The translations under genes and the position numbers were made by a program. Below the pieces are notes generated by a model that had not been told where the DNA came from, made no database searches, and saw only the letters and a list, made by a program, of their open reading frames with translations. From a virus (Duplodnaviria > Caudoviricetes), in the IMG/VR virus record IMGVR_UViG_3300021387_001157, positions 64,001-128,000 of that record: DNA of 64,000 bases; one strand, 5' to 3'. The first letter of the stretch is position 1. The number at the start of each line of letters is the position of its first letter. Positions 1 to 64,000 of this stretch are shown piece by piece.

Positions 1-124
1 TCAACCAGTTCCACAATGGCCATATGATGAGAGCAATCAAAAAACCAACAACGATTGAAAACAGTAGACTAATCAACATCAAACAAAGGGTTTGAATAAA
101 ATTTTGGCTCATTTGTAATATCAT
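1..124 (-). CDS. Small membrane protein, 5' part only (runs off the window)
   Basis: Own translation: MILQMSQNFIQTLCLMLISLLFSIVVGFLIALIIWPLWNWL..., hydrophobic, no stop before position 1. Confidence 0.55.
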   Translation of the reverse strand, partial: MILQMSQNFIQTLCLMLISLLFSIVVGFLIALIIWPLWNWL

Positions 125-292
125 AATATAAAAGATTAATAAAAGAAGAATCTTTAAAATTCAACAAATAACTGATTTATACTAGATTATATGAAACTAT
201 ATCATTTTCGAAATTTCTTTCTATTTTTTGAAAGAGATGAAAGTTCTATTTTTACACGATGGGAAGTCATCTTTCCATTTCCAATAGGTTGG

Positions 293-1033
293 TTAACGCT
301 GCAAAATTGTCTGACCTTTTGTTCCATCATATTTCTCTATGATTGGTTTACACGTTTCTAGTACGGAGACGACTTTATCCAAGTCGAAGTAGTCGTTAGT
401 CCGGACACCGGATTCCATATCAATCCAAAAGTCTCCTGAGACATTCTCATAGATATATGTGAGTTTCTCTGCACAATTCTCTGGATTAAATCCACCGGCA
501 TATCCAACACATCCGTCGTAAGGATACAGTTGGATACTGGTATCGATTCCCTGCACACCACTGCCATCGATGAGAACAGACAATGTGCATTTGTTCCATT
601 CATATTCCTTCCACTTCTCGACGGTATTCTTCAGTATCGAATCGTTAACTATATCTTTCTGCTGGATAATAATTTCCTGTCCAACGAAGATTGGTGCCCA
701 ACAATATGCTGGGGTGTCGGTTTTGTTGGCGATGTTTAGTTGGATTCGTTTAAAGAGTTCGAGATTTCTGTTGATGAGATTATCGACATCGACCCATAAT
801 CCCTCGGCGGCATTACTTGCAATGCTTCCACACAGATGGAGGGCGAGGTTGAGTTTCTTATCGTAAAACTTATGTATGAGACTCGGATTCAGATAACGGG
901 GACCATTTTCGTTCCAATGTTTGCTTGCAAGAATTCCAAATTCAACAATTGGATACTCTTGCTGGATTTCCACTAGTCTGTCGATGTCTGTTTTCGAATC
1001 TACACCTGTGAATGTTATGTGTTTTAGTTTCAT
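293..1033 (-). CDS. TrpF/PRAI-like TIM-barrel protein (phage type)
   Basis: ITFTGVD at N-terminus, LIDGSG..G, GYAGGFNPEN and WIDMESGVR resemble the PRAI phosphate-binding motifs. Confidence 0.6.
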   Translation of the reverse strand: MKLKHITFTGVDSKTDIDRLVEIQQEYPIVEFGILASKHWNENGPRYLNPSLIHKFYDKKLNLALHLCGSIASNAAEGLWVDVDNLINRNLELFKRIQLNIANKTDTPAYCWAPIFVGQEIIIQQKDIVNDSILKNTVEKWKEYEWNKCTLSVLIDGSGVQGIDTSIQLYPYDGCVGYAGGFNPENCAEKLTYIYENVSGDFWIDMESGVRTNDYFDLDKVVSVLETCKPIIEKYDGTKGQTILQR

Positions 1034-1371
1034 ATTTCTTTTGATTCGATTTTGTAGTCGTATAGTTTGTATTGTTTAAAAGTTATCATTACAGTTTCTC
1101 CGAATCGTGACATCTCTACAAGTCCTCCCAATGCTTTTATACCGATGGTCAGAAATAAATTATTTGTGGTTAGAATACTATAGACGGCTTTGTCGATTTC
1201 AGCAACCACTTCGTTGATGTCACATTCATCCGATGGTGCCGCTTCATTCAATATTTTTTGGAGAAATCCTGCATATTCATCCGGAGACTCGTTGGTTTTT
1301 TTCAGATTTTCTATGGTTGTATTAAACCTTGTTGTCGGTACTTTAACGTGTATTTGTATGTATTCTTTCAT
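1030..1371 (-). CDS. Hypothetical protein
   Basis: 113-aa ORF, ATGA-type overlaps with both neighbours. Confidence 0.7.
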   Translation of the reverse strand: MKEYIQIHVKVPTTRFNTTIENLKKTNESPDEYAGFLQKILNEAAPSDECDINEVVAEIDKAVYSILTTNNLFLTIGIKALGGLVEMSRFGETVMITFKQYKLYDYKIESKEI

Positions 1372-1883
1372 ATCAATTCAAATTTGATGTTTGACGACAT
1401 AGTTCCTCTCGGAACAAAGATGGTATCGAATTCACCTACATATGGTTTTCTATATATTGTGAATCGTATATAGTTACTGATATTTCTTTCCTTATATTTT
1501 ATAGTTTGATTAATATGAGGATTATCATCAGTCTCAACTATAGCCGTATATTTCACCGGAACATTTTTTTGAACATAACTACCGTCTTCCTTTTTCACCA
1601 TCACAATGTAGTAGAAATCTTCATCTATCTGTGTTTTAGAGAAATATATGTTTTCATTTTGTACAGTTTTTGTTGCAATAATCTCATTATGGATGTTTTC
1701 CTCTGTTGGTTTAAAAAATGAGTCCATTGTAGAAATTTGAGAAATTATCCAAATGCAGAGACCTAAAATGATAGTTACTGCAAGATATACTGGAAATCCT
1801 TCAGAACGGAAATCTTTATCGAAGTGTCTGATGATATATAAAATGATGAACGCCGATAAAAATGAACTTAATAAAAATACCAT
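1368..1883 (-). CDS. Hypothetical membrane protein (2 N-terminal TM segments)
   Basis: Two hydrophobic stretches followed by a soluble domain. Confidence 0.7.
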   Translation of the reverse strand: MVFLLSSFLSAFIILYIIRHFDKDFRSEGFPVYLAVTIILGLCIWIISQISTMDSFFKPTEENIHNEIIATKTVQNENIYFSKTQIDEDFYYIVMVKKEDGSYVQKNVPVKYTAIVETDDNPHINQTIKYKERNISNYIRFTIYRKPYVGEFDTIFVPRGTMSSNIKFELI

Positions 1884-1900
1884 AATTGTTTTGTTTTTTA

Positions 1901-2911
1901 TTATTTACATACCTCGTCCAAAGATGCACTGAGGTGTTTCGAAAATTCTCTGTATTTCTGTGAGTCGAATATCCATCGACCTCTTTTCTCTTGGCCATAG
2001 TCAATATCCATCTCTTCATAGATGGTACAAGGGTTTGGTTTGAGAATGAATATCTTGTCACTGATGTAGAGTGCTTCTTCCAGTGAGTGGGTGACGTTGA
2101 TGATGGTGTGCTCGGTTTCTGATGCAATCTTGATGATGAGGTCTTGAATATCCCTTTTCATCTTGATGTCCAATGCACCGGTTGCCTCATCCAGGAAGAA
2201 TACCTTACTGCCTGATGTGATGCATCGTGCAATGGACACCCTCTGCAACTGTCCTCCTGAAAGCTTCGAAGCATTGGCGTATTTACTGGCGTGTTCCTCA
2301 AGCCCAACCAGCTTGAGTGTCTCCATTGCCTTTTCACGTGCCTCCTTTTTGTCCATTCCTTTCAGGACCATAGGAAGTGCCACGTTGTCGATGACCGTCA
2401 TCCAATGGAATGACGAGTAACTCTGGAAAACCATGGGTACCGATTTGTACTCATTTATGTTCTGTCCAAATATTCTGATGTCACCTTTCTGTGGTGTCAT
2501 TAATCCGGCCGCCATTTTCAGAAGGCATGATTTACCACATCCACTACCTCCCATAATACTCACGACCTCCGATATCATAGGTTTGTCTTCCACCTTGAGT
2601 GAGAAGTCGTCGAAAATCTTGAACTCGTGTTCAGTCCCCTCATCGAAGATATGTGTGAGATGGTCAATTTCGAAAGAATATCGTTTTCCATCACCAATAG
2701 ATATTTTGGGAGATTTTTCAACCGGAGTCGAAACTGTAGCCGGAGCTGTAGTTGTCACAGGAACTGTAGCCGGAGATGTAGTTGGTTGAATTGGTTTCAT
2801 AAATGGATTGTTGGACACCGGTATAGAAGTTTTGGTCTCAATGGGTTTATCCGAATCCTTACTACCATCTATTGGTTTCGAAAATGCCGAAATATTTTTT
2901 TCCTTTGACAT
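1901..2911 (-). CDS. ABC transporter ATP-binding subunit (TauB/SsuB/NitT family)
   Basis: Walker A GGSGCGKS, Q-loop MVFQ, signature LSGGQLQR, Walker B FFLDEA, H-loop VTHS; ~70-aa P/T/S-rich N-terminal extension. Confidence 0.92.
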   Translation of the reverse strand: MSKEKNISAFSKPIDGSKDSDKPIETKTSIPVSNNPFMKPIQPTTSPATVPVTTTAPATVSTPVEKSPKISIGDGKRYSFEIDHLTHIFDEGTEHEFKIFDDFSLKVEDKPMISEVVSIMGGSGCGKSCLLKMAAGLMTPQKGDIRIFGQNINEYKSVPMVFQSYSSFHWMTVIDNVALPMVLKGMDKKEAREKAMETLKLVGLEEHASKYANASKLSGGQLQRVSIARCITSGSKVFFLDEATGALDIKMKRDIQDLIIKIASETEHTIINVTHSLEEALYISDKIFILKPNPCTIYEEMDIDYGQEKRGRWIFDSQKYREFSKHLSASLDEVCK

Positions 2912-2913
2912 AG

Positions 2914-3723
2914 TTACTTCTTTGTGTGTGGGAATATTATTGGTTTCAAGAAATGGAAGAGTCTGTCTTGCAATAGTCCTATCATCACGATAATGAAGAG
3001 TAGGGCATATACTTCCGGAGTTCTACTCTGCCGAGTGAATGTGGAAATCATTGCACCGATTCCTCCGACTTTATTAAGACTCTCTGCAATGACGACGTAA
3101 GTGTAGGAGATGGCCACAAGACTTCTGATGTCATCGTATACCTTTTCCATCACATATGGGAAGTACACATACCGGAAAGTCTGCCAATTGGACATACCCA
3201 TTGTCTTTGCTGTCTGAAGATAGACATTATCATTTACATTGGTTGGGTTCTGTAAGTCTAGTACCTTACCGACAACGCTTGGAATGGTGAAGATGAAGAT
3301 ACCGAAAGCAAGGAAGAAAGATTTCATACCGAAGGAGAGTCCAAAGATGGAGATAAAGATTCCAGATACTGTTGGTAGCGGGAGGTATCGTAGTGCTTCA
3401 AAATATTTCCTGAACAACGAGTTGAACATAGGTATCATTCCTATGACAAATCCCAACGGTATTGCAAACAGAACTGCAATGAGATATCCAGAGATATTCA
3501 GCGACACCGTGTACCATATGTTGTCCAACAAGTGGTATTTCGAGAATAAGTCGGGAATGATGGATACAACCTTTACTGGATTAGGTAGGATGCCAGGACT
3601 GATGATTTCTCCAGTCAATGTCACGAGATACCATATCGTCACAAGAAATATGGCACCTATCGACCCAATAATCCTCCCATCTTTTTTCGAAATTTCCCCA
3701 CCAGGTTTGAAGTACTTTTTCAT
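2914..3723 (-). CDS. ABC transporter permease (TauC/SsuC family)
   Basis: ILPNP..V motif, multiple TM helices, EAA-like LQTAKTMGMS, VVIAE..GGIG; adjacent to the ATPase. Confidence 0.9.
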   Translation of the reverse strand: MKKYFKPGGEISKKDGRIIGSIGAIFLVTIWYLVTLTGEIISPGILPNPVKVVSIIPDLFSKYHLLDNIWYTVSLNISGYLIAVLFAIPLGFVIGMIPMFNSLFRKYFEALRYLPLPTVSGIFISIFGLSFGMKSFFLAFGIFIFTIPSVVGKVLDLQNPTNVNDNVYLQTAKTMGMSNWQTFRYVYFPYVMEKVYDDIRSLVAISYTYVVIAESLNKVGGIGAMISTFTRQSRTPEVYALLFIIVMIGLLQDRLFHFLKPIIFPHTKK

Positions 3724-3746
3724 TTGATTTCTTTTTTAAAAGTTTA

Positions 3747-3773
3747 AAAGGGAGTCGGGCACTGACTCCCTTT
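3747..3773. terminator. Stem-loop (putative intrinsic terminator or processing hairpin)
   Basis: AAAGGGAGTC-gggcact-GACTCCCTTT perfect inverted repeat; a related imperfect hairpin at ~3806-3832. Confidence 0.6.
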
Positions 3774-3838
3774 CCAATTAAATAAACCTTTTTACCCTTT
3801 CTGGGGAGGGGAGTCAGAACGACCCCCCTTTCACATCG

Positions 3839-5377
3839 TTATCGTTGGACCAGTTTCATTGATGTTGTTCGGTAGGACTGGTTGCTTCCAACTACTCCAT
3901 CCGAGATTGCACGCTTGGGTCCGTTACCCTCGACGATGAATCGGTTCTTATCGATACCTTGACGATTGAGATAGTTGGCTACACTCTGGGCACGTTGCTT
4001 TGATAGTTCGATGTTGTGCTGATAGCTACCAGTGTTGTCGGTGTTACCCTCGATTCGGACATAGCAGTTGTTGAACTGTTTGATGATAGGAAGCATCTCA
4101 CGCTCGATAATGGTCTCAGCATCGACACTCAATGCACTTCCATCGACGGGGAACTCGATAACCACTTCCTTATCAGAGAACGCCTCAGTAGATTTGACTT
4201 TCATCGACGGAGCAGAAAACTTACGTTTGGCGGTACCCTTTGCACTCTGGTCATTGCCAATCTCGTTGCTTGCCATCAGTGATTCGATAATTGAGGTCTC
4301 TGATACTTTACGCCACGGCAGTGTTGCTTTGGCCAATCCGATACCTCCATATACCTGACTCATCTTTGTGTAGAGATTCTCACCGGTGATTCCATCGTAT
4401 CCAATGGTGTTCAGACCGAACCAGTTGATGTTGTCGTCGAGGGTGGCGAAGTTAATCTTGCTGCCGACCGTCAGAACATCCTCCTCCGGAACATCGAACT
4501 CTTGTGAGAACACGTGGCAGATTTCCTTATACGTCTCTGGGTTGTTCATCTCGGAGTTTGCCCACATCAAGGCTTCTGCAATCTTCTTAGCAGTCTCCGG
4601 ATTGTCTTTCAACCACTCATCGTGGGCTAGGAATCCGTCTGTCACAAGAGTCTGGATATCTTTGGTACTTACTATGACGTGTGTGCCGGCAGGACCATTT
4701 TTGATACAAGCGTCGTCATCTGGGCAGAACACCACGGCTGCATCAGCAGTACCTGCCTTGAACGCCGTTGCAACGTCGGAACCATATCCAGTTGTGATAA
4801 TCTGCACGTCACTGTTGGAAAGACCATTGGCAGCGAGAGTATTGAGTAGGAGAGAATGGGATGCTGTACCTTCCGAGCAGACGATTTTCTTACCCTTCAA
4901 GTCTGCCACTCTCTTGATATTCTTGGTGGCCACGATGGCATCGGCACCAGCCGAGAAGTTGTGAATCATAAAATAACGGGCGTCGGTCATAGTGCCGGAC
5001 TGACTTGCCTCTACGGGATACGAATCGAGGGTACAGAAACGGAGGGCATTTTTGTGTTCCTTGAAGTATGAAGTTGCTCCGTCGAAGTCGTCCATTTGGA
5101 TAATCTTCAGCTTTACACCGAATCGTTTGTAGAACTCGGACTCCTTGCTTCCGTCCTTACCGCCGTTACCCCATACGATGGGAGACCAACCGGTATAAGT
5201 ATCCACTAGCAGAACTGCATCGTACTTACTGTCACCACCTCCAGTAATACCGGCGAGATTGATTCCAGATTTTTTTGCTCCGAAGAATATGCCTGCACCT
5301 AGCAGACCTACAACGAGAACGATTACTACTAGACGGCCTAAACCCGTCAATTTTGAAAAAGTGCTTTTGATACTCAT
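3839..5377 (-). CDS. NMT1/THI5-like periplasmic binding protein fused to a C-terminal OmpA-like peptidoglycan-binding domain
   Basis: N-terminal TM anchor; SAGADAIV..IKRVADLKGKKI..GTASH (PBP type 2); RIEGNTDNTGS..NIELSKQRAQSV.NYL (OmpA_C). Confidence 0.85.
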   Translation of the reverse strand: MSIKSTFSKLTGLGRLVVIVLVVGLLGAGIFFGAKKSGINLAGITGGGDSKYDAVLLVDTYTGWSPIVWGNGGKDGSKESEFYKRFGVKLKIIQMDDFDGATSYFKEHKNALRFCTLDSYPVEASQSGTMTDARYFMIHNFSAGADAIVATKNIKRVADLKGKKIVCSEGTASHSLLLNTLAANGLSNSDVQIITTGYGSDVATAFKAGTADAAVVFCPDDDACIKNGPAGTHVIVSTKDIQTLVTDGFLAHDEWLKDNPETAKKIAEALMWANSEMNNPETYKEICHVFSQEFDVPEEDVLTVGSKINFATLDDNINWFGLNTIGYDGITGENLYTKMSQVYGGIGLAKATLPWRKVSETSIIESLMASNEIGNDQSAKGTAKRKFSAPSMKVKSTEAFSDKEVVIEFPVDGSALSVDAETIIEREMLPIIKQFNNCYVRIEGNTDNTGSYQHNIELSKQRAQSVANYLNRQGIDKNRFIVEGNGPKRAISDGVVGSNQSYRTTSMKLVQR

Positions 5378-5450
5378 AATTTTTTTGATTTTGAAATGTT
5401 GATATTTTTATTTGTTATTGTGTTTGTTTCTTAAATTTTCGAGAAACTTA

Positions 5451-5666
5451 TCATGTTCCTTTTCTTTGGTTTTTGTTGTGTTTCGACAAAACCAAAAAGA
5501 TGGTCAATAAGATGGTCAATACAAGTGCAACTGGAATCCATATCGGTGATAAGACCCACCACCAAGACCATTGGACTACATTACAAAGCTTGAGAATGAT
5601 AAAGGCAATCGTAAGAAGTCCGATAAACCCTATTCCACTACTTGTTGCTGTTTTCGATTCACTCAT
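5451..5666 (-). CDS. Small phage-type membrane protein
   Basis: GIGFIGLLTIAFIILKL...WSWWWVLSPIWIP, pattern recalled from a common phage TM family. Confidence 0.75.
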   Translation of the reverse strand: MSESKTATSSGIGFIGLLTIAFIILKLCNVVQWSWWWVLSPIWIPVALVLTILLTIFLVLSKHNKNQRKGT

Positions 5667-5695
5667 TTTTTTTTTCTTTTAATTTCTTACATTTA

Positions 5696-5705
5696 AAAGA
5701 TACTA
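5696..5705 (-). promoter_or_regulatory. Class II upstream motif TAGTATCTTT (copy 1 of 9)
   Basis: AAAGATACTA on + strand; exact copies at 5696, 15570, 16902, 23823, 29611, 38118, 40373, 45995, 63729, each 5-29 nt upstream of a minus-strand ATG. Confidence 0.75.
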
Positions 5706-5742
5706 TTTTTTTTTGGTGTTTTCGAAAAATGAAGAATATTTT

Positions 5743-6822
5743 TTAAAATAAATCTTCTTGTAGAACCGAGAGTGGCATCCACCACTTTACATGAGTCCGG
5801 TTATACAACTCCCACTTTCCATTGCAATAAGAGTTTACCAGTACAGCATGTCCATCACAGTCAAGCATGGTGATGTAGTATCCATCAGTATCTGGATATT
5901 CGTCCGTCTTCGGATTTCTTGGGTTTGAAACGGTCTTTGTCCAAGGAATGGATTTTTCGAGACTTTCCTTTTTTATAGAATATGTTTCTTTTAAATTATT
6001 GGTTTTATAGATTGAACCATACCCATGAAAAAGACCATTCGTGTATTCGAGTATAAAACCGGTATTACTTTTGAGAATCTGTAAAATCTCAGACGGACTC
6101 ATCTTTTTGTCTTCAGTCTTGTCCAATAATGCACGTGTACATACGTTCGCCTCGACGACGGAATCGTCTTCATAGAATGTGTAGGCGTCAACGGGTTCTC
6201 CCGTCACCTTGTTGTTTTTATACGGATGTTTGACAATCTCCTTCACGGTGTTGATTCGTTGACCACTCTTGAATGGTTTCCCAGAAAGCTTTACAACCTT
6301 GTCACCTGGTTCAACAATTGTGTGAAGTTCACGTATTGCTTTCCTCTCAGATTTCGAAAATCTATGCTCCAAAATATGATTTTTGATTTCATTGACTTTT
6401 TTATCGATTTGGTCAATTTCATCATATAAATCTTTAGCGTCTATGGCGATACTGGCTTCGATGAGATTTTCGAAATCGAATTTGTTTTCGTAGAACCACT
6501 TCACGATTTTTCCTATTCCCATAGGACTAAAAAACGTATCATTAGGGAATATCTTATCATACTCACGTTCCTCCTTATTGGTCATCGACATCATCCGTCT
6601 AAGATAAGGTCGAACCAAAACTTCGTCGAGTTTGATGGTTGTACGGAAAATACCCAAGAAATTCGTAACCGTTATCTCTTTCTTTACTATATCAACAGAT
6701 ATAAGTTTGGCTTTCTCCCATATAGCACTGTCGTCATTCCATTCGATATGGAGAATGAGTCCGTAGGGAAGTCTTGCAGACAACTGCTGCAATAAGATTC
6801 CCTGTCTATCTTCTTGCTTCAT
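5743..6822 (-). CDS. Hypothetical multi-domain phage protein
   Basis: Likely start MKQEDRQ at 6822; LSARLPYG...VRPYLR.M.SMT resembles Bacteroidales phage proteins; C-terminal WWMPL is DUF551-like. Confidence 0.65.
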   Translation of the reverse strand: MKQEDRQGILLQQLSARLPYGLILHIEWNDDSAIWEKAKLISVDIVKKEITVTNFLGIFRTTIKLDEVLVRPYLRRMMSMTNKEEREYDKIFPNDTFFSPMGIGKIVKWFYENKFDFENLIEASIAIDAKDLYDEIDQIDKKVNEIKNHILEHRFSKSERKAIRELHTIVEPGDKVVKLSGKPFKSGQRINTVKEIVKHPYKNNKVTGEPVDAYTFYEDDSVVEANVCTRALLDKTEDKKMSPSEILQILKSNTGFILEYTNGLFHGYGSIYKTNNLKETYSIKKESLEKSIPWTKTVSNPRNPKTDEYPDTDGYYITMLDCDGHAVLVNSYCNGKWELYNRTHVKWWMPLSVLQEDLF

Positions 6823-6826
6823 ATTT

Positions 6827-7420
6827 TTATTCTTTAAATTTCCAACAATCTCCAACTGTTTCTGCACCCGATTCGAGTTCGGTCAAAGCCGATGTTGCCC
6901 ATTTCTTCATTGGGTCGTCATCTTTTAGATGCAAATATCTTTCGAGTTTTTTTCTGATATTATTTCTTTCTTTTTCCGTATTTGGAAGGATGTTATATGC
7001 TTTCCAGGTTCCGTCTTCTTTTTGAAAAGCCTGGTACTTTTTATACTCACCACAATATGGGGCGTAGGCGACGACATTTCCTCCACTAAATGGTTCATGT
7101 CCGTCGATAAGGGCATGGACATTCTGCAAGAAAACTTGTAGAACCATTATGATGTCTCCCCTGTCTAGATAGAAACTCAGTGGGTTTTTATCCCAAAATA
7201 ATTTGGAAAGCATTGCACTTATATCGTGTGTCACACATATCAACACGACATAATAAGGATTCGATTCGTCTGATGAATTCCATATATTGTTCACAATTGT
7301 TCTATAATGTCCAATAAGGTCTTTGAACAATGAGTCATCCATTGTAATCCAGAATGGATGCTCCTTTATGGCATCATGCTCGGTTCTCAGAATACTGAGT
7401 CTTTCTTCTCTTGTTTTCAT
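6827..7420 (-). CDS. Hypothetical protein, paralog of 7900-8502
   Basis: Shares NPYY..CVTHD, GD.IMVLQ, KK.QAF.K.DGT, KKWA with 7900-8502. Confidence 0.75.
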   Translation of the reverse strand: MKTREERLSILRTEHDAIKEHPFWITMDDSLFKDLIGHYRTIVNNIWNSSDESNPYYVVLICVTHDISAMLSKLFWDKNPLSFYLDRGDIIMVLQVFLQNVHALIDGHEPFSGGNVVAYAPYCGEYKKYQAFQKEDGTWKAYNILPNTEKERNNIRKKLERYLHLKDDDPMKKWATSALTELESGAETVGDCWKFKE

Positions 7421-7866
7421 TTTACTGTAAAACCTGATTTCTTTACAAGTTGTATTGCCTGTTCTAGAGCTTCTTTTTTCTTTCTCTCTTCATTCTCTTT
7501 TTTCTTCCTTTCGATTTCGATACCTTGGTCAATACGACTCTTAATCTTCTCGATTCTTTTTTTAGATTCTTCGTCCGATTCTGGTTCAGACCATGAAATC
7601 TCTGTTTCAAATGAAGCTTCCCAGTCTGCACCATTTGGGTTATATTGTTCGTCGTATCCCGTCATCTCAATTGTGACGTAAATATCGTCTGGATGGAATC
7701 CAATGGACTTCAGTTCTTTCTCTTTATTCTCGATTGCTTCCAACAATTCTTTCAAGTCTTCACTCGTTAGAGAGATTGTATTTAAACCGTCACAACAATA
7801 TTTCGGAAGACGACTGCTCTTCCAGACATCTATTTTATCGTCGATATCATATCCTCTGTATTCCAT
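7417..7866 (-). CDS. Hypothetical protein, paralog of 8499-8954 and 63277-63723
   Basis: MEYRG..IDD, QYNPNGAD, acidic/basic C-terminus shared. Confidence 0.75.
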   Translation of the reverse strand: MEYRGYDIDDKIDVWKSSRLPKYCCDGLNTISLTSEDLKELLEAIENKEKELKSIGFHPDDIYVTIEMTGYDEQYNPNGADWEASFETEISWSEPESDEESKKRIEKIKSRIDQGIEIERKKKENEERKKKEALEQAIQLVKKSGFTVK

Positions 7867-7899
7867 TTTAACAATCCTTTTAAATATTCAAATTTTTTA

Positions 7900-8502
7900 C
7901 TATTCTACTTTTAATATCCATGTTTCGCCAATCACGTCGTGTCCCTCTTCGATGTCTTTCATTGCATCTTGTGCCCATTTTTTACTAGGGCAGTCGTGCA
8001 GATTGATGTACTTTTCGATTGTTTTCCTGACGTTTGGAAGTTCATTCTTCGATATAACGTTATAGACAACGTATGTTCCGTCATCCTTTTTAAACGCTTG
8101 GAATTTCTTGATACCACCGCTTCTCGTGTAGGTGTATCCGACGACAGCACCTTCGTAGTCATTGTGGTCGATGATTCGGTGGATGTTCATCAGATAAATT
8201 TGGAGGACCATAATGACATCTCCCATATGTTCCTTCCACCGGTTATTGAACTCACCAAGTATGATGGAGTTGGAGATGTTCCCGAGCATACAGTTGAAGT
8301 CGTGAGTCACACATCTGATGATTGCATAATACGGGTTGGTCACATCTGCAATCCCCCAGTAGTTACGGGAAATCTCACCGAACTTTTTCAACACATCCGG
8401 AAGAAACCGATTGTCGAAGTTAATCCAGTAGGGACTCTCCTTCAGTTCGTCGTGTGCTTTCTTGACGTTTTCGAAACGCCGCTTGATTTCTTCGTTTGTC
8501 AT
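7900..8502 (-). CDS. Hypothetical protein, paralog of 6827-7420
   Basis: Motifs shared with 6827-7420. Confidence 0.75.
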   Translation of the reverse strand: MTNEEIKRRFENVKKAHDELKESPYWINFDNRFLPDVLKKFGEISRNYWGIADVTNPYYAIIRCVTHDFNCMLGNISNSIILGEFNNRWKEHMGDVIMVLQIYLMNIHRIIDHNDYEGAVVGYTYTRSGGIKKFQAFKKDDGTYVVYNVISKNELPNVRKTIEKYINLHDCPSKKWAQDAMKDIEEGHDVIGETWILKVE

Positions 8503-8954
8503 ATTTTCAAATTTTTTACGGTTCCACCATTCTCCTCGATGGTCTTCACTGCTGCTACAAGTGCTTCACGTCTGATTCGTTCAACCCTTGCTTCACTGGC
8601 AATCCGGTCTTCAATGACCATATCGATTCGTTCCTTTTCCCACCGGATTCGTTTCTCCTTTTCCTCTTCATTCTCTTCCTCCATCCAAGAGATGTCGGTG
8701 ATGAATTCGGAGTCTTGGTCTGCACCATTCGGGTTATATTGTGCATCAATACCTAACATCTCTATCTTAACGTCACTGAACCGGACACCTTTCTCCTTGA
8801 GTTCGGATTCTTTCTTTCTGATAATTTCCTTCAACTCATCGAGTTCCTCGATTCCGAGTTCGATTCCATTGGAGTAGTCGTAGGTGAACTTATCCAACCT
8901 CTCGTATCTTTTGACATCTTTTGTGTCATCAATGTGTTGTCCTCTGTATTCCAT
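8499..8954 (-). CDS. Hypothetical protein, paralog of 7417-7866
   Basis: Start placed at MEYRGQ (8954) by paralogy. Confidence 0.75.
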   Translation of the reverse strand: MEYRGQHIDDTKDVKRYERLDKFTYDYSNGIELGIEELDELKEIIRKKESELKEKGVRFSDVKIEMLGIDAQYNPNGADQDSEFITDISWMEEENEEEKEKRIRWEKERIDMVIEDRIASEARVERIRREALVAAVKTIEENGGTVKNLKI

Positions 8955-8958
8955 TTTA

Positions 8959-9630
8959 TTAATTGTTATAACGATTATTACTGATTTTGTTATCAATGAA
9001 CCACTTGGCGGCAGCCTCTGCATCAGACTTGGTGTTCCACTTCATATTGCCATCCTTATCCTTGATGTCTAGCTTACCTATCTTGGCATACCAATGGTTT
9101 CCACCATAGTTCTTGCAACTCTCTGGAAGTCCTAACGCCAAGTAGTCCATCTTCCCCCACTGCATATACCGTACCTCTTCTAGACGGTATTGCTCCTCTA
9201 TGGGAAACTCAAGACTGTCCTTGACAACCTCGTCGACAATCTCATCACCATCAACCATCATGGTTTCAACAACACCGTTGTCAAGATATATTTCACCACT
9301 GTATTTGTGGAAGTCCCTTACCCTGCTGTTGATGGTATCGTTCTCAAGACGTATCGCCGCTTCAATCCAGGAACATCTGAAAATATGCATTATTGGTTCG
9401 ACCGCCTTTGCCCAAGGAGTGATTGGATGTTCCGTGTACACACTGTATCCTTCTGGGTTAGATTTGTCTTTAATCAGATGACTGTTTTCCACATGGTCTC
9501 TTACACCGTCACGAATCTCTGCACCGAATATTTTCTTGAAGTGCTCTACAACCTGCTCCTCAGAATCCGGTTTGAAATACCAGTGACCATCATCTGAACC
9601 TTTTCTTTTTATCTTGACAAATTTGTACAT
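8959..9630 (-). CDS. Hypothetical protein
   Basis: Likely ATG at 9630 (MYKFVKI), just after the upstream stop. Confidence 0.7.
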   Translation of the reverse strand: MYKFVKIKRKGSDDGHWYFKPDSEEQVVEHFKKIFGAEIRDGVRDHVENSHLIKDKSNPEGYSVYTEHPITPWAKAVEPIMHIFRCSWIEAAIRLENDTINSRVRDFHKYSGEIYLDNGVVETMMVDGDEIVDEVVKDSLEFPIEEQYRLEEVRYMQWGKMDYLALGLPESCKNYGGNHWYAKIGKLDIKDKDGNMKWNTKSDAEAAAKWFIDNKISNNRYNN

Positions 9631-9634
9631 GGTA

Positions 9635-10243
9635 TCAGATGTTGATTGATTTGACAAACTCTATGTGTTCCTTGCTCATCGGAACTCCGGTGAAGTTCAC
9701 GTTGAGGAAAGCTCTTCTTACTTTCTCGTCCGAACAGTTCTCACGGAGGAAATAGAATGTGAGGCAGTTTCTTCCCTTGAAAAACCTCTGGGCGGGCTTG
9801 CTGAAGTCCTTCCAATAATTGCCGTTGCTGCCTGGGAACTTATTTTCGAAAAAGTCCATGAGGCAGTTAAGTCTCTGTTTTCCGTCACGACTTCTTTTGT
9901 CTTCCTTGATGACGAGACTGTTCATCATACTTATTACATTATGCACAGAAGCGTTAGAAGTACTATCCCAGGGGAGGTCTGACATTATGTTGTCGAGTCC
10001 GGTTCCCATCAGTGAACTGCATCCATTGGTTCTTTTCTCCATCGATATGGTGGCGACCGGACTATTGTCGAGTCCAAGTTTTTCCATCATTCTTAATCCG
10101 AGAAGTTTTCTGACGACAGATTTGCCTGACGAGTTGCTTCCAGTTAAGACGGTTACCTTACCTGGTTCGATAGACTCTGCCACATCGATGATTCGGTCGA
10201 TATGACCGTTAATGTGTTCTGATGATAAATCTGTATAATCCAT
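9635..10243 (-). pseudogene. Chimera: truncated P-loop ATPase N-half fused to DUF262 C-half
   Basis: Walker A GSNSSGKS but no Walker B; C-terminal DGKQRL...FLNVNFTGVPMSKEHIEFVK aligns with the end of 39473-40351. Confidence 0.65.
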
Positions 10244-10244
10244 T

Positions 10245-10883
10245 TTATATATATTTTTCAGTTAGTTTTCTTTCTGTTATATGTCTTTCTCCGGACATGA
10301 GATACTCAATTTGGTTTTCGAAAACCATATCTTTCCTGACAAATGTGGTAAGAACTCTGTATTCTTTCTCTCGTGTTCCAAATCCAACTCCGTCATCCAT
10401 ACTCCAGAATATACTGTTCTCGTGGTTAGGACACTGATAGTTAATACTGGAAAGTATTCTGTTCTTAGTGAAGAAATTGGTTATCAGACTTATACGGTTA
10501 TCAGACTCACACTGTCCAAGTCTTTCCATATATCTGTCAAAAAAGTGTGGGGTGATGAACAAGAATTTGTCACCTTTATTGTAGAGTGAGCAGACCCATA
10601 CTCTGTTGTTTCTTCTAAATGTTGAAAAGGTGAGAGTTTTTAATCCATTCTTCAAATAGTCACGCTTTCCGTATGTGGAGATTATCAGATGATACTCAAT
10701 ACCAGAGTTCTTGCTTGTGAAATCAACCCTGTTGAAATAACGAAGGTTGTCATCTGTCATTCTAAGGCAAGCCTTTCTGTACTTAGAATCCGAAATAACA
10801 GAGATAATCTTTCTATGAACATAGTCCATTTCTGAAATAATCAGATTCTTGATTTCATTGAGTGTCATTGTGTCTACATACAT
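10245..10883 (-). CDS. Hypothetical protein
   Basis: 212-aa ORF; TPHFFDRY.ERL motif recalled from Bacteroidales phage proteins. Confidence 0.7.
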   Translation of the reverse strand: MYVDTMTLNEIKNLIISEMDYVHRKIISVISDSKYRKACLRMTDDNLRYFNRVDFTSKNSGIEYHLIISTYGKRDYLKNGLKTLTFSTFRRNNRVWVCSLYNKGDKFLFITPHFFDRYMERLGQCESDNRISLITNFFTKNRILSSINYQCPNHENSIFWSMDDGVGFGTREKEYRVLTTFVRKDMVFENQIEYLMSGERHITERKLTEKYI

Positions 10884-10895
10884 GGCTCATGAAAT

Positions 10896-11375
10896 TTAAA
10901 GTTTGACAATACTTTTCACGACCCTTGACAAGTAGTCGTAGTGGAGGAACATATATAAACTAGGCTCTACCGGTTTGCCTCCGTCATACTGAATTTCGTA
11001 GAATGTCTTGTATCCTTCTTCAGTATTCTTTATTGAAAAGACCGAGAACATATGGTCACTGAGAAGTGAAAGTGTCTTTGCTTTCCTCAGGGCGGCTTCA
11101 TAATCGTCCGTGAGATAAAGCGTGTCCATTAATGACTCAGACAGCACACAGAATTTATAGTTGGGGTTGACACTCTCCCTTCCTATAGTCATCATAAGTT
11201 CGTCATGGTTGGTCACATTATAGTCTGGACGTGAGACTATGTTTTTAAGAACATTTATTTTTTTAGATACATCATCTGTTTCTAAATTCACACTCTTAAA
11301 AAACTCTATAAATGATTCAAGGGAAGTTGCTGCCCATTGAATAGTGTCAATTTCTTCTTTTCCAATTATTTTCAT
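10896..11375 (-). CDS. Hypothetical protein (first gene after a host-type promoter)
   Basis: 159-aa ORF, ATG 25 nt downstream of the TATCTTTG element. Confidence 0.7.
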   Translation of the reverse strand: MKIIGKEEIDTIQWAATSLESFIEFFKSVNLETDDVSKKINVLKNIVSRPDYNVTNHDELMMTIGRESVNPNYKFCVLSESLMDTLYLTDDYEAALRKAKTLSLLSDHMFSVFSIKNTEEGYKTFYEIQYDGGKPVEPSLYMFLHYDYLSRVVKSIVKL

Positions 11376-11383
11376 TTTGTTTC

Positions 11384-11531
11384 CTTTTTAATTTCTGATG
11401 CAAAGATACGAACTTTTTTTGAATTACCAAACTTTTTTTTCAAAAAAATTTAATTTTTTTCGTAACTGCTTAGTTTAGTGAAAGTAAAAAATGATTTTTT
11501 TTTCAATCACTATATAAAATCCTTTGCAAAA
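11384..11531. repeat. ~150-bp dispersed repeat, copy 1 (copy 2 at 19141-19290)
   Basis: 11384-11440 identical to 19141-19197 (57 bp); shared CGTAACTGCTT and AAAATCCyTTGCAAAAT blocks further along. Confidence 0.9.
11401..11431 (-). promoter_or_regulatory. Bacteroidetes primary-sigma promoter (-33 TTTG / -7 TAnnTTTG)
   Basis: Minus strand reads TTTG-N19-TATCTTTG, matching the Bacteroides consensus. Confidence 0.85.
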
Positions 11532-11579
11532 TAATAAAAAAGAAACCTGTTTTTAAAAAAAATAGACACCTTTAAAAAG

Positions 11580-11620
11580 AATCAGACAACTCGTCTCAGT
11601 AAGAGGGAGTTATCTGATTT
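11580..11620 (-). terminator. Putative intrinsic terminator
   Basis: AATCAGAcAACTC...GAGTTaTCTGATT imperfect inverted repeat downstream of 11651-11842. Confidence 0.45.
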
Positions 11621-11650
11621 TCGAAAAAAAGGAAAACAAGTATGTAGACA

Positions 11651-11842
11651 TCAACCTACGTTTTCAAGTATATATTGTATCAGTATTTCTTTCGGAATTT
11701 GGTCAAGCATTTCCCTTGCTTTCTTTTTGTTTGCTTCAATGTCTTCAGTTGGGAGACGTTGAAGCATGATAGCAGAACCATTTTCCACAACTTTATTTTC
11801 TTTTCTATATAGAGATACTGCTTCTTTTATCTTTTCTTTCAT
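11651..11842 (-). CDS. Hypothetical protein
   Basis: 63-aa ORF in operon order. Confidence 0.6.
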   Translation of the reverse strand: MKEKIKEAVSLYRKENKVVENGSAIMLQRLPTEDIEANKKKAREMLDQIPKEILIQYILENVG

Positions 11843-11846
11843 TTAC

Positions 11847-12389
11847 TTATGTTTTTTCGAGTGTATCCAAATCTAGGTTTTCGAAAATCTTCATGAATTT
11901 TTCAAACTCGGGATTTCTCCAAGCGTTCATACAGTATGCTCTTGGTCTTGAATAATGGTAATAGTTTAACTTGATATGTTGTTCGGCTGCTCGTTTAGTC
12001 AGGAAGCAACCTGTCTTGTCTGATAGTTTTTCATAAGATTCGTACTCGTGGGTATCGACGATTCTATTTAGGTACTGTCGTGCAAATCCGAGTACATCCT
12101 CTTCGAATACTTTATTGATGTGTTTCCACTTGATACATATGTCGGATGTTTGGTCTGGTAGGAGATTCTCTTCGATGTATTCGACATAATCCTCAATTGA
12201 GTCGAAAACCTTGTTATCTTGTGTCGAATCTATAATCTTGACAAAATCCCCATAACCTTCTTCGGTGAGTCGCTCCCCCGATTCCATTATTCCCCAGAAT
12301 CGGGGGGTGGCAGTACCTTCTGTGTCTTGTTCTCTGAGTTCCTTCTGTAGGGTTTTCAGAAACTCAAGCTCTTCTTTTGTCATAATCAA
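11847..12389 (-). CDS. Conserved phage hypothetical protein
   Basis: QDT.GTA.PRFW ... FLTKRAAEQHI..N.YHY..PRAY...AWRNPE pattern. Confidence 0.7.
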   Translation of the reverse strand: MIMTKEELEFLKTLQKELREQDTEGTATPRFWGIMESGERLTEEGYGDFVKIIDSTQDNKVFDSIEDYVEYIEENLLPDQTSDICIKWKHINKVFEEDVLGFARQYLNRIVDTHEYESYEKLSDKTGCFLTKRAAEQHIKLNYYHYSRPRAYCMNAWRNPEFEKFMKIFENLDLDTLEKT

Positions 12390-13492
12390 CCTCCGAAATA
12401 TGAAGACTTGGGTGTTTCTCCTGATGTGGAGTCTGGAATAGGTTCTGGAGTTGCAATCTCAGAAAACTCTATCGTCTCGGTTTGAATACCGGAACCAATT
12501 GCCTTATGAGAGAAACTGATGTTACCGGTATCTTCAACGGGTTTGTCAAAGATTCCAAACCCATTCTTCTCAAACTCAGCCATTATTTCATTTGCCTTGT
12601 CCAAGTTGATGTCGGAGTTGATTTCAAAATTTGTAAGGATGTCGTTACTTCCGTCGATGAGTCTGTTGATTTCGGCAATTGACTGATTGATGGTATCGTT
12701 CACAGTCTTCATGGCGAGTTCCTGTTCCATAGAGGAAGTAAGAATACCGTGCATGATGGAGTTGATGTTTTTCATTGCCGTGCTCTGGGCGACTGCCTGC
12801 TCATACTCCTCTACTCTGAAGTCATGTTCGTTCTGAGCATCTTGCACTTTATATCCAACAGCAATTTGGAGTTTCTGCATCACTTTCAGATATTTCTCCG
12901 AAGTCTGTATTCTTGCACGTTGGTTCTCGATTTGCTTCTTTCCTCGAACAATCTCGTTGGAAGTTAATTGGAGTTGAGCCATGAGTTTTGTTCTCTCACT
13001 CTGGTCGGTAGTGTTCCTGAGTTTGTTTTCAATGGCGGTTTTCTTACGGACGTTGTTTTCGAAATTCTCCTCATATTCTTTCAACTTCCGTTTCATTCTT
13101 ACAAGGATGCTGCCGAGATTCGTCACATTCTTGTCGATGATTTGGAGTTTCTCCCTCATCTCTCGGATACCGTTTTCAAGGATGGCGATTGGGTCAATAT
13201 TGACGACCAGTCCGTAGGCTTTTCTCATCAGTTGTAACCACAACAGACTGATAAGTCTCCGAGTTTTCTTGTTGGTCACGATATAGACGATGGCGGCAAG
13301 GGCGGCAAGTTCGGCGACGAACAATAGTAGATTTGCTGTCGCTGCCACGAGGAACGGGAGTGCAAACTTGAAGAATGCATATCCGATTCCTAGTATGGCC
13401 AAGATACCGGTCAGTTTTGCAAACCCACCACCGGGTCTTTTCCACAATTCTTTGAATTTGTCTTTTGGTTGAATGGCTACATTGTTGTCCAT
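12386..13492 (-). CDS. Membrane-anchored long coiled-coil protein (PspA/IM30-like)
   Basis: Two TM helices, then IDPIAILE..I.EM and ~200 aa of heptad-rich helix, the PspA-type layout. Confidence 0.6.
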   Translation of the reverse strand: MDNNVAIQPKDKFKELWKRPGGGFAKLTGILAILGIGYAFFKFALPFLVAATANLLLFVAELAALAAIVYIVTNKKTRRLISLLWLQLMRKAYGLVVNIDPIAILENGIREMREKLQIIDKNVTNLGSILVRMKRKLKEYEENFENNVRKKTAIENKLRNTTDQSERTKLMAQLQLTSNEIVRGKKQIENQRARIQTSEKYLKVMQKLQIAVGYKVQDAQNEHDFRVEEYEQAVAQSTAMKNINSIMHGILTSSMEQELAMKTVNDTINQSIAEINRLIDGSNDILTNFEINSDINLDKANEIMAEFEKNGFGIFDKPVEDTGNISFSHKAIGSGIQTETIEFSEIATPEPIPDSTSGETPKSSYFGG

Positions 13493-13512
13493 ATTTTTTC
13501 CTTTCTTGTTGA

Positions 13513-14196
13513 TTAGATTGTTAATGATTCTATTTTTTGACGGTCGGTGTTCAGAACATCCAATACAGACTGGATGGAGGCGTTGAACATCATTCGGTTG
13601 TTGTTGATTTCAACCTTTGCTGCTTGCATTGCCATATTCTTCTCACCGATTTGTTCCATGAGGGCATCATATTCTGCCTTCATCTGCTGGGCACGGGTTT
13701 GCATCTCTGTTATTTCTGTCTCCACACTGGAAACTTTTTCGTGCTCCAATTTGTCCAACTCACCGAGTCCTGTCTGTTTCTCGGTCTCCACCACACCAAG
13801 GTAGAAGTCGATTGCCTGAAGAATGGCGTTCTTATCGAAGTTCGGGTATTGTCCTTTCAACACATTGAAGGCTGCTGAAATCTTCTGCTCCAAGGTGATT
13901 GGGAGACTGTCTAAACTTTGCAGGGTCGTCTTGAGTTCGAGATAGTCGGGACCTGGCCGGTTCTGAGCGACGATTGCATTCCAAATTCGGTCAATGATGT
14001 TCTTGTCTGCCACTGCTGTCGGGGAACTGGTACTCTGTTCGATTGTCGATGTAGGGGCGAATGACGATGAGATTGAACCCATTGAACTAACAGGAATCTG
14101 AGTGCCTACATTTGTAGTGTCTTGGACAACCTCTTTCGAAACTTGTGGGTCTTCCTTGATGAGAGCTCTTTTGATTTTTTCTCCTATTGATGCCAT
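13513..14196 (-). CDS. Coiled-coil protein, probable partner of the PspA-like gene
   Basis: S/T-rich linker, N.PGPDYLE.K motif, C-terminal coiled coil. Confidence 0.65.
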   Translation of the reverse strand: MASIGEKIKRALIKEDPQVSKEVVQDTTNVGTQIPVSSMGSISSSFAPTSTIEQSTSSPTAVADKNIIDRIWNAIVAQNRPGPDYLELKTTLQSLDSLPITLEQKISAAFNVLKGQYPNFDKNAILQAIDFYLGVVETEKQTGLGELDKLEHEKVSSVETEITEMQTRAQQMKAEYDALMEQIGEKNMAMQAAKVEINNNRMMFNASIQSVLDVLNTDRQKIESLTI

Positions 14197-14226
14197 TTTA
14201 CTTTCTTTTTTTAATTGTTAGACAAG

Positions 14227-14889
14227 TTAGAAAGCGAGTCGTGCAACGAGCCAAGGTTGGAAGTTCCAATTCCCGTCTCCATGTAAGGATAACTTGGGGT
14301 CGTTACCATTGACGTTGAAGAGCATAAGGTTCACACCAACATGTACCATCGGAGTAATTTTGTAATACACCTTCTGCTCGGTACAAAGGTTGAATGAATC
14401 GAGTCCCCACGTGTCGAGATAACCCTCATAGTAGAACTTTTCGAAATCTGCACTGCTATTGATACTGAACTGCCAGTTGCTTCCACTGCCGAAATCGTAT
14501 CGGTACATTGGAGTTAGGTTGAAACAGAAGTTACCCAACAGAAGTTCGTATGCAAAACCGGCGTTAATCATATTGTGGTCGGGCCAGTACATGGCGGTAG
14601 GTACCTTGAAGTAGGGAAAATCTGATGTCCGGAATCTGGTCTCCAAATGTCCGAGGATGTGGGAACCGGCGATTCTGTATTCTCCGTAGAGGATGCCGTA
14701 ACCCACGGCCTGGTTGTTGGTCACTGTGAACTCATTGTACGAATACACGTTGAAGTTGCTGTCTGACTTGAAAAAGTCGGCGACGAACTTCTGATTTCCG
14801 TCATAGGACTGATGCCACTGAATACTTTGAGCATTTGCTGCTGCTGCCATCACAAATACGGCGATGATTGTGAAAAGAACTTTCTTCAT
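14227..14889 (-). CDS. Outer-membrane beta-barrel, DUF5020/Tsx nucleoside-channel-like
   Basis: Signal peptide ...AAANA/Q, alternating aromatic strands, terminal Phe (ARLAF). Confidence 0.6.
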   Translation of the reverse strand: MKKVLFTIIAVFVMAAAANAQSIQWHQSYDGNQKFVADFFKSDSNFNVYSYNEFTVTNNQAVGYGILYGEYRIAGSHILGHLETRFRTSDFPYFKVPTAMYWPDHNMINAGFAYELLLGNFCFNLTPMYRYDFGSGSNWQFSINSSADFEKFYYEGYLDTWGLDSFNLCTEQKVYYKITPMVHVGVNLMLFNVNGNDPKLSLHGDGNWNFQPWLVARLAF

Positions 14890-14910
14890 TTTTTGTGTTT
14901 TTAAATGTTT

Positions 14911-15189
14911 TTATTTGTTGTTTAAGATTTCGTAGTTGTACAGAGGCATAATTTCTCCATCATATAGTTCCCATTCGTTTGTCACGTCTTTAAAGGAGAA
15001 GAATTGTTCGTAGTATTCCACACGTGTGCTTGGAAACCGAATTCCCCTTTCTGTGTCATTTGACGTTTCCACGATATACTTCTTTTCCGAGTCGTCTTCT
15101 TCGAGTTCTATGAAGTAGGATTTGTGCCACAAGACTGACCGGACACGCTTGCCTTCCAAGAGACATTTTATTGCTTCTGTGAAATTCAT
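14911..15189 (-). CDS. DUF2829 / Tad2-like protein
   Basis: MNFTEAIKCLLEGKRVRS..W and terminal D...EWELY fit the DUF2829 pattern. Confidence 0.5.
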   Translation of the reverse strand: MNFTEAIKCLLEGKRVRSVLWHKSYFIELEEDDSEKKYIVETSNDTERGIRFPSTRVEYYEQFFSFKDVTNEWELYDGEIMPLYNYEILNNK

Positions 15190-15298
15190 ATTGCTTTTTG
15201 GTTTTGGGTTTTTACAAGAATCTATGGTTCATCTTTTCCTTAAACTTTTTAATTTTCGAAAGAGTTGCTGTGTGATTCTTTACACTACCCATTGTTTC

Positions 15299-15550
15299 TT
15301 ATCCGATGTTATCGACTTCGATTTCTTCTTCCCTCACGAAAGTCACACTTTGACTCTTCACCCAGAGTGGGGCGTCGACATCTTGCTGCAGGTGGTGTCC
15401 GTCCCATTGGAGACAATTGTCGAAAGGGAGACCAGGAAGATGGTTGTCAAGCGGGATGATGCAAGGTGTTCCTTGTACGATGATGAGCTGACCCTCTATC
15501 CATTCGTTATTCCAACGCTGTGCTTTGAATATTTGAACCTTTATTTTCAT
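15299..15550 (-). CDS. YopX-like small protein
   Basis: FKAQRWNNEWIEGQL resembles the YopX N-terminus; preceded by a class II motif. Confidence 0.5.
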   Translation of the reverse strand: MKIKVQIFKAQRWNNEWIEGQLIIVQGTPCIIPLDNHLPGLPFDNCLQWDGHHLQQDVDAPLWVKSQSVTFVREEEIEVDNIG

Positions 15551-15654
15551 TTGTATTTCCTTTCGTTTAAAAGATACTATTATTTTTCGAAACTCTAAAA
15601 AAATTATTTTTTTTCTTCGATTTTCTCAATTTTTATTTTTCATATCTAAAATTT

Positions 15655-16875
15655 TTATAAGTTTGGCAATTCGGACACTTTACGGATAAGAATTCTGAAA
15701 TATGGACATTTTCCATTTATTGACAAGTCCTTATCATCATTACCTTTACGGAATTTGATTATCTCAAATTGGTTTGGGTTATAGTGTTCCAGATATGTGA
15801 TGGGAACGCCGATAACACCGTCATAATCGGCCGGAATGTTCTTTACCGAACCAGCGTCTATTGCTTTGTAGTTGTCATAAGTTGGGTAGTCATCTGGGTT
15901 GTATTTCTTATACAATGGAATCTTTTCGATTCTCTTTTCGTGTTCAAGGTTTGTGTACCAAACAATGTTTCCGAATCTTTGGTAAACAACACCATCTTCA
16001 ATAAACTGGTTTTTATTGTTTTCATCAATATCCTCGACAGGTATTCTGAATATTGAAGGTCTTGAAAAACCCAACCAAACCTTGTTGTCCTTTATCAGTG
16101 GAAAAAACTCCTTGTATGTGATAGCGTTCTCTGGACCGATTACAATGAACTTCTTACCCATCGTGATAAGTTGTTCAATGAAGTCACGGAAGCGGCTGAA
16201 CGGAGGGTTTGTAATAACAATGTCACACTCTTTCATAATCTCACGACACTCACGACTGTCGAATGAACCGTTACCCTTCAATGGGTAAAAGTCAATCTCA
16301 CTTTCGTCGATGAATCTGTTATCCTCATACTCACCGTTGTACTCCCATTTGTAACCACATTTCTCCAAGTCCCATTCGGCCTTGTAACCGACACCGTGTG
16401 GGTTGTATTGTGTGAAGATGACCTTTTTCAAACCAAGTGTGTGGAACAACTTAGTGAAATAATTTACGAACTCACTACGCCCTTCGTTGCAAACCTTGTC
16501 ACAAGGACAATATACTATTTTTCCTTTGAAGAATTTTTTGTAATGATTCATTTCTTTCGAAATGTCATCCATTGTAGTGTAGAAGTCATCATTCTTCTCC
16601 CTTTTGGCCTTTGCCATATTTTTGTTATTCTTTTTTGTCTTTTTTGTCTTTCTTGTTTTTGTTGTATCAACATCATCTTCAAAAAGCGGTTCGAATGCAA
16701 CTTCCTTCGATGTTGAGTAAGGAACAAACGAATTTTTCTTCAGATACTTTGCAGAAAAACCTGGACAGTTACGTAGAGCCCAGTGCCCTGTGGTTTCGTT
16801 GAAGAAAAGTTCACACCCATCTGGTACGCTGATTTTAGGTCTTATATTTTTGTCTGTCTGAAAATTTTTTTCCAT
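15655..16875 (-). CDS. Adenine-specific DNA methyltransferase (EcoRI-methylase family)
   Basis: AK..KNDDFYT, KIVYCPCD, G.GSFDS.EC, catalytic IVITNPPFS, YDNYKAID, GVPITYL; ~85-aa N-terminal extension. Confidence 0.88.
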   Translation of the reverse strand: MEKNFQTDKNIRPKISVPDGCELFFNETTGHWALRNCPGFSAKYLKKNSFVPYSTSKEVAFEPLFEDDVDTTKTRKTKKTKKNNKNMAKAKREKNDDFYTTMDDISKEMNHYKKFFKGKIVYCPCDKVCNEGRSEFVNYFTKLFHTLGLKKVIFTQYNPHGVGYKAEWDLEKCGYKWEYNGEYEDNRFIDESEIDFYPLKGNGSFDSRECREIMKECDIVITNPPFSRFRDFIEQLITMGKKFIVIGPENAITYKEFFPLIKDNKVWLGFSRPSIFRIPVEDIDENNKNQFIEDGVVYQRFGNIVWYTNLEHEKRIEKIPLYKKYNPDDYPTYDNYKAIDAGSVKNIPADYDGVIGVPITYLEHYNPNQFEIIKFRKGNDDKDLSINGKCPYFRILIRKVSELPNL

Positions 16876-17112
16876 ATATTATATTTTAATGTTTATATTT
16901 AAAAGATACTATTTTTATTTTACTTTTTTTTTTGAATTTTATGAAACTCCATCCCGCCTCAATAAATCCTTCTATGAATTTGAGTAGTCCAGTGTCTGAA
17001 TGCCCGTTGAGTGCATCACGGACATAGCACCTGATAAAAAACTCTTTACTCATTCTTTTACTTTTTTAGGTTTTAGAGTTTGTCGATGGTTTCTTCCTTG
17101 GTCTCGAATCCC

Positions 17113-17337
17113 TCATACCAATTTATTTCCATATTCATCTTCTTCATCTTTAATGAAGAAAGTATAAGAAGTATCTTCTTGTTCATCAAGAACTAAATCT
17201 TTCAATTCACATTCAGTTATTTTAACTTCTTGTATATTTTCATAAGATGAAAGATAACTGGAATGATAAACTCTCATCATTATCTGCTTACCTTTTTGTT
17301 CGGCTTGATAAAGCTCTATTAATCTGCCTAAAACCAT
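17113..17337 (-). CDS. Hypothetical protein
   Basis: 74-aa ORF. Confidence 0.55.
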   Translation of the reverse strand: MVLGRLIELYQAEQKGKQIMMRVYHSSYLSSYENIQEVKITECELKDLVLDEQEDTSYTFFIKDEEDEYGNKLV

Positions 17338-17356
17338 ATCCTTATTTTTAATATAA

Positions 17357-17788
17357 TTACCAAGTTTTTTTATTCTTTATGTTTCCGATGATAAACACTC
17401 TGTCGTGGTTTTCGAAAAGAAATTCATCAAGAGTGTCGAATCTGCTGCCGACAAACCAACCACCTGGTTCTTCGTAGAAGACGTTTCCATATTCTGTGAT
17501 ACTTCCGTCATCCTGAAGTAGTCCGAGTATGTCTCCGTCATAGATTTCGTGACCGTGACATGTTACACCTTTGTCGTCTTTGACACACGCTTTGTATGGT
17601 GTCTTGTATTCGAGTGTGTGAATGTCAATCTCCTCAACCGATGTGGAGTTACCCTCGAAGTCATACTCCGAACACTGGTCGATGGCGTATCTTTGCTCTT
17701 CACCAATCGGAGTCCATAGTTCGATGAGATAACCATAAAACCACCTACCTGTTCTTTTAGATTTTGCTCTGCAAGTTTGGATTTCCAT
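17357..17788 (-). CDS. YopX family protein
   Basis: RAKS..TGRW.YG, EIYDGDIL, IIGNI motifs. Confidence 0.75.
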   Translation of the reverse strand: MEIQTCRAKSKRTGRWFYGYLIELWTPIGEEQRYAIDQCSEYDFEGNSTSVEEIDIHTLEYKTPYKACVKDDKGVTCHGHEIYDGDILGLLQDDGSITEYGNVFYEEPGGWFVGSRFDTLDEFLFENHDRVFIIGNIKNKKTW

Positions 17789-17801
17789 AGGAATATTTTT
17801 T

Positions 17802-18050
17802 TTATCGTTTCACATAGACTAGAATCCTGTCATCGTCGAATTCTGGGTCACACATCACCACCCAGTCACGGAACTCCTTGTCCCATTGTTCCATTTCGGC
17901 GGGGGTTGCATCACCTTGCTCGTATCCATCTGCTTCCATCAAACCAATGATGTCATTGATGGCGTTTTCTTCATTTTCTTCAGTTGTAAGACCAACACGG
18001 GTTTCTTTTGTATCACCGAGATTTCTTCTTAGAATTTCAAGTTGTTTCAT
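17802..18050 (-). CDS. Hypothetical acidic protein
   Basis: 82-aa ORF directly downstream of the sigma gene. Confidence 0.6.
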   Translation of the reverse strand: MKQLEILRRNLGDTKETRVGLTTEENEENAINDIIGLMEADGYEQGDATPAEMEQWDKEFRDWVVMCDPEFDDDRILVYVKR

Positions 18051-18080
18051 TTTTTTCGAAAGTTTTATATTGTTAGTAAC

Positions 18081-18956
18081 TTATTTACTTGCTGCTGCTT
18101 CACGGAGTTTTTCCATGGCTGAATTGTACAATCTATTCACTGTGTAAATAGTTGTTTTGAGGTCTTTGGCAATATCCTTGTCGTTCTTCTCATATTCCTC
18201 TCCGATTCCGAATTTCATGCAGACTATCTTTCTCTCACTTTTCGTGAGTACCGAGAGATAGAGCTCAATCTCTTTTTTCTTGTCTTCCTCGACAAGAATC
18301 TTGTCTGCTCTGTCACCACCGTCGATTGTGTCGGAGATAGTTGATTCGTTTGTATTATTGTTCCCATCAAAACTAATGGAGGTGCTCATAGATAGGATGC
18401 TAGTCTCTGTTGCAAACACGGTTGCAACCATTTCTGGTGTAAGGCCAGCCATATTGGCGATGTCTTCGGTTGAGAGTCCGAAAGTATCACCATTTAGTCT
18501 ATCGATGGTCTTCTTCACCTTGTTTGCTGCAATGGTTACATCGTGACTCCTACGAACCAAATGACCCTCTGTCTCGATGGCGTCGACGATAGCCTTACGG
18601 ATGTACCACACGGCATAGGTGTTGAAACGGTTCCTCTTGTAGTAGTCTTCGTGGTCTACGTATGCACGAGCCGCTTCGAGAAGACCCATGTTCCCATTCT
18701 GGATAAGGTCGTCCAGTTCGAGACCGAGGTGCATGAAGTGCCGTGCCGACTTCACGACCAAAAGGAGGTTATGGTTGACAAAGTTGTCAAAACCAACCTT
18801 GCTTTCCTTGGCAAGTTCTACTGCCTTAATCTCTTCTTCACGAGTGAAGGCTGGATATTTACGGATACCGCTGATATAGGTGTTATATATGTCTCCCATC
18901 TGTTCGTATGATGAGGTGTTGTTAAGGTGGGAGTTGTTTAAATTAACCTTTTTCAT
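18081..18956 (-). CDS. RNA polymerase sigma-70 family factor (RpoD-like, no region 1.1)
   Basis: Region 1.2 YISGIRKYPAFTREEE; region 2 NLLLVV.SARHF...DLIQNGNMGLLEAA...RFNTYAVWYIRKAI; region 4 LTKSERKIV.MKFGI. Confidence 0.9.
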   Translation of the reverse strand: MKKVNLNNSHLNNTSSYEQMGDIYNTYISGIRKYPAFTREEEIKAVELAKESKVGFDNFVNHNLLLVVKSARHFMHLGLELDDLIQNGNMGLLEAARAYVDHEDYYKRNRFNTYAVWYIRKAIVDAIETEGHLVRRSHDVTIAANKVKKTIDRLNGDTFGLSTEDIANMAGLTPEMVATVFATETSILSMSTSISFDGNNNTNESTISDTIDGGDRADKILVEEDKKKEIELYLSVLTKSERKIVCMKFGIGEEYEKNDKDIAKDLKTTIYTVNRLYNSAMEKLREAAASK

Positions 18957-18982
18957 TTCTTTAATAATTTAAAAGTTCGACT

Positions 18983-19132
18983 TTATATTATTTCACATTC
19001 TACATCAATTATAGTCTCTGGGTCGTAGGGAAGATGTTCACCAGGCATATAGATGATTGTCTGTACTTCAAGTTTCTTTCCCTCTCTTTTGAGAGCCTTG
19101 ATGATGTTTATTATGATTCTTAATAAATTCAT
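18983..19132 (-). CDS. 49-aa small ORF between the host-type promoter and the sigma gene
   Basis: Own translation MNLLRIIINIIKALKREGKKLEVQTIIYMPGEHLPYDPETIIDVECEII*; ATG 25 nt from the promoter, the same spacing as copy 1. Confidence 0.6.
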   Translation of the reverse strand: MNLLRIIINIIKALKREGKKLEVQTIIYMPGEHLPYDPETIIDVECEII

Positions 19133-19140
19133 GTTTTTAT

Positions 19141-19290
19141 CTTTTTAATTTCTGATGCAAAGATACGAACTTTTTTTGAATTACCAAACTTTTTTTTGAA
19201 AAAAAATTATTTTTTTTCGTAACTGCTTGATTTTATGAAATAAAAAAATGAAAAAAATTTTAGTAAGAATAAAAAAATCCCTTGCAAAAT
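19141..19290. repeat. ~150-bp dispersed repeat, copy 2
   Basis: Matches 11384-11531. Confidence 0.9.
19158..19188 (-). promoter_or_regulatory. Bacteroidetes primary-sigma promoter driving the phage sigma operon
   Basis: TTTG-N19-TATCTTTG on the minus strand. Confidence 0.85.
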
Positions 19291-19329
19291 TAGATTTTTA
19301 CAAAGGATTTTTTAGAATTTTGGGTGTTT

Positions 19330-19743
19330 TTATTCATTGTTGTCGTAGAATATTTCGACTTTATCTTTTTTATTATCTTGTGGTCTGATGGTGGCGTATC
19401 CTAGACATTTCATCTTAACTGGGCACGTAATCCATTTCTCTTTCGTATATTTCACATCTGGAACCTCGTCTTCTGTCGGTTTGAATATATATTCAGAAAT
19501 CTTTTTTCTTCCGTGTTGAATTGGTTTGTACAACCAAGCCGTTGCACTTGAACCAGACCCATAATATGATAGGGCTTTGAAACAACCGGTGACAGAAGTT
19601 GACACACAGACTCTTTTTGTCTTTAAATCTTCACCATCGATAGTATTGTCTGGAACACGTGGATAAAATACTGTGTTATCATCCAACTTAAAAGAAGATA
19701 AGTGATAGAGTTTAACTGTTTTACTTGGCTTATACCTTCTCAT
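19330..19743 (-). CDS. Conserved phage protein (possible ART-like fold)
   Basis: LYHLS...FYPRVP...RVCVSTS..GC..AL...VPD...T.E.WI pattern. Confidence 0.55.
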   Translation of the reverse strand: MRRYKPSKTVKLYHLSSFKLDDNTVFYPRVPDNTIDGEDLKTKRVCVSTSVTGCFKALSYYGSGSSATAWLYKPIQHGRKKISEYIFKPTEDEVPDVKYTKEKWITCPVKMKCLGYATIRPQDNKKDKVEIFYDNNE

Positions 19744-19747
19744 GTTT

Positions 19748-20752
19748 TCAATTTTCGAAAATAACAGAGATTTTTTTCAAACATCTAACGGGTTTTCCAT
19801 TTTTGGTTCCAGGATTCCACTTGGGCATTAAATTGATTACTTGTTTTGCTGCATCACCACATCCGGCCCCGATGTCTTGCAATACCTTGGTACCAGAAAT
19901 TGTTCCATCCTTTTCTACTATTACAGAGACTATGACCTCACCGGATATGTTATATTGTCTTGCAAGTGGTGGATATTCTAGATTAGACTTGATAAACTTT
20001 TTTAATGCAACCGTCCCTCCGATAAATGTTGGATACTTGTCTGGGTTCTGACAGATTTCGTCTTTCGAAAAAAACGAAGAATCTTTTTCAACAACCATAG
20101 AGTCTGACGGACTTGTATATTCCATCTCAATAGAATCACTCTTGCTCATCTTTTCTTCCATATCCGTTTTAAACCTGTTTTTCTTGTAGATGAAAAACTC
20201 ACCGAGATAGTACAAGTCACTCTTATACATTTTTATCTTCTCAAACTTTGACGAAGATAGTTCTATGCACGTGTCTGCATCCTCCAAGTAAGGATAATCC
20301 TTATCTATCACAGAAGACGGAACTGGAGTTACCAATGAGTATCCAATTTTTATATTTACATCACTTTCAATATTATATGATGTGACAATCAAGTATTTAC
20401 GAAACTCTCCAAACTCACCGCTTTCATCGGATGAGACATAGTTGGCGATGGTTCTGCACATCAACACTGACGGTCGTTTTTCATAATCCACCTTTGATAT
20501 TTTGAATCCGGCATTCTTGGCGAATGATATGCTCTTTGTCATAGTGTCTGCAAACTGGTGCTGCAATTCTCTCCACCTGTCTTCTGATTTGTACCAGTCT
20601 ATGTTGCCTTGTTCGTATTTGCATTCATGTCTGTACTCGTCTAGAAAGTTGATTATACTTTCACGCTTTATGTTATCTAGGTATTCCTCCTTTGCCATAC
20701 ATGACACACAAAGGATGGATATAAGCATTGATATTAAAAAAATCTTTTTCAT
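19748..20752 (-). CDS. Exported (possibly lipo-) protein with C-terminal TonB_C domain
   Basis: Hydrophobic leader ending LCVSC; PTFIGG..AL..FI..NLEYP..A....ISGEV.V..IVEKDG.I...MPKWNPG..NGKPV. Confidence 0.8.
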   Translation of the reverse strand: MKKIFLISMLISILCVSCMAKEEYLDNIKRESIINFLDEYRHECKYEQGNIDWYKSEDRWRELQHQFADTMTKSISFAKNAGFKISKVDYEKRPSVLMCRTIANYVSSDESGEFGEFRKYLIVTSYNIESDVNIKIGYSLVTPVPSSVIDKDYPYLEDADTCIELSSSKFEKIKMYKSDLYYLGEFFIYKKNRFKTDMEEKMSKSDSIEMEYTSPSDSMVVEKDSSFFSKDEICQNPDKYPTFIGGTVALKKFIKSNLEYPPLARQYNISGEVIVSVIVEKDGTISGTKVLQDIGAGCGDAAKQVINLMPKWNPGTKNGKPVRCLKKISVIFEN

Positions 20753-20753
20753 T

Positions 20754-20950
20754 TTATTTTATGTTTAAAGTGATTGATAAACCGACAAAACATTTTACTG
20801 GTTTTTCTTCCACCGAACCAGGATTCCACTTTGGAATTGACTCTATAATCTTTTTGAAATTCTCCCAATATCCTCCACAATCCTTGATGACATTGACGTT
20901 TGAAACCTTTCCACGACGAGGGTTTAAAATAAAAGTTTACAGCAATTAAT
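20754..20950 (-). pseudogene. Remnant of a second TonB_C domain
   Basis: Start-less frame ...NPRRGKVSNVNVIKDCGGYWENFKKIIESIPKWNPGSVEEKPVKCFVGLSITLNIK*, similar to the C-terminus of 19748-20752. Confidence 0.65.
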
Positions 20951-22766
20951 ATGTTCCGTTTTCGTCAAATCGTTTCTCATACGAATTAGAGTCACCGATA
21001 ATAATATTGGTAGTTTCAATCAAATCGTTTACATCTTTTAGACGACCGTATGACTTCTTGGCATCGAAGATGTGTTTTACATTGGCGATGTGGAAACCTT
21101 CAGAACATTTCAATTCACTGTCAAATTCTGAATTAGGTTCTTGCACCCATATGTTAAACTCGATATTGTTATATGGGAATATATAGGGTTTGTGCTTGAC
21201 GTGTGGAATTTTTTTCTCGGGTTCTTGAGAAAACTTGAATTTTTCAGTTCCACCATACATCTCAGTAAACACACTTAGTTTATTTTCAAGTTCTTCGTCA
21301 CCTTTTATTACAATATCGATGTCGTGAATAAATCTTCCAACTGGAAGAAGTCCTTGTTTCAAGAGGGCGATACTTCCAGTGACCATCACGTTTTCCGGAG
21401 ATATTTTAAATCTTTGGATAAAGAATGTAAGATTTTTCAACATGAAGTCTGCATTTCTTTTTTGTGAGTCATAGAAGTTGTTCTTTGACTTTTCAATATC
21501 TTCCACCCTCTTTCTCTTGAAAAAGATGTTTCGAAAATATTTTGTGATATTTTTTACCCAATTTTCATCGACAGAATCACTGATGGTAGAATTTTTACAT
21601 TCGGTCTCCATCCTTTTCACCATGTCCGATAGATGTGAGTCAAGTTCAGAATACTTAAATTTACGTCTCCGGACATCGAGTAGGAAGTCACGGTCTATGT
21701 CGGTCCTGTCGAGTAAGAGTCCCTTACCTTGTGCTATCTCAATGCACATTGCCACATTTCGAAAACAATGGTACATATTCTTGACATCGTACTTGTATTC
21801 TGGGTCTTCTTGTTTTTCGGCAGCCATATTAGATTCGTAACGTGCCTTGTTACGTTTCTTCTTCCACTCCTCATACTCTTTGTACTTCCGACAGTGTGTG
21901 CCGTATCCGTCGGCATTGTATGTCATCATGCAGATTGGTTCTTCTTCTTTTTGTGTTGAACAAAGTCTGACGGTGTTCGACGTTCCGTCGTTGTTGATGA
22001 TTCCACAATGACCTCCGAAAGGTTTTTCTGTCATCTTTACGACATAGTCGACTATGTCAATGTATTCGGTCTGTTTTTGAAACCTATCCATAAAATGAGA
22101 AACTGCAGATTTACCAAAACTGGTTTGCTTGTTTATCTCATCACCCATATCGGAATTGGTTAGTCTTAGATGCTGACCGAAGTCATAGTACATCAAGTAA
22201 CAGTCTTTCATGTTCGTGAGGTTTGTAAGACCACAGCAATCTTGACGAAGACCGTTTCTTTTGAGCCAATCTTGGATATTTATACTTCCTTGACGACCAT
22301 CAAAGGTGAAACAAAAATCGAGTGGAGTCTTTCTCTCCATGTTCTCCATATCCCAATGGATTTTTTTTTCCTGTCCACGAGCTTTCCTTATCTGAGATGA
22401 AGCGTATTCACCGAATGGTTTGAAACACTTCTTCGTCAAAAATTTGGAACCTTTACTTCTGATAAGTTCCTTGAATAACGGATGCTCATATAGAATTTTA
22501 TCATCTGGGACGAAAAATGCCTCAAGTACTGCTGGGTTGGCGTTCATGGCAAGTTTCATGAATTTTCCGAGTTCCCACCATTTGTTGTCGTTCTTCTCAT
22601 CGGAGACTTCATCTTCGAAATCAAAATCGAAATTGTTGTCCATGATATAAACACCACCAGTATCTATATCTTCACTTCCATCTTTAAGATTTGTATTATA
22701 TAGTTGACTTCCTCTCACATATTCAAAGAGAAGAAGTCCTCTATTTCTTATATCTTCAAATGTCAT
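20946..22766 (-). CDS. Pol-beta-superfamily nucleotidyltransferase (RlaP/YcgL-like) with a second C-terminal NTase-like domain
   Basis: N-terminal RGSQLY..N....DIDTGGVY, NPAVLE, YDVKNMYHCFR; C-terminal VTGSIAL..QG.......DIDIVI. Confidence 0.75.
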   Translation of the reverse strand: MTFEDIRNRGLLLFEYVRGSQLYNTNLKDGSEDIDTGGVYIMDNNFDFDFEDEVSDEKNDNKWWELGKFMKLAMNANPAVLEAFFVPDDKILYEHPLFKELIRSKGSKFLTKKCFKPFGEYASSQIRKARGQEKKIHWDMENMERKTPLDFCFTFDGRQGSINIQDWLKRNGLRQDCCGLTNLTNMKDCYLMYYDFGQHLRLTNSDMGDEINKQTSFGKSAVSHFMDRFQKQTEYIDIVDYVVKMTEKPFGGHCGIINNDGTSNTVRLCSTQKEEEPICMMTYNADGYGTHCRKYKEYEEWKKKRNKARYESNMAAEKQEDPEYKYDVKNMYHCFRNVAMCIEIAQGKGLLLDRTDIDRDFLLDVRRRKFKYSELDSHLSDMVKRMETECKNSTISDSVDENWVKNITKYFRNIFFKRKRVEDIEKSKNNFYDSQKRNADFMLKNLTFFIQRFKISPENVMVTGSIALLKQGLLPVGRFIHDIDIVIKGDEELENKLSVFTEMYGGTEKFKFSQEPEKKIPHVKHKPYIFPYNNIEFNIWVQEPNSEFDSELKCSEGFHIANVKHIFDAKKSYGRLKDVNDLIETTNIIIGDSNSYEKRFDENGTY

Positions 22767-22770
22767 TGTC

Positions 22771-23205
22771 TTATTGTATTTGATTAATTAAAATATTTTT
22801 GAGTGTCTTTCTCATATTTGGAAAGTACCTGTCCAAGGTTAGTCCGTATGTGAATCCATCCATTTCGGTCAAGGTGTTTCCGTAGTTGTCGACGAATGTT
22901 GATGTACATTTCATCTTCTTTAAGTCAGGTGTATCTTCAAGTTCTATATAGAAGATGTGGAGGTCTTTATTCTGATTGTACTTTTGTCTTCCACAATCTT
23001 TAAAGAATTTAACATTCAAGTCTTTATACTCCAGACCAGTCTCTTCTTTCAATTCACGACATGCTGTCTCAAACGGGTCTTCACCATCTTCTACATGACC
23101 TTTTGGAATATCCCAAAAACCATTTTCTATTGGTTTTGCCGTAGGGTGACATTGGAGATATCCAATCGGTGTCTTTATAAGAAATCCGGCACTTAATTGT
23201 TTCAT
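22771..23205 (-). CDS. NUDIX hydrolase (T4 NudE-like)
   Basis: Nudix box WDIPKGHVEDGEDPFETACRELKEETGL. Confidence 0.9.
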   Translation of the reverse strand: MKQLSAGFLIKTPIGYLQCHPTAKPIENGFWDIPKGHVEDGEDPFETACRELKEETGLEYKDLNVKFFKDCGRQKYNQNKDLHIFYIELEDTPDLKKMKCTSTFVDNYGNTLTEMDGFTYGLTLDRYFPNMRKTLKNILINQIQ

Positions 23206-23570
23206 TATATATTTTTTACTTTTTCTAGTAATTTTTCATTTTTCAACTTTAGTCTCAGAATACTGAGAATAGTCATATAACATTTGTGAAACATTGGTGT
23301 TTCTCGGCGTTGTTTTCTCGTTGCATTAAGATAGGCAAGAATGACCCCAGCCTTTTCTTCGTCGAGAAACTTCATCATACCGGCTCTTCCCAACTGAACG
23401 GTTTTCTTGTACCATAGATATGGAAGTGGGTCGAGACCTAGGTGCATCCTTGAAATGTTGGAAGCATCCATTATATCCACAATCTCACTCCGCCACACTC
23501 TATGTAGATATGAGGTTTTCTTATGTCTTCTTTTAATGTTTTTCATTTTATGATTGCTGAATCTTTCCAA
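23205..23570 (-). CDS. Hypothetical basic protein
   Basis: 121-aa ORF. Confidence 0.55.
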   Translation of the reverse strand: MERFSNHKMKNIKRRHKKTSYLHRVWRSEIVDIMDASNISRMHLGLDPLPYLWYKKTVQLGRAGMMKFLDEEKAGVILAYLNATRKQRRETPMFHKCYMTILSILRLKLKNEKLLEKVKNI

Positions 23571-23809
23571 ATTAACTCAGGAGTCAAATTTAGTTCGTTT
23601 TGAGTCCAATAAGGAATGACTGTGACTATTTGTATAGCTTCGAGTTTGTTTTGGTCAAGCTCAAAATCAACACGTATATCTACTACCTCATTAAGACCAC
23701 CCCAAAAGTTGAAGAGTTCGCCTTTTTTAAATACCCAATCGGTTTCAAACTGACCGACAATTCTGGTGTTATTTTCATAATCTTTCCATCTAAACTGTAC
23801 TGTACTCAT
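23543..23809 (-). CDS. Hypothetical protein
   Basis: Likely ATG at 23809 (MSTVQ), 13 nt after a class II motif. Confidence 0.6.
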   Translation of the reverse strand: MSTVQFRWKDYENNTRIVGQFETDWVFKKGELFNFWGGLNEVVDIRVDFELDQNKLEAIQIVTVIPYWTQNELNLTPELIWKDSAIIK

Positions 23810-23853
23810 ATCTTTTTTTTTCAAAGATACTATTATTTTTTTTTGAAAAAAAA

Positions 23854-24819
23854 TTATTTTCTCAATTTTATATTTCTCCCGTATGTTTTTTCGAAATATT
23901 CTTTGTTTTGTTTCGTTGTTTGGAAGTTAAGTCTTTCATAATTTGTGAAGACAAAATTAATTATTTTGTCATCATTTATTATTCTATTGAAATATCTTTT
24001 TTCACTACAAGTGTATGGTAAGATAATCTCTTGCTTGTATTCACTTTTTTTTCCAAAATTTATTTGAATATTGAATACTTTATAAATGTCACTCATCAGA
24101 GAAAACATTCCGTTGTTTATTGCAACATATCCTTCATTGTGTGTAGTCGTTGTTGAGTAATTGTCTTTCAATGTGCTTTCTATGTTTGCAAATCTTGTTT
24201 CGACATCAATCAAATTTGTTCCGTTGATATACAACATGTCGAATATTTTTTTACATAGTGAATTTTCAGGCAAGTCTTTTTTCATCCTCTCAATCCAATC
24301 GATTGCATTAGACATATACATATTGAAACATCTCAATATACCATCACCACGATATATTAAGTCCAGAAGTGTCATTTCATTTTTTATAACACAGTTCAAG
24401 TCTATGTCATTAAACACAATGTTGTTCTTTTCGAAAGAATATAGGAGATATATGAATGTGCTGTAAGGAAATTTTTGTGTAAAGGTTTTTTGTGTTATGC
24501 CGAAGTCACGATTCGGGTTAAACATCAGCGGGTCGTTGTTTATGTCAATAAAATCTATTATGTGTTGGTCTAAACACACAAATTGTCTGTTGTTTCTTCT
24601 TATCACATAATAATCGACATAAATCAAGTCGTCTATTTTGATTAAACTTTTGTCTTTTAGATAATATATCTTATCGTTTGAAGAGTTGAACCCTACAACG
24701 TTATATTTTGTTTCCGGAAATGCTTTAGTTATTAATGCTGTTGACAAAAAACCGTCCAAGTCTATGTTTGTATGTAAAAGATTTCTTTTTCTTATCTCTG
24801 TTATAATTCCATCTTCCAT
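23854..24819 (-). CDS. Hypothetical protein, DHH-phosphoesterase-like N-terminus
   Basis: HTNIDLDGFLS, IYVD, CLDQH resemble DHH motifs I-III; very AT-rich. Confidence 0.45.
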   Translation of the reverse strand: MEDGIITEIRKRNLLHTNIDLDGFLSTALITKAFPETKYNVVGFNSSNDKIYYLKDKSLIKIDDLIYVDYYVIRRNNRQFVCLDQHIIDFIDINNDPLMFNPNRDFGITQKTFTQKFPYSTFIYLLYSFEKNNIVFNDIDLNCVIKNEMTLLDLIYRGDGILRCFNMYMSNAIDWIERMKKDLPENSLCKKIFDMLYINGTNLIDVETRFANIESTLKDNYSTTTTHNEGYVAINNGMFSLMSDIYKVFNIQINFGKKSEYKQEIILPYTCSEKRYFNRIINDDKIINFVFTNYERLNFQTTKQNKEYFEKTYGRNIKLRK

Positions 24820-24822
24820 AAT

Positions 24823-26010
24823 TTATTTGATTTCGAAAATATCTTTCATTTTTTCAATGAGGTCTAGGTCTTCCCAAGGGAAGTATTTTATTCCGTTTTT
24901 TACATAACTTTTTCTTCCGAAGTGACCGTACTTTGCAGTCTCAAGATAGATTGGATTGAGAAGTTGTAGTTTCTCGATGATACCTTTTGGTGTGAAATCT
25001 AAATTCTTACGAAGTCTGTCTGCAATCTCTTCATCACTCAAACCGATGTTACATGTTCCATTGGTATTCACAAAGATTGAGATGGGTTGTGCTATGCCGA
25101 TTGCATACGACACTTGGATTGTAACCTCGTCTGCAATTCCGGCAGCGACAAGGTTCTTGGCGATATATCTGCAAAAGTATGCAGCACTTCTATCTACTTT
25201 GGATGGGTCTTTACCTGAGAACGCTCCCCCACCATGAGGGCATCTACCACCATAGGTGTCGACGATAATTTTACGACCAGTTAATCCAGTATCACCATGA
25301 GGACCACCTATAACGAATCTACCGGTTGGGTTTATATACAATTTATAATCATCGAAAAGGTCTGATACCAAAGATGGTACATCCCTTCGTACAATAAGAA
25401 TTGCTTCTTGTATCCATTCTCCGAGACTTTCAATAGAAAGTTTAGGAGAATGTTGTTGGGAGATTATAATTGTATCAATTTTTACAGGTTTGTTGTTATC
25501 GTCATATTCTATTGTGACTTGTGATTTTGCATCTGGGCGTAATCCGATTTCTGGATAGTTACGTCTCAATATCTCCATTGTTTGGAGAAGTTTATGTGAT
25601 AACATTATCTCAAGTGGCATATACTCTATTCCATCCTTGATAGCATATCCGAACATTATACCTTGGTCTCCGGCACCTTGGTTTGGTTTGTTTACACCCA
25701 TGGCGATGTCTGGTGACTGCTCGTGTATTGTGTTTATGACGGCACATGAATGTCCGTCGAAGTAGAGGTCTCCGTTGTCATATCCGATGTCTATGATTGT
25801 GTCTCTTACAGTTTTCTGTATATCGACATAACTGGTTGTAGTTACTTCACCGGAGACTATGGCGAGACCTGTTGTCACGAGTGTTTCACAAGCCACGTGG
25901 GCGTTTTTGTCTTGTTTCAACATTTCATCAAGTATTGCATCCGATATTTGGTCAGCAACCTTGTCCGGATGACCGGATGAAACAGATTCTGAAGTAAAAA
26001 ATTTTGTCAT
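24823..26010 (-). CDS. metK: S-adenosylmethionine synthetase
   Basis: [67 protein letters not shown]. Confidence 0.97.
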
Positions 26011-26192
26011 TATTCTTTATGTGGTTTTATTTCATACACATCGTCAGAGCAATCCTCATAAGATTCCTTTATCTTCTGATGTTTTACTTTTTTGGCCTCA
26101 GAGTGTGATTCGAAAGTACAGACGTATATTCCGTTTTCAAATAAATCATACCATTTTGGTTTATAGAGTTCTTGTTTTTCTTCTTTAGTCAT
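26010..26192 (-). CDS. Hypothetical protein
   Basis: Likely start MTKEEKQ at 26192. Confidence 0.5.
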
Positions 26193-26466
26193 TTGTGTTG
26201 TTTTCGTTAGAGATGTGATAAAGACCATCATCACCCTTGAATAGATAGCGACTGTCGTGTTCCTTCGGGAATAATACCGAATTTGAAGACACGTTGTCTA
26301 GATATGAAATACCCCAATGTTCCTCATTGAGATTACGTCCGGCTATCATAAGGACCAACTGATGAAGGTCACTCCATCTTTGTGGACCGTTTGCTGCAAC
26401 AAAGTTGCAAAGAATTCTATGAATATTGTGTTTCTGTCTCATTTTAAATATGGTGTTATATTCCAA
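26185..26466 (-). CDS. Hypothetical protein
   Basis: 93-aa ORF. Confidence 0.55.
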   Translation of the reverse strand: MEYNTIFKMRQKHNIHRILCNFVAANGPQRWSDLHQLVLMIAGRNLNEEHWGISYLDNVSSNSVLFPKEHDSRYLFKGDDGLYHISNENNTND

Positions 26467-26742
26467 CTATTTTTTGATATTTTTAAAAATTTTCCAGTAT
26501 CTTTATCCAATACTTTTAAATCCGGAGTCATGTAACTTGGTTTGTATAATATATTCAAATTATACCTAATAGTTTTTAATTCAAATATATTATAGTCACC
26601 TTTTCTACCAATATACTTAATATTTTCAATGTTTTTGAAAATCTCAGTCCAAACTTTGTCGTTCTTTCTTTAAGTTTAATAGGTAGAAGGTTGTCGCTAA
26701 TAATAATACTATAATAATTACAAATAACACTTCAACCTCCTT

Positions 26743-27087
26743 TTATAAAGTGATTATCGAACAGAGAGTAAAAGTGCTTGTTGTATGACGACGAACCCTC
26801 TCTTCCATGTCTCGAAATTCTTTTCCGAAAGGACATTCTGCACATTTCATCTGATAAAAATATTGTTTGATGGTATCTTTTGAAATTTGAACATCTTTCA
26901 CAGAATTTGAATTGTCGTTGTACGTGTCGAGCTCTTTTTGATGTTTTTCAGCAAGTGCTTTATCTGTATAGTGTTTCCCATCTGAAGTTTCAAATTCTAT
27001 GAAAACTTCTACATCGGATAATTCAAATTCATTGAATAGTTTCAAATCTTTATTTTCAAGTGTTATTTTTGTTTTAATTGTTCCCAT
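26743..27087 (-). CDS. Hypothetical protein
   Basis: 114-aa ORF, FETSDGK.Y....A..HQ and CxxC. Confidence 0.6.
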   Translation of the reverse strand: MGTIKTKITLENKDLKLFNEFELSDVEVFIEFETSDGKHYTDKALAEKHQKELDTYNDNSNSVKDVQISKDTIKQYFYQMKCAECPFGKEFRDMEERVRRHTTSTFTLCSIITL

Positions 27088-27094
27088 GTTATTT

Positions 27095-27547
27095 TTATTT
27101 TAGTTTTTTTATCATATAATGTTCATTATCAGAATGATTGTAACCCATTTGTTCCCAAAATTTTTTTGAGATTCCGTAGTCATCTTCTTCGTCACGATGC
27201 TGTAAGATAATGTAATCTACTGGAGTTTTTTCTAGAGTTTTTTCTATACACTCTATCATCAATCTACCGTATCCTTGATGTTTTAATTTTATTGACACTT
27301 CAAATGCCTCAATATACATACAATATTTGGATAATGGAATTTTGATATTGGTAAGAAACATCGAAGTGAAGAAAAAATCAAACTTTTCAATCATTATGCT
27401 TACCCCACCAACAAAATGTCCATTTTCGTTATAGAACTCTATCTTTTTACGTTTGTCTGAATTGACACCGTTGAACAAGACTTCTGGACATTTATATATA
27501 GCTTCCAATGAAAACGTGTCAACTATTTTTGGATAAATTTTCATCAC
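27095..27547 (-). CDS. GNAT acetyltransferase
   Basis: Acetyl-CoA motif HQGYGRLMI and FWEQMGY. Confidence 0.75.
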   Translation of the reverse strand: MMKIYPKIVDTFSLEAIYKCPEVLFNGVNSDKRKKIEFYNENGHFVGGVSIMIEKFDFFFTSMFLTNIKIPLSKYCMYIEAFEVSIKLKHQGYGRLMIECIEKTLEKTPVDYIILQHRDEEDDYGISKKFWEQMGYNHSDNEHYMIKKLK

Positions 27548-28371
27548 TCATCTATTAAGTCTTTTTCACGAAGCATTTCGTAGCACTTTCTTACGTCAAG
27601 TTTGTATCTAGATTTGTATTCAGTTCCTCCGTAGTAGTCATTTTCCTCGAAATTATCAATTTCAACACACTCACTGAAAATTCTCTTGTATTGGATGAAT
27701 GAAATGTTCGGGCATACATTCTCCAAAAGTTTGTCGAAATCGGTGAACTCTGGTTGCTCATCCGGTTCTATATCACCATGATTTCCCCAACAGTCTCCCC
27801 ACTCACCTCCACGAGACCAGTCGTCACTGTAATAATACTTATCCTCTTGGTCCCAACTTTTGTCAATCAGTGGTTGGAAGTAGAAATCCCAGTTTCCGTT
27901 AGTGAAGACATATCTGTGTTTGAACGAAAGATGCACATTTTTGTCCATATTATAGACAAATCTTCTTATCCTGCACTCATCAACTTCCTCGAATGGAATA
28001 TTGTTGATTGTTACAGAAACGTTTCTTCCATCGGCTCTACGAATGATGTTTTCACGGCAAGCATCTCTGTCTTTGTTCCAGTAGACAATAGTCAAATCGT
28101 GTCGAGCACCACCACATTTTTCAAAAAAGTCGTGGGTTTCCTTTATGATGTCTTCTAGTTTTTTTTGTGTTGTGATAAGTGAGTCTATCACCAGGTCGTG
28201 TTTGAAGACACCCTTCAAACCGGATAAGACTTCACTGATTGGTTTGTACTTTCCATCAACAATGTAGTCGTCCATATGCACAATAGAAGTCCAGTTGTTC
28301 TCTAATCTTTTCGTATAGAACGTTTTTCCACTACCCGGCAGACCGTATAATATTGTTATATTTCTCGGCAT
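27544..28371 (-). CDS. Polynucleotide-kinase-like P-loop (AAA_33) fused to an unknown C-terminal domain
   Basis: ILYGLPGSGKT, LVIDS, C.EN..RR lid. Confidence 0.65.
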   Translation of the reverse strand: MPRNITILYGLPGSGKTFYTKRLENNWTSIVHMDDYIVDGKYKPISEVLSGLKGVFKHDLVIDSLITTQKKLEDIIKETHDFFEKCGGARHDLTIVYWNKDRDACRENIIRRADGRNVSVTINNIPFEEVDECRIRRFVYNMDKNVHLSFKHRYVFTNGNWDFYFQPLIDKSWDQEDKYYYSDDWSRGGEWGDCWGNHGDIEPDEQPEFTDFDKLLENVCPNISFIQYKRIFSECVEIDNFEENDYYGGTEYKSRYKLDVRKCYEMLREKDLIDE

Positions 28372-28373
28372 AA

Positions 28374-29594
28374 TTATTCCTCCTTTTCTGCTTTCTTTTC
28401 TTTTATAACTTCAATACACTTCTCAAGGAAGTTAATGTGTTGGTCATAATCAACATCTTGACGATAGTAGTTTGTGACACCCCAAGTCAATTCAAGAATA
28501 TGGAGACCATCTAGTAGAGCTGCTGTCTCAACAACTTCTTTCATATACTCAGGTTTAAGGTGTTCTTCATAAAATCCGAACTGTGAAAGGATGCAGTTGT
28601 TCATACCAAGTCCATCTCTGTAATGGAATAGACCATTACTATAACAATGTCGTCTGAACGTATATCTATCTTCACTTATTGATGGTCTGATGAAGTCAAA
28701 CATCTCAAGTTCTTTACTTTTTTCCTCTTTTGTTTTCTTTTTGTAGTCTTCAATCAAGTCTTTAACCATCTCTTCTGTGAATACACCGTTTTTACCGGTT
28801 GTCCCAATAAATGAACGATAGTAGTTAAATAACATTTTCTCACGTTTTTCAAAATTCATCAAATCACACTCTTTCTTGAAGATACTTTCGAAAAATGTTT
28901 CCTCGAATTCCTCTGGAACACCACATCCGATTTTTTCACAAAGTTGTGCAAGGGTGTGGGAGGTCTTTGTCATATCACCAAAATCGTTTTCCAACCACAC
29001 ATAGCATCTTTCCTTTAATGTGGGTAATGTGTCGTGTTCCCATCTGATGACTGGGTAGTTGTTTTCTTCACCAAGTTTGTTCTCTCTGTAACCGAGAGAT
29101 TCTATGTACTCGTGTGGAATTCTCCAGAAATATCTGTCTTTCTTCTTGGGGTTTGCAATAGAAACAATATGGTCAAAGATTTTCTCGTGCTCCATAATGT
29201 ATGTCAGAGTTAATTCAGTATCTGTATAACCGCTGTGGTCCAAAATGGTTTTGAGAACTTCTTTTGCAATCTCGTTCTCATTTTCCATCTGGTCTTCACA
29301 ACCACAACACGTTCTCTCGGCGAGGTCAACGAGTTTTGTTGTTTCCATACTGAAGAACTTTTCGAGTTCATCTATTGCCGGTGTTCTGTCAATGTTTTCT
29401 ATACCACCATAGTCATTGTACTCACCTCTGATTGGAACTGAGATTGGTACAAATGAATGACCAGGTGAAAAGTCATCAAGTTCTTGACCGATATTTGTTT
29501 TCTTAGTTGGTCTTACACCGACAATCACAACAATTCTGTCACCATAAGTTATAGGCAGGTTTGAAAAATTTCCTTTGTGGTTAAAACATCCCAT
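28374..29594 (-). CDS. Conserved large-phage hypothetical protein
   Basis: MGCFN....SNLPI..GD...PI.GEYNDYG.IE pattern; preceded by a class II motif. Confidence 0.7.
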   Translation of the reverse strand: MGCFNHKGNFSNLPITYGDRIVVIVGVRPTKKTNIGQELDDFSPGHSFVPISVPIRGEYNDYGGIENIDRTPAIDELEKFFSMETTKLVDLAERTCCGCEDQMENENEIAKEVLKTILDHSGYTDTELTLTYIMEHEKIFDHIVSIANPKKKDRYFWRIPHEYIESLGYRENKLGEENNYPVIRWEHDTLPTLKERCYVWLENDFGDMTKTSHTLAQLCEKIGCGVPEEFEETFFESIFKKECDLMNFEKREKMLFNYYRSFIGTTGKNGVFTEEMVKDLIEDYKKKTKEEKSKELEMFDFIRPSISEDRYTFRRHCYSNGLFHYRDGLGMNNCILSQFGFYEEHLKPEYMKEVVETAALLDGLHILELTWGVTNYYRQDVDYDQHINFLEKCIEVIKEKKAEKEE

Positions 29595-29645
29595 ATTATA
29601 TTTTTTTCTAAAAGATACTATTTTTATTTGAAAAAAAAAACAAAA

Positions 29646-30734
29646 TTAAATTTTAGGATTGTCATAAGTTATTATGTTTTCAAATACTTTGTTGAACTCC
29701 GCCACCCTATCCATCTCATCACAATGTGTGAGTTCAACAATATAACTCTCTTCTCCACAATCTTCTTCAATCCTTTCTTTTAGTTCTCCGATATCGAGTT
29801 TTGAGTATTTGAACTCACCTTGTCCCTCGTTAAAATGATTTGTCCGGTCTTCTTTGATTCCAGTTGAAATTACTGCTCGATTTAATTGTGAAAACTCACC
29901 ATCACCATGTCGTGTAAGGTATGGTCTTGTTACATAGTGTAAAAAAGTGTTGCAATTTTTTTCGGTCAATCCAATTTGATTCATTATTATTTTTGAATAA
30001 CTTATTCCCGTATCTGATGGGGTTGTATCATAAGTATCTTTACCAGTGTCTTTTAAAAGTAACCCTTGACCATTTTCGAAAATAAAGTTGTCAAATTTAA
30101 ATAGTCTTTCACTATCTGCTGAAATAGGAATCGTGTTCTCGAACATGAATGTGCAGTCATCGATGAAATGCCAAACCAAATTTTGGTCGTTCCATATTTT
30201 TTTCCATTTGTCTGGTATTGTTATCTTTTTTTCGTAGTAACTCTTGACTTTCATCAAATAATCAAATCTTATCTGAACTGGAATATCATCACAAAAGTGG
30301 TCGAAACCAATAGTTGATGTTTCTTTGTATCTTATTATTGTGTTCCATATTCCCATCCTACAAGAAGCGTGGGAACCTTTCAGTTCCTCCATTATAGAGT
30401 TTGCAATCATATCGAATGGTGTTGACCAGCGACAATTTACGTCACGATAAGTCACAACGGGTTTAACAACCAACTCGTTCCATTCTTTTACAAATTGCAT
30501 TGGGTTCAATATGAAAAAAGAAGAATAGTAGTTGGTTGCACCGTAATATGTTCCGGAACCGAAGTGTTGAAAGGTGTGTTCTCCAATATCTGTTATCACG
30601 GAATGACCTCTTTGGGAACCTCCGTTTGTTAAGATATTAAGGACTTTTTCACTTTCTTTGGTGTACTTCGCCACCACAGTACCTTTGCCTTCGTCACCAT
30701 TACATGAACCAACTACTATTCTTGCTGTTTTCAT
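29646..30734 (-). CDS. Divergent adenylosuccinate synthetase (PurA)-like ligase
   Basis: GDEGKG, GG.QRGH, FENGQGLLL, TPS.TG, YLTRHG.G retained; TTGR.RR aspartate loop replaced; only 362 aa. Confidence 0.8.
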   Translation of the reverse strand: MKTARIVVGSCNGDEGKGTVVAKYTKESEKVLNILTNGGSQRGHSVITDIGEHTFQHFGSGTYYGATNYYSSFFILNPMQFVKEWNELVVKPVVTYRDVNCRWSTPFDMIANSIMEELKGSHASCRMGIWNTIIRYKETSTIGFDHFCDDIPVQIRFDYLMKVKSYYEKKITIPDKWKKIWNDQNLVWHFIDDCTFMFENTIPISADSERLFKFDNFIFENGQGLLLKDTGKDTYDTTPSDTGISYSKIIMNQIGLTEKNCNTFLHYVTRPYLTRHGDGEFSQLNRAVISTGIKEDRTNHFNEGQGEFKYSKLDIGELKERIEEDCGEESYIVELTHCDEMDRVAEFNKVFENIITYDNPKI

Positions 30735-30746
30735 TTGTTTGTTATT

Positions 30747-31640
30747 TTACCAAGTAATCTCACCGTTCTCGTTAATCATCATATTAATCATCATATTTTG
30801 AGTAGGAACGGCTTCCTCTAAATTTGAACTACCTTCAATAGATTCATCAATACATTCTTCAATTGTTTTTGACAAATCATTGACAGTAGAGACCTTTAGT
30901 CTATTACCAAGTGTATGACCGAATGTGTCTTCGATACCTCTTCTGTGGTAAATGTATGAATTATTAGTGTCATTGACAGCGATGTGGAAGACATCGAATT
31001 TTTCAATCACTTTTAAATAGAGTTCCGGAGTTTCAATATCACTCTGTTCTGTGGAACCAATCTTGTCGTTAAGTTGATTTTTTGGTAGATAAGGATTGAG
31101 TTCCTCGTCACCCATTGTGATGATGATACCTTTACGACCTTGATTATTGGCATCGAGTTTTGTACGATTTAGTCCCATGTACCATGCTGCCGTATAACTT
31201 TCGAAAGAATTACCACCACCACCATGTTCCATGTAGATTTTGTCGAGACACTCGGCAATTCTTACATCACTCTCGAACTGAGACATCTGAATTGGTGCAT
31301 TGTCATAGGCGAGGTCTCCAATACCCATCACACAAAATTCGATGTCCTTATACTTTTTGTATAAGTTGGACATGATTACTCCGAGTGCTTCGGCACACTC
31401 CTTACACGAGTTACCCATACTTCCTGTCACATCGAGTGCCAAGATTACTGGGATGGTATTAGGGTGTTCGTCAGAATTGACACACTCACGAATGGTGAAT
31501 TTTCTTGGGTCAAGATTTGGGTCAAGATGACTCATAGTATATTCTTGACCAATAATTCTTCCCGAAGAGATGTCATAACTTTTACCCAATGATGTACTAT
31601 AACTAGCATATGCTGTGGTTGACCAAGTTCCTGAACCCAT
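30747..31640 (-). CDS. von Willebrand factor A (vWA) domain protein
   Basis: MIDAS LALDVTGSM, GIGD, GGGGN..ESY, ITMGDE; MGSGTWS N-terminus. Confidence 0.85.
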   Translation of the reverse strand: MGSGTWSTTAYASYSTSLGKSYDISSGRIIGQEYTMSHLDPNLDPRKFTIRECVNSDEHPNTIPVILALDVTGSMGNSCKECAEALGVIMSNLYKKYKDIEFCVMGIGDLAYDNAPIQMSQFESDVRIAECLDKIYMEHGGGGNSFESYTAAWYMGLNRTKLDANNQGRKGIIITMGDEELNPYLPKNQLNDKIGSTEQSDIETPELYLKVIEKFDVFHIAVNDTNNSYIYHRRGIEDTFGHTLGNRLKVSTVNDLSKTIEECIDESIEGSSNLEEAVPTQNMMINMMINENGEITW

Positions 31641-31643
31641 AGA

Positions 31644-32285
31644 TTAGTCCTCCTCTTCTACTTCGTCAATCTTGTTAGTCTTTTCGTCATCTTCCTCTTC
31701 GTCATCATCGTTGAAGTCGAGGTCGAAGTCGAACATTCCCTCGAATGGGTTGCCGGTGTTTTTACCATCCATCATCATGGACATTGCCATCATTTGTCCA
31801 AAGTTACTCATACCGTTAGTGTTTCCACCACCAAGCATCTGGGTCATCATCATCATCTTTATCATCATTTTTAGACCCTTACCATTCTTGAAGGTGTTAC
31901 CGAACATTGAAACAATCTTACCGTAGAAGTAGGTACTTCCCATAAAGATGTGGCGTTCAGGAACAACCTCACGAATTTCGGAGTTCTCATAGTCGATGAC
32001 CTTGATAGTTTTCTTGTTAGCCTCGATGACACATTTTGGTTTACCACCGACAAGGATGATGTCTCCGATGTCAACCTTGTTGGTAGGAATGATGAAGAAC
32101 ATCTCATCACCGACGTTGAAACAGAAGTTGGTTACGTTGGTGAGCGTGCCCTTCTTCACATTGTATGTCTTGTACTCACCATTACCACACTTGACGGCGA
32201 TACCACCGTTCATTGTTAAACGACATTTGCCCGGTTCAATCTTACCGAACATACCATTGAAATTTTTTTGAATGTTTTCGAACAT
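31644..32285 (-). CDS. Hypothetical protein with Met/Gly-rich and acidic C-terminus (vWA operon partner)
   Basis: 3 nt upstream of the vWA gene; MMIKMMMMTQMLGGGN...MMAMSMMM, D/E tail. Confidence 0.75.
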   Translation of the reverse strand: MFENIQKNFNGMFGKIEPGKCRLTMNGGIAVKCGNGEYKTYNVKKGTLTNVTNFCFNVGDEMFFIIPTNKVDIGDIILVGGKPKCVIEANKKTIKVIDYENSEIREVVPERHIFMGSTYFYGKIVSMFGNTFKNGKGLKMMIKMMMMTQMLGGGNTNGMSNFGQMMAMSMMMDGKNTGNPFEGMFDFDLDFNDDDEEEDDEKTNKIDEVEEED

Positions 32286-32303
32286 AACTTTAAATTTAAT
32301 TGT

Positions 32304-32510
32304 TTATAAAATTTCCTCGATTGTAACATTTTCATCAATCCAAAGTGAAGCCTCCTCTGCTTTCTTTTTTGATGAAAATATTGCCTTATGTTTTTGTGAA
32401 GAAGCATAATATGTGAAAATGAGTTTTCCAGTATCAATGTTTCTTAACACAAATAGTTTATCATATTCTGTTTTCATTTGAAGTTTGGTGGTTTTGGGAG
32501 TTTTCTCCAA
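32304..32510 (-). CDS. Hypothetical protein
   Basis: Short ORF in operon order; start uncertain. Confidence 0.5.
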   Translation of the reverse strand: MEKTPKTTKLQMKTEYDKLFVLRNIDTGKLIFTYYASSQKHKAIFSSKKKAEEASLWIDENVTIEEIL

Positions 32511-32749
32511 TGAGTTACTTCACACTGGTTGTTGATATAGATTTCATCACATCTGTCGTCATTATCGAGAATCCATCTCTCTAATTTCCATGAATATTCT
32601 GAAATTGATGGAAGTCCTACAAACCCATCATATTTCTCTCTATGTGCAATGAGTACCCAATCCCATCTACGTCTGTCTGGTAGGTGTTTCTTACATGGAA
32701 TCCAAAACCCCAATAGGGCAAGAAATTCCCAAAATGCATTCTTTATCAT
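32474..32749 (-). CDS. DUF551-like small phage protein
   Basis: WIPC...LP ... VTHWRKLPKPP. Confidence 0.65.
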   Translation of the reverse strand: MIKNAFWEFLALLGFWIPCKKHLPDRRRWDWVLIAHREKYDGFVGLPSISEYSWKLERWILDNDDRCDEIYINNQCEVTHWRKLPKPPNFK

Positions 32750-32759
32750 AACTTATTTT

Positions 32760-33497
32760 TTAGAACAATGCCTCACCATAGTTTTGGTCGACATTAGGTT
32801 GTTTTATTCCGAGTATAAAGTCACATATCCAGTTCCTTGCATAATCGTGACTTATCATACTTCTGTCCTCCGAACACAAACCCGCTTGACCACTACTCTT
32901 GGATGAAAGAATATTTTTAACAACTTTACTTTGTTGTCGTGTCTCACCATCAAGAGGTTCACAGTTGATGAAAAAGTATGCCGTAGGTTTCTTGAAGAAA
33001 TCACCACGTTTGGTTCTATCCATATCAACAAGTGTGGGTGGCATCACGAAGTTTGCTTTTAAGAATGTCTGCTCACTCCAAGGATTCTCCATTATGAGTC
33101 TCAGACCCCTCATCTGTGCAACAGCAAGCATCTTTACAGCAAGACTGAAGAAGTATTCTCTGTTGTGACTTCTCTCAAGAATCAAGTCTGTCTTTTCCTT
33201 CATTGTTTTCTTCCGGTAATTCACACACGTCCAATACATTAACATCTGTGACAATGCTGAAAAATATATGCAAGGGAAGAAAGCCACTATCAAGTCGTCT
33301 TTGGTTATGTTATCGAATATGGAAGGTTTGTAGTCGTAGGCATTCTCTATCTCCTTAAACAAGTCATCTTGATGGTCGGTCTCACCGAAGTTGTTCTGAA
33401 TGTCATAGTCTTCGGCGGGTATTCCGAGTTTAATGAACTCGTTTTTAAATGTACCGGATTGTTCAAAGAAACAATGAACCTTTCCCTTAATCTCCAT
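32760..33497 (-). CDS. Short phage C5-cytosine DNA methyltransferase-like protein
   Basis: HCFFEQSG (motif I-like), AFFPC (motif IV), IMENP (motif VI), KKPT.Y, RSMIS..YA. Confidence 0.7.
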   Translation of the reverse strand: MEIKGKVHCFFEQSGTFKNEFIKLGIPAEDYDIQNNFGETDHQDDLFKEIENAYDYKPSIFDNITKDDLIVAFFPCIYFSALSQMLMYWTCVNYRKKTMKEKTDLILERSHNREYFFSLAVKMLAVAQMRGLRLIMENPWSEQTFLKANFVMPPTLVDMDRTKRGDFFKKPTAYFFINCEPLDGETRQQSKVVKNILSSKSSGQAGLCSEDRSMISHDYARNWICDFILGIKQPNVDQNYGEALF

Positions 33498-34495
33498 CAG
33501 AACTTACGTTTGATTATATCTACAGCTAGATGGTTGAGTTCTTTATTGACGACCTTTTTCTCATTGGATGAAAGGTCGTTATACTCTGGATGGTCTTTTG
33601 TAAATTCCTCAAGAGTATCTGCTGAGAACTCTTTAATAAGAAGACCCATCTGCTTTGGCATCTCAAGCTCACCGAGGTGTGACACGACATTGTTGATTCG
33701 TGCCTCAGTCACATACTGACCAATCACCGATACGAGTTCGTTGCAAGTGTTTGAGTATACTACCTGAACCTTTTCTTTTTTGTCACTCTTCTCAAACTCG
33801 TTGAACTTCGGGTTCTTGTTCTTGATGATGATTCTCTCACCGTTGGCGAATCTGATGTCCTCGATAGGTTTGATTACAACACCCTCTGCATAGTTATTCT
33901 CAAGTCTTGGATAACCGAGACGCTCACCTATGGTACTGATGAAGATTGGGTCGTAGGCGAGACACTCATCAAGTGTACCACGGAAGAGTTCCTTATTATA
34001 GAAGAAACCGAACTCTTCGAAAAGACGATTACACTCATCAACACCTAGGTAGATATTCTTCTCATTGTTACTCACGAGAATGTCAAATGCATAGAACTCG
34101 TGGTTTGGACAATACTGAATACCTTTCTGAATCTTCGGAACATTACTCTTATAACCGTCATATCCACCACCAAAGAACTCACCAAACACTTGTATCTGCT
34201 TGATGTTATTCTTCTTGAGTTGTTCCATGATACCGATGACACCACCTTTGAGACGACTTTCGGCGAAATCTTGGAAACCGTAGAACTTATCTTCTGGAGT
34301 AAGAACTGAACCACGTTTACCTGTTATAATTTGTCCAGAACCATCTGTGATTACTGATGTGTTGCACCCATCAACTTTCTCCGACACGGAGAAAAGCATA
34401 TTTGGACAACCAAGGAAGTTGAGACTCTCACGTACTTTCTCAATGTATGCTTCCCTGTAACTATTCTCAATTGAGGTATATTTCTTGAATTCCAT
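33497..34495 (-). CDS. RNA ligase, Rnl2 family
   Basis: FKKYTSIEN, motif I EKVDGCN, GEFFGG, FYAFDI, EGVVIK, IKNKN.KF.E; C-domain YVTEARINNVVS. Confidence 0.9.
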   Translation of the reverse strand: MEFKKYTSIENSYREAYIEKVRESLNFLGCPNMLFSVSEKVDGCNTSVITDGSGQIITGKRGSVLTPEDKFYGFQDFAESRLKGGVIGIMEQLKKNNIKQIQVFGEFFGGGYDGYKSNVPKIQKGIQYCPNHEFYAFDILVSNNEKNIYLGVDECNRLFEEFGFFYNKELFRGTLDECLAYDPIFISTIGERLGYPRLENNYAEGVVIKPIEDIRFANGERIIIKNKNPKFNEFEKSDKKEKVQVVYSNTCNELVSVIGQYVTEARINNVVSHLGELEMPKQMGLLIKEFSADTLEEFTKDHPEYNDLSSNEKKVVNKELNHLAVDIIKRKF

Positions 34496-34517
34496 AACTA
34501 AACTATATTTTTTAATG

Positions 34518-35552
34518 TTAAACTTTCGTTTCTTTTTTCTTCACTATTAAAGATAACAAAATTGAACCAAAAAGTATTCCTAAAATTACAAAAAGTGAAG
34601 ATAATGTTGAAATTTCTATTCCAAATATCTCGTGATTTATCATTTTTATTCCGACAAACACGAGCAGACACCCAAGACCATACTTCAACATCCAGAATTT
34701 GTCATTGACACCGCTAAACAAGAAGAACAACGACCGGAGACCCATGATTGCAAAAATGTTGGAGAAATATATGACAAACGTATCTCTCGTTACAGAAAAT
34801 GCTGCCGGTATCGAATCTACTGCAAATACAATGTCTGAGAACTCAATGACAAGTAGGACGAGTAGTAACGGAGTTATATGTAATATTCCATCGATTTCTG
34901 TAATAAACTTGTGTCCGTCAAGTTTTTTAGACACACAGAAGTATTTGTTGGCAAACTTGACAATTGGATGGTCTTCTGTTTTCACATCACCATCGTCTTT
35001 ACTATAAAACATTTTCACACCACTGAAGATGAGTATCACACCAAAGATGGCAAGTATTATAGAGAATTTAGAAACAATTGTACCGAGCAAAAAGATAAAT
35101 ATGAATCTCATCACGATGGCGACCAAGATACCCCAAAACAAGACTCTGTGGTAGTATATCTTGTCTATTCCAAAATTGATGAACACCATCAACATCACAA
35201 ATATATTGTCAATCGACAGTGATTTCTCCAACCAATAACCTGCCATATACTGCTCGAAGATTTCCTTTCTGTATATCTTCAGTGCTTCCGAATACTCCAT
35301 ACCTGGTTGAATAAGTTTTTCAAGTCCTACATCCTTTGCATAATTCAAAAGACTCTCCATGTCAGTTATTCCATGAATCCACTCTGCATGGAACAACAAG
35401 ACAAGACTGAATAGCATTGCCATTCCAATCCAAATTCCTGTCCAAATGGCAGCTTCCTTGATTCCAATCACATGGTCTTTTTTGTGGAAGACTCCGAGGT
35501 CGAGGGCGAGCATTGCCGTTATAAATACCAAAAATATGATAAAAAATGTCAT
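34518..35552 (-). CDS. TerC/Alx family membrane protein
   Basis: LALDLGVFH, EKSLSIDNIFV, HRVLFWGIL.A...R, D.VFAVDSIPA, SNIFAIMGLRSL. Confidence 0.93.
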   Translation of the reverse strand: MTFFIIFLVFITAMLALDLGVFHKKDHVIGIKEAAIWTGIWIGMAMLFSLVLLFHAEWIHGITDMESLLNYAKDVGLEKLIQPGMEYSEALKIYRKEIFEQYMAGYWLEKSLSIDNIFVMLMVFINFGIDKIYYHRVLFWGILVAIVMRFIFIFLLGTIVSKFSIILAIFGVILIFSGVKMFYSKDDGDVKTEDHPIVKFANKYFCVSKKLDGHKFITEIDGILHITPLLLVLLVIEFSDIVFAVDSIPAAFSVTRDTFVIYFSNIFAIMGLRSLFFLFSGVNDKFWMLKYGLGCLLVFVGIKMINHEIFGIEISTLSSLFVILGILFGSILLSLIVKKKETKV

Positions 35553-35911
35553 GTCATTATTGTTGTTACTGATTCTTCTTTTTTAATTGGAACAAATATT
35601 GCATAATCGTTATCGTCTTCAAAGTGATTGATGGTGTCCAAAAATGAGTTACCCCACTTGAAACGAAGATACTCAAATTCAGTGCCGTTCCATTTTGCAT
35701 GGGTTGTATTCCGTGTGTCACCAAGATACCAAGAGCCAACTTCAAGGTCTTTCTTTGCTATGGCACCACAACGGATTAGGTTGGGTACTATAACATCATT
35801 GTAGAATGCTTTCTCTTCGTCGGTTCTGCAAAGAGGAATGTCTGGTATGTCGTGTTCATTTTCGAAATGTTTCAGACTTTCCCAATACTCTTTTGTAAAT
35901 ATTTCATTCAT
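35549..35911 (-). CDS. Hypothetical phage protein
   Basis: Likely start MNEIFTK at 35911; I.KKDL..G..Y.G..RN...A.W.G..F.Y.R.K. Confidence 0.65.
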   Translation of the reverse strand: MNEIFTKEYWESLKHFENEHDIPDIPLCRTDEEKAFYNDVIVPNLIRCGAIAKKDLEVGSWYLGDTRNTTHAKWNGTEFEYLRFKWGNSFLDTINHFEDDNDYAIFVPIKKEESVTTIMT

Positions 35912-36230
35912 TTTCTTCGTTTGCTCGTTTCTCTTGTTTCCAAAACTCACAAGTATGGCAATAGCACCGGAACTTATCCTTACCGTTTTGGTTGGATGGA
36001 TGTGTGCATAAAATTCCGTCCGGAATTCGAAAATCACGGTTAGGGTCACGGTTTGCACATACGATACAATGTTTTAATTTCAGATGTTCAACATATAGTT
36101 TGTCACCGTAAATTGACTCTGTAAGTTTATCTATCTTCTTCTCAACTCTATCCATTAACTTTTGAAGACGACTCTTCTTTGAATTGAGTTTACGGAGACG
36201 TGCATTTTTTGCTTTGAATATTTTACCCAT
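35904..36230 (-). CDS. Hypothetical Cys-rich protein
   Basis: CxxC...C...CxCxxC. Confidence 0.55.
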   Translation of the reverse strand: MGKIFKAKNARLRKLNSKKSRLQKLMDRVEKKIDKLTESIYGDKLYVEHLKLKHCIVCANRDPNRDFRIPDGILCTHPSNQNGKDKFRCYCHTCEFWKQEKRANEENE

Positions 36231-36489
36231 TGTATTTCCTTTCATTCCACTTATCCATTATTTTCGTTGCTATTTGTTGTACACCAAACATTCTGCCACT
36301 CATCTTCATTTCGACACAACAATGTGGACATTTGATAACAATAGTCCTGCTCGGCGTGTATTCGTTTCCTCTTAGATGCCAAATTGGTGTTGTTCCACAA
36401 AACGGACATGGTTTCAAAAGAGGATTTTCTGAGTCGTAGTTGTGGATTTCAACTTTTGTTTCGGGTTCAAAACCAAGATTGATTTGCAT
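36223..36489 (-). CDS. Lar-family restriction-alleviation-like zinc finger
   Basis: LKPCPFCG ... I.CxxC ... KWN.R. Confidence 0.7.
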   Translation of the reverse strand: MQINLGFEPETKVEIHNYDSENPLLKPCPFCGTTPIWHLRGNEYTPSRTIVIKCPHCCVEMKMSGRMFGVQQIATKIMDKWNERKYNG

Positions 36490-36490
36490 A

Positions 36491-36955
36491 CTAAGCGAGT
36501 CTTAAACCATTGAGAACTTCTTTTTTAACAGCATTCTCTATTCCACCGACAAACGATATGAAATCTTTTTCAAGAATTTCTTCATCTGTTACACCTTCTC
36601 CTACCCGTTTCAACTTGTATATATCAAACGTAGGATAGTTTTCACGGTCCCACACCTTCTCGTCTGCAAGTAGACAAATTGATGTAGTTAGGTCTCCAAG
36701 GTCTTCCTCTTCGAATGTCTCAAATTTGATTCCATTTTCCGTGAAGATTTTCTTTATGTTGTGCATATCAAAGGTGGTGCCGCCAGACAACATAACTAGT
36801 GTCTTGTCTTTGTTAATCCACTGTTGCAAGTCCTCATCGTCCCAATGTTTTCTGATATACTCACACACACCGTGAGTTGTCTGGACACCCTTGTTCTGAC
36901 CGTCAAGTTGTCTCAAGACAATGCTGTACATCTTGTAACCTTTTTTCTCTTCCAT
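36491..36955 (-). CDS. Peptidyl-tRNA hydrolase type 2-like phage protein
   Basis: MY.IV..QL.....GVQ..H, W....KT.V.L.GG, F.E.DL....T.IC. Confidence 0.55.
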   Translation of the reverse strand: MEEKKGYKMYSIVLRQLDGQNKGVQTTHGVCEYIRKHWDDEDLQQWINKDKTLVMLSGGTTFDMHNIKKIFTENGIKFETFEEEDLGDLTTSICLLADEKVWDRENYPTFDIYKLKRVGEGVTDEEILEKDFISFVGGIENAVKKEVLNGLRLA

Positions 36956-36957
36956 TT

Positions 36958-37521
36958 TTATTTAGTTAATTCTTCGATTTCTTTTGATATTTGTTTTTGT
37001 ACTTCCTCAACACTAGGATATATGATGTTTGGTGCAACAACATTTGGTGCAATCTGTTCTGGTGTGATGTCTTCCATTTTATCACCCTTTTCGTTATTAC
37101 AGATAACACACATGGTCTGATAGTTTTCAAGCTTGTTCTCACCACCTTTGGAACGTGGTATAATATGGTCCTTTGTCATAAGGACATACTGACCATCCGG
37201 TTTCTGACCGATAAGTTCAAGATGATAGTGTGGGTCTGGGGTACCTTTTTTACTTTTGTTTTTTACCATTATGAAGAATTTTCCTTCTGCACCACACACC
37301 ACACATTTCATTCCCTTTGTGAAGAATAGTTGCAGTCTCTGTGAGTTTGCTTTCACTTCCTCACCATCAATCTCAACACGTTTTATGTTTCTTTTACACT
37401 TAATGTAATCTGAGAACAAATCATTTTTGACTGCTTCATGCACTTCCTCAATCGAGTATATCCTGTCACGAACTATGACACTATCTGGGATTCCGAAAAC
37501 TTCAATTCCGTTGATATTCAT
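36958..37521 (-). CDS. HNH endonuclease
   Basis: CVVCG...TKDHIIPRSKGG.N.LENYQTMCVICNNEK. Confidence 0.88.
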   Translation of the reverse strand: MNINGIEVFGIPDSVIVRDRIYSIEEVHEAVKNDLFSDYIKCKRNIKRVEIDGEEVKANSQRLQLFFTKGMKCVVCGAEGKFFIMVKNKSKKGTPDPHYHLELIGQKPDGQYVLMTKDHIIPRSKGGENKLENYQTMCVICNNEKGDKMEDITPEQIAPNVVAPNIIYPSVEEVQKQISKEIEELTK

Positions 37522-38105
37522 ATTTTACACTCTTTCAATATGTTTAACGTTATAATATCGTTGTTCTGCTGAGACATATAGTTCAGTTTTTCCAAATCAA
37601 ATTCCTCCTTTTGGAATTTGAACTGAATCCAGTTTGGTTCGTCCTCACGGTAATCGAGCCAACTCTTTGGTTCGTCGGTTTCCAGAACAAGCTTCACCAT
37701 TCTGAGAAGTCTTTCACCAGCAAGTTTCGACTTAACGAATCCAGAGAGGTCGTATCCAATTCCAAGAGATGTCCAATACTCACCTTCTTCTGGTCTTTCA
37801 TCTGGGGCGACGTAATGGATACGCTGATTATAATTTCCAGTAAACTCGGTATTTAGTCTGAATGTCATACCTATTCTTGAACCAAAGGAAGTAGATGTAC
37901 TTTCTATGCAGAATAGTTCATTATTGGATTCTATGAATGCTGGAAGACTATATATGTCTATATTGTTTCTGTTGGCTGTTTGTACGGCATTTTCAACACA
38001 TTCAAATAATTCACCTAGTGATAAGGTTCTGATGCCCTTATTCTTTTCGTCATAACTTTTATATTGAGAGCACTCGTAGTTGTTATAATTTTTACCCAAA
38101 TACAT
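37518..38105 (-). CDS. Hypothetical protein
   Basis: 195-aa ORF preceded by a class II motif. Confidence 0.7.
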   Translation of the reverse strand: MYLGKNYNNYECSQYKSYDEKNKGIRTLSLGELFECVENAVQTANRNNIDIYSLPAFIESNNELFCIESTSTSFGSRIGMTFRLNTEFTGNYNQRIHYVAPDERPEEGEYWTSLGIGYDLSGFVKSKLAGERLLRMVKLVLETDEPKSWLDYREDEPNWIQFKFQKEEFDLEKLNYMSQQNNDIITLNILKECKI

Positions 38106-38124
38106 AATGTTTTTTTTAAAGATA

Positions 38125-38673
38125 CTATTTTTTTTCTACACAATCCATAATGTAGTCCATAGAATATACGGTAAACATTTTTTTTGCCTTTTCGGCATCT
38201 TCTTTCGTGTGGAAAAGAAAAATTGATTTGCAGTAGTTTGTTATTTTTTTCCAAGCGAAATAATCGATTTCGTGTACTGCAATACCTTTGTCTGTGGTTT
38301 CACTGAACGAGAGAATCCACTTTGATGGTGCCGCTACAAGATTTATCTCACCCTCTTCAATAGTTCTACTTTCATTTTCATTGTACAACTCATAAGTGAC
38401 ATAAAGCAAGTCTTTTATCACCTTATAGTTTATCTTTTTGACTATGTAGACTTTTTGCTCTTTTTGGTTAATGATTCGTACCTTGTCACCAACGAGGAAT
38501 TTGTTGCTTCCTTCGAAAATATATTCAAAGTAATCTTCATTGTTAAAGTCGATATATGGATATGATTTCTTTACATCTTTCGTATTGAAGATTTTACCTG
38601 CAATGAACGGAGTTCCTTCGATTGATTTTTTTACTCTTATTGCTGGAATAAAACTTTTTCCTTTATTTTTCAT
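38125..38673 (-). CDS. Hypothetical protein
   Basis: 182-aa ORF; its TAG stop lies inside the class II motif. Confidence 0.65.
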   Translation of the reverse strand: MKNKGKSFIPAIRVKKSIEGTPFIAGKIFNTKDVKKSYPYIDFNNEDYFEYIFEGSNKFLVGDKVRIINQKEQKVYIVKKINYKVIKDLLYVTYELYNENESRTIEEGEINLVAAPSKWILSFSETTDKGIAVHEIDYFAWKKITNYCKSIFLFHTKEDAEKAKKMFTVYSMDYIMDCVEKK

Positions 38674-39245
38674 TTTAGTAAATATTTAATTCCAATTGTT
38701 AGAAATAAACCGCTTTCGTCACGGATATAGTTGTCCGATGATGAATATAAAGTTAAATTTTGAACGAACCCTAACTCACTTGATACCCACAAGTTATTTG
38801 ATATTGGGAGGTTATACCCGAGTCCCAAGACGAATGAACAGAATATCAAGAAGTGACTTGCTGTGGTATAATTCACATCTATTCTAGTTGCATCACAACG
38901 TGGTCTGATTTCGAAAAAAATATATGGTTTCCCTTCACGTGTCGATACAAGAAGTCCGGCACCGATATTAAGAAGTACACTCGGAAGACCGGATGTGTTG
39001 AAGTTATATCCGATGTCTCCTCTCAGACGGACTGCTGTTGCTTCAGTGAAGAACGAAGAAAATTCACCTCCGGTGGAAAGTACTATAGATTTATGACCGA
39101 ACACATAAGGTATGCTAGACGAACTAACAAAGTTTGATGTTATACCTATATTTCCAGATACACACAAATATGAATCTGCATCACATTGTGCATATGTAGA
39201 TGTTGCAAATATCGCTGCAAACAGTATGATTATTATATTTTTCAT
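38670..39245 (-). CDS. Small outer-membrane beta-barrel protein
   Basis: Signal peptide ...STYA/Q, alternating strands GLGYNLPI, terminal LTIGIKYL. Confidence 0.65.
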   Translation of the reverse strand: MKNIIIILFAAIFATSTYAQCDADSYLCVSGNIGITSNFVSSSSIPYVFGHKSIVLSTGGEFSSFFTEATAVRLRGDIGYNFNTSGLPSVLLNIGAGLLVSTREGKPYIFFEIRPRCDATRIDVNYTTASHFLIFCSFVLGLGYNLPISNNLWVSSELGFVQNLTLYSSSDNYIRDESGLFLTIGIKYLLK

Positions 39246-39472
39246 TTCCTAAATATTATTTCATTGCAACTGCTTCAACCTGCATCTTTTCGATGATTTC
39301 ATCAACGATGACTATTGTCTGCATCTGGAGATTGACAATAAAAATCATAGTTGGGCTCGTCAAAACTGTCGAAACAACAACTCCTATCTTCTTCATTGTG
39401 ACACAAAGGGCAGTCGTTGCAATGTTCAACATTTATGGTTTGTGTTATTGTAATTCCCATAGTCTTATTCTT

Positions 39473-40351
39473 TTAAATTGTTTCTAAAATATTTTTTACA
39501 TAGTCAAGATGTTCTTGAGTCATCTGCTTACCAGCATAATTGACAAGGAGGAATGTCTTGAGGACATCATCGTCAGTCGTTCTGCAATTCATAGTCGCTA
39601 ATGTGAAGCATATAACGAAGCGAAAATCATGTCTAGCAATTAATGACATATCTGAGAAGTACTTACCATTAAGGTCGGGATACTTGTCGTTTACAAACTC
39701 AATAAGAGCATTCAGACGCTGCTTTCCATCCACGATATCGTAGAAAGCAATTTCTTCATCATCGTTTTTCAAAGTTTTCTCAACTTCGTCGTAGGAATGT
39801 TCCCTTAATACAATCTTACCACAGTCGACACCACGATAGATTGACTCAATGAGTTGTTTTTTCTCATCAAGAGACCAACAGAAGTCACGTTGGTAATATT
39901 GCTTTTCACCATCTTTGTTGATAACGTATGGATTCCAATTCAGAAACTTGACTGGCAAGATTCTTCCAGTTTTGGATTTTACTGTCCATTTATTCTCGGG
40001 TCTTTGACCATATTCTCCAATCGTGCTGAGTAAAGAACTGATACAACAAGGTATAAAATTGATTTTGGGAATTTGGATTGTTTTTTCAAATGGATTATAT
40101 CCAACATACAAAGGGTCTTTCTCCAAGTTAGATATATTTAACTCAAAGGTTTCCTCTTTACATATTATAGAACTATCATTGATTTTTACAATACATTTTC
40201 CATTTGAAAAAATTTCTTCGACAATGGCATGTGTTGTCTTATTCTTTTCTTCCCATGGTCTAATCAATTCAAGTGGAAACTTAACGTAGTCGCCAACTTG
40301 TATTGGGGTATCCATATATTCCCTAGCCTCTTTTGATAATTTGTCTGTCAT
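39473..40351 (-). CDS. DUF262 (ParB/Srx-like) domain protein
   Basis: YQRDFCWS...LIESI, IVDGKQRL.A, F..VN..G. Confidence 0.82.
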   Translation of the reverse strand: MTDKLSKEAREYMDTPIQVGDYVKFPLELIRPWEEKNKTTHAIVEEIFSNGKCIVKINDSSIICKEETFELNISNLEKDPLYVGYNPFEKTIQIPKINFIPCCISSLLSTIGEYGQRPENKWTVKSKTGRILPVKFLNWNPYVINKDGEKQYYQRDFCWSLDEKKQLIESIYRGVDCGKIVLREHSYDEVEKTLKNDDEEIAFYDIVDGKQRLNALIEFVNDKYPDLNGKYFSDMSLIARHDFRFVICFTLATMNCRTTDDDVLKTFLLVNYAGKQMTQEHLDYVKNILETI

Positions 40352-40400
40352 AATTTTTTTTTCCTTTTTTTTAAAGATACTATTTTTAATTGAGAAAATA

Positions 40401-40430
40401 AAAAAGGAGGATTTTTTAAATCCTCCTTTT
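40401..40430. terminator. Intrinsic terminator hairpin
   Basis: AAAAGGAGGA-ttttttaaa-TCCTCCTTTT. Confidence 0.7.
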
Positions 40431-40800
40431 AATACGTTTCATCGTTGTCGGTTTCTGTTTCTTCTACTTTTGGTGGCAACTTTATAACGCCCAAAGACCT
40501 TATGAAGTCATACGACCACAGACCGTTGGCAGAAATTGTGCATAAAATGAATTTGATTACAAAATCAAACCAGCTTTTGAAAGAATTAACTTGGAAATCT
40601 GCAAACATTCCTGTTTCGTAGAAGTGCCCCATTAAAAGTGCAAGACCACAACATAATATTGATACGACTAGACTAAGAATTTGTTTCGGTAATTTCTTGT
40701 CTGGAAATTTTTCGTCAAGTTTCAATTTGTTTTTCAACAACTGTGTTAGTGCAATCACCAATGCAGTGACACCGGCAAAACTGAAATCAAGTTCAATCAT
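40429..40800 (-). CDS. Holin-like membrane protein
   Basis: 3 hydrophobic segments, TQLLK, ANGLWSY, acidic tail. Confidence 0.5.
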   Translation of the reverse strand: MIELDFSFAGVTALVIALTQLLKNKLKLDEKFPDKKLPKQILSLVVSILCCGLALLMGHFYETGMFADFQVNSFKSWFDFVIKFILCTISANGLWSYDFIRSLGVIKLPPKVEETETDNDETY

Positions 40801-40821
40801 TGTTTTTTATTTATTGTGTAT

Positions 40822-41046
40822 CTAGAAAAAATTAGACAATCTGCTAAAAATTTTCTTTACCCACAATGGATATAACTCACCGTGTTTATCAATATGTTTC
40901 TTAACACAATCTTCAATTATATTACTTAATATAAATAGTATAGTCCAAAGACATGCAAGGAAAACATATAGTATGATAAACGGTAGTGATACAACTATTA
41001 GCAATATCGTCAAAATTCTAAAGAGTATTACCTTTATCTTATTCAT
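40822..41046 (-). CDS. Small membrane protein
   Basis: Long hydrophobic stretch. Confidence 0.5.
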   Translation of the reverse strand: MNKIKVILFRILTILLIVVSLPFIILYVFLACLWTILFILSNIIEDCVKKHIDKHGELYPLWVKKIFSRLSNFF

Positions 41047-41048
41047 AT

Positions 41049-41309
41049 TTATGGACGTATATATTTTATAATTTTGTCGGTCGTGGATGTCACCACTTCT
41101 ACAATTTCCAATTCAAGATTGATTGGATTCACACGATGTTCTGCATGAAAACATAATGATAAACAGGCAAGTTTTGCACCATTGATATTTTTGAATATTT
41201 TTGCTCTTTTAAAATCACCGAATGAAGAATAATAAAATGTATCAGAACCGTTGTAATAATCCTTTTCTTTAACTCTTCTTATAACATATCTATTTTTAAT
41301 TTCTTCCAT
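41049..41309 (-). CDS. Hypothetical protein
   Basis: 86-aa ORF. Confidence 0.55.
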   Translation of the reverse strand: MEEIKNRYVIRRVKEKDYYNGSDTFYYSSFGDFKRAKIFKNINGAKLACLSLCFHAEHRVNPINLELEIVEVVTSTTDKIIKYIRP

Positions 41310-41550
41310 AACTTAAAGGTTTTGTTCTTGTTATATTGAAGTAATATTTTTCATCGTTATCACCACACTTTGTAACTATTTTTAAAAAATTATCATCTAT
41401 TTTTTTCATTTCTATATATTTATAATGGAGATAAAGATGATACAAGGCATCACCAATATTTTCGAAAAATAATTGGTCTGTAAGTCCGAAAGAATTTATG
41501 TAAACACTTCCGTCTTCATTCGTCCGTTCTAAATATATTATATCATTCAT
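41296..41550 (-). CDS. Hypothetical protein
   Basis: 84-aa ORF. Confidence 0.55.
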   Translation of the reverse strand: MNDIIYLERTNEDGSVYINSFGLTDQLFFENIGDALYHLYLHYKYIEMKKIDDNFLKIVTKCGDNDEKYYFNITRTKPLSYGRN

Positions 41551-42154
41551 CTTCGTCGTTTAAGAAATCACAAATTATTTCATCATTTAGTTCCCAATTG
41601 TGTATCTTACCATTTTCGTCTATGTTTATTATGATATAGTCACCATATCCACTATCTTCTATCGACAAGAAGTCTGGGACATAACACCAATGTACTTCTC
41701 TGAGTAGATTTCCACCGAGTCCGAAAAATGAAATATCATTCTCATCACAAGATTTATAATGCACTTGTGCAGTCATGCCAGTTGGCCAGTTTTTAATCAC
41801 TCCGGTCTTTGCATCAATGTCTATTGTCCAAAACACTTCATCTTTATTTACCTTTTCAATGAAAGGCATTCGTGGATTGTTTTCGTCATCATCCTCACCA
41901 TTGATGGTTGTATCTCCAACATATCTTATATTTGAATGTAATCTGATGAATCCGATTTCTGACATGTGTGGGATATATTTATTTTTTTCATCGTCTTTTC
42001 TATTAATATATTCGTCTGGTGTTTCGAAATATTTTGGAGACACACACCATCCTGAGTCTTTTAGGACTTTTATTTCTTTATTGTTCGATAAAAAGGTGTC
42101 AAGGTCATCTTTTGTCGTACATTCGGCAATAATTGTTATAATTTTTTCATTCAT
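41543..42154 (-). CDS. Conserved Bacteroidales-phage protein
   Basis: W.IDID..TG.I.NW..G..A.VHYK.CD...YVP..L.....GYGDYII..ID..G.I..W pattern. Confidence 0.7.
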   Translation of the reverse strand: MNEKIITIIAECTTKDDLDTFLSNNKEIKVLKDSGWCVSPKYFETPDEYINRKDDEKNKYIPHMSEIGFIRLHSNIRYVGDTTINGEDDDENNPRMPFIEKVNKDEVFWTIDIDAKTGVIKNWPTGMTAQVHYKSCDENDISFFGLGGNLLREVHWCYVPDFLSIEDSGYGDYIIINIDENGKIHNWELNDEIICDFLNDEDE

Positions 42155-42168
42155 GTTTTACTGTTTAT

Positions 42169-42384
42169 TTATTCTTCATTAAATTTTTCTGAAAATCCAA
42201 CTTTTTCGGCATCGATAGTTTCGATTGAAATAATTGGATAATAACCATTTAATTTTTCCCAATATACTTTTTCAGCTTCTGAGAAATTTGGTGCAAGTAC
42301 AATATATGTATCACAATCACAATAATTACTACCCTTTGTTGTAATTCTAAACGCTCTGTTAAAATTTTTATATGTTTTTTCCAT
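42169..42384 (-). CDS. Hypothetical protein
   Basis: Likely start MEKTYK at 42384, downstream of a class III motif. Confidence 0.55.
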   Translation of the reverse strand: MEKTYKNFNRAFRITTKGSNYCDCDTYIVLAPNFSEAEKVYWEKLNGYYPIISIETIDAEKVGFSEKFNEE

Positions 42385-42411
42385 TATTATAAATTTTTTA
42401 TATCTATATAC

Positions 42412-42424
42412 TAAATATAACAAA
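42412..42424 (-). promoter_or_regulatory. Class III upstream motif TTTGTTATATTTA (copy 1 of 4)
   Basis: TAAATATAACAAA on + strand at 42412, 46027, 57525, 62231; all intergenic and upstream of minus-strand genes. Confidence 0.65.
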
Positions 42425-42458
42425 AAAGTTGGTGAAATTTTAATCTCACCAACTTTTT
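42423..42458. terminator. Intrinsic terminator hairpin
   Basis: AAAAAGTTGGTGA...TCACCAACTTTTT. Confidence 0.75.
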
Positions 42459-42513
42459 ATTTTTCTTTAATATTCAAGATTCAATATTAGAAAGACTATT
42501 TTTTTTCAAAATA

Positions 42514-43536
42514 TCAAATGAGTTTTTTACATTTCTGTGTATATTCCTCATCCATAGAGATAAAATTATATCTGTCAGACTTGAAAACCTCATCTCTCAA
42601 CACAATAGGGGAATGTGATATGATTATTATCTGTTTTCCATATTTGTCAAGCAATTTCGGAAGAATGTTGGTATACAGTTCGTTGATGTTGAGAATATCC
42701 ATTGACTTATCAATCTCATCAAACAGATATGTATTCTGACCGTTTGGGTCAAAAGCCATAGGAAAAGATTTGAAGTACTCTTCTTGTGCAAGAAAGCAAT
42801 TTTTCCAACATTCATTCGAGTGTAGATATTTTCGATTAGGTTCCAAAATCTCCTTGTATGTTATGGTCTTTGACATAAATTTCATCAACTTTGAAAACTG
42901 ATAAAACATTTTCTGACCGGATGAATTTCTGTTCCTATCAATAATGTACATCATCTCTTCACCAATATTATCTATGATTGAACCAGTTAGGTCTCCGATA
43001 TATCCATAATTTTGTCGATTTTCGAAATTGTGGTAATAAATTGGACTGCCATCCCAATCGACTTTGGATGACGTGTCACTCATTCTTAGTATTATTCCCG
43101 CTATATTTTTTTTATATGATTCTAAAGAATTATCTTCATCAAACCCAACTCTAAAATTGGTTGGTTTTTGAAACGAAGAAAACCCATCCGTGCATAAGGC
43201 GTGTGAGGCAATAGACTTTAATATGGTAGATTTACCGGAAGCGTTTGGTCCGAAGATTAGGTTTATTTTGTCAGAAGAAAATTCGAATTTACGACCAATG
43301 AGAAGTTCTGAACACTTGACCTTGTATTGGTCTTTGTGTTTTTTATAGAACTTCATATCTTCTTTATATATTTCCATAGATTTTGAAAATTTTTCTTCAT
43401 CAAGAATCCGCTGGTTTTTTTCGTCATATTTAATGTACCGATAATCATTCTTATTCGGTTTTTCTGGTTTATCGGCGGTTGTATATTTTTCACCTATATA
43501 ACCCTTTTCTCCGTCAAATAATATACTCTTAATCAT
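42514..43536 (-). CDS. ABC-type/AAA_21-like soluble ATPase
   Basis: GPNASGKS, SSGQ signature, YLFDEID, IIISHS. Confidence 0.8.
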   Translation of the reverse strand: MIKSILFDGEKGYIGEKYTTADKPEKPNKNDYRYIKYDEKNQRILDEEKFSKSMEIYKEDMKFYKKHKDQYKVKCSELLIGRKFEFSSDKINLIFGPNASGKSTILKSIASHALCTDGFSSFQKPTNFRVGFDEDNSLESYKKNIAGIILRMSDTSSKVDWDGSPIYYHNFENRQNYGYIGDLTGSIIDNIGEEMMYIIDRNRNSSGQKMFYQFSKLMKFMSKTITYKEILEPNRKYLHSNECWKNCFLAQEEYFKSFPMAFDPNGQNTYLFDEIDKSMDILNINELYTNILPKLLDKYGKQIIIISHSPIVLRDEVFKSDRYNFISMDEEYTQKCKKLI

Positions 43537-43808
43537 CTTCTTCCGTGTTTTATTCCTTTTTCTTTTTTTCTTTTTTTCTTGGCTCTATCAACCTTATATT
43601 TCGCCATATTACCCTTTGTGGTATCCTTATATATGATGTTTGGGACAACTGATGATAAGAAAGAAGATACTTGTGAGTTTTCATTATAATCCTCACATGT
43701 CTCTGCATCCATATTGTCTGTATGTCCAGCATTGCACCACCATCTACCAAGGTTTATCTGACATCCGTAATTTGAGCACTTACTGCAACGTTTTTCGTTA
43801 TCTTCCAT
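43533..43808 (-). CDS. Small Cys-rich protein
   Basis: CxxC...C...C...C, basic tail. Confidence 0.55.
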   Translation of the reverse strand: MEDNEKRCSKCSNYGCQINLGRWWCNAGHTDNMDAETCEDYNENSQVSSFLSSVVPNIIYKDTTKGNMAKYKVDRAKKKRKKEKGIKHGRR

Positions 43809-44178
43809 CTTTTATTATTTTTATTGCTATCGTGTTTGGATGTATTCCGAAAATTTCCTTATTCACGTTACACAACCATATTGTATTTGTCTTAAATACG
43901 TATTTTGATTTTACGATATTGTATGTTGCACCAACATCATCCTCATCAATCTTATTGATGAGGATGTCAAAATTGTTGACCATAGAGTCATAGACTTTTT
44001 CTACAACATCTTCGTATACTATATCTAGATACACGTAACAATCATTTTCGGTGATTTTTAAAATTTCATCAAGTAGTTTGTCAGAACCATCAACCATCTG
44101 CATTTCAAGAATACGGTCGATTGAACATAGGTTATCAACGAACCAATGACCACAAACTTTTACAAACTTAATTCTCAT
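43798..44178 (-). CDS. Conserved hypothetical protein (DUF6717-like)
   Basis: WFVD...MV.G.D.LLD...GATY...IWLC.V...FG..P. Confidence 0.55.
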   Translation of the reverse strand: MRIKFVKVCGHWFVDNLCSIDRILEMQMVDGSDKLLDEILKITENDCYVYLDIVYEDVVEKVYDSMVNNFDILINKIDEDDVGATYNIVKSKYVFKTNTIWLCNVNKEIFGIHPNTIAIKIIKDGR

Positions 44179-45008
44179 TGTGGTATCATTTTCATTAATT
44201 CGTTTTTACCATCCATTTCAGACAATATTGGCATAGGAAATGGTTCCCAAAACATTCTCATGGTTGTATCTACACCATCTTTCACGAACTGTTCTGGAAT
44301 CTTTACTTCTTTCTCAATCTTTTTGATAAGTCTACCGAATTTGACTTCAGGTTCGAAGTCGTTCCAGTCAACTCCCTTTTCGTTTTTCAACATTTCAACC
44401 TGTTTGTCTGAATCAACACCGATGAGTTTGTTGTGTGACAACCAAGTCTGTGCTGTCTGCTGCTTCGAGTTACGGATACAGTCGAGCTGCCTGTAGAGGA
44501 ACCAAGCAAAAACGTCGTTGGCTGTAGGAACGTTCCACACCTTGCAATCGAACTGGAATGGTTTCATTGAAAGTATCTGATTTGACAAATTATCGAATTC
44601 TTTCTTCCAATCTTTTTCCACGTCACCTTCTGTACTCTTCATAATATTCTGTGAGAGAAACAACTGATTGAATCTACCGGTTGCAAGTGAAGCGGCAATC
44701 GACAACAATTTTGTCTGTCTCAATCCGAAAAATGAACCAGATGTCGGTTCGTCTTTGATATATAACGAGATTTCGTCTGACTGGACATAGGCGAACTGAA
44801 CACCAGGAATGTTCTCACACAAATACTGTGCAGTTAGGTTCATCAACCCAACAAATATAGGGTCGAATGGAAGTTTGAACCTTTTTTTAATTACTTTTGA
44901 AAATGACCTGCCGTCAAGCATCATAATGATGTGACCATTTGGCATTAAAGAGTGTTCTCCTCCTTTACGATAGTAAAGGCACTTGTCTGCTAATGAATCG
45001 AAAATCAT
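44175..45008 (-). CDS. tRNA(His) guanylyltransferase Thg1-like protein
   Basis: LDGRSFS, YVQSDEISL, K..SI.AS, FDCK, RQLDCIRNS....A, KFG. Confidence 0.9.
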   Translation of the reverse strand: MIFDSLADKCLYYRKGGEHSLMPNGHIIMMLDGRSFSKVIKKRFKLPFDPIFVGLMNLTAQYLCENIPGVQFAYVQSDEISLYIKDEPTSGSFFGLRQTKLLSIAASLATGRFNQLFLSQNIMKSTEGDVEKDWKKEFDNLSNQILSMKPFQFDCKVWNVPTANDVFAWFLYRQLDCIRNSKQQTAQTWLSHNKLIGVDSDKQVEMLKNEKGVDWNDFEPEVKFGRLIKKIEKEVKIPEQFVKDGVDTTMRMFWEPFPMPILSEMDGKNELMKMIPQ

Positions 45009-45171
45009 ATCTTAATTTTTTATTTTTAATTCTATTCCGTACTTGTTACAACATTCATTAATGATATTAATAATCAACTATTTGTGATTTCCAACATAAT
45101 TGAGTTTATCGACATCAATGATGAACCTGTCGATACATATTATATGTTTCTTGTTATGTTTTTTATTCCAC

Positions 45172-45567
45172 TTACCACCTTCTATTGTAAATCTTGTTAT
45201 ACCAATTCATACCAAACCGTCCAAACCAACTTTTCTGTGAAAGATAGTATTTTCCTGTGAATACCCATTTCAATGGAAGACATATAAAACATTCTATTAT
45301 GTAAAAAACCAAAAATAACGGGAACGTAAGTCTCCATCCGAAATTTCCGGATGTTTCTTCTTCTTCCCAAGCATATGCTAAAAACGGCATATCCAAGTTT
45401 CCACGAATTCCACCGTTTCCGAATTCCTCAGTTAGTTTTCTTTTCTGCCACTCTTCCAACCCCTTTTTTCCACAATTTGCCTTTTTCAATGCTTTGTCAA
45501 TCAAATTGACTGTTTCAAAACCACTCAAAAGGCGGTATCTGTCTCCGAGATTTCTTACTAATTTCAT
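45172..45567 (-). CDS. Hypothetical membrane-associated protein
   Basis: WRLTFPLF...LPLKWVFTG. Confidence 0.6.
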   Translation of the reverse strand: MKLVRNLGDRYRLLSGFETVNLIDKALKKANCGKKGLEEWQKRKLTEEFGNGGIRGNLDMPFLAYAWEEEETSGNFGWRLTFPLFLVFYIIECFICLPLKWVFTGKYYLSQKSWFGRFGMNWYNKIYNRRW

Positions 45568-45569
45568 AA

Positions 45570-45977
45570 TTACATCATATATTTTTGATAAAAAATTTTA
45601 TAATCAATTTGTTTTTTCACCACACTTCCTTTATCTTCTATGATGGAAAATTCAAAATCATAGATTTTTTCATCCTTGATGTTATAGTTAATGTCTTTGA
45701 GTTGGTTGTCCAAATCTATTCCACATTTTCCAATCATAAAACCGGGTCTTATCACATATACAAAAATCGTTTTTCCCAAAACAATGATGTCTGTGATTTG
45801 GGGTGCCATCTTTCTTTTTGTCCAATATTTTGATATTTTTGATATTACATAATCAAATTCTTCTTTATTTTGAAGTTTTTTTCCAAGATACCACCAAATA
45901 GACGAGGTTATATTTTTTCCTCTTTGTCTATCTTTCAAACGGGTTTCGACAATTTTGATGAGTATTTTTTTAAACAT
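45570..45977 (-). CDS. Hypothetical protein with KH-like RPG..IGK.G motif
   Basis: IRPGFMIGKCG resembles the type II KH GxxG loop. Confidence 0.5.
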   Translation of the reverse strand: MFKKILIKIVETRLKDRQRGKNITSSIWWYLGKKLQNKEEFDYVISKISKYWTKRKMAPQITDIIVLGKTIFVYVIRPGFMIGKCGIDLDNQLKDINYNIKDEKIYDFEFSIIEDKGSVVKKQIDYKIFYQKYMM

Positions 45978-46036
45978 AATCTAATATTTTTTAAAAAGAT
46001 ACTATTTTTTTGTGAAACTTACAAATTAAATATAAC

Positions 46037-46066
46037 AAAAAATCCACCCCTTCCGGAGTGGATTTT
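46037..46066 (-). terminator. Intrinsic terminator after the giant gene
   Basis: AAAATCCAC...GTGGATTTT hairpin followed by a T-run on the minus strand. Confidence 0.65.
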
Positions 46067-46085
46067 CGAAAAATGATTTTATTTT

Positions 46086-49000
46086 TTAGAATGTAAATGT
46101 GTCTGTAGATGTTGTTGCCCCATCAACTCTAACAACATCACCACTATTGAATGTTCTCGATGTGAACAAGGCGATATGGTCTGTCACATTAACCGTTTCC
46201 ATCAATGTACCATTGACATATAATTTTGCCGAACTTCCATCGTTTGTGTAGCATTTTATAACCCTGTCGGTTGTTTTGGTGTAGTCTTTACCACATATAT
46301 GGATAAACTTGTCAGTATTGTTCCACTCGGCCTTGTAAAGATAGAACGTGTCTTTCTTCGTAACATGGTCTCTTTCTACAAGACCCTTGTTGTTCAATCT
46401 CCTCAAACTATCATCTGTTGATACGGTTTCACCGTCAAGACATACCGTGTAACCTTCATTTCTGTTGGCGACGGCAATGTCAAACAACTGCCATTCTGCT
46501 GTGAAGAGCAATTGTGGGAAGTTCCTGATGGCGGCAAGTTGTCCCTCATGCAACCACATTTGATATTCAATGTCGTGTCTTTCGTGATTACCTCTTGTTG
46601 TTGTATTCAAAAAGGCATCCGAATGACAATGTTGAGTACCACCACAACCATATTCAGAATATGCAAACGGTTTACTTATTCTATTGACCGTGTTGTTAAT
46701 ACGTGAGTTTAGTCGAGTTGTTGGATTGTTTGAGTTTGTATCAATATACCAACCGGTATAAATATTTCCGCCAAACCAATCAACACCACTTGGGTCATTA
46801 TAGTAACCACTTGGGTTATCATAGCTGTGACTCATAACATAACCAACCAAACGTTCAGAATCGAGACTCTTTATGATTGATGCATAATTCTCAATCTTTG
46901 CTTTTGCAAAAGTCTTGTCATCGGTCGTTGTCTCATTCGACAATCCCCAGAACATAATGCAAGGGTGATTATAGTGTTGGTTGACCATATCTCTATATTG
47001 TCCTTCCAAGTGTGTGTAGTAGTCTTCTGGCATTGTTGATTGCATCTTGTTGACACATGGAACCTCTGTTTGTACAATTATACCCAATCTGTCACACCAG
47101 TCATATACCTCTTTCGGGTGTGGGTAGTGTGCAAGACGGATGAAGTTACATCCGAGTTCATGTATGATTGCAAATTCTTGTGTATAATCTGCTGCATTCA
47201 AAGCGTTTGCTTTACCATCCAAGTCATCGTGCATACATACACCTCTCAAATAATATGGTTGTCCGTTTAGCAAGAAACCTGTGTATGGGTTGTTGTTCAC
47301 TAAAACATTCTCATCGTTTATCACATAACTATAATATCTCAATCCGTAATCTCTCTGGAATCTATGATACAAGGTTCCATTCTTACTTATTTCCAAAGTT
47401 ATAGTGTACATGTGTGGGTCAGAAATACCATTCCACAAGTGTGGATTTTGAATGGTCGTATAGAATGTCATCTCTTCACCATCACTAATTTTCGTATCAC
47501 TCCAGTTATATGTTCCGTCATCGATTGTGCATACAACTGATGAACCCGATGGGATGGTTGTATTGACATAGACTGTGGCCGATGAAGATGTCACGTTAGA
47601 TGTCACATGGAATCCGTCATAACCATATTTTGTTGCTGGAAGACAAGGAGATGTTAGTAGTTTCACATTACCGAGTGTGGCGTTGAAGTTAAAGTCTCCT
47701 GCCGCCGGTGCTAGTGTGCTTCTTGTCTGGTTACAGAGAGCAACCTTGATGTTATTTGTTCCTTGATGGACATAGTTTGATATGTCCGAGAAGAAAGCGT
47801 TATAACCACCCCAATGAGTATCCACCTTTACGTTATCTACATATATGTCAGCAGATTGGTCTGCATGTTGGAACCATAGATACGTTGGTTGTGCTTCCCT
47901 CAAAGCAAAACTTGTTTCGAAATTGAATGTACCTTTTGCATAAGATGACGAATGACCGTCAATCTGGTTTACGGAATATGGTGTCGTTATCATATTGCCG
48001 TTATAAGTCCAAGAATCAAGTATTCTATTTGATGCTTCTATTGGGACATTTGAAACATATACACATTTTTTCAAAGTTACCGTACTTGTGTTTCCACCGA
48101 ATGTTGAATATGCCTCAATTATTGTCGTTGTATTAATTGTTATTGGTGAATTATACACAGAATAATTTCCTGTATTGTTCAACCTATAATAGATAGTTGC
48201 ATCTTGTGTTACACAAGTTATTGTAATTGTGTCAAATCCGTCATAAGAGATAACCGGTGATACAACTGCTGAATCGTTCTGTGTCACCCATCCAGATGGA
48301 ATACCACTTAGACCAGTATCCCATGTTGTGTTACCGTCCTTTACAAATGTACCGGTTGCCGATACGTCTTTTGTCCAGTTCTGTAAACAGTTCGTTGCTG
48401 ACCTATTTGTTGCAAGACATTTGATAAAGTTAAGGTTTGAACATCCTGTGAACATACTACCATAACAATATTGTGCAAGTGATGTTGCAGGAAGTTCTGG
48501 TGCAGTAGTGATTGCAGTTTTTTCAAACATATAGTAATAGCAATACTGTTCAAGGGTTGTTGCTGGCAATTTTGGTGGTGTTGTTAATGACGATGCAAAA
48601 CTAAACATAGCACGATAACAACTTCCTTTTAATGTCGTTGCTGGCAATATGAGATTTTCTGCCGATATTACGTTTGACATTTTAAATATAGAACAGAAAA
48701 TATAGGAATAATTAGGAAGTGTATCATTTCCTATGAAATTATCACCATATAACAAACTATGTATATTACCCTCTATATCAAATGTTGCAGTACCACCTTG
48801 AAATCCCGAATAATTACTCTTGTCTTTGGCGTAGGACGACTCGGTACCCTTAAATCTCACAACATCATTTTGACTTACATTTATTGAAGATGAACTACTT
48901 GCTAACAATGAAGTCCACTCTCCATCGTTTATACTATATTGGATTGTTTTTGCAAAACCAGAACCTATTGAGTTCCAAATGATAGTACCACCAGTCAATA

Positions 49001-51473
49001 CTCTGAATGTCAAATAGTCTTGACTATAATCATGTACGGGATTATAAACACAAGTTTCTGTTACGATACTGCTTGTTCTACCGTGAATGGTTGAATATGT
49101 TTCAACGACTGTATCTGCAAGTATCGGAATCGGTTCTGTGTATTGTGTATAACTTCCTGTACCGTCAAGTTTGTACATAATTGTTGCACCTTGTGTTGCA
49201 CATGTAATAGTTACTTGTGAACAATTGCAAGTTACCACTGGACTTACAAGTATAACTGGATTATATACACAAGTTTCCGTCGTATGCAAACTACTATGTC
49301 CATTCAACTCTGCATATGCCTCTACAATGGTTGTTGCATTGATTGGGAAAGAATCACTATATTCTATGTAATTACCACTATCAAGTTTGTACCAAATCGT
49401 TACACTAGGTGTGTCACATACTATACTGACATATTCGCCATCACAATATATAACAGGTTGTTCTATAACGAATCTGTACTCACAATTTTCTGTGATTGTA
49501 TTACTTGTACGATTATCCAAAACAGAATATGCTTCAACAGTTACGTCTTCACTTATTGCTATCGGAGTAGTGTATGTCAAAAAGTTTCCACTCTCATTAA
49601 GTCTATACATGATTGTTGCATTCTGTGTTGCACAGGTGATAGATACTTGTGTTCCATTACAAGTTATAACCGGCGGATATAATGTAGGTGGTACATATCT
49701 ACACACCTCTGAAACCGTTGCTGTTGTCCTAGTACTTAACGTAGAATATGCTTCAACGGTTGTTGTTGCATTAATTGAGAATGGTACTGTGTATTGGGCA
49801 AATTCACCATCATTGACTCTGTAATAAATGTCTGCACCAATTGTCGAGCATGTTATACTTACCTCTTCTCCGTCACATGTTATCTCTGGTGTCGATATTC
49901 TTGACAATTTCGTTATTTGGAAATTCAAAACATCTATTTTTGAATATCTGTATGGGTCGCCATTTGAATCCAATCCATATCCTACACAAACAGTCAAGTA
50001 CTTGAGTTCTTCTATATCAGGGAATAACTTATTAGACGTATAGACTGTTGTGTTACCAATAAGTTCTTTACAAATAAATTTATCGGTTGCAGCACTTGGG
50101 TCGTATACTATCTGAATATTATATTCTGCAAGCTTGTTTTCTTGCACCCATCTTTGTGGAGTGATTTGAGTGTTTATGTTTGAACCACTTTCAAACTGAG
50201 TACCCAATATGATATACTTGTTGTTATTACTCTGTCTCAACTGGAAACCATACCAAGGTTCTGGGTCAGCCCTTTTCATCGTAAGTATTTGATGGTGGTT
50301 TTCGTTCTGACCGGCGGGGTTATTCGTCACATCAACTATAAAGTGCATATTGAGTACGAAACCATCTGTCATATCAAATCCGTAAAATTCTGTATTAACA
50401 CCATCTCCGTTAAAGTTTTTTTCACCATTTTCATTACCTGTAGTGTCAATATTATATCCAGTTATGACTTCATTGCCTTCAGAGTCATACCCTATTTCCT
50501 GTGTTGAGATGTTACCACTTGTATCACCTTCAACGTTTTCACCCCTTACTGGGTCTCCATTTTCATCAAAATTGGTCGTAGAACCACTGTAACTTCCGTC
50601 AGTATTGTTGATGACGGTACTTTCGGATGAAGTTCCATCCGAATTTGTTGTCTGTGTCTGTGTGGTTGTCGAACCGGTCGTAGCATCCGGAGCCGAAGTT
50701 GTGGATTGTGTACTTGATGAAGTTCCGTCGGAATTTATAGTGGTCGAACTTGTGAACGAACTTCCGTCAGTGGCGGTAGTTGTTGTAGATGTAGTTGAAC
50801 TCCAACTTCCGTCTTCGTTCATAGTCGTACTTGTGCTCTCTGTCGTAACATCTCTGGTGTTTGGGTCTGTTGTCTCGACACTTGTCTCAGTGGTGATACT
50901 TCCGTCTTCGTTTTCAACAATTGTTGTTGCAGAAGTATTACTGTATACGAGTTGGATTGTCTTTGTTGCAGTATATCCAAGATAGGAAACCTGTACGGTG
51001 ATGCTTCCACTATCTAAAATAGTGAAAGCACCCGTACTTTCGATTATTCCGTTATTAATATGTGACGAACCACTTGTTACAGTGATTGTTGTACTACTCG
51101 TGATATTTTCTGAGTTGAACTTAACAATGATGTTTCCTTCCGTTCCAGTTATAGTTGCAGGAGACTCTATAATCAACTCGTTATCGTATGTCACTGTTAT
51201 GGACTTTGTTGCAGTATATGTTCTATTATTGGAAACATATGATGCAGAAACGATTACCACATTGTTTATTGAACCAGATTCAATAAAGACTTTTCCGTTT
51301 TGATTTATGGTGGCATAGTTATTACCACTTGTTATAGACCAAGTTGGTTGAACATCATTTCCATCAAAAGTCGAGGTTAGGTTAAGAGATTTTCCTTGTA
51401 CAGAACTAGGACCAGATATTAAGAATGTGTGTTCAACAACACTTATGTAGTAATATGATGTTCGTCTTGCCAT
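46086..51473 (-). CDS. 1795-aa multidomain protein: Ig-like, T/S-rich, five Fn3-associated/CHB_HEX_C-like repeats, BspA-like LRR, C-terminal GH2 glycoside hydrolase
   Basis: Repeats P.ITC.G..V.ITC.T..A.IYY.....Y..P..I...T.VEAY; LPATTL..xCY..MF; GH2 motifs FLLNG...LRGVCMH, N.IRLAHYP, NHPCI.FWGLSNE (acid/base), SEYG (nucleophile), NNKGLV. Confidence 0.85.
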   Translation of the reverse strand: MARRTSYYYISVVEHTFLISGPSSVQGKSLNLTSTFDGNDVQPTWSITSGNNYATINQNGKVFIESGSINNVVIVSASYVSNNRTYTATKSITVTYDNELIIESPATITGTEGNIIVKFNSENITSSTTITVTSGSSHINNGIIESTGAFTILDSGSITVQVSYLGYTATKTIQLVYSNTSATTIVENEDGSITTETSVETTDPNTRDVTTESTSTTMNEDGSWSSTTSTTTTATDGSSFTSSTTINSDGTSSSTQSTTSAPDATTGSTTTQTQTTNSDGTSSESTVINNTDGSYSGSTTNFDENGDPVRGENVEGDTSGNISTQEIGYDSEGNEVITGYNIDTTGNENGEKNFNGDGVNTEFYGFDMTDGFVLNMHFIVDVTNNPAGQNENHHQILTMKRADPEPWYGFQLRQSNNNKYIILGTQFESGSNINTQITPQRWVQENKLAEYNIQIVYDPSAATDKFICKELIGNTTVYTSNKLFPDIEELKYLTVCVGYGLDSNGDPYRYSKIDVLNFQITKLSRISTPEITCDGEEVSITCSTIGADIYYRVNDGEFAQYTVPFSINATTTVEAYSTLSTRTTATVSEVCRYVPPTLYPPVITCNGTQVSITCATQNATIMYRLNESGNFLTYTTPIAISEDVTVEAYSVLDNRTSNTITENCEYRFVIEQPVIYCDGEYVSIVCDTPSVTIWYKLDSGNYIEYSDSFPINATTIVEAYAELNGHSSLHTTETCVYNPVILVSPVVTCNCSQVTITCATQGATIMYKLDGTGSYTQYTEPIPILADTVVETYSTIHGRTSSIVTETCVYNPVHDYSQDYLTFRVLTGGTIIWNSIGSGFAKTIQYSINDGEWTSLLASSSSSINVSQNDVVRFKGTESSYAKDKSNYSGFQGGTATFDIEGNIHSLLYGDNFIGNDTLPNYSYIFCSIFKMSNVISAENLILPATTLKGSCYRAMFSFASSLTTPPKLPATTLEQYCYYYMFEKTAITTAPELPATSLAQYCYGSMFTGCSNLNFIKCLATNRSATNCLQNWTKDVSATGTFVKDGNTTWDTGLSGIPSGWVTQNDSAVVSPVISYDGFDTITITCVTQDATIYYRLNNTGNYSVYNSPITINTTTIIEAYSTFGGNTSTVTLKKCVYVSNVPIEASNRILDSWTYNGNMITTPYSVNQIDGHSSSYAKGTFNFETSFALREAQPTYLWFQHADQSADIYVDNVKVDTHWGGYNAFFSDISNYVHQGTNNIKVALCNQTRSTLAPAAGDFNFNATLGNVKLLTSPCLPATKYGYDGFHVTSNVTSSSATVYVNTTIPSGSSVVCTIDDGTYNWSDTKISDGEEMTFYTTIQNPHLWNGISDPHMYTITLEISKNGTLYHRFQRDYGLRYYSYVINDENVLVNNNPYTGFLLNGQPYYLRGVCMHDDLDGKANALNAADYTQEFAIIHELGCNFIRLAHYPHPKEVYDWCDRLGIIVQTEVPCVNKMQSTMPEDYYTHLEGQYRDMVNQHYNHPCIMFWGLSNETTTDDKTFAKAKIENYASIIKSLDSERLVGYVMSHSYDNPSGYYNDPSGVDWFGGNIYTGWYIDTNSNNPTTRLNSRINNTVNRISKPFAYSEYGCGGTQHCHSDAFLNTTTRGNHERHDIEYQMWLHEGQLAAIRNFPQLLFTAEWQLFDIAVANRNEGYTVCLDGETVSTDDSLRRLNNKGLVERDHVTKKDTFYLYKAEWNNTDKFIHICGKDYTKTTDRVIKCYTNDGSSAKLYVNGTLMETVNVTDHIALFTSRTFNSGDVVRVDGATTSTDTFTF

Positions 51474-51481
51474 ATTTTAGA

Positions 51482-53782
51482 TTATTGTTGTATTGCTTGT
51501 ATTTGAGATGCTTTATCACTCCAATATTGTGCTCCTTTATATGCCTCTACACTTTCAGTAGGTACATAGATTGTATAATTTGCATGAGTTGGAAGTGTAT
51601 CATATTTTATAGTTGGAGTAGTTGTGTTTAATGATGTAATTGAAGTAATACCACTACACCTATAGAAAGCACCACCTCCAATACTTGTTACTGAGTTAGG
51701 TATTGTGATTGAAGTTAGGCCACTACAACTACTGAAAGCATTATCTCCAATACTTGTCACTGAATCGGGTATTGTGACAGAAGTAAGACCACTACAACCA
51801 TTGAAAGCCCTACTTCCAATACTTGTCACTGAGTTAGGTATTGTGATAGAAGTAAGACCTCTACAACCAGAGAAAGCATTACTTCCAATACTTGTCACTG
51901 AATCGGGTATTGTGACAGAAGTAAGACCACTACAACCAGAGAAAGCACTACCTCCAATACTTGTCACAGAGTTAGGTATTGTGATAGAAGTAAGACCTAT
52001 ACAACCAGAGAAAGCATACTCTCCAATACTTGTCACTGAGTCAGGAATAATTACATTATTACCAATTATATTAATATCAGCACCAGCTAAAGTAGTTTTA
52101 GTACTATCGGTATATAAAAATCCATTATCAAAAATACCATTCCTAACTAATGCACCCCAGTTATTATTATTAGTATCTTCTGCATTTCCAGTATAATTAA
52201 TATTCTTTACTCCATTGAAAGCCCTACTTCCAATACTTGTCACAGAGTTAGGTATTGTGACAGAAGTAAGACCACTACAACCAGAGAAAGCATAATCTCC
52301 AATACTTGTCACTGAATCGGGTATTGTGACAGAAGTAAGACCACTACAACCAGAGAAAGCATAATCTCCAATACTTGTCACTGAATCGGGTATTGTGATA
52401 GAAGTAAGACCACTACAACCATTGAAAGCCCTACTTCCAATACTTGTCACTGAATCGGGTATTGTGACAGAAGTAAGACGAGTACAACCTTTGAAAGCAT
52501 TACTTCCAATACTTGTCACAGAGTTGGGTATAGTGACTGAAGTAAGACCTCTACAACCAGAGAAAGCATAATCTCCAATACTTGTCACAGAGTTGGGTAT
52601 AGTGACTGAAGTAAGACCAGTACAACCTTGGAAAGCACTTTCACAAATACTTTTCACAGAGTTGGGTATTGTTACAGAAGTAAGACTGTAACAATCAGAG
52701 AAAGCAAACTTTCCAATACTTGTTACAGAGTCGGGTATTATTGTATTTTTACATCCAACAATTAACGTATTGGTTGATGTCTCTATAATAGCGTTACAAT
52801 TATTACGACTATCATATTTAGTATTACCATCAGAAACTACTATTGAACTAAGACCACTACAACCACCGAAAGCATAATCTCCAATACTTGTCACAGAGTT
52901 AGGTATTGTGATAGAAGTAAGACCTCTACAACCAGAGAAAGCATACTCTCCAATACTTGTCACTGAATCGGGTATTGTGACAGAAGTAAGACCACTACAA
53001 CTAGAGAAAGCATAATCTCCAATACTTGTCACTGAATCGGGTATTGTGACAGAAGTAAGACCACTACAAGCAAAGAAAGCCCAAATACCAATACTTGTCA
53101 CATCACCGTCAAAAGTAATAATTCCAACCCCATTTTTATAAACATTAGTATTAATTGTTGCACCAAAAACATCTGATTTATATGGAGTCACTACATTTCC
53201 ATTACTACTCGTATAATATATCACAGTTTTTTGTGGTTGTGTTATAGGCATTTCAATCGATTTTGAAATTATCCAGTTATAATCCATAACTTTAGTTGAT
53301 ATTTCAATACCATTATTTGCATGAAGTGTTATTGGTGTTAAATCACCAATTATACATACACTTTGTATAATTGGAACAAGTGTTATAGTCAAATCAGACG
53401 AAGATGTATTTTTTAGTAAGAAATAGTGAATGTACTCGTTACCAAACGAGTTATTGTTCTTTGAAGGAAAATTGATTGGAATTTCAATTGTTGTTCCAGT
53501 AATGTTTACTGCCGTAGAGTCAAATTCAACGAGTGTGTATGAATTATTAGTATTTGTTATTTTGTTGATATAATCATTTGAACCAAAGTATGAAAACATT
53601 TCAGTATCATAATATGTTTGGTCAGATGTGTATTTTTTTGACTGAGTAATTGTCTCAGGTCTAGAAAACCTATCACCGCCGACATATATTGACTTTGACT
53701 TTGTGTCAAAAACAATTACACCAGAGTTTGAATCTTCTGATAAATTAAACCATTTTCTTTTAAATTTTACTTTAGTTGGCAT
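51482..53782 (-). CDS. BspA-type (LRR_5/TpLRR) leucine-rich repeat protein
   Basis: ~18 repeats of SVTSIGxxAFxxCxxLTS(V/I)TIP in three blocks (4+8+6); C-cap IYVP.ESVEAYK.A..W. Confidence 0.92.
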   Translation of the reverse strand: MPTKVKFKRKWFNLSEDSNSGVIVFDTKSKSIYVGGDRFSRPETITQSKKYTSDQTYYDTEMFSYFGSNDYINKITNTNNSYTLVEFDSTAVNITGTTIEIPINFPSKNNNSFGNEYIHYFLLKNTSSSDLTITLVPIIQSVCIIGDLTPITLHANNGIEISTKVMDYNWIISKSIEMPITQPQKTVIYYTSSNGNVVTPYKSDVFGATINTNVYKNGVGIITFDGDVTSIGIWAFFACSGLTSVTIPDSVTSIGDYAFSSCSGLTSVTIPDSVTSIGEYAFSGCRGLTSITIPNSVTSIGDYAFGGCSGLSSIVVSDGNTKYDSRNNCNAIIETSTNTLIVGCKNTIIPDSVTSIGKFAFSDCYSLTSVTIPNSVKSICESAFQGCTGLTSVTIPNSVTSIGDYAFSGCRGLTSVTIPNSVTSIGSNAFKGCTRLTSVTIPDSVTSIGSRAFNGCSGLTSITIPDSVTSIGDYAFSGCSGLTSVTIPDSVTSIGDYAFSGCSGLTSVTIPNSVTSIGSRAFNGVKNINYTGNAEDTNNNNWGALVRNGIFDNGFLYTDSTKTTLAGADINIIGNNVIIPDSVTSIGEYAFSGCIGLTSITIPNSVTSIGGSAFSGCSGLTSVTIPDSVTSIGSNAFSGCRGLTSITIPNSVTSIGSRAFNGCSGLTSVTIPDSVTSIGDNAFSSCSGLTSITIPNSVTSIGGGAFYRCSGITSITSLNTTTPTIKYDTLPTHANYTIYVPTESVEAYKGAQYWSDKASQIQAIQQ
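51640..53101. repeat. 69-bp coding tandem repeats (BspA LRR)
   Basis: Near-identical units; 52251-52319 and 52320-52388 are exact adjacent copies. Confidence 0.9.
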
Positions 53783-53813
53783 ATTTTTTTTATATTTTTT
53801 TTATTTACATTAT

Positions 53814-54380
53814 TTATGATAACCAATGGTGTCTGCAAACAGATTTATATGTTATATTTTCTGTTTCTATTGCAACTGGTTTCACAATTCCTTTTTCCCG
53901 TACACCATTGATATATCTGATATGGGCTACCGCTTTATGTGAGCATCCTTCTATTTCACAAGGGACTTCTATTTCATTCGTCTCGTCGGCAAGAGCCAAA
54001 AGTGACGCTGCACCAGAGAACAAGTCTCCGTTCACATCTGTCTTTAAACCATAACAAATAACTTCTTTTTCTTCTGCAACTTTACAGAGAACCATAACAT
54101 CTTCTTTTGTCAAAAACTGTGCCTCATCGACAAACAATGTATTGAAGTCCAATTTCGAAAGTTCTGAAGACAAATCTGCATAATAGTACGATGGTTCCTC
54201 ATACTTTGTAATTCTTGATTTCGTAATTCCCCATCCGACAAAGTTTCCTTCCCTGTTGTCTATACACGGTTTGACAATAATCGGTTTCTTTCCACGACGT
54301 TTGTATGAGTCGAATTTGGTGAGCATTGCCGTGGTCTTTCCACTTCCCATACATCCATAGTTAAAAACAAGTTTTCCCAT
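53814..54380 (-). CDS. tdk: Thymidine kinase
   Basis: YGCMGSGKT, KP.ID.R, FVDEAQFL, YGLKTD....F, Y.SVCR.H. Confidence 0.93.
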   Translation of the reverse strand: MGKLVFNYGCMGSGKTTAMLTKFDSYKRRGKKPIIVKPCIDNREGNFVGWGITKSRITKYEEPSYYYADLSSELSKLDFNTLFVDEAQFLTKEDVMVLCKVAEEKEVICYGLKTDVNGDLFSGAASLLALADETNEIEVPCEIEGCSHKAVAHIRYINGVREKGIVKPVAIETENITYKSVCRHHWLS

Positions 54381-54383
54381 ATA

Positions 54384-55106
54384 TTATTTTTTTGATAGTT
54401 TGCATAAATCCCTTATCACATTGTCCAAATATATACCCCCATCTTCAAAATTAAAGAAAATATCCTTGAACTGATATGATGACAAATCTGCCCAAAATCC
54501 TTCTTTTCCTCCTTTTGTCACATCTATTCCAACTTTTCCTTCAACCTTTTCACGAAAATCAACAATTGTATATTTGTTCTTTGTAGGACACCAAATGAGG
54601 GCGACTGCTTTATATTTATCACCATATTCTTTATATTCGTATCTTCTGAAAAAGAATTTTTTTTCACGTATCGACCTGCCTGCCCAATCGATTTTCAAAT
54701 CAAATCTCATATTTTTTTTATCACGAAGGTTTCTGAAGATAAAGTCTGGCGTGTTCGTTGCAATCTTTTCAATATCCCTTGTCTCGTACTCATTCAAATC
54801 TATTTTAATATAGTCTGAATACTTTTCGTTGAATGGCTTAATGAATAAGTCTTCGGTTACAAAATTACTACAAATGTCACGAGCAGCTTCAAAAGGAGTT
54901 CTATGGTCAGTTCTTATTTTATCAAATTCGAGTATTTTTTTATACTCATCTGGAAATTTCAATTTAAATTCATTCTCATCCAAAGTTAAAATTCCTTTGA
55001 TATATTCTTTATATCCGAACTCATTATATATTTCATTAATGTCCTTACTTGGACATATCTTTTGTAGATAGTCTAAAATTTTCGTGAGATTATTTGTATA
55101 TTTCAT
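54384..55106 (-). CDS. Hypothetical protein, possible PD-(D/E)xK nuclease
   Basis: TPDFIF...RFDLK spacing; AT-rich. Confidence 0.45.
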   Translation of the reverse strand: MKYTNNLTKILDYLQKICPSKDINEIYNEFGYKEYIKGILTLDENEFKLKFPDEYKKILEFDKIRTDHRTPFEAARDICSNFVTEDLFIKPFNEKYSDYIKIDLNEYETRDIEKIATNTPDFIFRNLRDKKNMRFDLKIDWAGRSIREKKFFFRRYEYKEYGDKYKAVALIWCPTKNKYTIVDFREKVEGKVGIDVTKGGKEGFWADLSSYQFKDIFFNFEDGGIYLDNVIRDLCKLSKK

Positions 55107-55110
55107 TATA

Positions 55111-55254
55111 TTAACTTTTTATTTTTCTAAAATAATATGAAAACATACTTTCAATGAATAAAACGGAAACGAGTTCCCAACCATTCTTTCCTAAAAGGTT
55201 AAGTTTGGAACTCGTTATCTCGTTTGATGTGTGTATTATCTTATATTCGTACAT
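55111..55254 (-). CDS. 47-aa DUF4177-like protein
   Basis: Own translation MYEYKIIHTSNEITSSKLNLLGKNGWELVSVLFIESMFSYYFRKIKS*; TAATG overlap with the guaC stop. Confidence 0.7.
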   Translation of the reverse strand: MYEYKIIHTSNEITSSKLNLLGKNGWELVSVLFIESMFSYYFRKIKS

Positions 55255-56444
55255 TATTTTCCTATTGTAGTTGTTTCGTAAGTTCTATTTAATTGATTAT
55301 TAACTTTATAAAACTCACAGTATTTTGAAATATCTTCTAGTTTTTTTGCACCAATATATGCCATTGCTGAACGAAGACCTCCAAGAAATTCGTTGTTCAT
55401 ATCGTGAACACTTCCGGTATATGGGACAAGTGACACACGTCCTTCAGATGTTGTGTACCAACTTTTTCCGTTTCCAAATTTTTCTTGGGCGAGTTCAGAA
55501 CTCATCCCATAGAACAATTTATATTTCCTTAGAATTTCTTTACGATTTTTCTTCTCATCAAATACCGGTAATGCTTCCGCCTTTTTGGTTGGTTCTGTAA
55601 ATATACCACCTTCTCCAACGTATGTGTAATAATCAGGAGTATAGATATTTGTAAATTCTTTTTCGTAAATGATGTCACCTTCTGCCTCGTCGGTACCGGC
55701 GTAAAGAGACCCAATCATAACAAGGTCGGTACCTGCCCCAAATGCCTTTACAATGTCTCCAGTGCAAGTGATTCCACCATCTGAACAAACCAATCCACCG
55801 ACTTTATGAGCTGCCTTTGCACACTCTATTATTGTCGATAGTTGTGGTCTTCCGACACCGGTCTGTTTTCTAGTCATACATTGACCACCCCCACCGATAC
55901 CAACTTTAACTATGTCTGCTCCGGATTTGATTAATTTTTTGGTCATATCTCCGGTGACGACATTCCCGACCATCAATATACATTCAGGAAATTCCTCTCT
56001 TACTTTTTTTACAAGGTCGACAACATTAGAGATATATCCGTTTGGAACATCAATACAAATAGGTGGAATTTTACCACAATTTCTTTTTTCTATTCCTCTT
56101 ATTTTGTTGATACCATCGTCTCTCAACCCTATCGATAAAAAACATTTATATCTTTTTCTACTCCAGAACAATATATCATTATAAAATTTATAGAGTTCAT
56201 TACTTTCATGATGTTTGTGAAGACATGCAAAAAGATTATCATCAATCATTTTTCTAGCGAGATTGAAATTACCGATAGTACCCATATTTGCATTTATTAT
56301 ACCAACTCCTCTCACAACAGTACCACTCCACTTGAATTTATATTCACGTGTAACATCAACACTCTCTCTTGATGTAATATTTGATGATTTTGGTCTTATT
56401 AAAACATCGTTGAAATCAAGTTCTGTATTTTTCAATATCTTCAT
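55254..56444 (-). CDS. guaC: GMP reductase (IMPDH/GMPR family)
   Basis: LDFNDVLIRPK.S..SR..V, ANM, CIDV.NGY, GNVVT, GADIVKVGIG...C.TR..TGVG.PQLS, SDGG, FYGMSS, SEGR, GGLRS. Confidence 0.88.
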   Translation of the reverse strand: MKILKNTELDFNDVLIRPKSSNITSRESVDVTREYKFKWSGTVVRGVGIINANMGTIGNFNLARKMIDDNLFACLHKHHESNELYKFYNDILFWSRKRYKCFLSIGLRDDGINKIRGIEKRNCGKIPPICIDVPNGYISNVVDLVKKVREEFPECILMVGNVVTGDMTKKLIKSGADIVKVGIGGGGQCMTRKQTGVGRPQLSTIIECAKAAHKVGGLVCSDGGITCTGDIVKAFGAGTDLVMIGSLYAGTDEAEGDIIYEKEFTNIYTPDYYTYVGEGGIFTEPTKKAEALPVFDEKKNRKEILRKYKLFYGMSSELAQEKFGNGKSWYTTSEGRVSLVPYTGSVHDMNNEFLGGLRSAMAYIGAKKLEDISKYCEFYKVNNQLNRTYETTTIGK

Positions 56445-56462
56445 ATATTTAACTTTTTAAAT

Positions 56463-56496
56463 AAAAAGGGTGGGTTTTTGCTCCCACCCTTTTTTT
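56463..56496. terminator. Bidirectional intrinsic terminator
   Basis: AAAAAGGGTGGG-tttttgct-CCCACCCTTTTT. Confidence 0.8.
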
Positions 56497-56995
56497 AATT
56501 TTTGTTTTTGGCACAATAACCAGTTTCCATCACACGTTCCAAAGCCTCACTCTCGGCAATGGTTACTTGATTGAAATGGTCTGCTGAAATCTCGAAGACG
56601 GTGGAAATTGCACAGAAAATACCATGAATTTCTGTCATAATCTTCCAAGCGGTACTCTGTGATTTATACTTTGCCTTGGTCATAGCGACATTATAACCAT
56701 ATTCCTCACTATACGGGTCTCCACCATCACTTCTGTGAAGTGTCTCACCTTTGAATCTTCTTGTCCAACCACCGAGTTTGTAATCATACTTGAAACCATA
56801 TTTTTCAAGAATGTCTCTAATAAACTCTGGAACTTCTTTGAAACCAAGTTCGGAAAGTTCCTTATTCAATCTAGTTTCTTTGAAAATACATGGGATACTT
56901 ACAATCGTTTTTGTATAAGTGATTCCATCGATTTCCTGCTTTACTACCTTTACGCTTTTTTTCTTTTCGTCGTAAGTAAGTTTGATTCTGTTCAT
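56495..56995 (-). CDS. Hypothetical phage protein
   Basis: F.G......D.Y.EE.G..VA..KA motif. Confidence 0.65.
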   Translation of the reverse strand: MNRIKLTYDEKKKSVKVVKQEIDGITYTKTIVSIPCIFKETRLNKELSELGFKEVPEFIRDILEKYGFKYDYKLGGWTRRFKGETLHRSDGGDPYSEEYGYNVAMTKAKYKSQSTAWKIMTEIHGIFCAISTVFEISADHFNQVTIAESEALERVMETGYCAKNKN

Positions 56996-57019
56996 TTTTC
57001 TAAATATTTAATTAAACTT

Positions 57020-57505
57020 TTAATAAAAAACTTCTTGAAGATTATCAACACATACGTCAGTACATATATCATTCACATAAAATGTGACATCTACTCCAAT
57101 TGTATGAGGATATTCACCATCTGCTTCATACTCTCTATATTTAACAATAAAACCACCACATTTTATTGTACATTTTCTATCAATTGCATCATCGATAAGT
57201 TTGAACATACATTTTTTAATCTCATCTTCTGTTGGAATACCAAATTCTGCATCTGCCCAACGCCATCCAACACTTTTCATGTGATTGTGTATTTTTTCGA
57301 GGTCTATTTCTCTAAGACAATTCTCTTTTATTTTTCTTTTAATATCCTTTATGTTTTTAACTTGTGTATTAATTTTTGTTTTACAATAAGGACATTCAAC
57401 AATACCGAAATTAGTATCTGACTTTTCATATGTGAATACACATCCACATTTTTTACAAGTCATTTCAATTGATTTGCTTCCTTCTTTTATTATGTTTATC
57501 GCCAT
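57020..57505 (-). CDS. Zinc-ribbon protein
   Basis: TCKKCGCVF ... CPYCK. Confidence 0.65.
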   Translation of the reverse strand: MAINIIKEGSKSIEMTCKKCGCVFTYEKSDTNFGIVECPYCKTKINTQVKNIKDIKRKIKENCLREIDLEKIHNHMKSVGWRWADAEFGIPTEDEIKKCMFKLIDDAIDRKCTIKCGGFIVKYREYEADGEYPHTIGVDVTFYVNDICTDVCVDNLQEVFY

Positions 57506-57610
57506 ATCTAAACTCCATTTATTCTAAATATAACAAATTATTTTCCTATTTGCATCAAAGTACTAATAATTTCTTCATTTATTTCTTCCAATATTTTATT
57601 AGATAATATT

Positions 57611-59320
57611 TTAGTCAAATCTTCCATCTTTTCCATAAAAATAGATAACTGTTGGGAACCTAAGTGATATACCTCCTTGCATATTGTTTGTTTCCTCAAA
57701 ATATTGAACCTTAACAATAGAACCCTTGATTTCTTCTGGATGGTCGTGTAGATATTCTCGTTCCTCTTTCGAAAATCCAGAACCAACTTTGACATTAAAT
57801 CCTTTGTGTTTGATTACAATAGCAGATAGAACCTCTTTTTCTACTTGACGACCTTCTTCTACAAATCTCATATTTCCCATCTCATAGTCAACAACTTCAT
57901 ATTCATTGTCAAAGAAACCTTTTACCTTTAACAAATTATTTGTTCTACCACACTCGTATGGAACATCCTTTCTAATCATCAATCCTTCCCATCCTTTCTC
58001 TCGTGACTTTGCAAATTGTTTCATCAAGTCATCCTTTGATTCAACCTTTGTCTGCTCAACGATATTGAAATTTTTACCAATGATACTACCATTCTCTAAG
58101 AAGAATCTTTTCAACTTTTCATATCTTTCTGTGAATTTTGGACTTATTGTACGGCCGAAGAACTCATCTTCTGTCAAAATGTCAAACACTTTCATAACCG
58201 GATGCTCAATGGTGTAGTTTTTCTTTGTGATTACTTTCATAATCTCTTGGAAATTTTCGTTTCCTTCATCGTCTATGATACACACCTCACCATCAAGAAC
58301 AAAGTCTCCATCTACTTTTCCTATGATATTTCTCAACACATCTAGTGTTTTTATCTCTTTGCCTTGTCTAGAGAAACATCTTACACCAGATTTGTTCTTT
58401 ATTAGAATGAGTCTGTTTCCGTCAAGTTTTCTGCTCCACAACCACACCTCACGTAAAAAGTCAACCTTATCCTCACGGTCAAAGTACTTGTTAGCGAGGG
58501 CGACATACTCTGTGAACGGAAGTTTTACGGGAAACACTTTCGCCATAGTTTTAACATTCACACCACACTTGAAGTCTTTGTCGAGAATCATCTTGAACAT
58601 TTTAACAGATTTTTCACCATAATCTCTATTCAACATATCGACAAATTTCTTTGTTGTTGCCAATGCAGTGTCACCGGTTAGTCTTCTTTCGGATAAATCA
58701 TCAAGAAGTGTCATAAATTCACTATATATGTTTCCGACAGTATCTTTTGAGAAATCGTCAACTTTTTCAGATGTTATTCCAAACGTGATGTCACCATCAT
58801 ATATATAGTTTAAAATCTTATTATAATAAGACATTCCGTCAATATATGCATCACTGTTTTTGAAACGTGTCAAAATATCAATTTTCGACTTTGTTGATGA
58901 TATTGATGAAAGACTCTCATGTAAATCATAAAGTGTTTCAAGAAATAAATTCACATCAACAATTTTATCATGTATTGCATTGATTGAAATTATACTATCT
59001 ATTACAGTGAGTTCCTCACCGGTTTCTTCATTTATTTCTTTGTGACAGTACCCTGTTGGGAAAAATCTGAAATAATTTGGAGATTTTTCAATCATCTGTT
59101 TAAATATAGTACCTTCAATTGGAGTTATGTCCCCAACAATTGTGTTGTCTATATTCTTATAGATTTCGTTAACCCTATATATTGAATCTATCAACCGTAT
59201 TGTTGGTTCTGGATGGTCCATCGTACCAACACAATCTCCCCTTTTAACTCTTTCGACAAATTCCGACATAACTTTATCTGGAATTTTAAAGTTTTTTCCA
59301 AGTTCTATGTTTATTTTCAT
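57611..59320 (-). CDS. ATP-dependent DNA ligase with an extra N-terminal domain
   Basis: Motif I RKLDGNR, FSRQGK, VLDGEV, VFDIL, WEGLMIRK, LLKVK, VGSGFS, SLRFP. Confidence 0.92.
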   Translation of the reverse strand: MKINIELGKNFKIPDKVMSEFVERVKRGDCVGTMDHPEPTIRLIDSIYRVNEIYKNIDNTIVGDITPIEGTIFKQMIEKSPNYFRFFPTGYCHKEINEETGEELTVIDSIISINAIHDKIVDVNLFLETLYDLHESLSSISSTKSKIDILTRFKNSDAYIDGMSYYNKILNYIYDGDITFGITSEKVDDFSKDTVGNIYSEFMTLLDDLSERRLTGDTALATTKKFVDMLNRDYGEKSVKMFKMILDKDFKCGVNVKTMAKVFPVKLPFTEYVALANKYFDREDKVDFLREVWLWSRKLDGNRLILIKNKSGVRCFSRQGKEIKTLDVLRNIIGKVDGDFVLDGEVCIIDDEGNENFQEIMKVITKKNYTIEHPVMKVFDILTEDEFFGRTISPKFTERYEKLKRFFLENGSIIGKNFNIVEQTKVESKDDLMKQFAKSREKGWEGLMIRKDVPYECGRTNNLLKVKGFFDNEYEVVDYEMGNMRFVEEGRQVEKEVLSAIVIKHKGFNVKVGSGFSKEEREYLHDHPEEIKGSIVKVQYFEETNNMQGGISLRFPTVIYFYGKDGRFD

Positions 59321-60063
59321 TTTTCGTAGTTAAAATCTGTTATGATGAATGGTGAACCATTCGTCTCATATTTTTTATAGTCATCCTCAGTAAAATAATT
59401 ACTTACTGCACAGTCAAGACAGACATACATATCACTATTCAAACCGCTCAATATGCTTTTATCAGTTATATCCATCACTTTATTGAAGTTGTAATACACT
59501 TTTACAGAATCTGGATACCAAAGCAAATCACATCTATTTTCTTTTTTAAGATTTTGATACCATTGATATGTTAAATTATTTGTACCAAAGTTACCATACC
59601 CTTTTCCGAAAACATTATCACCATCTCGTCCATAGAACACACCTGGATGGATACGATTAAATCCAAGAAACTTCTTATAATTTGGTTTATTTTTACAGAA
59701 GTATCCTTCTCCACTCCAACCTTCAACAATATCAATTTCTGGCGGCCAACCGTCCCACCCGCTTAGCCAAATTGCCGGCCACAGATGTACACCGATTGGT
59801 AGCATGTATTTAAACTCAAAGTGTCCGAATCTGAATCTTTCCAAAGTGGATATATATCCACATCCATATGGTTTTGTGTGATTTACCTCTCCGTCGAAAT
59901 ATTTTGCATCATCAACAATACTTAAAATTAAGTTATCGTTATGGTCTTTTTTTACACAATCTTCATTAGAGTACCATAACTGGTTTTTATCTGGATGGGC
60001 GACACCCCAAGGTTGTCCGTTCATCCATCCATAACCTTTCCAATCTAATATTTTTTTTGGCAT
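59317..60063 (-). CDS. Glycoside hydrolase family 16
   Basis: GHFE, LWPAIWL...WPPEIDIVE catalytic motif. Confidence 0.85.
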   Translation of the reverse strand: MPKKILDWKGYGWMNGQPWGVAHPDKNQLWYSNEDCVKKDHNDNLILSIVDDAKYFDGEVNHTKPYGCGYISTLERFRFGHFEFKYMLPIGVHLWPAIWLSGWDGWPPEIDIVEGWSGEGYFCKNKPNYKKFLGFNRIHPGVFYGRDGDNVFGKGYGNFGTNNLTYQWYQNLKKENRCDLLWYPDSVKVYYNFNKVMDITDKSILSGLNSDMYVCLDCAVSNYFTEDDYKKYETNGSPFIITDFNYEK

Positions 60064-60064
60064 A

Positions 60065-61192
60065 TTAAAACAATGATATTTTATATTTTTTATCTATAAA
60101 CATTCTCTTAAAAATAAAATAAAGTACTGATACGACGATACTGTTACCAGCAAGTTTTAGACATTGTGACCTAGGCGTTACTTCCATGATTTTGTCTATG
60201 TCTGATTCATCAACATCCATCAACCTGAAATTTTCTCTAGGTGTAAAATATCTGACTTTTATACAATGGTCTATATTGTCAAGTGTCACTTTGTCATATT
60301 TGTTTTCTATTGGTTCTATAAGAATATTATCCTTCAGTACTGTAGTTACTGTATTTGCACAACAATTCTCACCAATGTCATAATACTTGGAACCACTTCT
60401 GAATTTTGCACCAGTGTCTCCGAAATTATGCCGTCTTAACTTCTCCTCATCCGTCCTTCTCATCTTCAATACTTGTGGATACTTTATTTCCATATTGTTA
60501 AGACGACAACCGACAGGTCTGTTTTCTATGGCATATCTGAACATCTCCACCAATGTTTCTTTTTTAAAATAATCGTCTGCTGAAACGTTTTCCTCAATGA
60601 TGTCAAACACGTGCTTTTTTAGTTCAACACTAGATGGGAACTCAAACCATTCATCACCGAGAATAGACACCATAAAGACACGTTTTCTTGATTGTGGAAC
60701 ACCATAATCCATAGAGTTCAACATTTTGAAAAAATTTTGATACCCATAAGACTCAAGTATCTCACACCATTTGTTAAAATTCTTTTTGTGTTTCTTCGAC
60801 AGAATGTTGTCAACATTCTCCATCAATAGATACTTCGGTCTCTTAATCTCAACGGTTTTTCTACACTCCCATAATAAAGATGAACGAGTTCCAGTACCCT
60901 CTTCTAGTCCTTTCCCAAAACCACCTATTGAAATATCTTGACAAGGAAAACTGTATGTGAATAAGTCAAAGTCTGGAACGTCATTCCAATCTATTTTCGA
61001 AATATCCCCATAGTTTTTATCGACAGAATCTGGAAACAAGGCGTTATGGGCATTTATTGCATATCTATCTATCTCACTCCATCCAACCAAATCATAATCG
61101 AATAAATCGGGGAAGTCTCGCTTCAATCTATCCAAAGCGAGACATTGACTGTCATATCCACTAAATGCAGTAAATACCCTTATTTTATTCAT
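60065..61192 (-). CDS. DNA (cytosine-5) methyltransferase
   Basis: FSGYD, SEID, GDI, SFPCQDIS, MENV, YGVPQSRKRVF, TPRE..RLM, AGNSIVV. Confidence 0.93.
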   Translation of the reverse strand: MNKIRVFTAFSGYDSQCLALDRLKRDFPDLFDYDLVGWSEIDRYAINAHNALFPDSVDKNYGDISKIDWNDVPDFDLFTYSFPCQDISIGGFGKGLEEGTGTRSSLLWECRKTVEIKRPKYLLMENVDNILSKKHKKNFNKWCEILESYGYQNFFKMLNSMDYGVPQSRKRVFMVSILGDEWFEFPSSVELKKHVFDIIEENVSADDYFKKETLVEMFRYAIENRPVGCRLNNMEIKYPQVLKMRRTDEEKLRRHNFGDTGAKFRSGSKYYDIGENCCANTVTTVLKDNILIEPIENKYDKVTLDNIDHCIKVRYFTPRENFRLMDVDESDIDKIMEVTPRSQCLKLAGNSIVVSVLYFIFKRMFIDKKYKISLF

Positions 61193-61722
61193 TTTCTTTT
61201 ATTCAATTTTTCCAATATGATGTCAAGGATTACCTTATATCCGTCAACATTTCCATTTATAATCATATATGGAATTTCACTTTCATCAAGTGTGTTCTTA
61301 ATCTTATCGTCAATATTCTTTGCCTCGTCCTCAGTCTGGAATCTTCCATTTTGGTCATAAGGAACTGTTCTCCTGAGAAGAATGTTCATATTGTTTTTTT
61401 CATATTTGTTAAACTCTTCAAGAACAGCAGATTTGAACTTGTCTGATTCACTATATGCCATACTGATGGCGATTGGTGAGTCTGTGATAATGACATCAAC
61501 TTTTCCGAAACACCTAGATACCTTAAATGATTGTTTTCCTGTGATGTAGAATTCACATTTGAAAACTTCTCCATTATTCTCCCAAACTTTGTCTTTGGCA
61601 AATTCTGAGACATATTCACAGTCGACACCATTTAGTTTTAATTGTGAAAACAACCACGATGCACCAGTTGATTTACCACAGCCAGGACCAGCGAAAAAAT
61701 TTACAACGATTGTATCTTTCAT
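61189..61722 (-). CDS. NadR/AAA_28-like P-loop kinase
   Basis: AGPGCGKST, V.EFAK, ITDSP, GRFQ. Confidence 0.75.
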   Translation of the reverse strand: MKDTIVVNFFAGPGCGKSTGASWLFSQLKLNGVDCEYVSEFAKDKVWENNGEVFKCEFYITGKQSFKVSRCFGKVDVIITDSPIAISMAYSESDKFKSAVLEEFNKYEKNNMNILLRRTVPYDQNGRFQTEDEAKNIDDKIKNTLDESEIPYMIINGNVDGYKVILDIILEKLNKRK

Positions 61723-61725
61723 AAA

Positions 61726-62223
61726 TTATAGATTTAATTTTTTACATGCTATTTTTAATTCACTTTCAATCTCATTCACAAAATCGGAATACTTTCTTAT
61801 TTCTTCCAAGTTTTTTCTATCCGGAAGCAATCCAAGTTTAGATAACTGCCTAATCGTTTTGTTACTTTCATCAAATGAACGTAATGTGGAGATTATTCTT
61901 TCAATCTCACCATTTGCATCCAACTCGGCAGCGTGTTTTGTATAATGAGAACATTCCCAGTCGATGACCATTGCATCCCAGTCTGCATGTTTGATTCCAT
62001 GTAGAAATACATATAGAAGATGATGATGACTGTGTTTATTATGGAACATTTGCACTTTGTCATAACTCATAAACAGTCTCAACCAAGGTTTGTACCAATC
62101 ATGAAATAAATATTTGAATTTCCATTGATGACAATTGAGGGCTACCATCTGAAAAGAACACCAATGGGCAAACCAGTATGGAAACGAACTCCTATCCTCT
62201 TTTGTAAAACCGTATTTCTTCAT
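61726..62223 (-). CDS. DUF5662-like His-rich (HD-related) protein
   Basis: LFHD..K, H.KH..HH, MVIDWE. Confidence 0.55.
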   Translation of the reverse strand: MKKYGFTKEDRSSFPYWFAHWCSFQMVALNCHQWKFKYLFHDWYKPWLRLFMSYDKVQMFHNKHSHHHLLYVFLHGIKHADWDAMVIDWECSHYTKHAAELDANGEIERIISTLRSFDESNKTIRQLSKLGLLPDRKNLEEIRKYSDFVNEIESELKIACKKLNL

Positions 62224-62240
62224 AACATATTAAATATAAC

Positions 62241-62277
62241 AAAAATGGAGAAAGAAGTAAATTCTTTCTCCATTTTT
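62241..62277. terminator. Terminator downstream of the tRNA cluster
   Basis: AAAAATGGAGAAAGAA-gtaaa-TTCTTTCTCCATTTTT. Confidence 0.75.
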
Positions 62278-62293
62278 ATTTTAGTTATTTTAG

Positions 62294-62371
62294 AGCACAC
62301 GGTTGGATTCGAACCAACGATGATAAATCGGTTTTGCAGACCGACGGTTTCGACCACTCGCCCACGTGTGC
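62294..62371 (-). tRNA. tRNA-Cys (GCA)
   Basis: Acceptor GCACACG/CGTGTGC, anticodon arm TCGGT-CTGCAAA-ACCGA, T-arm GTTGG-TTCGAAT-CCAAC, U discriminator, no encoded CCA. Confidence 0.9.
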
Positions 62372-62381
62372 ATGTTTTTTG

Positions 62382-62453
62382 TTCACCCATCAGGATTCGA
62401 ACCCGAATCTACTGGTCCGTAGCCAGTCGTTCTATCCATTGAACTATGGATGA
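62382..62453 (-). tRNA. tRNA-Arg (ACG)
   Basis: Acceptor TCATCCA/TGGGTGA, anticodon arm CTGG-CTACGGA-CCAG, T-loop TTCGAAT. Confidence 0.9.
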
Positions 62454-62459
62454 ATTTTG

Positions 62460-62532
62460 TACCCTAGTTGGGACTCGAACCCAAGTTTCCACCTTGAGAG
62501 GGTGGTGTCCTAACCAATTAGACGACTAGGGT
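62460..62532 (-). tRNA. tRNA-Glu (CTC)
   Basis: Acceptor ACCCTAG/CTAGGGT, anticodon arm CCACC-CTCTCAA-GGTGG, T-loop TTCGAGT. Confidence 0.9.
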
Positions 62533-62562
62533 AAGTTTCCCACACGAATGTGGGATTATATA

Positions 62563-63243
62563 TTAGTCTTCAGGTACAATATAACCGAAAACTGGAATTG
62601 TGTCTGTCGTAGTAACAGTGTCTTCAATAATGGTGTCGTTCACATCGAGAGTGTCTACCATAATTGTGTCATTCACATCGAATCCGTCAAACACGGGGTT
62701 TGTGGCACTCACACTACCAGTCATTACATCAACATAGACTTGACACTGCTTATTACCAAAAATGTATTGTGGGTTACAGTCTTTGGGTCCGACCTCCTTA
62801 CGGATGACACAATGTCTGCTGTGTGGCTTTTGGCAGTTTGCCTTATACATCTGTGACAATGCCTTTTCAAGATTAACCTCGAATGGTGAGAATGTGTCCA
62901 TTCTGTTATCACCTACCCATATGCCATACCTTTCTTCGGTGACCATAGTGTCTCTTGTGTGTGCAATAAGAACAACTTTTTCTACGAAATTTGCACTATC
63001 GACAGCGGTAACAATCTTGTAGATGTTAGCCACACTGGCGACTTCGTGTCCGTTGTCTTCGTCAAGAAAATCGACGAAATCAATGCAGCACTCGAGCCAC
63101 TGATAGTCATCATTTGCATAGTTTTCAGCCATATACTTGGCATCTTCCTGGTTGATTTTTTCAACCCACCCGTCCTTGTTACATGATGTTACAAACATTG
63201 TAGCAAGGAGCATAATCACACTTAAAAAAATGTTTTTCTTCAT
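62563..63243 (-). CDS. Lipoprotein, Bacteroidales type
   Basis: Lipobox-like FVTSC; KP.SRHC..R..VGP...NPQYIFGN; repeated DVNDTI tail. Confidence 0.7.
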   Translation of the reverse strand: MKKNIFLSVIMLLATMFVTSCNKDGWVEKINQEDAKYMAENYANDDYQWLECCIDFVDFLDEDNGHEVASVANIYKIVTAVDSANFVEKVVLIAHTRDTMVTEERYGIWVGDNRMDTFSPFEVNLEKALSQMYKANCQKPHSRHCVIRKEVGPKDCNPQYIFGNKQCQVYVDVMTGSVSATNPVFDGFDVNDTIMVDTLDVNDTIIEDTVTTTDTIPVFGYIVPED

Positions 63244-63276
63244 AGATTTTTTTTGTTAATTTGTTTATGTTATTTA

Positions 63277-63723
63277 TTATATTACTTTGTATCCTTGTTC
63301 TTCTAAAAAACGTATAGCATCTCTCTTTTGCTTTTCAATCATTTGTCTCTTTTGTTTTTCACTTTCCTCTATATGTTTATCGATTAACTTTTTTTGATGC
63401 TCAATTCTTTTTTTACGTTCTTCTTGTGATTCTTTTATTTCTTCTTCTGTTTCAATGTATATTGATGGTACCGTATCTTCATCATCACATAAATCACAAT
63501 TATAATATCCCTCAAATACATTTATGATGAATCTTATATTATTTCTTTCTTTGAATTTATCTCTAGCCTTGACTAGTTTATCGACAAATGCAGAAAAATC
63601 TTTATTTGTCATACGTATTTTGTTTGTTTCACCCAAACAATTGGCGTCACCGAAAACTTCACAAACTTTTTCTTTTTTATATGTAGATACGTTATCTTCT
63701 ATTTTAACACCTTTATATTTCAT
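63277..63723 (-). CDS. Hypothetical protein, distant paralog of 7417-7866 and 8499-8954
   Basis: MKYKGV.IED...ES.EE.KKRIE..K..ID...AI..LE..GY.V. Confidence 0.7.
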   Translation of the reverse strand: MKYKGVKIEDNVSTYKKEKVCEVFGDANCLGETNKIRMTNKDFSAFVDKLVKARDKFKERNNIRFIINVFEGYYNCDLCDDEDTVPSIYIETEEEIKESQEERKKRIEHQKKLIDKHIEESEKQKRQMIEKQKRDAIRFLEEQGYKVI

Positions 63724-63769
63724 TTTTAAAAGATACTATTATTTATTCATATTTTTAAAAAAATCACAA

Positions 63770-63979
63770 TTATTTTTTTAAATCAGAAAATGTTATCTTA
63801 TTATTCTTTTTAGAATTTATTATCTTCCAAAACTGATTGAATGATATAGAAAAGTCTTCGTAAAAGATAACAAGGTCATCCGATGTAAATTTTGTTCCAA
63901 TTTTTTCTTTTGAATTTTCACCGTCTGGAAATGTTCCAAAATCAAAATGGTCAAAAATATGTCCTATTTCTTTTATCAT
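63770..63979 (-). CDS. Hypothetical protein (start may lie outside the window)
   Basis: 69-aa ORF at the right edge. Confidence 0.45.
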   Translation of the reverse strand: MIKEIGHIFDHFDFGTFPDGENSKEKIGTKFTSDDLVIFYEDFSISFNQFWKIINSKKNNKITFSDLKK

Positions 63980-64000
63980 CTTTTTTTTAGATATAATTCT

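Follow-up and report, generated by a model that had tools for sequence, protein, structure and literature searches.

An octamer palindrome kept by selection in one jumbo-phage lineage and concentrated in a ~56-kb compartment

The question raised by this locus is why a single short word, the perfect 8-nt palindrome TTTCGAAA, outnumbers every other 8-mer and is the strongest outlier in a 194-kb phage contig (G000). The contig holds 86 copies, 41 of which lie within the window, the whole 64-kb stretch of DNA analysed here. A preliminary description had listed 41 exact copies, all of which were correct with none missed, while its GC content of ~33% for the window was measured as 36.6%. The copies of TTTCGAAA in the window are:

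206..213, intergenic
1937..1944, ABC ATPase gene, frame xTT-TCG-AAA
2668..2675, ABC ATPase gene, frame xxT-TTC-GAA-A
2876..2883, ABC ATPase gene, frame xTT-TCG-AAA
3685..3692, permease gene, frame xTT-TCG-AAA
5720..5727, intergenic, 14 nt upstream of promoter box 5696-5705
6352..6359, in CDS, frame xTT-TCG-AAA
6468..6475, in CDS, Phe-Glu frame
8469..8476, in CDS, gene call ambiguous
9844..9851, in CDS, Phe-Glu frame
10316..10323, in CDS, Phe-Glu frame
11619..11626, intergenic
11879..11886, in CDS, Phe-Glu frame
13057..13064, in CDS, Phe-Glu frame
14134..14141, in CDS, Ser-Lys frame
14439..14446, in CDS, Phe-Glu frame
15254..15261, between minus-strand genes 14911-15189 and 15299-15550
15585..15592, promoter-proximal, exactly 5 nt upstream of box 15570-15579, composite TTTCGAAA-N5-TAGTATCTTT
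16555..16562, in lineage-specific EcoRI-family methyltransferase (MTase) gene
17410..17417, in CDS, Phe-Glu frame
18054..18061, intergenic, 3 nt before ATG of gene 17802-18050, just downstream of sigma gene
19753..19760, last codons of TonB_C-domain gene
20063..20070, in CDS, Ser-Lys frame
21529..21536, RlaP-like gene, frame TTT-CGA-AAx
21757..21764, RlaP-like gene, frame TTT-CGA-AAx
23889..23896, in CDS, Phe-Glu frame
24429..24436, in CDS, Phe-Glu frame
24831..24838, last codons of metK
28886..28893, in CDS, Phe-Glu frame
30074..30081, PurA-like gene, Phe-Glu frame
31199..31206, in CDS, Phe-Glu frame
35860..35867, in CDS, Phe-Glu frame
38909..38916, in CDS, Phe-Glu frame
41460..41467, in CDS, Phe-Glu frame
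42022..42029, in CDS, Phe-Glu frame
43020..43027, in CDS, Phe-Glu frame
46064..46071, intergenic, directly before terminator-like hairpin, upstream of box 45995-46004
47915..47922, sole copy in 1795-aa gene and 7.7-kb block
54153..54160, in CDS, Ser-Lys frame
57767..57774, DNA ligase gene, Ser-Lys frame
60995..61002, in C5 MTase gene

Dinucleotide-preserving shuffles of the window yielded 3.36 +/- 1.75 copies with a maximum of 8, and none of 100 shuffles reached 41. Under Markov models, the observed/expected ratio (O/E) in the window was 18.8, 10.4, 6.5, and 7.3 at orders 0, 1, 2, and 3, and 5.2, 2.55, and 1.16 at orders 4, 5, and 6, respectively. The whole contig gave 5.6-7.5 at orders 1-3, and at orders 2 and 3 TTTCGAAA had the highest z-score of all 8-mers. 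The excess asserted in the preliminary description therefore stands at orders 1-3, and the value of 1.16 at the maximal order (order 6) does not speak against it, because ~41 of some 45 TTTCGAA/TTCGAAA heptamers in the window sit within the octamer, so that the signal is already built into the order-6 model. It also holds under a codon-preserving null: synonymous-codon shuffling of the CDSs genome-wide left 18.3 +/- 3.9 copies (maximum 30, 500 shuffles) where 65 were observed, and the minus-strand CDSs of the window carry 33 copies vs 6.0 +/- 2.3 (maximum 16, 300 shuffles).

About 80% of the copies are intragenic, and all three reading frames as well as intergenic DNA contain them. With each class set on its own null, the O/E of the three frames and of intergenic DNA was 6.1, 7.9, 2.8, and 5.6 in G000 and 4.5, 6.5, 2.7, and 4.5 in its relative G003, respectively. 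Since each frame and intergenic DNA are separately enriched, the excess acts on the DNA and not on a protein motif, as the spread over frames had earlier been taken to indicate. Flanking preference is weak and symmetric, with T at -1 in 55-59% of copies and A at +1 in 41-43%; apart from this, the flanks of the copies are unrelated, and a dispersed repeat or MITE family was rejected on that ground.

The octamer is common to the relatives G002, G003, G004, L190, and L184 (52% GC), with an excess over chance of about five- to thirteen-fold in this lineage. In the 52%-GC relative, it is kept at ~1 per kb and 13 of 14 TTCGAA lie within it. Equal enrichment in host or unrelated genomes, which the preliminary description had named as counter-evidence, was not found: 10 phages at greater distance, jumbo phages of other lineages, and the five Bacteroidales genomes examined all lack the trait. 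The latter are candidate host-lineage genomes; they hold 6-31 copies per 1.6-2.8 Mb, below or similar to a control word save in G007 (31 vs 16). The hosts are probably Bacteroidota, because the phage promoters are of Bacteroidota type. Among aligned sites, 61 of 67 (91%) were intact vs 50% for the local background (p = 5e-13), and a second comparison gave 7 of 17 (41%) vs 10% (p = 8e-4), with intragenic sites among those conserved. Within this one lineage of jumbo phages, selection maintains TTTCGAAA as a cis-acting DNA element.

While the enrichment described earlier as running across the genome is indeed genome-wide (O/E ~4), it is concentrated in one syntenic compartment of ~56 kb, where 52 of the 86 copies fall in 56 of 194 kb and the O/E reaches 7.6-12.8. 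Density is 0.75-1.32 per kb within the compartment and 0.2-0.3 per kb outside, and it tracks genome position, not gene age; newly acquired genes gain TTTCGAAA sites. The compartment contains accessory, RNA-repair, and anti-defence genes, nearly all of them on one strand. Copies in the window are uneven, with 31 in 1-32 kb and 10 in 32-64 kb, and the 7.7-kb block at 46086-53782 holds a single one (47915), as had been noted. Spacing between copies is near-Poisson (CV 0.81-0.95) with no quasi-periodicity.

A subset of copies occupies a fixed position at promoters. The promoter boxes in the window, all on the minus strand, are:

5696..5705 (-), box TAGTATCTTT with Bacteroidota -7-like TAnnTTT
15570..15579 (-), box TAGTATCTTT, octamer at -5 nt
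16902..16911 (-), box without octamer
23823..23832 (-), box whose spacer holds the one-mismatch variant TTTCAAAA
29611..29620 (-), box without octamer
38118..38127 (-), box without octamer
40373..40382 (-), box without octamer
45995..46004 (-), box with octamer 59 nt upstream
63729..63738 (-), box without octamer

In G003, the octamer stands 5-6 nt upstream of the box TAGTATCTTTG at 8 of 44 promoters. These lie together without interruption at 294-333 kb, a stretch with an upstream octamer at 10 of its 11 promoters and with the peak of intragenic density as well. The composite with 5 nt between octamer and box also occurs in G000, G002, and L190, while the spacing in L184 is 6 nt. Spacing of 5-6 nt was found at two promoters each in G000 and G002, and the octamer is present at only 2-3 of ~24 promoters in G000. 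The leader of one operon bears a cluster of four copies conserved in G000, G002, L190, and L184, which begins upstream of the promoter box and whose spacings of 21, 39-44, 61, and 85-86 nt correspond to ~2, 4, 6, and 8 helical turns. Promoter-upstream copies sit between a terminator and the -7 box and are for that reason probably not transcribed. Promoter spacers run from a T-tract into an A-tract regardless, so that the word is easily tolerated there, and octamer-bearing promoters showed no clear difference from the others in whether a -33 element is present.

The first known system to be compared is HIP1 of cyanobacteria (GCGATCGC). Both words are perfect octamer palindromes with counts far above composition, occur in all frames and between genes, and have individual copies conserved beyond background, as PMC5861425 describes for HIP1. 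However, that source gives an excess of 15-300-fold for HIP1, whereas TTTCGAAA reaches 5-19-fold. HIP1 is a word of cyanobacterial cells and is quasi-periodic genome-wide, whereas TTTCGAAA belongs to a virus in which GATC is wholly absent and is concentrated in one compartment. The matching methylase pair was not found for TTTCGAAA, which moreover has a fixed promoter position. The octamer could still be a methylation target and HIP1-like epigenetic mark, with a phage C5 MTase modifying the central CpG using SAM supplied by MetK; the methylated word would then matter for protection, promoter control, or strand discrimination, and the mark could coexist with a reader protein. The genes in the window that bear on this are:

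15655..16875 (-), EcoRI-family N6-adenine MTase
24823..26010 (-), MetK (SAM synthetase)
32760..33497 (-), compact 245-aa C5-MTase-like protein with FFPC and ENP motifs, of a widespread family
60065..61192 (-), canonical C5-cytosine MTase

TTTCGAAA has the central CpG, two C5-type MTase genes and metK are kept in the clade, and TTCGAA outside the octamer has nearly disappeared, as would be expected if a methylase specific to the octamer protected the latter. HIP1 itself is linked to orphan methylases for its inner sequences in PMC4390886 and PMC13756078. Four MTase-like genes were found in total, but none tracks the trait. The EcoRI-family enzyme occurs only in G000 and is missing from the equally octamer-rich G002 and G003, G002 lacks the Dam-class enzyme, whose G003 counterpart shares only 27% identity, and in G003 the canonical C5 MTase is split, its C-terminal part lacking detectable similarity to that of G000. 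The compact C5-like protein has homologues with 73-77% identity in phages and contigs with no octamers. As none of these has the right distribution, and as protection explains tolerance but accounts neither for a 5-13-fold excess nor for the fixed position at promoters and the phasing of the cluster, methylation is an unlikely explanation. The proposed tie to the phage methyltransferases is accordingly not upheld, and the self/non-self mark and packaging role suggested with it received no support from any test run.

Restriction pressure could leave the octamer as a by-product if hosts cut TTCGAA and copies flanked by T..A built up because they are tolerated as safe or decoy forms. Bare TTC-GAA codon pairs occur at ~0.3 of expectation, TTCGAA is strongly depleted in unrelated phages too (4 in 118 kb in G001, 12 in 276 kb in G014, and 5 observed vs 21 expected in L191-193), and palindrome avoidance in this genome is extreme (GATC 0 observed vs 638 expected). 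Yet tolerance cannot lift a word 5-13-fold over expectation or conserve individual sites, and G003 has nearly as many sites with a single correct flank as expected (88 vs roughly 105, the latter our own estimate from counts), which a flank-blind cutter would not allow; we regard this account as improbable. Avoidance of the octamer itself as a restriction site was rejected, since it is over-represented and only the bare core TTCGAA is depleted (~0.3). TTCGAA without T..A flanks is depleted and the octamer alone enriched; on the binding-site reading given below, this depletion would be expected if strong spurious sites were harmful. Core-keeping near-cognates are likewise depleted, with an O/E of 0.19 for CTTCGAAA and 0.23 for GTTCGAAA. 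This depletion, and the gain of sites by newly acquired genes, could also reflect a functionless word, near-matches being turned into the octamer by a mutational drive or by biased repair. With an O/E of 1.42, however, the deamination product TTTTGAAA shows no depletion, so that the pattern is not Vsr-like. Drive should act genome-wide and would not leave one compartment with a four-fold higher density, it does not produce fixed promoter positions or phased arrays, and the word persists against 52% GC, all of which makes it highly improbable.

The copies might instead serve the maintenance or organisation of the genome and not transcription, as Chi-like words that attenuate a host nuclease arriving from either side, as sites where a condensing or partitioning protein loads, or as start points of recombination or replication. 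The regional density (~1 copy per kb), the near-Poisson spacing (CV 0.8-0.95), the conservation of intragenic sites, and a palindrome that works in either orientation would suit such a role. Chi and DNA-uptake words are usually frequent in the host genome too, asymmetric, and strand-oriented; a word of this type was rejected, as TTTCGAAA is a palindrome and shows no excess in the five Bacteroidales genomes (candidate hosts). No ParB or SMC-loader domain was found, and fixed promoter spacing is not predicted by maintenance, to which we assign a low probability. The element might alternatively act in RNA as UUUCGAAA, an endoribonuclease or translational-repressor site on compartment transcripts resembling those of T4 RegB/RegA. 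Copies 0-3 nt before ATG (genome 60608 and 61434, window 18054), the orientation of nearly all genes on one strand, and a compartment rich in RNA-repair genes point in this direction. A perfect palindrome with symmetric flanks is more than recognition in RNA would require, though, and neither the promoter-upstream copies between terminator and -7 box nor a phased cluster that starts upstream of the promoter box fits a transcribed element, which renders action in RNA very improbable.

Tentatively, and with a probability we would place somewhat below even, TTTCGAAA is the binding site of a putative dimeric factor controlling the compartment. The protein-binding site proposed in the preliminary description fits the promoter evidence (fixed spacing and phased cluster), but no binding protein was found. 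ParB_N, HTH_3, and HU domains had no matches in G000, and a scan of ~40 compartment proteins revealed no DNA-binding domain. The sole candidate from gene order, a 190-aa protein, gave a confident model in which no known fold could be recognised, and loci poor in octamers have homologues of it as well. A sigma-factor gene lies in the window:

18081..18956 (-), phage sigma-70-family factor, 41% identical in G003

A simple operator model has no need of intragenic copies, which make up ~80% of the total. Two known regulatory systems were compared. The T4 MotA box is a phage-specific element at middle promoters and resembles TTTCGAAA as a short phage element at a fixed distance upstream of a -10-like box in a temporal promoter class, whereas it is neither palindromic nor scattered through coding DNA. 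KorB of plasmid RK2 is a single dimeric global regulator of the ParB family with 12 operators (OB) of 13 bp. Like TTTCGAAA, these are a palindrome scattered over a mobile element, next to promoters, distant from them, and far from any, and both words combine defined positions in several promoters with remote sites. They differ in number and length, with 86-126 sites of 8 bp in the phages studied here, and G000 has no ParB_N domain.

Under the binding-site reading, a sequence-specific, two-fold symmetric factor encoded by phage or host, and possibly of novel fold, would read TTTCGAAA. At a subset of promoters, its site occupies the spacer, with the extended -7 box TAGTATCTTTG following 5-6 nt downstream, and the conserved four-site array at whole helical turns in one operon would allow cooperative binding. 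With most sites intragenic at ~1 per kb, the factor would probably act on the ~56-kb compartment as a whole, and its mode may be timed shut-off or activation via looping, spreading, or roadblocks, by analogy with KorB on RK2. A bolder version, which we consider distinctly unlikely, is that a new phage system loads or nucleates at the octamer and turns the whole accessory and anti-defence compartment on or off as one unit, its factor binding ~1 site per kb and acting on promoters from a distance.

The phage-like contig G000 (IMGVR_UViG_3300021387_001157) is a single contig of 193,840 bp with 35.5% GC, of which the window covers bases 64,001-128,000, and contains 86 copies of the palindromic octamer TTTCGAAA (core TTCGAA). 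The octamer is the commonest 8-mer and the top outlier both in the window and in the genome. All 41 window copies listed in the preliminary description were exact and none had been overlooked, compared with 3.4 ± 1.8 copies in dinucleotide shuffles of the window. Observed/expected ratios (O/E) in the window under Markov models of order 0, 3, 5, and 6 were 18.8, 7.3, 2.55, and 1.16, respectively. The last value, from the maximal-order null recommended in that description, is low because nearly all TTTCGAA heptamers sit within octamers, so that the model absorbs the signal. Under the codon-preserving null recommended alongside it the excess persisted: the 228 CDSs of G000 hold 65 copies, compared with 18.3 ± 3.9 when synonymous codons were shuffled and 9.6 ± 3.1 when the order of codons was shuffled. 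For the window only, synonymous-codon shuffling gave 6.0 ± 2.3 copies against the 33 observed in CDSs.

The earlier remark that the copies lie in different reading frames agrees with O/E values of 6.1, 7.9, and 2.8 for frames 0, +1, and +2 of G000, each measured against its own null, and 17 intergenic octamers were found where 3.0 were expected (O/E 5.6). The divergent relative G003 gave 4.5, 6.5, and 2.7 for the three frames and 4.5 for intergenic DNA. Among the TTC-GAA codon pairs of G000, 41 of 55 stand in the exact T..A context, and TTC-GAA outside this context occurs at about 0.3 of expectation. Likewise, 86 of the 132 TTCGAA hexamers are octamers. The codon-aware nulls, the enrichment in each frame and in intergenic DNA, and the T..A context therefore place the signal at the level of the nucleic acid. 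It is the full octamer that forms the unit; the TTCGAA core on its own is avoided.

At least 11 of the 18 copies of ATTCGAAC/GTTCGAAT are tRNA T-loops. ARAGORN called 34 tRNA genes in the whole contig, and 7 of the 18 GTTCGAAT-type T-loop words are not within any of these, so that some tRNAs (interrupted) or a tmRNA may have escaped detection. A strictly local over-representation of 8-10-fold, at genome 16-32 kb and at 112-120 kb (window 48-56 kb), was seen for GAAGTAAG, AGTATTGG, and GGTCTTAC, which are probably coding repeats of LRR/BspA-like genes; GAAGTAAG and related words were set aside as local repeats with no relation to the octamer.

Individual octamers are maintained between relatives. 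In alignments of G000 with G002 (185 kb, ~88% nucleotide identity), 61 of 67 aligned octamers were intact compared with 50% of neighbouring 8-mers (p = 5e-13), and between G000 and G003 (363 kb, 40% GC, median protein identity 57%) 7 of 17 were intact compared with a background of 10% (p = 8e-4). Kindred words such as TTTTGAAA were conserved at the background rate only. G002, G003, and the 30-kb fragment G004 carry 85, 126, and 14 octamers, with 4, 7, and 0 copies of the reversed control word, respectively. Two further octamer-rich lineages, L190 and L184 (52% GC), hold 11 octamers in 20.6 kb and 13 in 13.6 kb, and in L184 13 of 14 TTCGAA lie within the octamer. Among the lineages represented by fragments, L185 and L188/L189 are octamer-poor, and L184 and contigs of 376,989, 387,935, and 211,955 bp are octamer-rich.

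In ten relatives at a greater distance (39-51% identity in the large terminase, contigs of up to 276 kb) there are 0-7 octamers, which is the control level. Scanned whole, the outgroups G010 and G013 showed no iterated palindrome, nor did other jumbo lineages found through a common nucleotidyltransferase gene, and the idea that outgroups carry a different one was rejected for these two and for loci L176-L183. The CATATG words of the sister lineage (L188/L189) were also dismissed as an iterated palindrome, being part of a promoter type with 3-4 copies; this strand-specific type, TTTTCATATGA-N13-ATTTTAGTTAT, replaces TAGTATCTTT in that lineage at 3-4 copies per 10 kb. Five Bacteroidales genomes hold 6-31 octamers per 1.6-2.8 Mb; they were picked because, among cells, their MetK is closest to that of the phage (53-58% identity), and none is a proven host. 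As neither these genomes nor the distant phages show an excess, equal enrichment in host and unrelated genomes, named earlier as a possible refutation, was not found in this set, and the octamer was rejected as a host signature. The excess is a trait of the clade and not of the host. Megablast against deposited phages returned no match, and a full-text literature search returned no paper presenting the octamer as a microbial or phage motif.

Palindrome avoidance, for which phages are a textbook case, is extreme in G000 as well as in G002 and G003 (loci L005-L033). GATC is absent from G000 (638 expected) and from the 363 kb of G003 (1200 expected), and is present in the TerL outgroups G010 and G013. 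G000 also lacks CGCG, GACGTC, and CGTACG, contains GCGC twice, and has CATG at 0.44 of expectation. Bare TTCGAA is depleted outside the clade as well, with 4 copies in the 118 kb of G001, 12 in the 276 kb of G014, and 5 against 21 expected in three unrelated contigs (L191-L193). This depletion suggests widespread TTCGAA-specific restriction in the hosts of these phages. The clade thus retains a word whose core is commonly counter-selected.

The preliminary description placed the octamer across the genome, which holds in so far as it is enriched everywhere; however, 52 of the 86 copies fall at 40-96 kb of the genome (window 1-32 kb and the preceding 24 kb), where O/E is 7.6-12.8 compared with 4.0-4.6 elsewhere. 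The syntenic counterpart of this compartment in G003 is the octamer-dense stretch at 271-330 kb. The gene content of the compartment is as follows.

Genome 40-96 kb, part 1: PIF1-like helicase, SmpB, Ro-like RNA-binding protein, nucleotidyltransferase, ABC importer
Genome 40-96 kb, part 2: sigma factor, MetK, RlaP-like protein, NUDIX and GNAT enzymes, methyltransferases
Genome 40-96 kb, part 3: weak Tad2-like match, many small unknown genes

The Tad2-like (Thoeris anti-defence) match, with E 4e-4 and short of the curated cut-off, belongs to a 92-aa ORF at window 14911-15189 (minus strand) downstream of a composite promoter. Inside the compartment, octamer density is 0.78-1.32 per kb in lineage-specific genes and 0.75 per kb in conserved genes, and outside it is 0.2-0.3 per kb regardless of gene age. 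Density tracks the compartment and not gene age, so new genes acquire octamers by location. The spacing of octamers is near random (CV 0.81-0.95).

A second association is with promoters. All 24 occurrences of the promoter box TAGTATCTTT in G000 are on the gene strand. The Bacteroidota -7 promoter consensus is TAnnTTTG; the box contains a match to it, and an A-run usually stands just before the box. Only about one promoter in four has a TTTG upstream at suitable spacing. In G003, the octamer stands exactly 5-6 nt upstream of the box in 8 of 44 promoters, compared with an expectation of ~0.9 at any distance up to 60 nt. These eight promoters belong to one unbroken stretch (294-333 kb) where 10 of 11 promoters have an upstream octamer, compared with none of 7 at 274-291 kb and none of 22 called elsewhere (octamer within 45 nt); a box at 32 kb has an octamer 54 nt upstream. 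The 5-nt spacing of the composite promoter (TTTCGAAA-N5-TAGTATCTTTG) recurs at two promoters each in G000 and G002, and one more G000 promoter carries an octamer at another distance.

Window 5720: extra promoter octamer, at 14-nt spacing from the box

The promoter position readily tolerates the octamer, because octamer-less spacers also run from a T-tract into an A-tract. Among TTTnnAAA words at this position, nn is CG in 8 of 13, compared with 19% genome-wide. Presence or absence of the -33 element, considered as a clue to activation or repression, did not discriminate (Fisher p = 0.70). The leader of one operon combines a promoter-proximal octamer with three more, an array that persists in G000, G002, L190, and L184 although their GC differs. 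Measured between octamer centres, its distances are 21, 39-44, 61, and 85-86 nt, or about 2, 4, 6, and 8 helical turns.

A reader of the octamer was sought among the phage proteins. No ParB, HTH_3, or HU domain was found in G000. Autoregulation by the gene behind the four-octamer leader was rejected, as it encodes a nucleotidyltransferase. The gene with the most consistent link to the array specifies a clade-restricted protein.

G000 45944-46516 (locus L116:5944-6516), minus strand: 190-aa protein, gene behind the conserved four-octamer leader

Its AlphaFold model is very confident (pLDDT 92.8) but matches no known fold (Foldseek E 0.012 and VIA Z 5.5 at best), and it was rejected as the binder for its unmatched fold and for homologues that also occur in octamer-poor loci. 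A phylogenetic-profile filter left 123 candidates and had no discriminating power, because the outgroups have only 10-12 genes in common with G000. The reader could be host-encoded.

Four methyltransferase (MTase)-like genes were considered as writers.

Window 15655-16875: EcoRI-family N6A MTase, in G000 only
Window 32760-33497, minus strand: compact 245-aa C5-like protein with FFPC and ENP motifs
Window 60065-61192: canonical C5 MTase, core closest to M.MpeI, a CpG enzyme
G000 153468-154277 (locus L119:5468-6277), minus strand, outside the window: Dam-family (D12) N6-adenine MTase

The EcoRI-family enzyme was rejected, as neither G002 nor G003 has it, even at the syntenic position; a 42% homologue occurs in an unrelated phage that contains 1 octamer. 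The Dam-family enzyme is missing from G002 and 27% identical in G003, and was likewise rejected; its target must be another word or host DNA, because the genome has no GATC. The canonical C5 enzyme was discarded since it is split in G003, with a C-terminal part without detectable similarity to that of G000. The split gene (L018:6159-7550, minus strand) comprises a 239-aa N-terminal and a 152-aa C-terminal ORF, separated by ~210 bp holding a 64-aa ORF. The compact protein matches PHROG 757 and, weakly, DNMT3/HhaI-like folds, with no Pfam, NCBIfam, or PDB sequence match. Its family has more than 7,800 members, many of them sharing over 70% identity, and phage contigs from small to large carry them. 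It was excluded as the writer by 73-77% homologues on three contigs without octamers, and a link of the gene to TTCGAA depletion by phages that are depleted and lack it. As none of the four tracks the trait, the suggested tie to a phage methyltransferase was not borne out. A methyl mark, which could coexist with a reader, is rather unlikely.

The best-supported reading is that of a binding site, because the word is palindromic with symmetric flanks, individual sites are under selection, the word is kept independently of composition, its promoter geometry is fixed, the array is phased, and density is regional. The octamer may tentatively be regarded, at a little under an even chance, as a candidate site of a two-fold symmetric DNA-binding factor acting at the promoter block and across one compartment. 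Each of four other explanations leaves at least two of these six features unaccounted for. Sites serving genome maintenance are improbable, and a by-product of restriction is equally so. An element acting as RNA (UUUCGAAA) is less probable still, and neutral drive is the least probable; a Vsr-like repair drive was rejected, as TTTTGAAA shows no depletion.

In form and in evidence of selection, the octamer resembles cyanobacterial HIP1 (PMC5861425, PMC4390886). Its sequence, its phage setting, and its regional distribution set it apart from HIP1, as does the lack of matching methylases. The layout also resembles the familiar KorB operator network of RK2, but the phage has no ParB-family protein.

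The octamer is CpG-centred, occurs at about 1 copy per kb, and is kept across 35-52% GC. Its retention against composition, coding constraints, and the avoidance of its own core implies a strong function on jumbo-phage DNA, one associated with promoters and with a definite block of accessory and anti-defence genes. The 8-bp probe, the composite promoter, and the phased four-site array provide an experimental handle, which may be used for capturing the reader and for charting the temporal programme in uncultivated jumbo phages of Bacteroidota.

Follow-up and report, generated by a model that had tools for sequence, protein, structure and literature searches.

Do two groups of envelope-related genes, held apart by 7 kb of small phage open reading frames (ORFs), form a single system in the genome of a gut phage, and if so, of what kind? 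The question arises from a 64,000 nt stretch of the Caudoviricetes record IMGVR_UViG_3300021387_001157 (positions 64,001 to 128,000), the whole of which is referred to here as the window. A preliminary description had named six genes in it; all six are present as ORFs where it had placed them, all on the minus strand, and Pfam supports the assignments ABC_tran, BPD_transp_1, NMT1 and OmpA. Both groups had also been described as more GC-rich than their neighbours, and this is so: GC amounts to 0.449 in 1901-5377 and 0.444 in 12386-14889, versus 0.388 for the intervening segment and a window mean of 0.367. No other part of the window is as GC-rich as the two halves (for 3-kb windows, sd 0.030 and maximum 0.449). 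As set out below, the locus appears to be a large gut phage's copy of a known bacterial envelope operon type, consisting of an importer, an anchored PspA relative and an outer-membrane channel.

A split cassette and its gapless relatives

In related loci, five of the genes follow one another without a gap, in the order CC1 (a soluble partner protein), TM-PspA (a membrane-anchored PspA homolog, also called CC2 here), SBP-OmpA (a binding protein with an OmpA domain), permease and ATPase. This gapless order is seen in a 735-kb phage and in several phage contigs of 185-400 kb, and the genes are near-contiguous in Lak phages. The five are contiguous and collinear in LR756501, in L006-L011 and in about 30 bacterial loci, and one more complete cassette is present on a 6-Mb chromosome. 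The window keeps the cassette order, with 7 kb interposed between the PspA and SBP-OmpA genes. The earlier proposal of one ancestral operon is thus supported by neighbourhood comparison, the two halves being contiguous in relatives.

Since the same genes are grouped in more than 40 other loci, from phages and several bacterial lineages, their clustering is not a matter of chance. The opposite reading, in which the six are higher-GC morons that share no function, could draw on (i) the 7 kb of unrelated ORFs that splits the genes in the window, and (ii) the promoter-like site that this block has of its own. However, the synteny data already contradict it: the genes are collinear across those loci and their association survives rearrangement. 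We assign chance neighbourhood next to no probability.

The block between the halves (5378-12385, minus strand; 7008 bp) is made up of 12 small ORFs, among them two paralog pairs, for which Pfam and PHROG searches gave almost no matches and none that was informative. Between the CC2 stop and the first of these genes there is an overlap of 4 bp. The block is missing in L002 and L006-L011, in which 20-50 bp separate CC2 from SBP-OmpA, and it is shared, with indels, only with the 90%-identical L005; we read it as an insertion because relatives have the same gene order without the gap. A small two-TM protein encoded there (5451-5666, minus strand; 71 aa, phrog_1374, two TM helices) had been counted as part of the module. 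Among the relatives it is present only in L005, and it is a passenger of the insert rather than a conserved member of the cassette. The promoter-like site, of Bacteroidota type (11401-11431, minus strand; TTTG-N19-TATCTTTG), lies inside the insert; the 31-mer recurs identically at 19158-19188, and the pattern shows no enrichment, with 6 occurrences in the window versus 3.3 expected. The insert may have uncoupled the expression of the two halves, and the cassette tolerates this 7-kb insertion mid-way.

Chitinophagaceae and other Bacteroidota also carry these five genes as a chromosomal operon, and the cassettes of L028, L033 and L039 are bordered by housekeeping genes. The initial framing of the locus as a phage invention must therefore be given up: with housekeeping neighbours in bacterial chromosomes, this is a cellular operon type, and one that has already been described. 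In a tree of the SBP, the gut megaphage sequences form one clade (99% support), apart from a tight Chitinophagaceae clade. The five-gene core has been inherited within a gut megaphage lineage related to Lak phages. The cassette is among the few multi-gene envelope systems that are common, intact, to huge phages with hosts of different phyla and to free-living bacteria.

The importer genes and an outer-membrane barrel

SBP-OmpA (3839-5377, minus strand; 512 aa) consists of a TM anchor, an NMT1/SsuA-type domain, a linker and OmpA_C. A single N-terminal TM helix lies at residues 16-34, and Pfam returns NMT1 at 1.7e-16 (residues 78-273) and OmpA at 6e-16 (residues 409-499), the latter domain (PF00691) scoring 59 bits against a cut-off of 27.2. 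The protein is matched over its full length by phrog_25518, and the fusion recurs in at least 646 homologs. Many invariant pocket-type residues are kept in the SBP. The OmpA motif GNTDNTGSYQHNIELSKQRA starts at residue 444 (pattern TD..G....N..LS..RA), and D447 and R462, presumably the peptidoglycan-contacting residues of OmpA-like domains, are invariant in 13 homologs. Retention of the motif supports the earlier suggestion of a peptidoglycan-binding OmpA domain.

The permease (2914-3723, minus strand; 269 aa) is of the BPD_transp_1 type and TauC/SsuC-like (Pfam 9.5e-8); its best NCBIfam matches, SaoP and TauC, do not reach the cut-off, and its EAA loop is degenerate (QTAKTMG-N9-VYFP). The ABC ATPase (1901-2911, minus strand; 336 aa; Pfam ABC_tran 8e-27) carries a low-complexity N-terminal extension of 78 residues, and its catalytic motifs are intact: Walker A GGSGCGKS, Q-loop, LSGGQ, Walker B VFFLDE and H-loop VTH. 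Its best NCBIfam matches are NitT/TauT-like and fall below the equivalog cut-offs. Together, the three genes constitute a type I ABC importer set of the NitT/TauT family. All cut-offs for substrate-defined NCBIfam equivalogs are missed by a wide margin (best scores against cut-offs: SaoA 158/360 bits, SaoP 81/295, uca SBP 80/334), placing the importer outside every characterised substrate group.

The preliminary description considered a complete ABC importer unusual in a phage, a view that does not hold. PHROGs families exist for all three parts, and the set is carried by Lak phages, the 735-kb phage and Bacillus phage G. Furthermore, a preprint (Yuan and Chen, bioRxiv, October 2026; 10.64898/2026.10.24.761521) reports that huge gut phages encode PspA, and counts a complete ABC system (SBP, ATPase and permease) adjoining 15 of 189 pspA loci.

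The sixth gene (14227-14889, minus strand; 220 aa) encodes a predicted 12-stranded outer-membrane beta-barrel with a signal peptide and the C-terminus ...ARLAF. The 12 beta-strands are those of an AF2 model (pLDDT 83). In a structural search of 48,161 chains, the best match of this model was Tsx (1tlw; Z 17.4, rmsd 3.2 over 184 residues), followed by PcoB (Z 15.2) and NanC (Z 14.8); Foldseek listed PcoB, KdgM and NanC first. The model thus resembles E. coli Tsx (PDB 1TLW), PcoB, NanC and KdgM in being a 12-stranded, seemingly monomeric barrel of similar size, and the label of Tsx-like porin is justified as regards the fold. The likeness to Tsx is one of fold and does not carry over to sequence: identity is 11%, the window barrel has no Pfam match, PF03502 (Tsx) matches none of 18 barrel-family members at E up to 10, and a profile search of PDB sequences with the barrel family found nothing. 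With so low an identity, the alignment is too uncertain for a substrate to be read from the fold.

That the barrel belongs with the transporter had also been proposed, and their genetic linkage is confirmed by adjacency in relatives. Barrel homologs adjoin the permease gene in L009, L065 and two further contigs. The linkage is kept through four gene orders, in three of which the barrel lies directly upstream of the permease; in the window phage and its closest relative it is placed upstream of CC1. Such persistence of the channel gene beside the transporter, despite rearrangement, speaks for real solute flux. The barrel is absent from Lak-B5 and several relatives, and its 38 homologs are all from metagenome contigs. 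No homolog was found in the bacterial cassettes, and a search of 401 Bacteroidota genomes gave only two marginal partial matches. Since the bacterial cassettes lack a barrel, the trans-envelope route would be a phage-side addition rather than a property of the class.

According to the preprint, genes for beta-barrel outer-membrane proteins are present in the same phages as well, frequently close to transport genes; receptor-level roles are proposed there for these proteins, and membrane maintenance for phage PspA. Such roles, together with the long retention of the cassette in the megaphage lineage and the essentially phage-only barrel family, would suit a phage-specific manipulation of the envelope for superinfection exclusion or lysis timing, in which the PspA homolog keeps membrane potential from being lost too early, and the tethered protein and barrel bar other phages. 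However, the core operon sits among housekeeping genes in bacterial chromosomes, and its basic function is therefore cellular. In addition, there is no sequence sign of receptor mimicry, and exclusion needs no complete, catalytically intact importer. We regard such manipulation as distinctly improbable.

The PspA homolog and its partner

CC2 (12386-13492, minus strand; 368 aa) begins with a two-helix hydrophobic membrane hairpin, bordered on both sides by positive residues, and continues into long helices and a disordered C-terminal tail that closes with an aromatic motif (..SSYFGG). The predicted location of the PspA domain is the cytoplasmic side. The earlier description of this protein as PspA-like is upheld by hhalign: an alignment of the CC2 family matches 19 Bacteroidota PF04012 proteins with Prob 96.8% and E 2e-10 over 208 columns (query 84-309 against PspA 17-232), while reversed-sequence controls give Prob 6-7%. 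In a Pfam scan for PF04012, the window protein stays below the gathering threshold, and matches are found in three of 18 relatives, all weak (E about 0.006). An AF2 model, of middling quality overall (pLDDT 66), contains long helices at 101-160 and 164-244 (pLDDT 80-95); searched with Foldseek, it returns Vipp1/PspA in seven of its nine top matches, at E values of only 3e-3 to 1.6e-2. One homolog is labelled 'phage shock protein A' by JGI. CC2 is thus a genuine PspA/IM30 homolog, on a divergent branch detected by profile-profile comparison only. A short C-terminal motif is conserved after the disordered linker, ..KYF in phages and ..WLTANKDLLK in Chitinophagaceae. The canonical PF04012 gene is absent from four of five cassette-bearing Chitinophagaceae genomes.

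The gene for CC1 (13513-14196, minus strand; 227 aa) always lies immediately upstream of that for TM-PspA. The protein runs from a disordered N-terminus through a PGPDY.E motif, with full or almost full conservation of G82, P83, D84, Y85 and E87, to a C-terminal coiled coil; its homologs comprise 428 cluster representatives at E<=1e-3. Searches of Pfam and PDB sequences assigned CC1 to no family and gave nothing above coiled-coil noise, and hhalign finds no detectable similarity to PspA (Prob 5%) or to the CC2 alignment (Prob 6%). The 'PspA-like pair' that had been suggested is consequently not supported; instead, CC1 appears to be a dedicated partner of TM-PspA that is not detectably PspA-like. 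The two form the tightest pair of the cassette and are also present without the transporter: in five of eight further Bacteroidota loci examined, CC1-CC2 pairs have no nearby ABC transporter, and coupling to transport is therefore not obligatory.

These observations bear on a different view of the ABC unit, namely that it is not a nutrient importer, but a wall-anchored transducer of signal or energy for a PspA polymer. SBP-OmpA would report ligand occupancy or membrane-to-wall geometry, and the ATPase cycle would, via the permease, control the assembly or disassembly of TM-PspA/CC1, replacing the AAA+ ATPase of longer operons. Consistent with this are (i) the strict five-gene order across phages and bacteria, (ii) the lack of an AAA+ gene near the cassette, as opposed to the Handelsmanbacteria example (PMC11237479) with AAA+ and TM-Snf7, (iii) the resemblance of the conserved CC2 C-terminal motif to a docking peptide, and (iv) the fixing of the SBP at both ends, which is odd for a freely cycling SBP. 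However, the domain that makes up the permease is of the ordinary type I importer kind, and many invariant pocket-type residues are kept in the SBP; a phage outer-membrane channel gene directly beside the permease gene fits real solute flux; and since CC1-CC2 pairs exist without ABC genes, the polymer does not need the ABC unit. We consider the transducer view unlikely. Slightly less likely again is that SBP, permease and ATPase exert mechanochemical control over an ESCRT-III-type polymer, used by huge phages on the host inner membrane over a long infection. If true, an ABC ATPase would take over from a Vps4-like AAA+ enzyme in driving membrane remodelling, with ligand binding or a shift in membrane-to-wall distance relayed by the ABC cycle to TM-PspA/CC1, possibly via the CC2 tail motif.

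Proposed mechanism and comparison with known systems

The reading that we favour, and hold to be probable, is that the locus is a phage-borne member of a class of 'PspA-linked, wall-tethered ABC importer' operons, working as follows. The barrel would pass a small solute across the outer membrane. The SBP, with its N-terminal helix fixed in the inner membrane and its OmpA domain bound to peptidoglycan, would capture the solute and deliver it to a permease dimer, and the ATPase, with its intact catalytic motifs, would power uptake. On the cytoplasmic face, TM-PspA and CC1 would build an ESCRT-III-type assembly that shields, or alters the shape of, the inner membrane surrounding the transporter. 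For the phage, the net effect is likely that host envelope and energy state are kept intact through a long infection, and possibly that a precursor is brought in during it. The system is tractable as the cellular operon in cultivable Chitinophaga or Flavobacterium, where the role of PspA-type proteins wired to an importer, and the reasons why megaphages keep the set, are open to study.

Each part has known counterparts. The importer resembles those of the NitT/TauT family (TauABC, SsuABC, NrtABCD) in its NMT1/SsuA-type SBP, TauC-like permease and NrtD/TauB-like ATPase, and differs in that its SBP has two attachments, a TM helix at one end and OmpA_C at the other. With PspA/Vipp1 (IM30) of the ESCRT-III superfamily, CC2 shares profile homology over the whole PspA domain, and its model, of middling quality, suggests a long helical hairpin. 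CC2 differs in having a two-helix hydrophobic hairpin in place of the N-terminal amphipathic helix, in its extra disordered tail with the terminal aromatic motif, and in falling below the Pfam threshold. An anchored analogue is found in Bacillus subtilis, where LiaI, a small membrane protein, recruits LiaH; in CC2, anchor and PspA domain are on one chain.

Bacillus phage G has the same parts as the cassette: gp243 and gp245 are ABC parts, gp249/gp250 are SBP-OmpA proteins, and the TM protein gp247 includes a PspA-like domain (Prob 88%, E 3e-6). The preprint by Yuan and Chen, in its accessible part, makes no mention of the OmpA fusion, CC1, the cellular five-gene counterpart or the linkage of barrel and cassette.

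The closest precedent comes from comparative genomics (Ravi et al. 2024, mSystems; PMC11237479), in the form of the operon X->PspA->SIG+PBPB+OmpA->permease->ABC-ATPase, exemplified by OGG56892.1 of Candidatus Handelsmanbacteria. There, OmpA is read as sitting on peptidoglycan, the binding domain as taking the transported solute, and transport as tied to membrane remodelling. The gene order is that of the cassette. The published example extends into a TM-anchored Snf7-like protein and a tandem AAA+ ATPase, described as optional extensions; neither is near the window cassette, the scanned ORFs of window positions 1-18 kb containing no AAA+ or Snf7 domain. The cassette also differs in that its PspA homolog itself bears a membrane anchor, and in being phage-borne, split by 7 kb and accompanied by an outer-membrane barrel. 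The window cassette thus belongs to an operon type that has already been described.

Gene content of the cassette

The cassette occupies positions 1901–14889 on the minus strand, which also encodes every other gene within the window's first 18 kb. The preliminary description had its anatomy largely right: all of the genes that it listed are present, and both halves of the cassette (i.e., the ABC transporter genes and the PspA-related genes) are GC-rich, at 0.44–0.45 versus a window mean of 0.367, which equals the top value among 3-kb windows. The parent IMG/VR virus record is 193.8 kb long and rated 67% complete by CheckV, the window being its bases 64001–128000. An alternative genetic code is not required by the module ORFs. 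Among long minus-strand ORFs in the window, TAG is the stop codon in 3 of 69; in the phage Lak-B5, several ORFs near the cassette require TAG to encode a residue, while the cassette genes there do not.

A DNA search of the phage collection returned a sole match of 197 bp for the ABC half, to Lak-B phages, and no match for the PspA half. Protein-level searches were needed. By protein, the closest named relatives are the Prevotella Lak megaphages, whose binding protein is ~44% identical, followed by a 735-kb uncultured phage (38%).

The ABC half consists of (i) an ABC ATPase (1901–2911; Pfam 8e-27) with intact Walker A, Q-loop, LSGGQ, Walker B and H-loop, (ii) a BPD_transp_1 permease (2914–3723; Pfam), and (iii) SBP-OmpA (3839–5377), a 512 aa protein in which one N-terminal transmembrane (TM) helix precedes a binding domain of the NMT1/SsuA type and an OmpA_C domain with the TD..G....N..LS..RA motif retained. 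The nearest NCBIfam group for all three parts is nitrate/sulfonate/taurine; no part reaches an equivalog cut-off, and all scores lie so far below that no substrate can be assigned to the transporter.

The PspA half encodes two proteins, CC2 (12386–13492) and CC1 (13513–14196). An alignment of 18 CC2 homologs contains a conserved N-terminal hydrophobic hairpin with basic residues on either side, so the remainder of the protein should face the cytoplasm. Past the hairpin lies the motif ..DPIAIL.NGI.EM.., and then long helices. HMMER detects PspA in CC2 weakly. When the CC2 profile is aligned with a profile of 19 Bacteroidota PF04012 proteins, Prob is 96.8% and E 2e-10, the 208 aligned columns spanning nearly all of the PspA domain (reversed-sequence controls: about 7%), and Vipp1/PspA lead the Foldseek matches of the CC2 AF2 model. 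Together, these results show CC2 to be, as had been proposed, a divergent homolog of PspA/IM30 that carries its own predicted membrane anchor. The CC2 C-termini (window 12386–12460) have the same layout at all loci: a variable disordered linker and then a short conserved motif, ..(K/N)(Y/W)F in gut phages and ..DTSWLTANKDLLK in Chitinophagaceae, which looks like a putative docking peptide for some partner.

The CC1 family comprises 428 representatives at 50% clustering. Its members share an MGLK.F-type motif conserved near the N-terminus, the invariant motif PGPDY.E, and a coiled coil at the C-terminal end. No relation to PspA, CC2, or any Pfam or PDB entry was detectable, and the Protein Atlas returned unnamed clusters only; the original designation of CC1 and CC2 as a "PspA-like pair" was thus mistaken. 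HMMER profiles of CC1, CC2 and the barrel protein discussed below returned only coiled-coil noise, or nothing, from PDB sequences.

One operon, interrupted by a lineage-specific insert

In the 735-kb phage LR756501, the genes for CC1, CC2, SBP-OmpA, permease and ATPase are contiguous and collinear, and the same is true of four IMG/VR or metagenome phage contigs (55–400 kb). The two halves form one unit, in agreement with the single ancestral operon proposed earlier. The Lak-B5 cassette is interrupted by three small ORFs only; these lie in a 1.4-kb gap between SBP-OmpA and permease which, with TAG read as Gln, contains no barrel gene.

In the window, the halves are separated by 7008 bp (5378–12385, minus strand) containing 12 small ORFs, including two paralog pairs, with almost no family match. 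Among the relatives, this block is shared, with indels, only with the 90%-identical L005, indicating that it was inserted, specifically in this lineage, after the stop of CC2 and before the start of the SBP gene. Between the first insert gene and the CC2 stop there is a 4-bp overlap. A small two-TM protein (5451–5666), previously counted as a module member, is part of the insert and lies outside the conserved set. Positions 6827–9023 are a tandem duplication of a two-gene unit: 6827–7420 pairs with 7900–8502 (about 39% identity, via L005) and 7417–7866 with 8499–9023 (about 40% identity), and none of the four genes has a family match. A Bacteroidota-type promoter-like 31-mer, TTTG-N19-TATCTTTG, is present on the minus strand at 11401–11431, within the insert, with an identical copy at 19158–19188. 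The L005 homolog of 9635–10243 is split (L005:3958–5859; residues 1–123 and 120–202 align 1.28 kb apart), which points to a mobile element or intron having entered the L005 copy.

Linkage of an outer-membrane barrel to the cassette

The barrel protein (14227–14889) is modelled by AF2 with 12 strands (pLDDT 83). Among 48,161 representative chains its best structural match is Tsx (Z 17.4, rmsd 3.2 over 184 residues), followed by PcoB, NanC, OMPLA and KdgM. The label "Tsx-like" therefore holds for the fold, but not for sequence, by which the protein is no member of the Tsx family.

Barrel homologs are found at four different positions relative to the cassette: (i) between SBP-OmpA and permease (L009, a confirmed homolog), (ii) behind an extra 333-aa gene, directly before permease (L065), (iii) directly before permease at the head of a permuted cassette (barrel, permease, ATPase, CC1, CC2, SBP-OmpA), and (iv) upstream of CC1, as in the window. 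A 203-aa gene at the first of these sites in a 380-kb NCBI contig is probably a further homolog, judging by position and size only. That the linkage outlasts rearrangement argues for a function shared with the cassette, most simply outer-membrane passage of the transported solute. All 38 barrel homologs are on metagenome contigs, 401 Bacteroidota genomes gave two marginal partial matches only, and no barrel was found in bacterial cassettes; the family looks phage-restricted.

Other genes recur nearby. In different phages, nucleotide and cofactor salvage genes lie within a few kb of the cassette (L009, L010, L065 and a GCA_016648615 contig): adenylosuccinate synthetase-like, nucleoside deoxyribosyltransferase, IMPDH, NAPRTase and a phosphoribosyltransferase, with a Band_7/SPFH gene also in L065. 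Their proximity may be chance in gene-rich megaphages. Directly upstream of the window barrel, a 92 aa protein (14911–15189) has a weak N-terminal match to a Thoeris anti-defence Tad2-like domain (E 3.9e-4; 21.3 bits, cut-off 25) and also matches phrog_6670. Beyond it, 15655–16875 encodes an EcoRI-type adenine methyltransferase (Pfam 6e-104); no restriction enzyme was noticed beside this gene.

We propose that a small solute would enter through the barrel and be passed by the doubly anchored binding protein to the permease, with uptake powered by the ATPase, while the TM-PspA homolog and CC1 would stabilize or remodel the inner membrane at its cytoplasmic face. What a phage with a very large genome would probably gain is a host envelope that stays intact and energized, and perhaps also a supply of precursor. 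Alternatively, the ABC unit could control the PspA polymer and not feed the cell, a reading in keeping with the conserved CC2 tail motif and with the lack of an AAA+ partner near the cassette. Linkage to the barrel and an architecture typical of importers both speak against it, and we consider it improbable. Solute import coupled to membrane protection remains our preferred reading.

Cellular counterparts and known systems

When one genome per species was scanned, the same SBP-OmpA fusion turned up in 30 bacterial loci, mostly in Chitinophagaceae; on every contig that extends far enough, the genes for CC1, CC2, permease and ATPase accompany it in unchanged order. On a 6.5-Mb chromosome and on contigs of 1.2 and 2.6 Mb, the cassette is flanked by ordinary cellular genes (cystathionine lyase, DeoR, SusC-like receptor, DbpA, NIF3, BipA, DNA polymerase III delta subunit). 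The cassette was not invented by phages. A canonical PF04012 gene is missing from four of five such genomes. Chitinophagaceae cassettes also carry a conserved sixth gene directly 3' of the ATPase (L028:13330–13881 and 17 other bacterial loci), encoding a cytoplasmic protein of about 183 aa with the motif LHLAGH.IQWN and no Pfam match; the phage copies lack this gene.

Strong CC2 homologs occur in 13 of 401 sampled Bacteroidota genomes, and seven of these 13 have two CC2 matches each. Eight regions, fetched from seven of the 13, comprise one full collinear cassette, one with the same order and weaker matches, one in which the ABC genes are divergently placed, and five with CC1–CC2 alone and no ABC genes nearby (L074–L077 and L079; genomes G072, G212, G148 and G332). 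The CC1–CC2 dyad is hence the tightest unit, with the transporter a frequent but optional partner.

In a quick, midpoint-rooted SBP tree, the gut megaphage sequences form one clade and the Chitinophagaceae sequences another, both well supported, indicating an old phage copy passed on by vertical inheritance; on the same separation, recent capture from Chitinophagaceae is rejected.

Bacillus phage G carries cassette parts in a different order: permease gp243, ATPase gp245, SBP-OmpA gp249/gp250, and gp247, a TM protein with a PspA-like domain (Prob 88%, E 3e-6). Neither gp246 nor gp248 has a significant profile match to CC1, CC2 or PspA, the likeness of gp246 to CC1 being limited to architecture and an N-terminal motif. 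A literature search combining phage G with ABC transporters returned nothing relevant.

A complete ABC importer in a phage, initially described as unusual, is not a rarity: LR756501 and phage G have one too, and an October 2026 preprint (Yuan and Chen, bioRxiv 10.64898/2026.10.24.761521) reports 184 huge phages that encode PspA, with a complete ABC system adjoining 15 of their 189 pspA genes, as well as a large number of beta-barrel proteins in phages. A PF03357 (Snf7) search of 151 Bacteroidota genomes, made with CC1 in view, gave no match. The operon published by Ravi et al. (2024, mSystems, PMC11237479) continues into genes for a TM-Snf7 protein and an AAA+ ATPase of tandem type. Cassettes of this kind are already known, and the window copy is a further example of a type whose order Ravi et al. 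list in their supplementary table as X->PspA->SIG+PBPB+OmpA->TM->ABC-ATPase.
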